From a virus (lineage: Duplodnaviria; Caudoviricetes), in the IMG/VR virus record IMGVR_UViG_3300032212_000061, positions 1-39,351 of that record: DNA of 39,351 nt; one strand, given 5' to 3'. The position numbers and the translations under genes were made by a program. The notes beneath the pieces are model-generated. The model saw only the letters and a program-made list of their open reading frames with translations. It did no database searches and had not been told where the DNA came from. Below are positions 1 through 39,351 of the stretch, piece after piece (positions within the stretch are counted from its first letter, which is position 1; each line of letters opens with the position of its first letter).

Positions 1-7
1 GCGCTGC

Positions 8-32
8 AACCGGCTAACCGGGGTTTTTTTTT
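8..32 (+). terminator. Possible host intrinsic terminator
   Basis: Short CCGG-CTAA-CCGG stem followed by GG and a long T run; weak stem. Confidence 0.35.
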
Positions 33-45
33 ATCGGCCTTACCC

Positions 46-51
46 TATAAT
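46..51 (+). promoter_or_regulatory. -10 box of host tRNA-Cys promoter
   Basis: Perfect TATAAT 23 nt upstream of the tRNA 5' end; no clear -35. Confidence 0.5.
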
Positions 52-74
52 TAGGCCAATAAACAACCATTTTA

Positions 75-114
75 GGCGAGTTAGCAAAGCGGTTATGCAC
101 TGGATTGCAAATCC
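75..114 (+). pseudogene. 5' half of host tRNA-Cys(GCA), interrupted at the anticodon arm by the prophage (attL)
   Basis: GGCGAGT-TA-GCA-AAGCGGTTA-TGC-A-CTGGA-TTGCAAA-TCC aligns with gammaproteobacterial tRNA-Cys; the following sequence has no TTCGA T-loop, acceptor 3' strand or CCA. Confidence 0.92.
102..114. other. att core GGATTGCAAATCC (attL)
   Basis: 13 bp shared by the tRNA anticodon arm and 39253-39265; identity begins exactly here; dyad GGAT-N5-ATCC. Confidence 0.88.
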
Positions 115-151
115 TGCCACTCCCACACATCACTCTTCCCAATTCCTTATT

Positions 152-164
152 TATCAACAAGTTA
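152..164 (+). promoter_or_regulatory. IHF binding site in P' arm
   Basis: TATCAACAAGTTA matches WATCAANNNNTTR; near-identical inverted copy at 39224-39236. Confidence 0.75.
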
Positions 165-213
165 CGTTTTTTAATATCGCGTTTTTTGGGTTAAAAACAG
201 CCTGAAAGAGCCT

Positions 214-242
214 CTTGCCGCCCGAAAAAGCGGCCTTGCCAC
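214..242 (+). promoter_or_regulatory. Candidate integrase arm-type sites (CTTGCCRC x2)
   Basis: CTTGCCGC 214-221 and CTTGCCAC 235-242, 21 bp apart; inverted copy GCGGCAAG at 39211-39218 in the other arm. Confidence 0.5.
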
Positions 243-251
243 CCCTCCATG

Positions 252-280
252 TTGCGTTTTTCCATGTAGCTGAGTAATAT
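252..280 (+). promoter_or_regulatory. Integrase promoter
   Basis: TTGCGT-17 bp-TAATAT, overlapped by direct repeats TCCATGTTGC (246-255) and TCCATGTAGC (261-270). Confidence 0.55.
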
Positions 281-309
281 GAGCGCATTAAAGCAAAGAG
301 AATGATTGC

Positions 310-1446
310 ATGTCTAAGCGTATTCGCGGTAACAAGATCCAGTACACCATTAAGAATAAGAAGTTTTTAAAAAAACCTATTTACCTGACTTTCGATATTG
401 ATCAGGAAGATGAAGGCGATGATTATTATAGTCGTTTAAAAAAATTGGTTGCTGTTGGTATTGTTCCAGAGGAATATTCATCGAGTGATCAGCCTGAAAT
501 AATTAGTGAAATATTTATCAGTTATAAGAAGTACGAAAACATTAAGCCAGAAGATGTTGCACTGTTAAATACGTGCGATAAACAGTTTGGGCAGTTGCAA
601 TCTAAATTGATTGATTATAATTGGGTGGAAACTTGGGTTCACGAGCTGAAGGTAGTCAGAAAACTCGCCCCTGGTACCATTAGAAAATATGTAGGTGCAT
701 TGGCACGCTGTTTTGATTGGGCTTATAAAAAATCCTATGTTGTGGCTAATCCGTTTCGGATGCTTAAAAAGGGTTATTCAACATACACGAGCTATGAGAA
801 AAAATTAACTGGTGGCGGCAAAGAGGATGAATCAAGAGAACGCAGACTTGAATCAGGAGAAGAGGAAAAGGTAAGAACAATTTTGTCCGGTGAAAAAGTT
901 GAAGGAAGACAAAGGCCCATTGTTGCTAAGCACCAAGCCGCAGTTGAATTTTTATTTGTGTTGGCTTTAGAGTCTGCAATGCGACTTAGAGAAATGTTTA
1001 CGCTGTACGATGGGCAGTTTGATTTAAAAAGCAAAACAGTCTTCCTTGAAAAAACAAAAAATGGAAGTAAGCGGCAAGTGCCGTTAACCTCTGTTGCTAT
1101 TCAAGCTTATAAAAATTACAAGAAAAGCGTGAAGAAACAAACAGGGGGGATGGAGGGATATAACATTGATAAGATTTTATTTCCGTTTTGGAATGGTGTT
1201 CTCACAAAAAAAGAATTAGATAAAACTTCAAATAAATTATCGAAAAAGTACACGTCGATTTTCGAGGCTGCTGATATGGGAGATTTTAATTTCCATGATT
1301 TACGACATGAAGCAACAAGTCGTTTATTTGAAAAAACTACATTAAGTGAATTTAAGATTGCAAAAATTACTGGCCATAGCAACATGAAGACGCTTGCGCG
1401 TTATGCGAATTTAAGAGGCTCAAACTTGGCTGATGAATTGTGGTAA
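310..1446 (+). CDS. int: Tyrosine recombinase / phage integrase
   Basis: Catalytic motifs AMRLRE, KTKNG, FHDLRH, TGH, RYAN; adjacent to att. Confidence 0.96.
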   Translation: MSKRIRGNKIQYTIKNKKFLKKPIYLTFDIDQEDEGDDYYSRLKKLVAVGIVPEEYSSSDQPEIISEIFISYKKYENIKPEDVALLNTCDKQFGQLQSKLIDYNWVETWVHELKVVRKLAPGTIRKYVGALARCFDWAYKKSYVVANPFRMLKKGYSTYTSYEKKLTGGGKEDESRERRLESGEEEKVRTILSGEKVEGRQRPIVAKHQAAVEFLFVLALESAMRLREMFTLYDGQFDLKSKTVFLEKTKNGSKRQVPLTSVAIQAYKNYKKSVKKQTGGMEGYNIDKILFPFWNGVLTKKELDKTSNKLSKKYTSIFEAADMGDFNFHDLRHEATSRLFEKTTLSEFKIAKITGHSNMKTLARYANLRGSNLADELW

Positions 1447-1740
1447 GTCTGGAAGAGCAGGTTTAGGGTTTCTTCTGCTATTAGAGCGTTTCACTGGCTC
1501 ACTCGGTATCACTGTTATAGCTGGTCTATTCTTAGCGGTCATTTCTTCTTTTCTTCGCTTGGTTTGCTCTTGGATCTCTTTGCGTAACCATTTACGAAGT
1601 TCTGACTCTAAAAAAACCCAACCACGTCCAATTTTTGCGGCAGGTATTTCACCTTTTGCAGCCATTTCTTGAAGCGTGTTTGAATGTACATTTAAGTATT
1701 TACTTGCGCCTTCAATATCGTATGTAATTTGGTTGTTCAT
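1420..1740 (-). CDS. xis: Excisionase-like HTH (HTH_17/MerR-type) protein
   Basis: YDIEGASKYLNVHSNTL...GEIPAAKIGRGWVF...ELRKW pattern; last gene of the left operon, convergent with int. Confidence 0.85.
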   Translation of the reverse strand: MNNQITYDIEGASKYLNVHSNTLQEMAAKGEIPAAKIGRGWVFLESELRKWLRKEIQEQTKRRKEEMTAKNRPAITVIPSEPVKRSNSRRNPKPALPDLPQFISQV

Positions 1741-1741
1741 C

Positions 1742-3013
1742 TTATGCTCTCATTTGTGCAGCATTAACTATATTTGCTTTAATAATTGCAGCGGCAATAA
1801 CCGGACTAACGCTGTTACCACACATTCTGACTTGCGCAACTTTGGTTAGTTTTTTATTTTTATAAATGGGATCTATTATGTACTCATCAGGAAAACCTTG
1901 AGCGCGATAGAGTTCACGCGGCGTTAGCATACGCATGAGAATATCATTAATTTTGTAGTTTTGTTCTGATACTGTAATTAAACCAAAACGATCTCGTGAT
2001 GTAACAGTGTGCATCGGGTCGCTAAGTTGAACGGATTGATCTGTTCCGTAGTATTTTATTAAGAATCCAGTTACCAAGGCAAAATGACCACCTTTTACTT
2101 GAGCGCAAATTGTTCTTAACGGTTCATCGATAGGCATATTTCTTTGTGATGAACCATTTGCATGCTCTGTAATAAATGGAACAACAAAAGGGTTCTTTGC
2201 TTTTAATACATATCGATCTAAACCGTTAGCAATTCGAGTCATTGTTTTTTCTGCTAAAGGTCTGCGCACGTTGAATTGTTTTGCTTCTTCTTTATTTAAG
2301 AATATAGAGCTACCTGGTACAGTCCAATCAATACAATCTGCTGCTGTATTATAAGGTTTTAAACCTTTATCTTTTCCGTGAGTATCTTCTGGCCAAACAA
2401 TAGGCTGGTTATCGCACCGAGCAATTAAAAATAATCTTTTTCTGATGGTGGGTGCACCAAAATCACATGCGCGAAGTTCGCGCCATTCAACTTGATACCC
2501 TAATTTTTCAAAGTCGCGCACAAAACGTCGAAACGATAATCCTTTGCGAACAGGACAGGGTTTATTGTTATCAAGTAACGGCCCCCAATCTTGAAATTCT
2601 TCAACATTCTCTAAAACAATAACGCGAGGTTTAACAAGCTTAGCCCACTTTGTAGCAACTCTCGCTAAACCTCTTACTTTTTTATCTGCAGGTTTACCAC
2701 CTTTTGCTTTAGAGAAATGCTTACAATCAGGACTAAACCAAGCAAGACCAACAGGCTTGCCTTTGCATACCTCGATAGGATCAACTTCAAAAACATCGGA
2801 TACATAATGTTTTGTTGTTGGGTGGTTTGCTTCATGCATAGCAATCGCTTCTGGATCATGATTGATTGCAATATCAACTGAGCGACCAAGCGCCTGTTCT
2901 ATTCCCATGCTTGCACCGCCACCACCTGCAAAATTATCTATAATAATTTCATCGTCTAGTGACAGCCTTAATTGTGGTGGTCTTTTCCAGTTGAATGGTT
3001 TTATATTTTTCAT
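1742..3013 (-). CDS. DNA (cytosine-5) methyltransferase
   Basis: Motif I FAGGGG, motif IV SPDC, motif VI ENV, motif VIII RKR, motif X GNSV. Confidence 0.95.
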   Translation of the reverse strand: MKNIKPFNWKRPPQLRLSLDDEIIIDNFAGGGGASMGIEQALGRSVDIAINHDPEAIAMHEANHPTTKHYVSDVFEVDPIEVCKGKPVGLAWFSPDCKHFSKAKGGKPADKKVRGLARVATKWAKLVKPRVIVLENVEEFQDWGPLLDNNKPCPVRKGLSFRRFVRDFEKLGYQVEWRELRACDFGAPTIRKRLFLIARCDNQPIVWPEDTHGKDKGLKPYNTAADCIDWTVPGSSIFLNKEEAKQFNVRRPLAEKTMTRIANGLDRYVLKAKNPFVVPFITEHANGSSQRNMPIDEPLRTICAQVKGGHFALVTGFLIKYYGTDQSVQLSDPMHTVTSRDRFGLITVSEQNYKINDILMRMLTPRELYRAQGFPDEYIIDPIYKNKKLTKVAQVRMCGNSVSPVIAAAIIKANIVNAAQMRA

Positions 3014-3033
3014 TTTTACCTTATAAAATAGGC

Positions 3034-3091
3034 GGCTTCACTCAATCCCTCGAAACGCAGCGCCTCGGTTTTATCTGGATTAAGTGAAGCC
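3034..3091 (-). promoter_or_regulatory. 15-bp stem-loop upstream of the methyltransferase
   Basis: On the minus-strand RNA GGCUUCACUUAAUCC pairs fully with GGAUUGAGUGAAGCC (one G-U); 28-nt loop. Confidence 0.65.
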
Positions 3092-3100
3092 ATTAACTTT

Positions 3101-3397
3101 TTATAGTTCTAACTGTTTAAATATTTCTTCGTCCGTCATTTCGTGACGCATGAACATGATTTTTTGCGATTGCTGATCTTCCAAGCCTTCAGCAATAAAC
3201 TGTAAAAAATCCATTGGCACGAGTGTCCACGCTTCATCTTCTTCATGCCATGCAAACAGATAAGGGTATTTATCTGTTTTGTAATGTGAGCAAAGTGAAT
3301 GATGATGTGCTCCGGTTCTGTCTTGGTGTGATACTGGCCAAGCTGCGCAGTGGCATGCAACTTTTGCATTTAATTGAATTACGTTATTTTTGCTCAT
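3101..3397 (-). CDS. Hypothetical protein with Cys/His cluster
   Basis: Tightly packed in left operon; CHC...HHHSLC. Confidence 0.7.
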   Translation of the reverse strand: MSKNNVIQLNAKVACHCAAWPVSHQDRTGAHHHSLCSHYKTDKYPYLFAWHEEDEAWTLVPMDFLQFIAEGLEDQQSQKIMFMRHEMTDEEIFKQLEL

Positions 3398-3778
3398 TTA
3401 TACAACCGCTCTTTTATTTAAGTCTTGTAATAAAGCATTAAGCTTAGGTTGCTTACCTTGAAGCCGTTCTTCTTGGTAAAGCTTTTCTAGCTTTTCCCAA
3501 TTTTCAATAATATTTTTCCACACGCGGCCTAGTTTTTTTAATTTGTATAACTGTTCGCGTGCACCGGTTACACCAACCAAGAGAAGGTGACACGTTCTAA
3601 AGTCATCGGCATTTTTTGGTACATGAACGCAGAAGTTTTTCTTGAAGATGACTTTGCGAGTTACACCTAGCAACGTTAGTGCAATTGTTTCTGCGGCTTT
3701 ACTTTTTTCACCTTTGCAAAGCCATAGCAGTATGTCGCGCTCGAAGTCGGTAAGTTGTTTTTGTGGTTGTGCGTTCAT
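3398..3778 (-). CDS. Hypothetical phage protein
   Basis: Abuts both neighbours in the left operon. Confidence 0.75.
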   Translation of the reverse strand: MNAQPQKQLTDFERDILLWLCKGEKSKAAETIALTLLGVTRKVIFKKNFCVHVPKNADDFRTCHLLLVGVTGAREQLYKLKKLGRVWKNIIENWEKLEKLYQEERLQGKQPKLNALLQDLNKRAVV

Positions 3779-3779
3779 G

Positions 3780-4085
3780 TTAGATACCTATGGCGTATTG
3801 AATGTCGTGTTTATCGATGTTTGATTGATGGCATTTACTGCACAATCTGTTTCCTACTCCATACGATAAAAAGTTGTCTTTGCATTTCAGGCAGCTTCGC
3901 GTTTCCGCCTCGGGTGATTTTGGTGAGACAATTTTCATTTGAGATTTCATTAAGTAAACTTTGTTATCAACCGCTTGTTTTGTGCGGCCTAATATTCGTG
4001 CAATATCTACTGCCTGATATTTAAGCTTTCTCATTTGTATGAGTTTTCTTTCTTCTTGGGCTGTCCATGGGTGATTATGCGACAT
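3780..4085 (-). CDS. Myb/GcrA-like HTH with C-terminal zinc ribbon
   Basis: WTAQEERKL...IARILGRTKQAV; CLKC...RLCSKC; AAGGA RBS. Confidence 0.75.
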   Translation of the reverse strand: MSHNHPWTAQEERKLIQMRKLKYQAVDIARILGRTKQAVDNKVYLMKSQMKIVSPKSPEAETRSCLKCKDNFLSYGVGNRLCSKCHQSNIDKHDIQYAIGI

Positions 4086-4251
4086 GAAGATTGTCCTTTG
4101 GTGTTGTTAGAAGGAGAGGAAACGCCACTTTGCAGCCTTCGCTTAGGTGGCGTAAGTAGATTTCTCGGCGTTTGGCGTACAAATCTAACCGTTTTTGGTT
4201 GTCGCCTTTCTGAGCCGTTATTTGGTGCTCAACTTGATTTTGAGTACTCAT
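4075..4251 (-). CDS. 58-aa basic protein, first gene of the pL operon (not in ORF track)
   Basis: Hand translation MSTQNQVEHQITAQKGDNQKRLDLYAKRREIYLRHLSEGCKVAFPLLLTTPKDNLHVA; RBS AAGGGGA; stop overlaps the next gene start. Confidence 0.7.
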   Translation of the reverse strand: MSTQNQVEHQITAQKGDNQKRLDLYAKRREIYLRHLSEGCKVAFPLLLTTPKDNLHVA

Positions 4252-4283
4252 AGAATCTTCCCTTAACCTGATAAAGTGAGGAA

Positions 4284-4325
4284 AGTATAAACATAACGTT
4301 TACATTAATGCAAACAATTTATTTA
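4284..4325 (-). promoter_or_regulatory. pL promoter with two OL operators
   Basis: Minus strand TTGCAT-18 bp-TATACT; TAAAC-N5-GTTTA at 4288-4302 and degenerate CAAAC-N5-ATTTA at 4311-4325. Confidence 0.75.
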
Positions 4326-4402
4326 TATTGTGGAATTTTGGGGTTTTATACAGGCAAAAATATAAGGGATTATGGAAATAGTGTTTTAGGATGCTTAGTT
4401 TA

Positions 4403-5245
4403 TTAGATGGTGGAATATTTATTGTCAATAAGAGTTGAGAGATCGTTTGCGCAACCAGATAGGGGGAGGTCTGCTTTATCCTGGGCTTTGAGAGCAGTGT
4501 AAGTTGCGTTATCCCAATTATCTGTTGGGTTATATAGTGTGTATTTGGTGTTGGCGCTTCTTATGTCGCTAATTAGAGAAGTTAGGTAGCTTGTGGCCAG
4601 CGTTGTTCTTTCGTCACACTCTACGCTTCCACCTAGCAAGCCTTTACCTGCTAAATCAAGCCTAATTGCTGTCCAATCAGTGTCGAATGTGGATTTGCGG
4701 CTAGTGCGTAAGGCAGTTGTTTCGGTGCTGTGGCGGCTTTGTATTCTTGTTAGCATGGTGTCAAAGTCGCCCGTAAGCGAAGTGGCGTATTCAATTCCTG
4801 TTAAATTACACACTGAATTTAACTGTAAATCCCCGCTTGATATCCTTAACGTTCCTTCACCTACAATAGCAAGCTGATCAAAATCAGTCACGGTGGCCTC
4901 ATACCCATATACAATTGAATCCACATAGCTAACGGTGCTCGTGATTTTAAGGTCTTTGGCATACTGAGTGTGGTGCTGAGTGTCATACCAACTAAAAATT
5001 GCTTGATCGTTAACGGTTTCGTTGGCAGGTATTAATTGGAGTTTTGCAGCTTTTAAGTCTCCGCATGCGGTTGTGAGGTACCATGTTTTTTGCAAAGAAG
5101 CAGGGAGTGTGGTGCGGGAAGCTTGAACGGCGGGGGTTGCTGAAGAAGGGGTTGCAGAAGGGGTTGCGGTACCACCACCACCACCACCGCCCAAGCATGC
5201 AGAAAGGTTAAGCAAGAGGGCTGCTAAAATAAACGCTTTAATCAT
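4403..5245 (-). CDS. Lipoprotein in the immunity region (possible superinfection exclusion/moron)
   Basis: Signal peptide with lipobox LSA-C, then poly-Gly and ATPS repeats; lies between cI and pL. Confidence 0.8.
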   Translation of the reverse strand: MIKAFILAALLLNLSACLGGGGGGGTATPSATPSSATPAVQASRTTLPASLQKTWYLTTACGDLKAAKLQLIPANETVNDQAIFSWYDTQHHTQYAKDLKITSTVSYVDSIVYGYEATVTDFDQLAIVGEGTLRISSGDLQLNSVCNLTGIEYATSLTGDFDTMLTRIQSRHSTETTALRTSRKSTFDTDWTAIRLDLAGKGLLGGSVECDERTTLATSYLTSLISDIRSANTKYTLYNPTDNWDNATYTALKAQDKADLPLSGCANDLSTLIDNKYSTI

Positions 5246-5305
5246 AAAAAATCCTTTTTTTTACTTGATTGTCGATTGACTCTTAAAAATTTATTTCCGG
5301 TTAAA

Positions 5306-5770
5306 TTATGATGTTTCTATTTCTGGAAAAGGTGGCTTTTTAGTGCTTTTCAATTCATCCATTAGCGTGTGGAAGTCTAACAACAGCTCAGATTTATCAG
5401 TCTTAGTGCCTGTTTTAAGCTCTGTTTCGTATTTGGTGTAAAAGTGAGTAAGCAGCTCTGTCCACTCATTTACAGAAAATTCCTTGCCGGTTTTTTCTTG
5501 AATAAACAGGACGAGCGTTACTGCGTCACTCATAGCTGATTTGTTGATAGGTGAAGAAGTGTCAATCGCCGCATTTTTACCTTCTTGCAGCCAATGAGCG
5601 TCACAATTCAAAACACCAGCAGCTTTAAATATTTTATCCCCAGGTATCTTGCCGCGTTTACGCCAGTTATTTATTGTCTGGGGTAGCTCTTCCATTCTTC
5701 GTGCGAACTCAGCGGGAGTGAGTTCTAGTTCACTCATTCTTTGCTCAGCTCTATTCATAATTGATTCCAT
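5306..5770 (-). CDS. CI-like repressor (XRE HTH, no S24 peptidase domain)
   Basis: AEFARRMEELPQTINNWRKRGKIP...AHWLQEG; divergent from cro; only 154 aa. Confidence 0.88.
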   Translation of the reverse strand: MESIMNRAEQRMSELELTPAEFARRMEELPQTINNWRKRGKIPGDKIFKAAGVLNCDAHWLQEGKNAAIDTSSPINKSAMSDAVTLVLFIQEKTGKEFSVNEWTELLTHFYTKYETELKTGTKTDKSELLLDFHTLMDELKSTKKPPFPEIETS

Positions 5771-5858
5771 AAACTAAAAGTTTACGCTAGTTTTTTTCGC
5801 AATCAATAAACAATTTGTTAACAAGTATTGACTCACATATAAACACTATGTTTATACT
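5770..5858. promoter_or_regulatory. OR region: three operators, divergent pRM/pR
   Basis: TAAAC-N5-GTT(T/A)A at 5770-5784, 5807-5821, 5840-5854; pR TTGACT(5828)...TATACT(5853); pRM TTGATT-16 bp-TAAACT on minus strand. Confidence 0.8.
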
Positions 5859-5864
5859 TCCAAT

Positions 5865-6080
5865 ATGAGCTGGATAGATGAAATCAAAGAGCATTATGGA
5901 AGTCAGGCTAAATTTGCAAAAAAGTTTGGCGTTTCTCCTATGGCAGTTTCTCAGTGGCAAAAAAGGGGCGTACCCGCAGAAAGAGCGATTGAAATTGAAA
6001 TTTTTGATTCTCGAATCCCAAAATATTTGACGCGTCCAGATTTATTTGAGCTACCTACACATAAAAAGGTAGCAGCATGA
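5865..6080 (+). CDS. cro: Cro-like repressor (YdaS family)
   Basis: YGSQAKFAKKFGVSPMAVSQW...VPAERA...RPDLF signature; divergent from cI. Confidence 0.9.
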   Translation: MSWIDEIKEHYGSQAKFAKKFGVSPMAVSQWQKRGVPAERAIEIEIFDSRIPKYLTRPDLFELPTHKKVAA

Positions 6081-6137
6081 TTTGCAAGGCTTCGATATTG
6101 AACTTCTCGAAGGTAGTGCACCGGTAACGGTGTTTTT

Positions 6138-6173
6138 GGTCGTCCGTTTCCCCAAGCGGATGACCTTTTTTTT
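6138..6173 (+). terminator. tR1-like intrinsic terminator
   Basis: GGTCGTCCGTTT/AAGCGGATGACC stem followed by T8. Confidence 0.8.
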
Positions 6174-6260
6174 ATTTGGTTGGGTTGTTGTGGTTTCCAT
6201 GCAAGCATTTTCTTGTTTGCGTGGTTCCACGGCAACACTCAAGAAATTGAGGGTTGAGGA

Positions 6261-6716
6261 ATGGATAATTTATATTTGGATGGTTATGCCGCATTACTTG
6301 AAATGTGTGGCGGTAAAACATCACAAGAAATAGCGCATCACTTAATAAGCGTGGATGGTATTTGGGGGGATAAATCCTTGGATACTGGATCGGCGCGTAT
6401 TCGTGCATGCCTGAACAAAGATAAACCTGAATTTTTTAAAGCCGCTGAGTTGATTGCTATTCAACGATTCACAAAACGTTATGACGCGGTATTTTTTATG
6501 TGTGATGAACTTGGTTTGTCACGTCCACAACCTGTAAGCACTGAAGAACAGCTTAGCAAGGTATCAAACTCTATTAATTCCCTCGCAAATAATCTTGCTC
6601 GTGTTGTTGAGCAGTTTTCACGTATTGAATCGCAAGCCACTTCTTATGAAGAAGATAATGTGGTGCGTGCGATTAATTTTTCTAAAGACATACAAAAGGA
6701 AACAAAATCATGGTGA
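6261..6716 (+). CDS. CII-like regulatory protein
   Basis: Position after cro; CLN.DK.EFF...ELIAI pattern reminiscent of phage CII families; C-terminal coiled coil. Confidence 0.65.
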   Translation: MDNLYLDGYAALLEMCGGKTSQEIAHHLISVDGIWGDKSLDTGSARIRACLNKDKPEFFKAAELIAIQRFTKRYDAVFFMCDELGLSRPQPVSTEEQLSKVSNSINSLANNLARVVEQFSRIESQATSYEEDNVVRAINFSKDIQKETKSW

Positions 6717-6928
6717 ATAAAAGAATTATAGCTACAGCAATTGCGTCTGCTATGGCTTCTCCTGCGCGAATAATAGATAGGCATTTTCGTTTTATAAAGC
6801 CTTCGGGGAAAAAGTTTAATGGTGGTAACAGCAAATACAAGCCGCACCAAGGAAAACAAGAATGCGCTAGACGTATTCGACAAGCAAAAAAGTTAAAAGC
6901 AAAGCGTTCTTTGGCGCTGGCTGCGTAG
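6710..6928 (+). CDS. Small basic hypothetical protein
   Basis: AAAGGA RBS; overlaps the upstream stop; SKYKPHQG..ECARR. Confidence 0.7.
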   Translation: MVNKRIIATAIASAMASPARIIDRHFRFIKPSGKKFNGGNSKYKPHQGKQECARRIRQAKKLKAKRSLALAA

Positions 6929-6936
6929 ATTTTATT

Positions 6937-7908
6937 TTGGCGACTCAGTGGAATGACGAAGAGGAATTTTCTTTGCAGGGCTTACCTTTGCTTGCTCAGG
7001 TTGTTTATTTGCGTTGTTTTCGTAAGCACATGGATTATGACACCGGCTTAGTTGGTGCTGTTCGTAAGATTAGTTACCAGATGATGATTGAAACATGCGA
7101 ATCAATACGAGAGAGGGGCAGTAGACTACCTAATGTAAGACCCACTCGTGACGAGTTGCGTGCAACGATTCAACAACTAATAAGACGCGGCATGCTTGAG
7201 CTAATAAGTAAACGCATGCAACAACCTGTTTATCGATTGCCTTTGGCCACGGTTAATCGTTCATCCCCCACGGCCACTTTTTATAAAAAACCTTCTTCTG
7301 GTGGTGGCGGTTCATCTTCTCCTATTGAGGAGCAACCGATGAACAACCAAGCAGAACAACCAGAGAAAGGTAATAAGGAGCAACCAGAAAAAGAGGGTGT
7401 TAAGCCTTTAAATATCTTGAGTTTTGAAGATAGGAGCAACCAGAAGAACAACCAGAAGAACAACCACCACAAAGAGGGTATGAACGACATACATCAGGGA
7501 TCAGGACTTAACCTAACTATACCGGCGCATATCTCGTTGAGTGATGAGGAATTAAAACAGGTGCCCAATAACGCGAGTAAGTGGTGTGAGTTTTTTACGC
7601 AGTATGTGCGGTTTGATGTGCATGAAGTCAAAAGCGTTAACACGATGACATTATTTCGTTTGTGGTGTGAGGATAAAGTTTCAGTGGGTGAAGCTGTTAT
7701 TGCGATAGAAGCCGCTGAGCAAAAAATTGGTAAGCGTCCAGATACACCAAAGTTTTATAAAAATTTTGTTGCCCAGGTTATTCAAGATAGAAATGCCAAG
7801 AACATTCCCCAAGGAGTTAACCATGTCAAATCAAGCAAGCGTGCCACAGCTGAGGAAATTGCCAGAGAGCAATTGGGAGGACATAGGGTATATGAATACG
7901 AGGATTGA
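6937..7908 (+). CDS. Replication initiator (lambda O analogue)
   Basis: Position; N-terminal wHTH-like region; central low-complexity linker carrying iterons; TTG start. Confidence 0.75.
   Translation: MATQWNDEEEFSLQGLPLLAQVVYLRCFRKHMDYDTGLVGAVRKISYQMMIETCESIRERGSRLPNVRPTRDELRATIQQLIRRGMLELISKRMQQPVYRLPLATVNRSSPTATFYKKPSSGGGGSSSPIEEQPMNNQAEQPEKGNKEQPEKEGVKPLNILSFEDRSNQKNNQKNNHHKEGMNDIHQGSGLNLTIPAHISLSDEELKQVPNNASKWCEFFTQYVRFDVHEVKSVNTMTLFRLWCEDKVSVGEAVIAIEAAEQKIGKRPDTPKFYKNFVAQVIQDRNAKNIPQGVNHVKSSKRATAEEIAREQLGGHRVYEYED
7330..7465 (+). repeat. Replication origin iterons (7 x GARCAACC)
   Basis: Copies at 7330, 7341, 7354, 7378, 7434, 7446, 7458, with an AT-rich spacer between the two clusters. 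Confidence 0.75.
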
Positions 7909-8476
7909 AATTGATAACGATGACATGATTGCGGTCTGGAAGTTTATGGGTGAACACTTTGGCGCAAGCTTTACTTCTCAGTACGGTAATCAAGTTAAAA
8001 CGTGGATGAAACATTTTAAACGTAAAAAATTCACACCGGCACATTTAGAGCTGGGTATGGAAAAGTGCAGAGAGCTAAGTGAAACGCATGCACCAAATCT
8101 TTCTACGTTCTCTCGTTACTGTACGCCACAGATGCATGACTTTCATTTACCGGATGAAGAGGAAGCCTTTTTGATGGCTACGCGTAAAGATTGGCGCGTT
8201 CCTATTGTTTGGTTTGCAGTTAATAAAGTTGGCCAATGGGAATTTAGAACATGGCCAGAAGGTAAAAGTCGAAAAGCTTTTATAAAACAATATCAAAAGT
8301 TGTTTCGATTATATGTGGCCGGTGAAAGGTTTGTTATTCCTGTTCGTGATGTGCCTCAGCTTTCAGAACCCGAGCCTTCTAAAGAAGAAATTGAAGATGC
8401 AAGAATATTTTTAAGAGCGTTTGGAAGCCGTAAAGATGGCTTTCAACCTAAAAACGGTATTAATGATCAGGTGTGA
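7892..8476 (+). CDS. Replication protein P-like helicase loader
   Basis: Follows O; W..M.E.FG..F.S.YG and APNL..F...C...LPD.EEAF pattern of the lambda P-like family; alternative start 7823 with AAGGAG. Confidence 0.7.
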   Translation: MNTRIEIDNDDMIAVWKFMGEHFGASFTSQYGNQVKTWMKHFKRKKFTPAHLELGMEKCRELSETHAPNLSTFSRYCTPQMHDFHLPDEEEAFLMATRKDWRVPIVWFAVNKVGQWEFRTWPEGKSRKAFIKQYQKLFRLYVAGERFVIPVRDVPQLSEPEPSKEEIEDARIFLRAFGSRKDGFQPKNGINDQV

Positions 8477-8870
8477 TCGGGTGGGTGATGTGGACACACA
8501 AAAACCAAGAATAGTAATTATTGGTACCGGCTTAGAGCATAGAGGCGCTAATAAAAGAATGCTTTCCCACCTATTAATTGAATTAGGTTGTGACGTTAAG
8601 GTTGTTGATATAAATGAAAGCTCATCTTTAAGTGGGAATGAATTTAATTGTTTGATTATGGATGAGTTGGTTGAAGGAGATAAGAAAGTGGATAGAAAAA
8701 TTATTGCGATGGCGATAGCTTCTAATTCATTATCAAATGCAATTGAAGCATGTGAGCCAGAATTAAATTGCAGGGATGATGTGGAAATTGACAGCATGAA
8801 ACCCAATATGAATTTTTATCAAACGAAAATGCACCGCCGCAAGAAAGGCGGCAAGGTTAATTTTAGATGA
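8463..8870 (+). CDS. Hypothetical protein
   Basis: ORF overlapping both neighbours; start uncertain. Confidence 0.6.
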   Translation: MIRCDRVGDVDTQKPRIVIIGTGLEHRGANKRMLSHLLIELGCDVKVVDINESSSLSGNEFNCLIMDELVEGDKKVDRKIIAMAIASNSLSNAIEACEPELNCRDDVEIDSMKPNMNFYQTKMHRRKKGGKVNFR

Positions 8871-9124
8871 AGAGGGCAATACAAAAACTAAATGGATTTG
8901 ATGTTTTTGAAAATCCATGGATGGATGAAGTTGTGCCGACTATTCAATTATCAGAAAAAGTAAATGTGTCGCCTGAGTTTAGAAAAAAAGTAAATAAGTG
9001 GTATGAGGAAATGTTTGGGCACAAAGTTGTAATTTTTAAAACGCAAGATGCTTTGTTTATGCATCCAAATACATTACGGAAAATTAAGCAGGGAATTAAT
9101 GAGCAAGAAAAAAGAATTGGTTGA
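8867..9124 (+). CDS. Hypothetical protein
   Basis: Start overlaps the upstream stop region; operon context. Confidence 0.65.
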   Translation: MKRAIQKLNGFDVFENPWMDEVVPTIQLSEKVNVSPEFRKKVNKWYEEMFGHKVVIFKTQDALFMHPNTLRKIKQGINEQEKRIG

Positions 9125-9257
9125 TGTGTATGAAGTGACTTTACCAAAAAGCCTTTCACAAAAATTATCGAAGATGGCTGAAGCAGCTGGTGAGCAAGAT
9201 GATTTAGCTTATTTAGAAATGCGAATTGAACAAATGATTAAAAGGGCAAAGGTTTAA
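9099..9257 (+). CDS. Small ribbon-helix-helix-like protein
   Basis: YEVTLPKSLSQKLSKMAEAAG pattern; start reassigned to ATG 9099 with AGGG RBS. Confidence 0.5.
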   Translation: MSKKKELVDVYEVTLPKSLSQKLSKMAEAAGEQDDLAYLEMRIEQMIKRAKV

Positions 9258-9265
9258 ATTTTAAA

Positions 9266-9281
9266 CGTTCCACATGGAACA
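9266..9281. promoter_or_regulatory. parS-like palindrome
   Basis: CGTTCCACATGGAACA matches TGTTCCACGTGGAACA at 14/16; intergenic. Confidence 0.45.
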
Positions 9282-9302
9282 ATAACTAAGAGGGTTAGGG
9301 AT

Positions 9303-9686
9303 ATGGAAAATTATTTTGGTCACTTTGGTTTTGTTAGTGGTGTTATTTTAGGTTTGGTGTTTGGTGGTCTATTTGGTTGTATGGTTTCTGCAATGTTGGG
9401 ATGGCAGAGCGATAAAACTAACGAGGTGATTGTTAGTGCTTCGTACCAGATGCCGATTGGTTTTGTTTTGGTGATGTATGTTTATCTTGGTCGCGTGTTA
9501 ATTAAAGTTTCTGATATCGATAACAACGATACCGGATTTGTTGATAACCCTGATTTAGATTTAGATGTTAGGTTGGCGTTGGCAGAGGCTCATGCAATCA
9601 ATGTTGAGAAGAACGACAAGATTGATATGAGTTTAAAGGATTTGATTGTAGACGCTGAGAAGCTTGAAAAGGGGCTTGCTGCGTAA
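9303..9686 (+). CDS. Membrane protein (2 predicted TM segments)
   Basis: Two hydrophobic stretches, acidic C-terminus; GAGGGG/AGGG RBS. Confidence 0.7.
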   Translation: MENYFGHFGFVSGVILGLVFGGLFGCMVSAMLGWQSDKTNEVIVSASYQMPIGFVLVMYVYLGRVLIKVSDIDNNDTGFVDNPDLDLDVRLALAEAHAINVEKNDKIDMSLKDLIVDAEKLEKGLAA

Positions 9687-9877
9687 TGAGTGATGCAGCT
9701 GTCAAACTCACAAGGGTTGAGCATGAAGTGCTTGAGTTAGAAATTAGAGAGCATGGTTGTGCTGTCTGCATGCGTGTAGTGACGTTTGGTGATGGCTGTC
9801 ACGTATGCAGAACTAATTTAAAGTTTCCTTCATGTCGTAAGGATAAAAAGAAGGGGTTTAAGTTAAATGACAAATAA
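9686..9877 (+). CDS. Small Cys-rich (zinc-binding) protein
   Basis: TAATG coupling; GCAVC...CHVC...C. Confidence 0.65.
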   Translation: MSDAAVKLTRVEHEVLELEIREHGCAVCMRVVTFGDGCHVCRTNLKFPSCRKDKKKGFKLNDK

Positions 9878-10043
9878 TATCCCTATGCCGAGATTTGTAA
9901 CGGTGCTCACTGAAGGTGATATTTCCAGTGACATGACGGAAGCAATTGAAAACCAAGGTTATAAGCTTAAACGTCATACCGATTATAAAGGTTATGTCAC
10001 TAATGAATTTGAACGAAAGGAGGTTGTTCATGTTGTCGCCTGA
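9867..10043 (+). CDS. 58-aa hypothetical protein (not in ORF track)
   Basis: MTNNIPMPRFVTVLTEGDISSDMTEAIENQGYKLKRHTDYKGYVTNEFERKEVVHVVA fills the gap and overlaps both neighbours. Confidence 0.6.
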   Translation: MTNNIPMPRFVTVLTEGDISSDMTEAIENQGYKLKRHTDYKGYVTNEFERKEVVHVVA

Positions 10044-10551
10044 AGATGTGTGTTCTTGTCATCGTCCTGAAGTACCTGGTCTTATTTGCGCGGGAATGCC
10101 TCAGCATTGGTTTTATGCTGGCCAGTTAAAGTTTGCGCAAGATGACAGTAGTGCGGTTATGGATTTACTGGATTATAAGTTGTGGGATATCGCAGTTAAA
10201 ATGGCCGTTAGATTAAACTGGAAAACACGAAAGGATGATGTGGGTAAAAGTTTCTTGAGAAAGATGGCCCAGCTTGCATTGTTTGAAATGAATGCACCAG
10301 CAAGATTTAATGCACCGGATGCATGGCAGTTACGTGCGGCATTTATGGGTGTTAAAAAGTCTCAGTGGTTCGCGGTTTGGTCTGGTCGTTATAAAGTTTT
10401 GTTTGATGAGTTGAATGAATGGACTAATCGGGCTTTTCGATATATTAAAATTCGTAAGAGAAAAGAATTGCGTGAAGCGGGTGAAATGGTCGGTGCAACT
10501 TTAGAAAATGAAGAGCGCTGGATGGAAATCATGTTTGAGAGGGTGGCGTGA
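10030..10551 (+). CDS. Antitermination protein Q-like
   Basis: Upstream of late promoter/terminators; strong AAAGGAGG before ATG 10030; C-terminal helical RAAFMGV..SQW...W. Confidence 0.65.
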   Translation: MLSPEDVCSCHRPEVPGLICAGMPQHWFYAGQLKFAQDDSSAVMDLLDYKLWDIAVKMAVRLNWKTRKDDVGKSFLRKMAQLALFEMNAPARFNAPDAWQLRAAFMGVKKSQWFAVWSGRYKVLFDELNEWTNRAFRYIKIRKRKELREAGEMVGATLENEERWMEIMFERVA

Positions 10552-10552
10552 T

Positions 10553-10699
10553 ATGTATTGTGATACTTGTGGTGGTGGGTTTATGAACGTTTACGATGAA
10601 GACCCTAATTTTGTTGTGTCAGCAAAGAAGCTATGGACTGATAACTTTCCAGAAGAAAAGCCGACAAGCTGGACGTGGCTGCAAGATGATGAATATTAA
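10553..10699 (+). CDS. Small hypothetical protein (CxxC)
   Basis: GAGGG RBS, ATG just after the Q stop. Confidence 0.5.
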   Translation: MYCDTCGGGFMNVYDEDPNFVVSAKKLWTDNFPEEKPTSWTWLQDDEY

Positions 10700-10746
10700 T
10701 TTGAAATATTTTATTAACTGTTACATAAACTTAAAAGGAAAATGAT

Positions 10747-11022
10747 ATGAATGATAAACTGTGCACTGCTAGCGAATTAAGAGAAAATAATCATACAATG
10801 TTAAGTAATGCAATTAACGATATGAATAACGTGATAACTCATGCGGAATCATTGCTTGGCAGAATAATTAATGGTGAGGATCGACCAGATGTAGCTGGTA
10901 GCAACGAAAAAAGTATAGAGCCTACTTTGGCGGGTGTTTTATCAAGCGCCCCACAAGAAATAAGAAATAAAAGCGCAGAATTGCATGATTTGCTAAATAA
11001 AATATCTGAAACATTATTTTAA
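10747..11022 (+). CDS. Hypothetical helical protein
   Basis: AAAGGA RBS; 91-aa ORF. Confidence 0.65.
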   Translation: MNDKLCTASELRENNHTMLSNAINDMNNVITHAESLLGRIINGEDRPDVAGSNEKSIEPTLAGVLSSAPQEIRNKSAELHDLLNKISETLF

Positions 11023-11030
11023 ATATGTTG

Positions 11031-11059
11031 TTGACATTACCGGACTGAGAATGTAATTT
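11031..11059 (+). promoter_or_regulatory. Late promoter pR'
   Basis: TTGACA-17 bp-TAATTT, followed by two terminators and the late operon. Confidence 0.8.
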
Positions 11060-11074
11060 ATTCCCATGCTACAG

Positions 11075-11109
11075 AAATGCCCCTTAACGAAAGTTACGGG
11101 GCATTTTTT
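11075..11109 (+). terminator. tR'-like terminator 1
   Basis: AAATGCCCC-TTAAC-GAAA-GTTA-C-GGGGCATTTTTT. Confidence 0.85.
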
Positions 11110-11145
11110 GTGGCCGTAATAAAAACATTTTGACTCCAAATCGTT

Positions 11146-11168
11146 GCCCTCCTTGTGAGGGCTTTTTT
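11146..11168 (+). terminator. tR'-like terminator 2
   Basis: GCCCTC-CTTGT-GAGGGC followed by T6. Confidence 0.8.
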
Positions 11169-11185
11169 ATGCTCAAGGACAAAGC

Positions 11186-11407
11186 ATGGCTGAAAGAATA
11201 GCTCTTATATCAACAGCTACAACATACACAGCAAGTAGTGGCGCTGTTTTCTTTGGCGCTTTTACCGCTAATGAATTGGCTGCTGTTGGTGGTTTAACTC
11301 TCGGGCTTTTAACTTTTGGCGTTAATTTTTATTTCAAACATAAACACTATCAGCTGGCTTTAGCTGAATTAAAGCAAAAACAGCAAGATAACGAAGAGCA
11401 CTTTTAA
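11186..11407 (+). CDS. Holin (HP1/class II-like)
   Basis: 73 aa; TYTAS...G...T.NE.AA..G...GLLTF.VN.YFK pattern; first late gene. Confidence 0.85.
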   Translation: MAERIALISTATTYTASSGAVFFGAFTANELAAVGGLTLGLLTFGVNFYFKHKHYQLALAELKQKQQDNEEHF

Positions 11408-11432
11408 AATTTAATGAGGTTCCCCAAGAATC

Positions 11433-12020
11433 ATGTCTTCAGCAAGAAACATAAATGGACTGACTGAAAAACAGCAAGTCTTTTGTGATCTTTATCGTGC
11501 GTCTGAAGACCCTGATGTTCGTGGCAATGCTAAGCGTTGTTACATGATTGCTTATGGTGCTACCGCAAAGAGTGCTGAGGCGAATGGGCCACGGTTATTG
11601 AAAGATAAGCACGTTGCTGAATATTTAAAAACAAAAACAACCTTGACAATGGATAAATTTGATTTATCCGAGGAACGCATTATTCAGGAAGTGGCTTGTA
11701 TTGCATTTTTTGATAAAGCTGACTTATTCGATGAAAATAAAAAAATGCTGCATGTTAGTGATATGCCAGAGCATGCGAGAAGGGCATTGTCTTCAGTGGA
11801 GGTTGCTGAAATTGGAGATGATGACAAGGTTATTGGTTTAACAACAAAAGTTAAGCAGAGCGAAAAGAAACCCGCTCTTGAATTGATTATGAAATACAAA
11901 GGCATGCTCAAAGAGAAGGTTGAGCATTCTGGCAGTGTCGGGGGAGTACTGCTTGTACCTAGTGAAGTGGATGCAGCCGAATGGCAGAAACAGCACTTTC
12001 CCCAATTGAACCAGACTTAA
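11433..12020 (+). CDS. terS: Terminase small subunit
   Basis: LTEKQQVFC..Y...NA......YG...A...G.RLL...V; K..ALEL...GM..EKVEHSG. Confidence 0.92.
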   Translation: MSSARNINGLTEKQQVFCDLYRASEDPDVRGNAKRCYMIAYGATAKSAEANGPRLLKDKHVAEYLKTKTTLTMDKFDLSEERIIQEVACIAFFDKADLFDENKKMLHVSDMPEHARRALSSVEVAEIGDDDKVIGLTTKVKQSEKKPALELIMKYKGMLKEKVEHSGSVGGVLLVPSEVDAAEWQKQHFPQLNQT

Positions 12021-13417
12021 AAATTGTCTGGACACCGTATGAAGGTGGTCAAACAAGATTTTTAACGTGTCCGATAAAAGAAATATTTGCTGAAGGCAAT
12101 CGTGGTGGTGGTAAGACCGACACGTTGTTGATGAAGTTTTTGCGTTATGTTGGCGTGGGATATGGCGCGGCATGGACAGGTGTTATTTTTCGTCGTGAAT
12201 ATAAACATCTTGACGATATTATTAAAAAGTCTAAGCGTTGGATTCCACAGATTTTCCCTGGTGCACGTTGGTTAGGTTCGAATAATTCTTATAAGTGGAT
12301 TTTCCCTGATGGGGAACAGCTTTTATTTAGAACAATGAACGACCCCGAAAAGTATTGGGATTATCACGGCCATGAATATCCGTTTATTGGCTTTGAAGAG
12401 TTAACCAATTGGCCTACAGATGAATGCTATGAGGTTATGAAATCTTGTAGCCGGTGTTCTATTGATGGTGTTCCCAAGTTTTATCTATCAACCGGCAATC
12501 CGTTTGGTGCTGGCCATGGTTGGGTTAAAGCACGTTTTATTGATATTGGCCCTGAAGGAACGGTTGCTATTGATGAAGCGGGTAATAGTCGAGTGCGTAT
12601 TAACGTTAGCCTGGATGATAACCCTGCAATTATTGAAAACGATCCTGAATACGTTAAACAGCTTGAAGGCATTAAAAACCCTGAATTGAAAAAAGCATGG
12701 CGGCATGGTGATTGGGATATTGCGGTTGGTGGCTTCTTACAAGGTATCTGGGATAGCAAAGTTCATAAGGTTAAGCCGTTTAAGATTCCAAGTGATTGGC
12801 CTCGTTGGAGGGCTATGGATTGGGGGAGTGCTAAACCGTATTCAATCGGTTGGTATTGCTTGAGTCCTGAAGGTGAAATTTATCGTTACCGTGAGTTATA
12901 CGGTGGTGATGGTAATAAGCCTAATGTCGGTTCACGAGAATCTGCAACAGTCGTCGCTAAACGCATTTATAAAATTGAAGCCCAAGAACGTAAAGCGGGT
13001 ATTCGTTTTTTAAAGAATCCAGCTGATTCAGCTATGTGGGCTGATGTTGGTAATGAGCAAAGCATTAATGATTTGTTTAAAAAACAAAAGGTGCGTTGGG
13101 TTAAATCTAAGAAAGGCCCAGGCTCTCGCGTTATTGGTGCGCAGTTAATTATTAACGCGTTAACTGAAAATAAGTTTTTTGTTTTTGATATCTGTAAACA
13201 TTGGTTAAGAACTATACCAGTACTCATGCCTAACGCGAGTAATTGGGAAGATGTGGATACCGAAATGGAAGACCATGCGTGGGATGAAACGATGTATTCA
13301 CTTCGTTCACGTCATAAGGTTTTAAGTGTTGAGCAAAAAGAAGAAGGGCCAGCAGTAGGCACGTTTGGTTGGCTTGAACAAGTTACTTCAAACAAGGTAA
13401 CGCGTGATATTGAATAA
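11981..13417 (+). CDS. terL: Terminase large subunit
   Basis: Walker A GNRGGGKT, Walker B IGFEEL, TGNP, nuclease MDWG and DHAWDE. Confidence 0.95.
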   Translation: MAETALSPIEPDLKIVWTPYEGGQTRFLTCPIKEIFAEGNRGGGKTDTLLMKFLRYVGVGYGAAWTGVIFRREYKHLDDIIKKSKRWIPQIFPGARWLGSNNSYKWIFPDGEQLLFRTMNDPEKYWDYHGHEYPFIGFEELTNWPTDECYEVMKSCSRCSIDGVPKFYLSTGNPFGAGHGWVKARFIDIGPEGTVAIDEAGNSRVRINVSLDDNPAIIENDPEYVKQLEGIKNPELKKAWRHGDWDIAVGGFLQGIWDSKVHKVKPFKIPSDWPRWRAMDWGSAKPYSIGWYCLSPEGEIYRYRELYGGDGNKPNVGSRESATVVAKRIYKIEAQERKAGIRFLKNPADSAMWADVGNEQSINDLFKKQKVRWVKSKKGPGSRVIGAQLIINALTENKFFVFDICKHWLRTIPVLMPNASNWEDVDTEMEDHAWDETMYSLRSRHKVLSVEQKEEGPAVGTFGWLEQVTSNKVTRDIE

Positions 13418-13458
13418 CAATTTTTTACCGGTGAAATAAATAACTAGGAGATAGGAAG

Positions 13459-13758
13459 ATGAGTTTACAAAGTAAACCGATTGCCATTGCTCAAGCAGTA
13501 GGTCAATCAACAGCAGTGAAAATGGATGCTACACCTTTTTTAGCGCGTCATGCGGGTGTTGCTGAGTTAACAAGTTCAAATGATCGTGTTGTCAAGTTAC
13601 AAGAAAGTAATGATAACGAAGTGACGTGGACAGATGTGGCGGGTGCCAGTGTTTCAACGGGTACAGCTCGTTTCCCAATTGCTTTAATGGCTGATGCTTA
13701 CCGTATTGATGTGAGTGGCGGTACTACGGGTACCGGTAGCGGCAATATCGAAGCGTAA
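13459..13758 (+). CDS. Small beta-rich virion protein (possible decoration/cement)
   Basis: AGGAG RBS; VKLQESNDNEVTWTDV resembles the N-domain of 21076-21648. Confidence 0.65.
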   Translation: MSLQSKPIAIAQAVGQSTAVKMDATPFLARHAGVAELTSSNDRVVKLQESNDNEVTWTDVAGASVSTGTARFPIALMADAYRIDVSGGTTGTGSGNIEA

Positions 13759-13771
13759 CGAGTAACCACTT

Positions 13772-15745
13772 ATGACAACAGAAAATGAGAGCACGTTAAC
13801 GCCAGAAGAAAAGAAGGCGCTTGATGAAAAACGTGCTCTCATTTTAAAGTGGAATAATGATATTAAAAGCGCGAAAGATGCTGAGGCTGTTAGTAAGTAT
13901 CACAAGAAAATTAAGCAAAACCGCTTACGCGTTGAAGGGTTCATAAAAGGTGAATCCGGTGAAGAAAAAACAAGAACAAATTTAATCTATTCAACAATAC
14001 GTGCTCAGCAAGCGCGTGTTTATGCAAAAAACCCTGAAATTCAAATACGCCCAAGTAAAGCCGTTAGCCAAAAAGAATACGCGAAATGGAAAACATTTTG
14101 CTTAACCGCAGAGGTGGTACTTAACCGCCAGTTATCGGATGCTAAATTAAAAAAACGCGGTAAGGCCAGTGTACGCGCTTCACTTACAAGCAACGTTGGT
14201 TGGGTGAAAGTTGTTTATCAGGATGACATTGAAGAAGATCCTAAAGTCATAGCACGTATTCAAGACACGCAAGATAATATTCGCAAAATTGAAGCGTTGA
14301 TGTGTGATTGCGAAAATGAAGACGAAACAAAAGACTACGAAGCTAAAAAAGCTCAACTAGAAATAATGGTTGAGTCACTTGAGTCTGAAGTTGAAGTTTC
14401 ACGCGCTGAAGGTTTAGTGGTAGACCGAATTTTAAGCGAAGATATGTTGTGGGATCCCGATGTTGCTGAGTTTGAAATGGTGTCTGAATTATCTCGCTGG
14501 ATGGCGCAAGGCTTCTGGTATGACGAAGATGAATTTAACGAAGTGTTTGGTCGCAAGCCACACGAAAAAGCAACAACCTATTCAGCTAAAAAAGATAATA
14601 AGCAAGAAATTAATAATGAACACTCAAAATATCGTGTATGGGAAATTTGGGATCGTGTAAGCAATACGATTTATACAGTATGTGAAGGCGATATTGATTA
14701 TTGTCGTGACCCGTATCAGCCAACATTATTAGGTGAGCGTTGGTACCCGTTCTTTGATTTGGCGCTTATTCCTGTTGATGGTGCCAAGCTACCAATGTCT
14801 GCCGTTGAAATGCTTGAAAAGCTTCAAGACGAGTATGAAGAAACGCGTGATAAGTTTGTTAAGCACCGTGAAGTTAATGTTCCTCATTATATTTTAAGTT
14901 CTGATACCGATGAAAAGTCTATACAAAGAAAACAAAACGCCGATATGGGCGAGCTGGTCATTATTGATACCGATGGCAGACCATTAAATCAAGTATTCCA
15001 AAAAGCTGAGTCATTAAATGTTAATCCAATGGATTATGACACGTCTGCTATTCGTAACGACTTCGAGTATATGTCGGGCTTGGGCGATAGTGCGCGTGGT
15101 GGCGTTTCTAAAGCCAAGACGTTAGGCGAAGCACAATTAATGGAAGCCAACATATCTTCGCGCAGTGATGATATGACAGACATTATTGAAGATTGGATGC
15201 TTGAAATTGGTCGTTATTCACTGGAAGTACTTTTACAAGAGCTTAATGAAGAACAAGTGAAACGTATTGCCGGTGAAGATGCTCAATGGCCTGAAATGTC
15301 AAAAGAAGATTTGTTTGACATGGTGAATATTGAGGTGCGTGCCGGTTCATCCGGTAAGCCTAATAAAATGCAAGAACAACAAACGTGGGTTGAGTTTATG
15401 CCCAAGTTACAAGAGTTAATTGCTCAAGTAGCTGAATTGCGTGAAGCGGATAAAGATGATTTAGCCGATTCAATGATTATGATTGCGCGTGAAACGATTC
15501 GCCGCTTTGATGACCGTATTGATATCGAAGAGTTTTTGCCAAAGCAAGAAGAAGATGATGCAGAAGAAAGCCAGCAAAAAATCATGGCCATGCAAAAGCA
15601 AGCAGAGCTTGATCAAGCAGAGATTGAACAGCTTAAAGCCAATATTCGTGACACTAATGCAAGTGCCGAAAAGAAAGAAACTGAAACTGATCTGATTGTT
15701 GCTGAAAACGGTTTAGTTCCTGAAGAAGAAGTATTGCAAGTTTAA
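13772..15745 (+). CDS. Portal protein (P22-like)
   Basis: 657 aa after terminase; NLI, G.GW.KV, SG..D..RG, T.GEA motifs; helical C-terminal barrel. Confidence 0.88.
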   Translation: MTTENESTLTPEEKKALDEKRALILKWNNDIKSAKDAEAVSKYHKKIKQNRLRVEGFIKGESGEEKTRTNLIYSTIRAQQARVYAKNPEIQIRPSKAVSQKEYAKWKTFCLTAEVVLNRQLSDAKLKKRGKASVRASLTSNVGWVKVVYQDDIEEDPKVIARIQDTQDNIRKIEALMCDCENEDETKDYEAKKAQLEIMVESLESEVEVSRAEGLVVDRILSEDMLWDPDVAEFEMVSELSRWMAQGFWYDEDEFNEVFGRKPHEKATTYSAKKDNKQEINNEHSKYRVWEIWDRVSNTIYTVCEGDIDYCRDPYQPTLLGERWYPFFDLALIPVDGAKLPMSAVEMLEKLQDEYEETRDKFVKHREVNVPHYILSSDTDEKSIQRKQNADMGELVIIDTDGRPLNQVFQKAESLNVNPMDYDTSAIRNDFEYMSGLGDSARGGVSKAKTLGEAQLMEANISSRSDDMTDIIEDWMLEIGRYSLEVLLQELNEEQVKRIAGEDAQWPEMSKEDLFDMVNIEVRAGSSGKPNKMQEQQTWVEFMPKLQELIAQVAELREADKDDLADSMIMIARETIRRFDDRIDIEEFLPKQEEDDAEESQQKIMAMQKQAELDQAEIEQLKANIRDTNASAEKKETETDLIVAENGLVPEEEVLQV

Positions 15746-15774
15746 TTTTTCCCCAACGAAAAAGGTAATTCCCC

Positions 15775-16881
15775 ATGGATCCAAAATTAGATGATGAATT
15801 AGAAAATGAAGTAGAAAATGAAAACGGGCCTGATGAGTCTGCGTTGTCTTCAAATGAAAATGGTGAAGGTGAACAAACAGCTTCACCGGCTGAAAAAGAA
15901 CAAACGTCACTTGATGCTATGTCTGAGGCATTGGTTAATGCTCAAACAGAAAGCGAGGAAGGCCATGAAGAAAAAACAGAAGATGAAGAAGGCGACAGTG
16001 AAAAAGTCGCTGATGAAGATGGTGAAAAAGATGGGGGGTCAGATAATGATGAACCAAAATCAAAAGCACCAACAGATGAAGAGCTGTTAAAGCCGTTACC
16101 AGAAGGCACGCCAGAAAAAACAGCAGAACGTTTTGAAAAGTTAACTGAAGGTTTTAAAAGTCTTAAAGAAGATTATGAGTTGCTTGAAACTGAAGCAATA
16201 GATAACAAAAAATACCGTGAAGACTTTGATGCGTTAATTCAGCATTCAAGCGCAACACCAGAAGAGTTTAATGAGCTAATCAATTATTCTCACATGGTTA
16301 AAAATGGCGACCTTGAAGGTGCCTTAGCCTTGTTAGATGGCCAGCGTCAACAGCTTGCAAATGCAATGGGTAAATCATTACCTGGTGTTGATTTGTTTTC
16401 TGCTCATCCTGATTTGCAAGAAAAAATAGAAAACTTTGAAATGTCAGAAGAAGATGCGGCAGAAATTGTGCGTGCACGTAATCTTCAGCAACAACAACAA
16501 AACAACCAAGCCGAATTAAAACGCCAGCAAGAAAATGATGCGATTCAACAAAAAGCGGATCATGATTTTAATGCGCGTGTTAATACGGCAAATAATGCAG
16601 TGATGAGTCTGGTTGAAGATTGGCAAAAAAATGATATTAACTTTAAAGCCAAGCAAGCTGTCATCGTTGCGAAAGTTGAAGAAATTGGTAAGGACTATCC
16701 ACCTGAGCAGTGGGCAGAACAGCTTAATCTTAATTATCAAACTATTAAAGTTGATGGCAGATCGTCTTCGCGGTCTGTAAATCAACACCGGCCTTTGCGT
16801 ACTGGTGGCGGTGGTAGCGGTGGAACAAAGGCACCGGCTTCGTCATTGGATGCAATGTCACAAGCGTTAGATAGCTTATAA
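15775..16881 (+). CDS. Capsid scaffolding protein
   Basis: Very acidic N-terminus, coiled coil, between portal and capsid. Confidence 0.8.
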   Translation: MDPKLDDELENEVENENGPDESALSSNENGEGEQTASPAEKEQTSLDAMSEALVNAQTESEEGHEEKTEDEEGDSEKVADEDGEKDGGSDNDEPKSKAPTDEELLKPLPEGTPEKTAERFEKLTEGFKSLKEDYELLETEAIDNKKYREDFDALIQHSSATPEEFNELINYSHMVKNGDLEGALALLDGQRQQLANAMGKSLPGVDLFSAHPDLQEKIENFEMSEEDAAEIVRARNLQQQQQNNQAELKRQQENDAIQQKADHDFNARVNTANNAVMSLVEDWQKNDINFKAKQAVIVAKVEEIGKDYPPEQWAEQLNLNYQTIKVDGRSSSRSVNQHRPLRTGGGGSGGTKAPASSLDAMSQALDSL

Positions 16882-16902
16882 CGTTTAAAAGTAGTACAGC
16901 AA

Positions 16903-16977
16903 CAGCACCCTAGCAGATTGTCGGACTCGCGCCCGACAGGACAGATTTTTATGAGGCTTCGTCTTCCTCAAGTGCTG
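16903..16977 (+). ncRNA. Candidate structured cis RNA upstream of capsid gene
   Basis: CAGCAC/GTGCTG closing stem enclosing TGTCGG/CCGACA and TGAGG/CCTCA hairpins. Confidence 0.45.
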
Positions 16978-17034
16978 AGAAAAAAACTTTGTTATTTCAA
17001 CAGGGTTTAACTCAAACTTGAAAAGGAGGGCGAC

Positions 17035-18102
17035 ATGCCTTTTACAGCAGCAGAACTGGCAATTGCGGGTGAATCCTCAATTGATCACAACCTAAAAACA
17101 AAACTTACCGATCAGGTTAATACTGAACGGCCTCTTCTTAAAAAACTCAAAGCTAAGCAAAAAACATGGGGTGGCGGTAAAGAAAACGTCACTGAAGGTT
17201 TACGCGTAAGCAACGGTGCAAACTTCCAGTGGTATATCGGTTCGCAAATCGTTAGCTATAACAAGCGCGATAATGTGAAGCGTGTGAAGTTCCCGTATCG
17301 TTCAGCACATGATGGCTTCTCTCTTGATGAAGATCGTTTAATTCAAAACGGTATTCAGTTAGATGAAAATGGCAAAGGCAAAAATTACTCCGATGCTGAA
17401 AAAGTTCAGTTAAGCAATTTGCTTGATGAAGAAGTTGATGCGTTGTCTTTGGGTTTTGATGAAAAATTCGATCAATCGTTACACTTAGATGGTTCACAAG
17501 ATGCGGATGCATTAGTGGGCCTTGATGCGATTATCTCGCTTACACCTTCAACGGGTACGATTGGCGGTATCGATGCGTCAACTAAAGTCTATTGGCGTAA
17601 CCATGCAGCAACAGGTTTAACGACTACCACGACCACAGGAACAATCGTGGACAAGATGGAAGCTGCCTGGAAAGCCTGTATTCGTAACGGTGGTATGCCT
17701 GACTTTATTTTAGCCGGTACAGATTTTATCGATGGCTACCGTAAATTTATGATGACTACGTATGGTCGTGTGAATTACGGCGCTCAAGAAACAAAATCTG
17801 TTGATGGCGGTTCAGGTATGAATGGCGTTGATACAGGTCTTCGCTTTAATAATGTTCCTATTATTTGGGATCCAGTATTCCAAGAATTAGACACTATCTA
17901 TGCACCCGCTACACCTTGGGAAAAACGTTGTTACTTCATTAATACCAAGCACCTTTGCTTGCGTCCAATTGAAGGTCACGACATGAAAACCCGCAAACCA
18001 CCTCGCGTTTATAACCAGTACGAACAGTATTGGGGTTTAACGTGGAAAGGTGCGTTAACGACTAATCGCCGTAATGCACACGCAGTACTCGCTATAGCTT
18101 AA
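17035..18102 (+). CDS. Major capsid protein
   Basis: 355 aa after scaffold; strong AAAGGAGG RBS; DG......GL and GGID...YWRN patterns. Confidence 0.9.
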   Translation: MPFTAAELAIAGESSIDHNLKTKLTDQVNTERPLLKKLKAKQKTWGGGKENVTEGLRVSNGANFQWYIGSQIVSYNKRDNVKRVKFPYRSAHDGFSLDEDRLIQNGIQLDENGKGKNYSDAEKVQLSNLLDEEVDALSLGFDEKFDQSLHLDGSQDADALVGLDAIISLTPSTGTIGGIDASTKVYWRNHAATGLTTTTTTGTIVDKMEAAWKACIRNGGMPDFILAGTDFIDGYRKFMMTTYGRVNYGAQETKSVDGGSGMNGVDTGLRFNNVPIIWDPVFQELDTIYAPATPWEKRCYFINTKHLCLRPIEGHDMKTRKPPRVYNQYEQYWGLTWKGALTTNRRNAHAVLAIA

Positions 18103-18201
18103 TCCGCTTGGGGAACGTCCTTGTTTTTTGCTCCGTGGGAGCAAGGGCGGTTGTCACGCGGAGCAAACTATTCCCCTAAACTTTTAAAGAAGGTATTTAT
18201 T

Positions 18202-19032
18202 ATGGCTCGTAAATTTACTAGCACATTTGTACACGTCACGATTGAACGTGGTGAAAATGAACATATTGCAACAACTGTTTTAGCGCACGAAATTCCTTGT
18301 TTGTTAGCTAAGCATGGTGAAGGCTCTGTGAAAGTTGTTACCGATATCCCTAAAGATGTACTTGATTATCAGCGTATTGGTGAAAAGCTTGAGCTTGACC
18401 GTGAAGAAGAGTGGGGTCGCTTAATGTCAAAGTATGGCATGCACCCGAACTTCGATGCTGAAACAGTCGTTTATGTTTATCAAAACGATAAAATTCGCAT
18501 GACTAAGTTTGACTTAGATGAATTTATTGCAGACTCCGGTGCTGTTGAAAACAGTGAAAACATTGAAGCCATGCTTGATATGTTGGATGACATGGGTGTT
18601 GAAGTTGAGAGTGAGCGCCCTGGTAAAGTTGAAAGCCTACTTCGTGAAGTGCTTTGTGAAAAGCTGGACGATAAAGGCGTTGATTATCGTTCAAACGATG
18701 ACATTAAAGTGCTTATGGCAGTGGCTAATGCGGTGTTACCCATGACGGTTGCTAAGACAGTGGGTAACGCTATCAAAAATGCTGTTGGTGGTGGTAAGTC
18801 AAAAGTTGATGAAGACGGTGATGGCGATATTACCGTTAAAGAAATTAAAGAAAAGCTTGATGCCATTGAAGTTGATTATAATAAATCAGGTAATAAAGCG
18901 TATCTCTATGAAACGCTTGAAATGGAATTAAAGCTTATTCTTGAAGAAAATGAAGTTCCATTTGAAGAAGAAGAGCCAGCAGAGGTTTTATGGTCAAAGT
19001 ATCAGGACTATAAAACGAGTAAGGCGGCTTAA
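18202..19032 (+). CDS. Acidic protein with HeH/LEM-like repeats
   Basis: AAGGT RBS at ATG 18202; TVKEIKEKLDAIEVDYNKSGNKAYL and related repeats. Confidence 0.7.
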   Translation: MARKFTSTFVHVTIERGENEHIATTVLAHEIPCLLAKHGEGSVKVVTDIPKDVLDYQRIGEKLELDREEEWGRLMSKYGMHPNFDAETVVYVYQNDKIRMTKFDLDEFIADSGAVENSENIEAMLDMLDDMGVEVESERPGKVESLLREVLCEKLDDKGVDYRSNDDIKVLMAVANAVLPMTVAKTVGNAIKNAVGGGKSKVDEDGDGDITVKEIKEKLDAIEVDYNKSGNKAYLYETLEMELKLILEENEVPFEEEEPAEVLWSKYQDYKTSKAA

Positions 19033-19688
19033 TGGCTTTACCAGCAAAAGCTACGCTTGGCACCTTGCGTGCCGAGCTTTTATCTCGTCTTGGGTTTGCT
19101 TCTCAAGGTGCTTCAGCAGGGAACATGGTTTCGGCGGCTGATTCATTTTTGCGGCGTGCTCAGGAGTTTTTATACTGGCATTATAATTTTAATGAATTAA
19201 AGAAAGTTTATGATTGGACAGTGAACGCCGGTCAAACGTTATACGATTGGCCTGATGATATGGAACCGCGACAAGCTTCAAGCTTGCGTGTTTTAGTGAG
19301 TGAACAATGGCGACCACTTGAAGAGGGGGTTGAGTATTTCCATGATTCTTATGTTGACTCGCGTGATTATCCAAAACGATATGACCGTAAAGCGCAATTA
19401 GAAATTTACCCTCAGCCTGATCAGCAATATACCTTACGTTGTGATTATTACTCACGTTTAGGCGCGTTCACGCAAGAAAATGACAAGTGCACCATTGATG
19501 AGCTTTTAGTGTTTGCCTATGCCTTAGCCAAGGCCAAAGCGCATTATAAAATGCCTGATGCTCAGTCCTATGTGGATGATGTAAGTAGTATGCTGCGTAA
19601 ATTAAACATGAAGGCGCATGGCGATAAACGGTATTTCATTGGTGGTAATAACCGTCCAGAAGAAATGCCGCGTCCAAAGGTTGTATAA
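19032..19688 (+). CDS. Head-tail adaptor (tail tubular A-like)
   Basis: TL..LR...RLG; G...Y..P.D; IYP.PD..Y; ELL..YALA pattern; TAATG coupling. Confidence 0.78.
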   Translation: MALPAKATLGTLRAELLSRLGFASQGASAGNMVSAADSFLRRAQEFLYWHYNFNELKKVYDWTVNAGQTLYDWPDDMEPRQASSLRVLVSEQWRPLEEGVEYFHDSYVDSRDYPKRYDRKAQLEIYPQPDQQYTLRCDYYSRLGAFTQENDKCTIDELLVFAYALAKAKAHYKMPDAQSYVDDVSSMLRKLNMKAHGDKRYFIGGNNRPEEMPRPKVV

Positions 19689-19690
19689 TA

Positions 19691-21079
19691 ATGACGCAAA
19701 TTGTTTACAATCAATTTGATGGTGGTTTTGATTTAAGAAAAGGGGCTTCGGTTTCGGATGCTAACCGCTTGCGTAAGCTGGTTAATGCTTATGTCACTAC
19801 CGGCAAGGCTATCAGAATGCGCAACGGTCTATCACTGGTAGCCACGCTTGAAGCCGGTACAAAAGGCTTGGTTGCGGCGGCTAATAAGTTGCATACCTTT
19901 TATGAGTCCGGTTCTGTTGCGCATGCTAATGCGTTATTTCAAGCCAATAAAATTGCTCATCCAACTACCAGCCAGTTAATTAAAAAAATTCATCATTCAG
20001 ATGAATTTGATGGTTATATATATTTATCAGCTGAATATGCTGATGGCTCAGTAAAACATCATTATCTTGATGGCAGTTCACCCACTCATATTGTAGATGC
20101 TAATTGCCCAAACTCTAAAAGCTTTATTAAATTATCGTCAAAGATATGGGGCGTAAGTAATGATACAGCACCTTTTAGTGCAACGGGTTTACCTCGCAAT
20201 TGGTCGCAAAGTAATGATGCAGGGTATTTACCGGTTGGATTACAGCAATCAGGTGGTGGCAGTGCTAAAGCAGTAGGTCAGCGCGATAAAGATTTAGTGG
20301 TCTTTTTTGGTAACAGTTCACAAGTCTGGATTCCAGATCCCGATCCATTGCTTCATGTATTTAAAAAATCGATTCCTAGCGTGGGTACAAAGTTTTCAGG
20401 CAGTATCGGCCAGCTTTCAGATGATGTTTATTTTTTAAGTGACTTTGGTTTTCGTTCAATCACGCTTGCAGGGCAAGATGGCAACCTTACCGATATGGAC
20501 GTGGGAAGCCCTGTTGATAAAAGCGTTAAACCGCTAATCAATGATTCTATTGAACCACTTGCTAAATACTTTGCGGGTGGTGGTCAATACTGGTGTGTGA
20601 TTGGAACCACGGTTTTTGTTTATACTTTTTCACGCTCTATGAAAATAAGCGCGTGGTCGCAGTATGAATTTGCTGAAGGTTTTGATGATATCGCAGAATT
20701 AAATGGTTCGCTTTATATTCGTATTGGCGACAATGTTTATTTGTTTGATGATACCGCAAGCAATGACTACGGCACTGATTATGAGCTTAGAATTGAATTT
20801 CCTTTTTTAGATTTTAAAGAGCCTGGTATTCTAAAAAGCATCACCGGTATGGATGCGATTGTTGAAGGCAATATGGATATTCAGTTTCGCTGGGATCCAA
20901 ATGATGCAACGTTAATCACGTCCAAGATTCCATTGTCCGGTGATACGCAAGCGGGAGCGGTTATCCCTGTTGGTATCACCTCAACACAAATTGCGCCGGT
21001 TATTACGGCAAGCAGTGCTAATGGTTTAAGTCAGCTTGATTCAATGACCTTTTATTTTGATTCATTGGGTGTTGCGTGA
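19691..21079 (+). CDS. Tail hub/nozzle (tubular B / P22 gp10-like)
   Basis: F.GG N-terminus, beta-propeller-like composition, AWS.Y; follows the adaptor. Confidence 0.75.
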   Translation: MTQIVYNQFDGGFDLRKGASVSDANRLRKLVNAYVTTGKAIRMRNGLSLVATLEAGTKGLVAAANKLHTFYESGSVAHANALFQANKIAHPTTSQLIKKIHHSDEFDGYIYLSAEYADGSVKHHYLDGSSPTHIVDANCPNSKSFIKLSSKIWGVSNDTAPFSATGLPRNWSQSNDAGYLPVGLQQSGGGSAKAVGQRDKDLVVFFGNSSQVWIPDPDPLLHVFKKSIPSVGTKFSGSIGQLSDDVYFLSDFGFRSITLAGQDGNLTDMDVGSPVDKSVKPLINDSIEPLAKYFAGGGQYWCVIGTTVFVYTFSRSMKISAWSQYEFAEGFDDIAELNGSLYIRIGDNVYLFDDTASNDYGTDYELRIEFPFLDFKEPGILKSITGMDAIVEGNMDIQFRWDPNDATLITSKIPLSGDTQAGAVIPVGITSTQIAPVITASSANGLSQLDSMTFYFDSLGVA

Positions 21080-21648
21080 GTTCAGCTAGTCAAACGTTAT
21101 TAAGTGCGGTGGTTGCGGTTGGTGCCGGTACCGCGTTTGATTTGTCTGTTTTGCCACGTTATCAGGGTGGAGCGCATAGCTTTGTGGTAAGCGGCACGTT
21201 TGTTGGTAGTGTTGATATTGAAGCGTCTATTGATGGCGGCGTGACTTTTTTTGCATTAAAAACATTTACGGACGCGGGTGGCCATTTTCCAGTTGGCGGT
21301 GTTTACACGCATATTCAGGGCAATGTAACCGCTTATACCAGTGGCGATATTACGTTAGATGTACGTTATGGTTTATTGCAAGATTTAAAAACAACTATTG
21401 ATACCGTTTCAACGAATATTAATACGTTGCTCTCAAGATTAAGCGCAGCGCGTGCAGGTTTTCTTGATGAATTGTCATCGATTAATTTACCCGCAGATGT
21501 AACCACTTTAATTAGCCGGTTAACGTCTGCGCGTGCGGGGTTGCTTGATAACTTAACGCGCCTTGATGCAACGATAAGCGGTATTTCGGTAACAGCACAA
21601 ATCCAAAGTCTTGTTAAACAGCTTCGTAAAGAAGGGCGTAACGTGTGA
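21076..21648 (+). CDS. Virion protein: beta domain plus helical repeats
   Basis: GTGA overlaps at both ends; SRL(S/T).ARAG.LD.L repeated twice. Confidence 0.7.
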   Translation: MSSASQTLLSAVVAVGAGTAFDLSVLPRYQGGAHSFVVSGTFVGSVDIEASIDGGVTFFALKTFTDAGGHFPVGGVYTHIQGNVTAYTSGDITLDVRYGLLQDLKTTIDTVSTNINTLLSRLSAARAGFLDELSSINLPADVTTLISRLTSARAGLLDNLTRLDATISGISVTAQIQSLVKQLRKEGRNV

Positions 21649-22136
21649 TTGTTGAGCTTACCCAAGAGCATGCTTTATATGTTTGTCAAAATATGCGTGA
21701 AAGTGATTTCCGTGAGTGCATGGAAACAATCTGGCAAGCAAATGATGGTGATAACGCGGCGTTAATAGCGAGTCACTGCATGAATGCAAATGGCCCTAAG
21801 TGGGTGGCAATCAATCGTGAAGGTGTAGCGGTGGTGATTGGTGGCGTTGCGTTAACTGCGCCTTGTGTGGGTACCGCATGGATGATAGGCACAGATGAGT
21901 GGTTAAGTGTTGCGCTTGAAGTCAGTCGTTTTTGTAAATCCTCAATGAAAACAATGTTTGATAGCGGCGTGGTTCACCGTATCCATGCTTTTTCAGCAAC
22001 GTTTCATACCGAGTCACATCGATGGCTGGAACTGGTTGGTTTAACAGCTGGCCCCACGTTGAAACAATGGGGAAAGAATAAAGAGGATTTTATTTTGTTT
22101 GAGGCACTTAGTTCAGGGGAATCATTATGTGTTTAG
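21645..22136 (+). CDS. GNAT acetyltransferase-like protein (T7 gp13/DUF2833-like)
   Basis: NMRESDFRE, G.AWMIGTD, S.RWLE.VG pattern; precedes the ejection proteins. Confidence 0.78.
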   Translation: MIVELTQEHALYVCQNMRESDFRECMETIWQANDGDNAALIASHCMNANGPKWVAINREGVAVVIGGVALTAPCVGTAWMIGTDEWLSVALEVSRFCKSSMKTMFDSGVVHRIHAFSATFHTESHRWLELVGLTAGPTLKQWGKNKEDFILFEALSSGESLCV

Positions 22137-22927
22137 GTGGTGGTGGTGGTGGCGGTAATGCGGCAGGTGAAGCTGCAAAGCGTGAAGAAACGCGACAAAC
22201 AGAACAAGATGATGCGGTGGACAGAATTAATGCGCTTTTCGGTATAGGCTCAGGAAGCTCAGCTGCAATGCCTGATAAAAACGAAGATCGCTTTTATGTA
22301 ATGAAAAAAATTAGCCCAAGAGGGGAAGAACAAAGAATTTTTAATCAAGCCCTTTATGATGAGGCGGTTGCTAAAGCTAAAGCGACAGCAGACAGCAATC
22401 AAAGTGCAGCGGCGAATAAAACGAAACTTGAAAGCCTGTATTCTGGTGTTGGTAACGATGTTAGCTCATATCTCACGGATGACTTAAACAACCAGTATGA
22501 AAATGCAGATCGCGCTAATCGTTTCGGTGTTGCGCGGCGTGGTGTTCGTGGTGGCTCTTCTGAGCTTGATGTTCAGGAAGGTATGCAAGAAGACTTCGAT
22601 AAAGGTGTGGTAAACATTGGTAATCGTTCAACTGAAGCATCCAATCAAATGCGTTTAGCCGATAGCGGCACGCGCCTTAATTTAATCAATCGCATTATGT
22701 CGGGCATGTCCGGTGATGCGGCAATCGTTTCTGCTCAGCAATCATTAAAAAATAATTCAGATAGCATCCGCAACCAAGCGTTATCTCAGTCATTAGATAA
22801 TGTCTTTAGGGACACATCATATATCAATAATCAAGAATCAAAACGTAAAGGGACTCGTCGTGCCGACGAATATTATGGTACCTATTATCCTTCTACAAAA
22901 AGCTATAACGGGAGCGTAAAACGATAA
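22127..22927 (+). CDS. Internal virion / DNA ejection protein
   Basis: MCLGGGGGG start; A/Q/N-rich helical; ARRG..G.S. Confidence 0.72.
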   Translation: MCLGGGGGGGNAAGEAAKREETRQTEQDDAVDRINALFGIGSGSSAAMPDKNEDRFYVMKKISPRGEEQRIFNQALYDEAVAKAKATADSNQSAAANKTKLESLYSGVGNDVSSYLTDDLNNQYENADRANRFGVARRGVRGGSSELDVQEGMQEDFDKGVVNIGNRSTEASNQMRLADSGTRLNLINRIMSGMSGDAAIVSAQQSLKNNSDSIRNQALSQSLDNVFRDTSYINNQESKRKGTRRADEYYGTYYPSTKSYNGSVKR

Positions 22928-23589
22928 TGTGCAATCCAGTAGCAATAGGTTTAATGGCCGCAAGCGTTGCAGTTGATCAAAAAAATCAAAGAAGCGCAAC
23001 AAAAAGAACGAACAACCAAATTGCGTTGCATGAAGAGCGTAACGATAAATTTAATAAAAAAATTATCGATACTTCAGATGAAAGTGTAAAGCAATATAAG
23101 CCTGAAACACGAATTGAAAACCTTAATGTAGAGCAAGCGAAGTCTGAAAAATCATTAACAGAAGCACTCACAACGGCGCGTGATAATCAGGATAGCAATA
23201 GTATTGCCGCTCAAGGTAAAGTGAGTAATAAATACACGACTGATAAGGCTGAACGTGCTCTTCAAAGAACAAAAGCCGGTGTTGATTTAGCGAAGATGAT
23301 CAGCAAAGTAGGTGCACCGACAACACTAACAAGAAATGAAAGCATGGAAAATGCGCAAGCCTCAAGTGTTATCGGCAATCAAAAAGCACATCGTGTCGAT
23401 ATGGCAAGAGCGGGTGGCGTTGATATTAGGAAGGCGGGAGAGCTTAATCAGTCAATGAAATTGATATCTGGATTGTTACGTGGTGCAGCTATGGCGTATA
23501 GCGGTGGAGCAGCGGGTGCAAGTAGTGGTGCGGGAGCAAGCGGCAGTACTGCGATCAGTTCCTCATCGTATGGCGGCGCGGTAGCGTAG
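22927..23589 (+). CDS. Internal virion / DNA ejection protein (T7 gp14-like)
   Basis: MCNP + hydrophobic start; Gly/Ala/Ser-rich C-terminus. Confidence 0.72.
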   Translation: MCNPVAIGLMAASVAVDQKNQRSATKRTNNQIALHEERNDKFNKKIIDTSDESVKQYKPETRIENLNVEQAKSEKSLTEALTTARDNQDSNSIAAQGKVSNKYTTDKAERALQRTKAGVDLAKMISKVGAPTTLTRNESMENAQASSVIGNQKAHRVDMARAGGVDIRKAGELNQSMKLISGLLRGAAMAYSGGAAGASSGAGASGSTAISSSSYGGAVA

Positions 23590-23598
23590 GAGAAAAAA

Positions 23599-24591
23599 AT
23601 GCAAAATACACGAGTCGGTTCAGGCGCAACACGAATGATGATGTCGCTAATGGGTGGCAGTGATGCAATTGAAGAAAAAAGTTTTGCCGATGCATTAAAT
23701 GCAAAAATGAATTTTGCTGCAAATCATGCAAGAGCCAATAAATTAAATTCTGAAGCCGCATTAAATACAGATCGATTGGAAAATATGGATACTGGCCGTG
23801 AGCAGTTTATGCAAGGGGCAACCAATTTAACGCAACCTCAGTTAGACATAATGAATGCTTTTATGAAAAGCGGTCAATATCAACAGCAAGACGATGGTCC
23901 ACCAACAGCGCAAGGTGATGTTTCCATGATGGCGATTGAAAAGCCTGAATGGGTAACGCCAGAAGTAACAAATAAATATGGTCGTGCGCGTATGGTTAGC
24001 GGTGCCAATATGATGGGTACCGGCAAATCAAATGCTGAGCAAATTATTAATGCATTGCTCTCCGGTGCAAATTTAAGCCGACAAGACCAGATGATTGAAG
24101 GCACTTTAAACCCTGAAGTGGTTGCACCGGCCATGGCTGCAACAGCCGGTAAGCCGACTTATAACGTTACCTCAAGCGGTATTGGTTACAAGCCTTATGG
24201 TGGTGCTGAAGATATCGATGATACAACCTTTATTGATAACGCCAACATTAATGCAGCGGCAAAAATAAATGCCGCGTTTATGCGTAATAACATTAATGGT
24301 GGCCAGTTACCCGCAGAAGCCAAAATGGTCGAATTCTATATGGACAAAGACTATCCAAAAGAGAAAGCCGTTGAAATGGCGAGAAACCGCAAAAATACAC
24401 CGTTACACATGATTGCCGCAGAGCTTTATCAAGAAGGGGTTAAAAACCTAGCCTTAAACCGTGAAGCCGTTGATTGGAGCCAAGAACAAAAAGAAATGTT
24501 TGTTCAAGATCAAGTAATAAGAACAATGCTATTCTTACAAAACAATAAAGATAAGTTTAGTGGCTCGGATGATCCATTGGGGATTCGTTAA
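23599..24591 (+). CDS. Internal virion / DNA ejection protein
   Basis: AGGAG RBS; position; C-terminal DDPLGIR coupled (TAATG) to the giant gene. Confidence 0.7.
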   Translation: MQNTRVGSGATRMMMSLMGGSDAIEEKSFADALNAKMNFAANHARANKLNSEAALNTDRLENMDTGREQFMQGATNLTQPQLDIMNAFMKSGQYQQQDDGPPTAQGDVSMMAIEKPEWVTPEVTNKYGRARMVSGANMMGTGKSNAEQIINALLSGANLSRQDQMIEGTLNPEVVAPAMAATAGKPTYNVTSSGIGYKPYGGAEDIDDTTFIDNANINAAAKINAAFMRNNINGGQLPAEAKMVEFYMDKDYPKEKAVEMARNRKNTPLHMIAAELYQEGVKNLALNREAVDWSQEQKEMFVQDQVIRTMLFLQNNKDKFSGSDDPLGIR

Positions 24592-27500
24592 TGTTGTTGT
24601 CTGATTTTCGTTTAAAAAACCCTCAATACAATGATATGGACGATGGCGCATTAACAACGGCGCTTCATAAAAAATATTATTCAGATGTTGATTTTAATGA
24701 GTTCAGTCAAAGCATTGGTTATGAAGCGCAGCCAGAAAATGCGGCAAATGATATTGTGAGTGCGTTTCAAGGTGTTGTTAATGAAGGTGTTAATAATCCT
24801 TTATTAAACCAAAAACAAAGCGTTGTTGATTATCAAAACCCGATTGAATCTGAAACATTAAATATTCGTGGTACCGACATTCAAACAGGTGAGCAATTCC
24901 CTGTTATAAGCAACAATAAAAACATATTGCGTGATATCGCAGAACCTAATTGGCGTGAAAATCAGTTAGTAGAATCGATTGATCAAATGGCCCCTGGTAC
25001 CAGAAAACCATCCGGTATGTACCCTAGTGAGAATAAGTCAGATTTACGGATCTCGTTAGAGAATCTTTTTGGTGAACGCGGCCAAGTTACACCAGAATCA
25101 AATGCCGAAGACATGGTGCATGCAGCCGCACAAATGAATGCAGGTCGTGGTGAAACCGCTAAAGAATATCTTGAAAATACCGGCCAAAGAACGGGCGTAT
25201 TAACGCGTACAGCAAAAGACGTTGCCTCGGGTGCCGTTTCAACAGCTGAAGGTATGCTGGGTTATGTTGCACGTATGACAGATAGCAACGGCATGCGTGT
25301 TGCTCAAGATGAAATGAGTAATAAAGCACATGAGCTTATGCCAGCTAATCCGCAATTTCTTGATGAGTTAGCCGCGGGGTTTGGTTCTACTGCAACGTTT
25401 TTTGTTCCTGGTCTTGGTGTAATGAAAGGCGCACAAGCCGTTGCTAAAGTATCTCCAACAATGGGTGCATGGCTTGGTTCAGGTGCAGCAGCGGGGATGG
25501 AAGCTGCAACGGAATCCGGTGCAGTTTATACAGAATTAAGAAACAGTGGCATGAGTCACAATGAATCCGCTCAAAAAGCGGATGCTGTATTTTGGGCCAA
25601 TGCTGCGTTAGTGAGTGTAACGAACAAGTTTGGTCTGTTTAATGAATCGGGTGGCCAGCTTGCTAGGCGTTCTCTTGCAGCGGTTAATGAGGGTGTTTTA
25701 CAGGAAGGCCCACAACAAGCAATTAGCAATATTGCAACCGGTAAAGATTGGGTTGAAGGTGTACCCAAATCGATGGCCATTGGTTCTATTGTCGGTACTA
25801 CGCTTGCAGGTAATACGCGCAGCAAAAAAGAAGAAGTGGGTGCTGAGCTTGATAAATCCATTGAAAATACGGCAGTCAATCAAGACGCAGTGGATGCCGC
25901 TATTCGTGATCAGTTAAACCCCAATAACCAAGCTGAAAATAATATTAATACCAGTGAACCCCCAGCAGTACAAATTGCTAACGCTTTAAAAGCCTCAGTA
26001 CAACAACCAAAATCAACAAGCCCGTATGCCAATAATGATATGGGGTCAAATGTGGTTGAGTTATCTAAACAAAAGAATACCCCTCAAAATAATGCTGTGA
26101 AACCTTCTGAGGTAGCAGCAGAAGAGAAAAAAGAAACAAAGCCTTCACGCATTAAAGAATTGCTTCAATTGCAATCTAACCTACAGGAAAACGGTTACAA
26201 CGATAAAGCCGAGCTTGATACTAAGTTACGTGAAATAAAATCACTCGCTGATGAAGTGGCTTATGGCGAAGTTGAGCGTGAAGATTATCAGCAAGCCGTG
26301 GACGTTAAAAAATGGGCGGTTGAGTTTGGGCATAGTACCAATAAAAAAGATAACCAGGTAATCCATCAAAATGATGTTAAAAAAGAAACTAACACGTTAC
26401 AGCAAAGCTCTGAGCAGAGCGAAATGGAGTTTAAATCACCACAAAGCATTAATGAAGAATTATCGAGTAACGAAGTTAAAGGTGAGGCTAAAAAAGAAAA
26501 GAACAAGAAAAAATCAAAAGATAAACCAGTTGAAAATATTGCTAACAATAAAGAACGATCACCAAATGAAGAAGAAATGAATTACCCTGCAACCAACGAT
26601 GCAAGAATTTTAAAGGCTAGAGAAAACCAGAGAGGTAAGCAGCCTCCTAAATCTGAAAACTATAAAAATGATGATGGTTCAGAAGACTATAGTTCATATT
26701 TAAAAGACTTTAATGCAAATCGTGCAGAATCATGGATGGCAGAGTCAGCGGGTATTGTTGAAGCAACTAGCTATGAACGCTATAAGTTACATGAAGCTGC
26801 TGATGCGCAGAAATTGGCATTACAAAGTAAAATCGGAGCACCATTAAAGCACGATGGAAAATTATTTATGGCGGGTGCTTGGGGTGCCATGGGGAATAAT
26901 GATGTTCCAGTTCGCAGAATTTATCCGCTTGAAGAATATACCGGTAAAACTCATACAGAAGCCAACGGCCCGTATGAAGGTAGAATAGTTAAGCATGGTA
27001 AAAAATCTTACGTAATTGGCGAACAATGGCTTTTAACATCAAAAGAAGGTACCAAAACCTCAAACGAAAAGAATGATGAACATGAGCCAGAATCATCCAA
27101 ACCTAAAGATAGTGATACGAAAAGAAAAAACAATCCTCCTTCTGATTTAGACAGATGGGAAGCTCACGATAGTCTTATGGATGATATGCGTGATGGCAAA
27201 CTAACACTAAAACAATACCGTGATAGTTTTGAAGAGTTAGCAGCAAACCGTGAAACGGTAATAGAAGAGCTATCAAAAGAAACAAAGAAAACGCTATTAA
27301 GCCGCATGGGTGCCATGGATGCTCAGCGGTATAAAAGCGAAAAGAAAGCAAGTGTAGTTGAGTCTTTATATGTCGATATGTTGAAAGATTATATACCACC
27401 TAGCAGTGATGGTGGTGGCATGTATAGTTATTCCCCTAAAGTTGGTGGCGATTTCATACAAAGCATGATTGATGTGGTTCGTGAGAAAGTTGAAAGCGTG

Positions 27501-30500
27501 ACTGATAAAAAGTTAAACGCGTATGCAGAAAGAATAGCTGATCAACAAAAAGAAAATGATAAAGAACGTGAGGAATATGAAAAAGGATTAGAAGATCCTC
27601 AAACAGCTGAAGATTATCAGCGGTTGATTTATGTGCGTGCTCAGGAAATAGGCGAGGGCGCTACCTTTAACGAAGCACGAATGACGCTAACCTCAAAACA
27701 GCGTAAACATTTTGATGATTTAGTGGCTGAAGATACGCGTACAAAAAGAGAAGAAAACCGAAAAGAAGAACGCTCACGCGTAAATGCAGCGGGTGAGCGT
27801 ACTGAAACAGAAATTATTGCAACAGAGCATACGCGTGACCATTATCCTCTATGGGTGGTTAAGCCAGCGGATAGAGTTGAGAAAGACGTTTATCGTGAAT
27901 GGTTAACTGCTGCCAAAAAAATGGGCGGTTGGTATTCTCGTTACAATAAAGGTGGCGCGATTGCTGGTTTTCAATTTAAAGATAAAGAGTCGGCTGAAGC
28001 GTTCCAAGATTATGTGACTGACGGTAATACTGAAGGTGTAAAGGAAAAAGCAAAAGCACGCCGTAATGCATTTGAAGATGACCGTTCACAGTCTGCCGTT
28101 GAACGCTTAAATGAAATGGCTGATAGGCTAGAAGAGCGTGCCAATGAAAAGTTAAACCAAGATAGAAAAACCAACACGCAAAGACGCGCTTCAATGGCTG
28201 CGCGTGCTGAGGCGGCAGCTGAAAACGACAAAGCAATTGCAATCACCATGAGAAATATTGCTAATTCAATCGAGTCTGGTAACGCTAAGTTTTTGGACAG
28301 AGTTAGAACAAAGGCGCAAGTTGAAATGATGACTTCGGCTGTTAATGTGGGTAAAGATGCTCAGTTGCGTGAAAAATACCCAAGTTATAGTGATTATGAA
28401 AAGCATAAGGGTGAAGCGCCTGATGAAGAAACTATTGATTATGTTTCATGGCCATTTTATACCGCATACCGTTCTGACTTAGCCAGGTTAGGGCGACAAG
28501 CATTAGAAACTGATGGTTTAAAAATGATCGGCCAGAAAATAATGAAAGTGGCTGACGATGTTACTGAGTCATACTTAAAATATGCTAAAGAAAACTTACA
28601 TGATGTTGCTGTTTTCCAATCTAAAAACGGTGCAAAAGCAGCGTTTAAATCTAAAAAAATGGCCACTGAATCTATATTGCGTTCAGGTTTTCGTGGTCAA
28701 GCAATCGTTCTACCTGTTAAGCGTGGTGAAAATTTAATTATTTTAAGTCCTTCTGAAGCTATGAAGCGCGGCGTATGGGATGGAGATAATGACAAACGTA
28801 TTTCATTAAACCCCAGCTTCATTGAAAGTTTAATCGGTAAAGCAAGAAGAAAAAATAAAATAGATGTGCCTTGGCAGTTCGAGAGCGCGTATGAAAAACG
28901 TACTCGTCTAAAAAGCATGGGGATAGAAACACCAGCTGAATATCGATCTGCATTACGTGAGTTTTTAGAGTCGCAAGAATTAGCAGCTGAACCCGATAAA
29001 ATAAAAGAAATGGAACGTAAAATGATAGGCCGTAAAAAAGACGGTCTTGATTTTTTCCCTACACCAGAAAGCACAGCTGATGAAATGGTGGATATAGCTG
29101 ATATAAAAGAAGGTATGAGTGTTTTAGAGCCTTCTGCTGGTATGGGTCATATTGCTGAACAAATTCGAGCGGCTGAAATTGAACCTGATGTGGTCGAGTT
29201 TTCCGGTGATCGGCGCGAACTATTGGAGGCAAAAGGGTTTAACGTTGTAGCAAGCGACTTTTTATCGGTTAGTGAAAAGTATGATCGAATAATAATGAAC
29301 CCTCCTTTTTCTGAGCGCCGTGATGCTGAGCATGTTCAACATGCTTATGACTTACTTAAACCTGATGGCCGCATTGTTGCCATTATGGGTGAAGGTGTAT
29401 TTTTTGGAAAAGATAAAAAAGCAAAAGCTTTTCGTGAGTGGCTTGATAAGGTTGGCGGCAGTGAAGAAAAGCTTGAGGAAGGCACTTTTAACGATCCAAA
29501 TTTACCGGTTAACACCAGCGTAAATGCCCGGTTAGTTGTTATAGATAAATCGAGTAATGCATCATTTTCCAAAGACAAGGCCGCTTCAAGCGGTCTTTCT
29601 GTTTCTGAGGTTGAGAAAATCATTGCACCGGTTGTTTTAAAGTGGGGCGATAAGGCACCAAAGATTGAAGTAGTGGACAGCATTGAAGATGTTCCCGAGC
29701 ATATTGTTGATGCTAGTGAAGATGGCATGGGTGATGTGAATGCATTGCATTATGGTGCTGAAGAACAGGTTTATTTGATTGCCAGTAAGCTTGCAGATAA
29801 AGAGCATGTTTTAAGCAAGCTTGCACATGAGGCGGTTGGCCATCATTCGTTTGAAGATATGATGGGTGATGATTTGCAGCAAGTACTTGAGCGTGTTCAG
29901 TGGCTTAAAAAATCGGGTGACAAAAAACTCAATGCAATCTCTGAAGAAGTTTTTAAACGTTATGGCCGTTTGGACAAGGTGACTGAGGCAAAAGAGATTG
30001 TGGCCTTGGTTGCTGAAAAAGGGGTTAGTCATCCTCTATTAACAAAAGTGGTGGCCGCTATTCGCCGGTTCTTGCGTAAGCTGGGGATTAGTCTTAAATG
30101 GACTAAAACAGAGCTTGATGCTTTGGTTGTAAAGGCCGCGAAGAACTTAGAAAAAAATCGTTCTAAAAAAGAAAAGAAGGCACGTAAAGAAAAAGTGAAG
30201 CACTTCTCCCGTGAAGATAATGAGCGTTATTTTTCGCGTGAACCTGAAGAAATTTTAAATGATATTAACGAAGAAGCGGGTAAGGTGCCAACGTATGACG
30301 AGGTTAAAGACCTCGTTAAGAATGCCAACACTAAAACACGCCCAATGTGGTTGAAGTTGCTCACTCGCCGCCATTTGGCCGATATCGGTAACGATGTTTT
30401 ACCGACTATTAAAACGTATGTTTTAACCGCTGAGAAAATGGATGCCTTTAGAAATGAATTGGTTGCAGAGTCTTCAGCTGTTGCGAAGGATTGGACGAAG

Positions 30501-33188
30501 TGGGCCACTCAGCCTGAAAACGTGAAAGCCGCTGATACCATGATTAACATTATGCATGAGGCCACTATTGCCGGTGTTGATCCCGCTGAGTCCTATAACG
30601 CGGTTATTGACCTTAAAACCGTTAAAGAAGAAGTGAATAAACAGTTTCGCTTCGCTCGTTCAATGCCTGGGGATGCCAGCAAATATATTTCTAAAGTGAA
30701 TGAGATTAAAGAGCGTGCAGGATTTGAGAAAAAGCGTGCAGCAGCTTATCCAGAATTAAAGCGTAAGTTTGATGCTTTACCTAAAAAAGCAAAAGAGATT
30801 TATAAAGAAGTACGCGATCACTATGTAGAGCGCATGAATGCCACCGAGCAAGCTTTGCTTGATAAGATTGATAGAGCTGAGTTAAGTGCTAAAGAAAAAG
30901 ATCAATATAAAGTTGAAATGCGGCACCAGTTTGAATCGGTTCGTATCGAGGGGCCATATTTTCCGCTTGCGCGTTTCGGTGATTATTGGGCGAAAGTTTT
31001 AATTCCTACTGAGTGGCAGAAAAAATACTCTATCCTTGATAAAGGTTTTACCAGCAAAGAGTCTGAGCATGGCAAGTGGGCAGTAACACACAAAGACAGC
31101 AAGCATGCGATTGAAACCTTTGAAACAAAAGAGGACGCTATTAAGTGGGCTTCAGATAAGTCCATGGACTATGAGTTTTATATGTTTGAAAAAATTAAAC
31201 ATAGAAACAACTTAGTGAAGAAAAAAGAAGCGCAAGGGTTTAAGGTTAAAACCGGTTATAAAATCGAAAAGGGGTCGCGTGAGGATATCGTTAGCGAAGG
31301 TTTTATTTCTAACGTACTTGGCGTGGTTGATAAAACCCTTTCGGGTACCATGGCTGATAAGGCGAAGGATGAAATATACCAGCTGTTTTTAAACACCTTA
31401 CCTGATATGTCGATGCGTAAAAGTTTTATTCATCGTCAAAAGAAAGAAGGTTTTACGCATGATGCCTTGCGTGCTTTTTCTAATCACAATTTTCATGGTG
31501 CCTACCAGTTAAGTAAGTTGAAGTATGCTGATGTATTGCAAGCCCAGCTTGAAAACATGGAAGAGCAAGCGCGTGATATGTCCGGTGAAAAGGCTGATAA
31601 AGCTGCTCAAATTCTTAATGAAACGAAAAAGCGTCACGATTGGGCTATGAACCCAATGGGGGCAAGCTGGGCAAACAACGTAACGCAATTTAATTTTGTT
31701 TGGTACCTGGGCGCAACACCAGCTGCGGCCATTGTGAATATGAGTCAAACGGCTATGGTGGCGTTCCCATCGATGGGCGCAAAGTTTGGTTTTACTAAAG
31801 CCGGTCAAGAATTACTTAAAGCAACAAAAGAATTTGCGAGTAACCGTATTGAACTTAAAGACGGTTTATTCAGTATTGAAGGTGCTTTAAAGGGTGATGA
31901 GCTTAGAGCTTATCGACATTTAGTGGATACCGGTATTATCGATAAAACCTTGGCGCATGATTTGGCGGCTATGTCTGAAACACCGAGCGCAATTTATAGC
32001 CCTAAAAAAGATAAAGTGATGGGTGCAGTGAGTTATGCGTTTCATCATGCAGAACGTTTTAACCGTGAAGTTACATCGATTGCAACATACCGTTTAGCAC
32101 GCAAAAAAGGCATGGGGCATGATGCAGCTGTTCAAGCTGCTTATGACATGGTGGATGCAACACATTTTAATTATTCCAATGCCAACAAAGCCGCGTTTAT
32201 GCAGCATGATATTGCAAAAGTGGCGTTTATCTTTAAGCAATATTCGTTGAATATGATTTACCTTATGGCACGCTCAACCTATCAATCAGTTAAAGGTGAA
32301 AGCGCAGAAGTTAAAAAAGAAGCGCGTAAAAAGTTGGGCGGTATTTTGTTTATGGCGTATTTATTCGTGGGTTATGACGGTATGCCATGGCTCCCATTTG
32401 GTTTAATTGATTTGATTTTAGAATCAATTTGGGATGATGAAGATGAGCCGTATGATATTGAAGCAGAACGCCGCAATTTTTTAACGGAGCATTTAGGTTC
32501 AACGTGGTCTGATATTTTAACGGTAGGGCCAGTGGAAACAGCAACCGGTGCCGGTATCAGTGGACGGTTAAGTTTAAAGGATTTATGGTTGCGTTCTTCT
32601 GATCGTGAAATGGAAGCTAAAGATGATTATGTTCAGTTTATCACTGAATCATTAGGCCCGACTTTTGCAATTGGTTATAACTGGTCAAGAGGTATCGATA
32701 TGATGCAGCAAGGCCATGTTCAGCGTGGTATTGAAACCATGCTACCTAAAGGCATTAAGGATCCAATGAAGTCATACCGCTATGTTGACGAAGGGGTGAA
32801 CACGTTTAAAGGGGATCCCATTATTCAAGATGTATCTAAGTGGGAGGCGTTCTTGCAGTTCATAGGTTTTTCAGTGGCACGCGCTAACAAGCAATATGAT
32901 GCAAAGTCTGCCATTAAAAATACAGAGTCACGCTTAAATAACCGGCGCAAACTTTTAATGAATCAGTTAGCAATTGCGATTCATACCGGCGATAAGTCAT
33001 GGCATAAAGATATTTTAAAAGATATCGGCCAATACAATCGCAAAAACCCACGTAACGCTATTACCCCTGACGGTATTTATCGTTCATTACAAATGCGTGC
33101 ACGTACCAGTGCTATGACGAAAAACGGCGTGTATTTAAGAAAGAACATGCAACACCTTAGAAATAAAGGAAAATTTGCTGATGAGTAA
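24591..33188 (+). CDS. Large polyvalent ejection protein with N6-adenine DNA methyltransferase, zincin (HExxH-like) and PLxRFG domains
   Basis: 2865 aa; DFFPTP, LEPSAGMG (SAM), MNPPF (catalytic); HEAVGH; YFPLARFG; N-terminal FR...PQY.D.DD. Confidence 0.88.
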   Translation: MLLSDFRLKNPQYNDMDDGALTTALHKKYYSDVDFNEFSQSIGYEAQPENAANDIVSAFQGVVNEGVNNPLLNQKQSVVDYQNPIESETLNIRGTDIQTGEQFPVISNNKNILRDIAEPNWRENQLVESIDQMAPGTRKPSGMYPSENKSDLRISLENLFGERGQVTPESNAEDMVHAAAQMNAGRGETAKEYLENTGQRTGVLTRTAKDVASGAVSTAEGMLGYVARMTDSNGMRVAQDEMSNKAHELMPANPQFLDELAAGFGSTATFFVPGLGVMKGAQAVAKVSPTMGAWLGSGAAAGMEAATESGAVYTELRNSGMSHNESAQKADAVFWANAALVSVTNKFGLFNESGGQLARRSLAAVNEGVLQEGPQQAISNIATGKDWVEGVPKSMAIGSIVGTTLAGNTRSKKEEVGAELDKSIENTAVNQDAVDAAIRDQLNPNNQAENNINTSEPPAVQIANALKASVQQPKSTSPYANNDMGSNVVELSKQKNTPQNNAVKPSEVAAEEKKETKPSRIKELLQLQSNLQENGYNDKAELDTKLREIKSLADEVAYGEVEREDYQQAVDVKKWAVEFGHSTNKKDNQVIHQNDVKKETNTLQQSSEQSEMEFKSPQSINEELSSNEVKGEAKKEKNKKKSKDKPVENIANNKERSPNEEEMNYPATNDARILKARENQRGKQPPKSENYKNDDGSEDYSSYLKDFNANRAESWMAESAGIVEATSYERYKLHEAADAQKLALQSKIGAPLKHDGKLFMAGAWGAMGNNDVPVRRIYPLEEYTGKTHTEANGPYEGRIVKHGKKSYVIGEQWLLTSKEGTKTSNEKNDEHEPESSKPKDSDTKRKNNPPSDLDRWEAHDSLMDDMRDGKLTLKQYRDSFEELAANRETVIEELSKETKKTLLSRMGAMDAQRYKSEKKASVVESLYVDMLKDYIPPSSDGGGMYSYSPKVGGDFIQSMIDVVREKVESVTDKKLNAYAERIADQQKENDKEREEYEKGLEDPQTAEDYQRLIYVRAQEIGEGATFNEARMTLTSKQRKHFDDLVAEDTRTKREENRKEERSRVNAAGERTETEIIATEHTRDHYPLWVVKPADRVEKDVYREWLTAAKKMGGWYSRYNKGGAIAGFQFKDKESAEAFQDYVTDGNTEGVKEKAKARRNAFEDDRSQSAVERLNEMADRLEERANEKLNQDRKTNTQRRASMAARAEAAAENDKAIAITMRNIANSIESGNAKFLDRVRTKAQVEMMTSAVNVGKDAQLREKYPSYSDYEKHKGEAPDEETIDYVSWPFYTAYRSDLARLGRQALETDGLKMIGQKIMKVADDVTESYLKYAKENLHDVAVFQSKNGAKAAFKSKKMATESILRSGFRGQAIVLPVKRGENLIILSPSEAMKRGVWDGDNDKRISLNPSFIESLIGKARRKNKIDVPWQFESAYEKRTRLKSMGIETPAEYRSALREFLESQELAAEPDKIKEMERKMIGRKKDGLDFFPTPESTADEMVDIADIKEGMSVLEPSAGMGHIAEQIRAAEIEPDVVEFSGDRRELLEAKGFNVVASDFLSVSEKYDRIIMNPPFSERRDAEHVQHAYDLLKPDGRIVAIMGEGVFFGKDKKAKAFREWLDKVGGSEEKLEEGTFNDPNLPVNTSVNARLVVIDKSSNASFSKDKAASSGLSVSEVEKIIAPVVLKWGDKAPKIEVVDSIEDVPEHIVDASEDGMGDVNALHYGAEEQVYLIASKLADKEHVLSKLAHEAVGHHSFEDMMGDDLQQVLERVQWLKKSGDKKLNAISEEVFKRYGRLDKVTEAKEIVALVAEKGVSHPLLTKVVAAIRRFLRKLGISLKWTKTELDALVVKAAKNLEKNRSKKEKKARKEKVKHFSREDNERYFSREPEEILNDINEEAGKVPTYDEVKDLVKNANTKTRPMWLKLLTRRHLADIGNDVLPTIKTYVLTAEKMDAFRNELVAESSAVAKDWTKWATQPENVKAADTMINIMHEATIAGVDPAESYNAVIDLKTVKEEVNKQFRFARSMPGDASKYISKVNEIKERAGFEKKRAAAYPELKRKFDALPKKAKEIYKEVRDHYVERMNATEQALLDKIDRAELSAKEKDQYKVEMRHQFESVRIEGPYFPLARFGDYWAKVLIPTEWQKKYSILDKGFTSKESEHGKWAVTHKDSKHAIETFETKEDAIKWASDKSMDYEFYMFEKIKHRNNLVKKKEAQGFKVKTGYKIEKGSREDIVSEGFISNVLGVVDKTLSGTMADKAKDEIYQLFLNTLPDMSMRKSFIHRQKKEGFTHDALRAFSNHNFHGAYQLSKLKYADVLQAQLENMEEQARDMSGEKADKAAQILNETKKRHDWAMNPMGASWANNVTQFNFVWYLGATPAAAIVNMSQTAMVAFPSMGAKFGFTKAGQELLKATKEFASNRIELKDGLFSIEGALKGDELRAYRHLVDTGIIDKTLAHDLAAMSETPSAIYSPKKDKVMGAVSYAFHHAERFNREVTSIATYRLARKKGMGHDAAVQAAYDMVDATHFNYSNANKAAFMQHDIAKVAFIFKQYSLNMIYLMARSTYQSVKGESAEVKKEARKKLGGILFMAYLFVGYDGMPWLPFGLIDLILESIWDDEDEPYDIEAERRNFLTEHLGSTWSDILTVGPVETATGAGISGRLSLKDLWLRSSDREMEAKDDYVQFITESLGPTFAIGYNWSRGIDMMQQGHVQRGIETMLPKGIKDPMKSYRYVDEGVNTFKGDPIIQDVSKWEAFLQFIGFSVARANKQYDAKSAIKNTESRLNNRRKLLMNQLAIAIHTGDKSWHKDILKDIGQYNRKNPRNAITPDGIYRSLQMRARTSAMTKNGVYLRKNMQHLRNKGKFADE

Positions 33189-33209
33189 ACCGACAAAGAT
33201 TAATTTAAC

Positions 33210-33234
33210 AAAACCCGCTTTAAGCGGGTTTTTT
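33210..33234 (+). terminator. Intrinsic terminator (potentially bidirectional)
   Basis: AAAACCCGCTT-T-AAGCGGGTTTTTT. Confidence 0.85.
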
Positions 33235-33249
33235 ATTGGGAGTAAGTAA

Positions 33250-35835
33250 ATGGCTCAACCAACACCTTATAACGTGTCAAAAAGTTTTGCTCAAGATGAG
33301 GCTAACAGCTTGGCAGGAAGAGGCACTGTGTCAACATCGGGGGTTGATACTGAATTAGCTAATATCGAAACAACGCTTGATGAAATTTTAGCTAATCTTA
33401 CTTTAATACAGCGTGACGATGGTGATATTGCTAACCAATCAATTGGCATGGATCAGCTTAAAGCAGAGGTCAGTGCTGGTATTAATGCTTCGAGTGATTG
33501 GCTAACAGCTACATTGCAACCATTACGCAGTGCAGCATGGAATGATGGGGCATTATATTATTGTTTAGTTGAGCATACGTCTGGGATTTTTGCGGATGAT
33601 TTAGCTGCAAATAAATGGTTATTACTCGTAGATTTTTCGATCTACGTAACTTCGGCAAGTGATAGTGCAACTGCCGCAGAAGCATCTCGACAAGCTGCGG
33701 ATGCGGATGCGATACAAACAGGCTACGATGCTGCCGCCGCCGCTATCAGCGCCGCTGCTGCTCTTGCAAGTACCCCGCAGTATGTTGCCACCAGTAAAGC
33801 TGGGCTTGCAGGTTTAGAGTTAACTTCTGCCGATGCAGGTAAAAAAGTTTTTGTTACTTCAGTAGGGGATGGTGGTTCATTTACAGTTCGTTATAACGCA
33901 GTACTTGGAACGTATGCAGATAATAGCCCGCAGGCTATGGGTACAATAGCCATCCCAGCAGGCGGGGATGGGACTATAGGAGTAGAAAGAGATTATGATT
34001 GCGCCATAAATGTTAAATGGTTTGGCGCAAAAGGTGATGGCGTAACTTCTGATATTGCGGCAATAACGTTTGCCAAAGCTCAGTCTAATATCCTAACCTT
34101 ACCACGCGGGGTTTATTTGTTTGACGTAGATTCAACATCGTTATTTGATGATGAAACGCTTTTAATTTTTGAAGATGGAGCTATTCTTAAAGCAGCAAGT
34201 GGTGTCCAAGTGCGAGGGAATTCTTGTGCGATTGAGGGCAACCTAACCCAACATTTTGACCACCCTAATTATGATACTCAATGGGCTACAGCAACAGTTT
34301 ATACGGCTGGTGATATTAGACAGTTTGAATATGGGCGCTATTACATTGCAACAGTTGACCATACTTCAGGCGTTTGGTGGAATGGTTCAACAGGCGACAA
34401 GGATACAAATAAGTTTATTCCATTTGCTCCGTTCCAGTTTTTCCAAAGAAAAGAAAGAGATTTTTTTATTTACCCTGAATGGTTTGGTGCAAAGGCAGAT
34501 GGAACAACGTTATCCAGTATTCCGTTTACAAAATCGTTATCATGTAATAGCGTTATGGCATCCATTTCGTTAGTGGATTCTAGCGGAACAACTATAAACG
34601 GATATTATAAATTAAACAGACCGTTTGTAATCCTTAATGGTCGCACACTTTATGGTGGTGAAACCGATAGAGCGCCTGCACTGTTAAGACTCGATGGAGC
34701 AACATGGACTGGCGGGGATTTAGGCGTAAGCTCAGAGGAGATTCCTAACGCTCCTGCTAACTTGAATGGATATTCAAGCTTGAAAAATGTACGCTTTCAA
34801 ATTGAAAACTTCAACAATGTTAATTTTCAATGGGTTAAAATGTTTTTTCTTGAAACCACTAAAGCCGAGCAAATTACATGGGAATTTATTGGCAGTAACA
34901 CAATAAAGCAAGAGGCCCATTTTTCTGGTGGGCCAGTTAATATATGCGATATTAATATGGTTTACGGGGATGGGGGAATAGTTGAAGACCACCCGCTTTT
35001 CTTGGACTTATATAATGGAGCGACAGCAAGGAATATTAATTATAAAAATAAACTTGCTAAAAAAGGGTTAAAAATAAGAGCTGGACGTTTCACGGATATT
35101 ACCGGAGTTTTTATTGAGAATGGGCCAACTGCCGTTAGTGAAGCATACTTGAACATTGAACAAACTGGGGACTCAAACGGCAGGATAGGCGAAATATTTA
35201 TTACAAACGACAAGGCTGGAGATACAACAGGGTTGGCATTAGAGGTGATTTCAAATACAGGGCTTAATAGCCATGTATCAAATGTCAACATAGAAAACAT
35301 TAAGATTTTCCCTCATGACGGTGTTGGCTCCGCATTAGATAACATAGTTAAAATCAACGGCACTACATGGACTAGAGCACAACTTCAGGACTCTACGGGC
35401 AACACCAATATAAGTATTGCAAAAATTAATCAAAATGATTTCTTGCTTGCCGGAACAGCAAGTCAACACAGTAATGGGCCAGCAAGAAGCTCTTGGCATT
35501 TTCCGACCATTGCAAACGCCGGAATAGAATCAATACATTTTGCCCCTATTTTGCGCCAAGGAGTAGCAGCAGACACATACTCTGCCTGGTGTGGAATAAT
35601 TATGATTGCAGCGCGCGGCACAACAGATTTAAGTTATTGCGCGTTTGTTGGTTTGCAACAAGATGAAGCTGGAGCTTTTAATGCAACAATAACTGAGCTG
35701 TCAGGCCCCGCCAATTTTTCGGTGGCCTGGAATGCAGCAACTTCTAAATGGGATATAACAAACACATCGGGGGAGGGGGTTAACCAAGTAATTATAAGCT
35801 TTATTAACCAAGGCCCCAATATATTTACTCAATAA
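33250..35835 (+). CDS. Tailspike / receptor-binding protein with pectate-lyase-like beta-helix
   Basis: N-terminal anchor MAQPTPY...IQRDDG; Ala-rich coil; NVKWFGAKGDG and PEWFGAKADG; N/I/G-rich beta-helix. Confidence 0.88.
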   Translation: MAQPTPYNVSKSFAQDEANSLAGRGTVSTSGVDTELANIETTLDEILANLTLIQRDDGDIANQSIGMDQLKAEVSAGINASSDWLTATLQPLRSAAWNDGALYYCLVEHTSGIFADDLAANKWLLLVDFSIYVTSASDSATAAEASRQAADADAIQTGYDAAAAAISAAAALASTPQYVATSKAGLAGLELTSADAGKKVFVTSVGDGGSFTVRYNAVLGTYADNSPQAMGTIAIPAGGDGTIGVERDYDCAINVKWFGAKGDGVTSDIAAITFAKAQSNILTLPRGVYLFDVDSTSLFDDETLLIFEDGAILKAASGVQVRGNSCAIEGNLTQHFDHPNYDTQWATATVYTAGDIRQFEYGRYYIATVDHTSGVWWNGSTGDKDTNKFIPFAPFQFFQRKERDFFIYPEWFGAKADGTTLSSIPFTKSLSCNSVMASISLVDSSGTTINGYYKLNRPFVILNGRTLYGGETDRAPALLRLDGATWTGGDLGVSSEEIPNAPANLNGYSSLKNVRFQIENFNNVNFQWVKMFFLETTKAEQITWEFIGSNTIKQEAHFSGGPVNICDINMVYGDGGIVEDHPLFLDLYNGATARNINYKNKLAKKGLKIRAGRFTDITGVFIENGPTAVSEAYLNIEQTGDSNGRIGEIFITNDKAGDTTGLALEVISNTGLNSHVSNVNIENIKIFPHDGVGSALDNIVKINGTTWTRAQLQDSTGNTNISIAKINQNDFLLAGTASQHSNGPARSSWHFPTIANAGIESIHFAPILRQGVAADTYSAWCGIIMIAARGTTDLSYCAFVGLQQDEAGAFNATITELSGPANFSVAWNAATSKWDITNTSGEGVNQVIISFINQGPNIFTQ

Positions 35836-35849
35836 ATCAGAGAATAACT

Positions 35850-36284
35850 ATGGCCGATAATCAAGCAACCATATACCGCTACAACAGCGGCGACCAAGGA
35901 ACCCGAGGCATCATAAGTGCTTCGGGTTTTTTTTGTCATACGCTAGAGCTTCCCTGGAGAAACAACCGGCAAAATATCAGCTGTATTCCAGCGGGTGAAT
36001 ATGAATGTTTGTTTGTGAAAATTAAACGCCGTATTGGAGGCCGTAAAGATTTGTATTGGTTAAAGCTGGTCGAAGGTCGCAGTGGCGTTCTCATGCATGC
36101 AGGGGTTTATGCGGGTGATAAGTCGAAAGGATTTAAGTCTAACGTGCTGGGGTGTATTGAGCTTGGCCATAGCATTGGAAAATTAAAAGGGCAGCAAGCT
36201 ATTTTTCGTTCTCGTGAATGTGTTAATGATTTTATTAATCACATGAACAAAGAACCATTCAAATTAATTGTGAGGGATTTTTAA
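35850..36284 (+). CDS. DUF5675-family protein (putative endolysin)
   Basis: TLELPW.NN...SCIPAG.Y...R.G..MH.G...GCI.LG signature; next to a holin-like gene. Confidence 0.78.
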   Translation: MADNQATIYRYNSGDQGTRGIISASGFFCHTLELPWRNNRQNISCIPAGEYECLFVKIKRRIGGRKDLYWLKLVEGRSGVLMHAGVYAGDKSKGFKSNVLGCIELGHSIGKLKGQQAIFRSRECVNDFINHMNKEPFKLIVRDF

Positions 36285-36285
36285 A

Positions 36286-36849
36286 ATGGGAATCATGGAT
36301 CTTATAGGTGGCGTATTGTCTGGTGGTGCTACCGGTTTAATTGGCTTGGGTGTAAATGCCTTTATGTCGTTTAAAAAAGAAAAAGAAGAAAACCGGCACA
36401 AAGAATCGATGGTTACACTTAATACTGAGGCCATGAAAGCTGAAGCCACGCTAGAAATTGAGAAAGTTGAAATAGAAGGTAACATTCAACAAAACATTCA
36501 AGCCAGCAAGGATGCAGCAGCAGGTTTAGCGGCTTCGTATGAGCATGATAGTGCGGCATATTACAAAGGCAAGCAAGGCAAAGTGGCTCATTTCTTTTTT
36601 GGTGTCGTTGATTTTTGTCGCGGCATGATACGCCCATCACTAACTGTTTATTTAGTTGTACTTACTAGCTTGATGTATTGGGCCATGGTTGACTTGGTTG
36701 ATGGCATGGGTACTGGCATTAATGATGCAAAGGCGGTAGAAATAATCTTAATGATAGTGGCAATGGTGCTTTATTTAACATCAACCTGCGTTACCTGGTG
36801 GTTTGGTGGTCGCCAGCTTGAAAAGAACGACTTGGCGAACAAAAAATAA
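36286..36849 (+). CDS. Membrane protein, 3TM holin-like (GTA holin type)
   Basis: Hydrophobic N-terminus, coiled coil, R..IRP..T, two TMs, WWFGGR. Confidence 0.72.
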   Translation: MGIMDLIGGVLSGGATGLIGLGVNAFMSFKKEKEENRHKESMVTLNTEAMKAEATLEIEKVEIEGNIQQNIQASKDAAAGLAASYEHDSAAYYKGKQGKVAHFFFGVVDFCRGMIRPSLTVYLVVLTSLMYWAMVDLVDGMGTGINDAKAVEIILMIVAMVLYLTSTCVTWWFGGRQLEKNDLANKK

Positions 36850-36870
36850 AATTACTGCATTTTATTTTTT
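36841..36870. terminator. AT-only inverted repeat between convergent genes
   Basis: AAAAAATAAAAT-TACTGC-ATTTTATTTTTT. Confidence 0.35.
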
Positions 36871-37567
36871 ATTTGGCTAGAACTAAAAGTGAATAACCGC
36901 CTAGTATTCGCACAGTTAAATCCTGATTTATCGAAAACGCAAGCTTTCTAGGCAGTTTTAATAAATTGGCTTTCCATCCAAGATTCGGCAATTCTAATCG
37001 CCCAGCAGTATATGAATAATCAATAATCTCGTACCCAGTATCTTTTAGCGTTTCCAGCGCAGTTTCCTTTGTAAAGTAATGTATGTGACCAACAGATTTC
37101 CTACCTTTAATTATTGGAGAAGATCGGAGAACTGTTTGAACAGACAAATCAAGTGGGATATGGAATATTTTATATTTAGCTTTTTGTTTCAGTTTTCTTA
37201 GAAAATCAAAGTAGTTTTCGACGTGTTCAAAAATATCGATTGCCATTGCTATATCAAAAAAAGTATCTGGTTCATCAAGTAAATTTGCAAGCTTAAACGA
37301 TAAATTGGCATTCGATTTTTTATTGCAAATCTCAAACGCTTGAGGGGATATTTCATACCCAAAATATTTTTTATCGTCTGTGTTTTTTTCTGACATTTGT
37401 TTAAGTATTTCTCCAGCTCCACAACCTATCTCGCAAATACTTTGGGGGGGTAGAGAATTTTTGTTAATGATGTTTTCTATCTGTTTTGCCTTCCACGGCG
37501 AGTCCTCTTCATGCCACAAGGGGTTGTTATCAAGGTAAGTTCCATCTTCATAGATTTGTGTCATCAT
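36869..37567 (-). CDS. Class I SAM-dependent methyltransferase (non-DNA, glycan-locus type) moron
   Basis: EIGCGAG motif I, GYEIS, FD......DIFEHV, GHIHYFT; no NPP(Y/F) or PC catalytic motif. Confidence 0.88.
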   Translation of the reverse strand: MMTQIYEDGTYLDNNPLWHEEDSPWKAKQIENIINKNSLPPQSICEIGCGAGEILKQMSEKNTDDKKYFGYEISPQAFEICNKKSNANLSFKLANLLDEPDTFFDIAMAIDIFEHVENYFDFLRKLKQKAKYKIFHIPLDLSVQTVLRSSPIIKGRKSVGHIHYFTKETALETLKDTGYEIIDYSYTAGRLELPNLGWKANLLKLPRKLAFSINQDLTVRILGGYSLLVLAK

Positions 37568-37749
37568 TTACTCCGAGCATTTATGCACAACAAGGGTGTC
37601 TCGGGTGATCTTAAAGGAAAATACCCACAAATTCATCATAAATGAAGAATAAGTGGGGTTTTATAAATTATAAAATCAACTAGATCTTTCAATCACCTTC
37701 CCTTAAAGTTGGCCTAAAAGTGAAAGATGGGTAAGGTATTCATTTGAAT

Positions 37750-38004
37750 TTAAAGCTTTATGAGCAGCTTATTATGAGCATCATTGGTATTTATACTCGA
37801 TATCATTTCTTGCTCCATTGCCTTAACCGGTAATGTTCGTCGGTTTTGCTCGGTTGACACACTATAAAGCCATATACCTAAAACCAAAAGTATAATGGTA
37901 TTTAGTTTTGCGAGGTTACTACTATTAAAGTGATCTGCATGGTTATTTTTACCATTATTATTTCCAAGCACCTTATTTAGAATATCTATATCTTCACTTA
38001 ACAT
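37750..38004 (-). CDS. Small single-TM membrane protein
   Basis: AGGGAG RBS; TIILLVLGIWLY hydrophobic stretch; candidate promoter TTGTCT-16 bp-TAATAT upstream. Confidence 0.65.
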   Translation of the reverse strand: MLSEDIDILNKVLGNNNGKNNHADHFNSSNLAKLNTIILLVLGIWLYSVSTEQNRRTLPVKAMEQEMISSINTNDAHNKLLIKL

Positions 38005-38137
38005 CTTTATCTCCCTGTTTTATTTTTTTTTCAACTCAATCTTGAGCTGTTTGCAATCCCAATAATTGCAAGGGAGAGTTATATTACTGCTCAAAAAAAC
38101 AAAGACAACAAGTTTTAGTAAGAAATTATTAAATAGT

Positions 38138-38182
38138 GCCGAGGCGGCACCGGCATGGCCGAGGCGGCACTGGCATGGCCGA
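38138..38182. repeat. GC-rich 20-bp tandem repeat (2.25 copies)
   Basis: GCCGAGGCGGCAC(C/T)GGCATG x2 + GCCGA. Confidence 0.9.
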
Positions 38183-38881
38183 TTACGCACAATTTATATC
38201 TGGGTCGGTTCCAATCGACAGATAATGCGGTTCACCGCCTATTTTAATCATTTGGATCATGATTTCTAGTTGATAGGTGCGACCATCTCGCTTTTTATGT
38301 GCCGTTAAAAACCGTATAGGGTCGCGTTCTTCGACTAACCCATCACGAATAGAATTAAAATCTTCCTTTGTCATCTTGTCTTTAATGTCTAAAACATGAA
38401 GTTTTTTAATTTCTGTACACGAATAACCTAGTCTAGTTCGCGCTTTCTTGCTTGCATGGACAAAATTAAACCCTCCATCTAAAACATAAAGCTCATCATC
38501 AGAGTCTTCCATAATTACATTATAAACATCGCTGCTAACTCGCCTGCTTAGTAGTTCGGCATTTAGTCGAATCAAAGCATCACCGTAAGCATTAAAAATC
38601 TCTTTGTTTACATCTTGGTAGTCATCAAGATAATTATTTTTGTAATATTCGTAAGTGTTACGAATAGCTGAATAGCCATGCTGCAAATGGATATAATTAA
38701 TACCAAAATGTTCAGCCAGCATTTTAACCTGGTCCATGCTTGGCACTAATTTGCCGCTTATCCATTTAGCAATCGTCGAAATATCTGCGTCACAAACTCT
38801 GGCAGCTTCAAGCCTACGCTCTTTGTCGTTACCAATAAGAACAGCAATTCTTTCTTGTAATGTATCGTTTTCAGTCTTCAT
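38183..38881 (-). CDS. XRE-HTH / PAS-domain transcriptional regulator
   Basis: N-term EAARVCDADISTIAKWISGKLVPS..V..LAEHFGI; C-term IMEDSDDELYVLD..FNFVHAS.KA...LGYS..E...HKKRDG..Y.LEI (PAS/PAC); ATG 38881 with GGTGG RBS. Confidence 0.88.
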   Translation of the reverse strand: MKTENDTLQERIAVLIGNDKERRLEAARVCDADISTIAKWISGKLVPSMDQVKMLAEHFGINYIHLQHGYSAIRNTYEYYKNNYLDDYQDVNKEIFNAYGDALIRLNAELLSRRVSSDVYNVIMEDSDDELYVLDGGFNFVHASKKARTRLGYSCTEIKKLHVLDIKDKMTKEDFNSIRDGLVEERDPIRFLTAHKKRDGRTYQLEIMIQMIKIGGEPHYLSIGTDPDINCA

Positions 38882-38962
38882 AACACCACCCAACAGACAA
38901 AAGTAATCCTGACCGAGCTTTCGGTAGTTTTCAGAAAATCTAGCTATAGGGGAGTGACTAAG

Positions 38963-38986
38963 ATTAACCGTCCATCCGTGGTTAAT
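38963..38986 (-). promoter_or_regulatory. GGA-loop hairpin (CsrA/RsmA-type site) in the HTH-PAS leader
   Basis: Minus-strand AUUAACC-ACGGAUGGAC-GGUUAAU. Confidence 0.5.
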
Positions 38987-39062
38987 TTGTATCTAAGTTT
39001 ACATCGTTTACACACACAATAAAACCGTCAATATATTGGTGCAGATGTTGATTTAATTCCCG

Positions 39063-39096
39063 TTGTTATTAATAGATTGTTTGTGTATTATCGCGC
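39063..39096 (+). promoter_or_regulatory. Stable-RNA-type promoter of phage tRNA
   Basis: TTGTTA-17 bp-TATTAT followed by GC-rich discriminator CGCGC. Confidence 0.72.
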
Positions 39097-39103
39097 TTCG
39101 GTT

Positions 39104-39180
39104 GGCGGGGTGTAGCTGAATGGTTAGGCCGCAGATTGCAAATCTGTTTTATGTCGGTTCGAATCCGATCCCCGCCTCCA
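39104..39180 (+). tRNA. Phage-encoded tRNA-Cys(GCA), 77 nt with encoded CCA
   Basis: Acceptor GGCGGGG/CCCCGCC, anticodon arm GCAGA-TTGCAAA-TCTGT, T arm GTCGG-TTCGAAT-CCGAT, discriminator U73 + CCA. Confidence 0.93.
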
Positions 39181-39223
39181 TTATCTTGCTTTTACAGGCT
39201 GTCAACAAAAGCGGCAAGCCTTG

Positions 39224-39236
39224 TAACTTATTGATA
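39224..39236 (-). promoter_or_regulatory. IHF binding site in P arm
   Basis: Reverse complement TATCAATAAGTTA matches WATCAANNNNTTR. Confidence 0.75.
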
Positions 39237-39252
39237 CTAATAATAATACAAC

Positions 39253-39351
39253 GGATTGCAAATCCTGCCACTCCCACACATCACTCTTCCCAATTCCTTA
39301 TTTATCAACAAGTTACGTTTTTTAATATCGCGTTTTTTGGGTTAAAAACAG
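39253..39351 (+). repeat. attP core + P' arm; 99-bp direct repeat, copy 2
   Basis: Identical to 102-200; flanked on both sides by phage sequence with IHF sites. Confidence 0.95.

Follow-up and report, generated by a model that had tools for sequence, protein, structure and literature searches.

A temperate phage with a broken host tRNA-Cys gene at attL and its own non-canonical tRNA-Cys beside attP: a likely proteobacterial case of tRNA-dependent lysogeny

In our study, the attL of a temperate tailed phage was found to contain a broken host tRNA-Cys gene, and a complete tRNA-Cys gene of the phage was present beside attP. We read this arrangement as break-and-replace of the host tRNA-Cys, i.e., tRNA-dependent lysogeny in which the phage tRNA is likely the sole cysteine decoder of the lysogen, and we place the probability of this reading at roughly 0.7. 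The window, i.e., the whole stretch of DNA that was analysed, was one virus contig of 39,351 nt with about 40% G+C. Its left end is an attL and its right end is an attP, and the broken attL, the bare attP and the intact phage tRNA were observed directly in the assembled sequence (Table 1). The right end of the window was found in a single run, which carries the label microbial mat metagenome and may be the sample of origin. The arrangement works like tRNA-dependent lysogeny and qualifies as such by five of seven features, the essentiality of the phage tRNA and the structure of attR being predicted. In the proposed mechanism, the integrase would recombine the 13-bp core of attP with the anticodon loop of the host tRNA-Cys gene, leaving a broken attL and a predicted attR in which the host 3' half lies behind a non-tRNA arm. 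The phage tRNA-Cys would then likely become the only cysteine decoder of the lysogen, expressed from the predicted promoter in front of it and charged by the host CysRS, in a host that would be a gammaproteobacterium (in the GTDB sense) with one tRNA-Cys.

Table 1. Features of the attachment region and the adjacent genes, in positions of the window.
Feature	Position	Strand	Evidence or remark
Host chromosomal spacer 5' of tRNA-Cys; hairpin and T run 10–32, TATAAT 47–52	1–74	+	sequence
5' half of the host tRNA-Cys(GCA), unrestored at attL	75–114	+	sequence, ARAGORN, Rfam
Common core, 13 bp, anticodon stem-loop	102–114	+	identical to 39253–39265
P' arm of attP without a tRNA 3' half, with an IHF-consensus site at 152	115–309	+	sequence
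Tyrosine integrase, 378 aa	310–1446	+	PHROG 1, E 2.7e-29; PF00589
Excisionase-like protein	1420–1740	-	PHROGs 66 and 1840
Predicted sigma-70 promoter for the phage tRNA, directed towards attR	39063–39091	+	9/12 consensus
Complete phage tRNA-Cys(GCA), U73, encoded CCA	39104–39180	+	ARAGORN, Rfam, alignment
P arm of attP without a tRNA 5' half; no terminator found; IHF-consensus site at about 39224–39236 on the - strand	39181–39252	+	
attP core	39253–39265	+	bridged by one run X1 contig, no differences
Terminal repeat of 102–200, 99 nt	39253–39351	+	identity

The window contained genes for an integrase, an excisionase, a DNA methyltransferase, repressor-like proteins, a terminase, a portal, a capsid and a tail protein, and for a polyvalent protein of 2,865 aa. 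The integrase, excisionase and repressor-like genes were all intact. The phage-encoded tyrosine integrase was recognised by both PHROG and Pfam, and its family targets the anticodon loops of tRNA-Cys(GCA) and tRNA-Val(UAC). The flanking methyltransferase was considered as a tRNA enzyme and set aside; its match to a 'tRNA methyltransferase' PHROG was weak, Pfam found generic class I domains, and a link to the tRNA is not drawn.

The first 74 nucleotides were similar to the tRNA-Gly/tRNA-Cys spacer of gammaproteobacteria, and like spacers with a hairpin and a T run were present at five loci (L570, L569, L575, L578, and G049). A promoter and terminator scan called neither the hairpin and T run nor the TATAAT box. 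The host tRNA-Cys half contained the acceptor 5' strand, the D arm and the anticodon loop, followed directly by phage DNA; neither a T arm nor the 3' strand of the acceptor was found after nucleotide 114. The claim of the earlier note that this half runs into phage DNA without them was thus borne out by sequence, ARAGORN and Rfam alike. The attB site was therefore located inside a host tRNA gene, at the position used by 26 relatives, and the short core of 13 bp was present with no tRNA rebuilt. The distance from the start of the tRNA half to the start of the integrase was -235, versus -212 to -269 (median -239) at the 26 intact attL loci. Of the 6 distinct IHF-consensus sites in 39 kb, 2 were found to lie on the two sides of the core.

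At the right end, the identity of the 99-nt terminal repeat ended precisely at the left boundary of the core. The repeat is likely an assembler overlap formed at circle closure, with both the host-to-phage join and the closed circle present in the assembly. A contig of run X1 spanned 38700–39351, bridging the core, and continued 7,301 nt past the window end; the contig ends listed for this run included none that could represent attR, with the caveat that contigs drop rare forms. In the 27 nt that precede the core on the right, 9/27 positions matched the host 5' half and no fold of a tRNA half was present, which confirms that the phage arm upstream of the core lacks a tRNA 5' half, such as is carried by the 5'-end replacement integrator of L344. 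The displaced 3' fragment of a canonical restoring integrator was also absent from attP. Because neither half of the gene is present in attP, the gene is left broken at attL, and the same is predicted for attR; with no tRNA 5' half in the P arm, attR would not form a tRNA if the crossover takes place in the core. The earlier statement that neither junction rebuilds the gene therefore stands for attL, and for attR, which lies outside the window, it stands as a prediction. A bare-core attR was found neither in IMG/VR nor among 121 metagenome loci (19/64 parts scanned), where the two real matches were attP forms matching L026 and L164. None was found in the family of G002 (301 genomes), in the order of G004 (201 genomes, with 12 chance matches) or in 50 viral records examined whole, which contained two restoring-type attR. 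All five bare-core relatives were present in the free attP form.

About 2,800 homologues of the integrase were found, the best with about 50% identity. No direct relatives were found in viral contigs by single-sequence patterns, nor in named phages by DNA comparison. An integrase alignment of 52 was used to find the loci, which were taken from 80 of 576 confirmed viral loci (24/64 parts scanned), 80 of 578 genomic loci (10/64 parts) and two named phages; 94 loci with at least 180 bits and at least 300 aa were classified, the labels of L013 and L100 being set by hand. These comprised 28 loci without upstream DNA and 6 without a core, 26 with an intact attL tRNA-Cys, 15 with a Cys core that runs into a 3' half (and 1 further, truncated case), 3 with bare Cys cores, and 15 with Val(UAC) sites. 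All three bare Cys cores (L024, L026, and L075) had a complete tRNA-Cys 62–73 nt upstream on the same strand, versus none of the 15 restoring attPs, whose loci covered 5.6–21 kb (Fisher p 0.001, kinship ignored). Six of these 15 records were examined whole and each contained a single core match, the pattern used being one that misses recoded stems. A pattern scan of the whole collection added two cases of a bare core with a tRNA, i.e., L164, where the integrase has decayed to a 36-aa remnant, and L529, with another core variant, another tRNA lineage and a 32%-identical integrase. The full core was kept by the replacement tRNA in L024, L026 and L164. The bare core and the adjacent tRNA are thus tightly linked across the integrase family. 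The survey of homologous integrases proposed earlier, for a split tRNA-Cys together with an adjacent full tRNA-Cys, was accordingly answered in part: the adjacent gene was present at 3/3 bare-core attPs, but a second broken attL was seen neither at the 26 Cys attL loci nor at 119 viral loci with a tRNA-Cys 5' half.

In the integrase tree, the five bare-core integrases were found in four places, and the best tree needs 4 changes, with weak support; a single bare-core clade was not rejected (AU p 0.215). Two sister phages identified via the terminase used other att modules. One of them (G955; 67–78% nucleotide identity over many blocks) contained a restoring 3' half of another tRNA at its end and no tRNA, and the other (G956) was located beside an intact tRNA-Glu, with the right end missing. 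The tRNA therefore goes with the bare attP and not with the virion genes.

The attL tip could also be a chimera or a dead-end integration of a phage that is effectively lytic or extrachromosomal, with a tRNA used for translation during lytic growth or as a defence against an anticodon nuclease. The host DNA of only 101 nt, the attP form of the run contig, a tRNA lineage known from the tRNA arrays of large phages, and the lack of an attR in the sets searched are all in keeping with this. However, the join falls exactly at the core and at the distance of the family, and agreement with core, distance, spacer and IHF sites together would be unexpected for a random chimera. It also speaks against this explanation that the genes for the integrase, the excisionase and the repressor-like proteins are intact, that the sister phage whose att is of the restoring kind has no tRNA, and that cysteine accounts for only 36/6683 codons in nine large phage genes. 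We consider it unlikely.

The reading in which the phage tRNA becomes essential depends on the copy number of tRNA-Cys in the host. No exact match to the host 5' half was found in 401 class-wide genomes, one of which matched at 1 mismatch, nor in a set of 81 genomes. A search of 121 genomes also gave no exact match, and a shorter pattern matched 6 of them in one copy each; the one examined in full differed in the acceptor. The copy number in the host is taken here as a class-level prior. The tRNA-Cys pattern matched 108/121 gammaproteobacterial genomes, and in 105/108 it matched once (103/106 without the unpublished G044 and G146). ARAGORN was run on 30 tRNA-Cys loci of that sample (29 called), and tRNA-Gly was found to precede the gene in 24 and tRNA-Leu(UAA) to follow it in 20. 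G049, tried as a replaced-tRNA locus, was an ordinary Gly-Cys locus. A host with a second tRNA-Cys, in which integration breaks one gene and the phage copy is a dispensable backup, is conceivable, and real duplicates do occur, as in the tandem Cys-Leu repeats of G147. We nevertheless rate it as quite improbable, given the single copy in nearly all matching genomes and the retention of a tRNA-Cys in the same slot in every bare-core phage found.

The phage tRNA-Cys was the single tRNA of the window in ARAGORN and in Rfam (to E 1), where it scored 40.3 bits, and the only tRNA-type T-loop in a tRNA context on the + strand was its own. It ends 72 nt before the attP core, and the complete, divergent tRNA-Cys noted earlier was recovered by both programs. 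The gene contained a perfect 7-bp acceptor stem, a 3-bp D stem and a 5-nt variable loop, with four bases instead of two between the acceptor and D stems. The anticodon stem was recoded relative to the host, with 11/13 core bases kept. In IMG/VR, this type of tRNA-Cys was present at 84 loci, mostly within tRNA arrays, with 54 distinct sequences; the connector was UGNN, as in the window, in 48 of them, whereas it had three bases in 5 and two bases in 1. In a fold alignment of 26 sequences (25 picked from the 48, and the window), 98.8% of cells were paired, and 13/20 pairs, including all 7 acceptor pairs, showed two-sided changes, which places the fold under selection. An 8/4 refolding, with a bulged U8 and G9 paired to a T-stem U, is indistinguishable from 7/5 because those positions never vary. 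No published description of a fold with a 4-nt connector was found in a brief literature search. The suggestion that the tRNA functions poorly or is a passenger in decay, owing to its two extra nucleotides, with lysogens at the site unfit, draws on the 4-nt connector and the low Rfam score, but is very improbable given the same connector in 48/54 distinct viral sequences, full acceptor pairing with covariation, and an intact U73, GCA and CCA.

Related genes were found in named large phages, i.e., in a T5-like phage with a 2-nt connector and in Atu_ph07 with 3 nt. The identity of the window tRNA was 74–79% to the two array members and the Atu_ph07 gene tested, followed by 69% to the T5-like gene and 64–73% to host-type genes. 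The replacement tRNAs of L024, L026, L075 and L164 were of the host type, which suggests that these and the window tRNA were separate captures. A non-canonical tRNA of such identity to host-type genes may be charged poorly by the host CysRS.

The earlier note had also credited the phage tRNA with its own promoter. A candidate is indeed present, but as a 9/12 consensus match in a scan that called 3 sites versus 1.2 ± 1.0 in shuffles. A -10-like hexamer was present 146–161 nt before the core in L024, L026, L075 and L164 as well, and absent in L529. No terminator was found between the phage tRNA and the attP core; with the promoter facing attR, it might therefore also serve the host tRNA-Leu(UAA) that usually follows tRNA-Cys, which we regard as a weaker inference. 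A -10 box 60–100 nt before the core was found in 7/25 restoring att sites (shuffle mean 1.7; 1/1000 as high), i.e., in 2/18 of the Cys type versus 5/7 of the Val type, two of the latter being near copies. The idea of an outward promoter is thus weak for Cys sites, a lead and not a result.

Two consequences had been proposed for break-and-replace integration. The first, a toxin-free addiction to the right end of the prophage, would hold for imprecise loss of that end but not for precise excision, since normal excision would rebuild attB. The second, a site closed to rival tRNA-Cys integrators, is not supported, as the attL still has the 5' half of the host gene and all 13 bp of the core, with 11/13 of the core bases also in the phage tRNA; a rival of the restoring type would even rebuild the gene there. 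As a wider and tentative reading, a non-canonical tRNA of the phage pool might decode all cysteine in a gammaproteobacterial lysogen, the integrase family might have switched to break-and-replace several times, with tRNAs of at least three lineages entering one slot at the attP edge, and an outward promoter there might keep the host tRNA-Leu(UAA) on.

Break-and-replace integration is well supported here by the anatomy, the junction position and the family contrast, and the mechanism has already been published. tRNA-dependent lysogeny was defined and genetically proven in mycobacteriophages in 2024 (PMC10865867). In that account, the actinobacteriophage examples comprise Fionnbharth K4, clusters L, K6 and X, and Gordonia CQ2/DL, with cores of 8–17 bp at Lys-UUU, Ile2 and Leu-CAA; Lactobacillus Lj965 is mentioned, and the reach of the strategy outside Actinobacteria is left open. 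Those phages, like ours, have a tyrosine integrase, a core in a host tRNA gene that is not rebuilt, and a phage tRNA of the same isotype, and close relatives rebuild the gene and carry no tRNA. Ours differs in the isotype (Cys), in the proteobacterial integrase family, and in the non-canonical tRNA at the attP edge facing attR, and it is known from sequence, whereas theirs was proven genetically (PMC10865867). Lo5R7ANS-like prophages of Sinorhizobium meliloti AK21 and RU11/001, at tRNA-Leu(UAG) (PMC11476347; cited by PMC12429752), are likewise proteobacterial, with a centrally disrupted tRNA, a divergent same-isotype gene, and sequence evidence of the same kind; they are alphaproteobacterial, at another isotype, and have both junctions observed (PMC11476347), whereas here only attL was seen.

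Canonical anticodon-centred integrators (Islander class A) follow the restoring rule (PMC4383910). The 15 attPs and 26 attLs of the same integrase family share the core, the family and the geometry with our phage, but differ from it in carrying the 3' half and restoring the gene. The Islander signature requires an intact gene and a fragment (PMC4383910), and would therefore likely miss the break-and-replace type. The phage tRNA resembles the selC* tRNA-Cys with an 8/4 structure in being non-canonical, with U73 and GCA (PMC5389517, PMC7609411). It was rejected as a selC* gene; the long variable arm and the 8/4 branch with the A51a bulge that selC* is described as having (PMC5389517, PMC7609411) are lacking, and the window tRNA has a 5-nt variable loop and extra bases between the acceptor and D stems instead.

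In listings from a literature library of limited journal coverage, no published tRNA-dependent lysogeny at tRNA-Cys or in gammaproteobacteria was found. The strategy itself is thus already known, and this phage is a likely proteobacterial case. What is added here is the broken attL junction, the family contrast and an unusual, conserved replacement tRNA. With a broken junction seen at a new isotype, and with restoring and non-restoring members of a proteobacterial integrase family as controls, the origin of the strategy becomes testable. The phage also offers a natural setting for testing an unusual phage tRNA-Cys fold in vivo, and points to a class of prophages that finders of islands by tRNA fragments would likely miss.

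The phage tRNA-Cys of the window (39104-39180) contained a 4-nt UGNN connector between the acceptor and the D-stem, as did 48 of the 54 distinct sequences from the loci of the IMG/VR scan (L415-L498). The first T-stem pair of this type was invariably G-U. Judged from these sequences, the type is widespread among phages, and no published description of it was found in a limited literature search. A long variable region was present in the phage tRNA-Cys genes of L291, L321, L334, L345, and L357.

Protein-coding features of the window
Feature	Position	Strand	Remarks
Polyvalent protein, 2,865 aa	24591-33188	+	contains regions of methyltransferase, LPD39 and DarB-like type
Class I SAM methyltransferase, a moron located close to attP	36869-37567	-	weak match to 'tRNA methyltransferase' PHROG, E 1.5e-6
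HTH + PAS-domain protein	38183-38893	-	divergent from tRNA promoter

In Massilia timonae (L108:4572-12675), an intact tRNA-Cys was followed by an integrase in three pieces and then by a second tRNA-Cys, which was divergent and had no core in its anticodon arm. In L164 (= L546) the integrase was reduced to a 36-aa remnant, yet the bare core and tRNA-Cys were retained. The attP of an unrelated integrase (L344:1590-1640, minus strand) was found to hold the tRNA-Cys 5' half, i.e., the 5'-end replacement type.

In seven restoring attPs, which carry the tRNA 3' half that rebuilds the host gene (L018, L073, L028, L035, L102, L161, and L162), a -10 box was oriented toward attR, the predicted right junction; its distance upstream of the core was 67-85 nt, and 77-78 nt in five of the seven.
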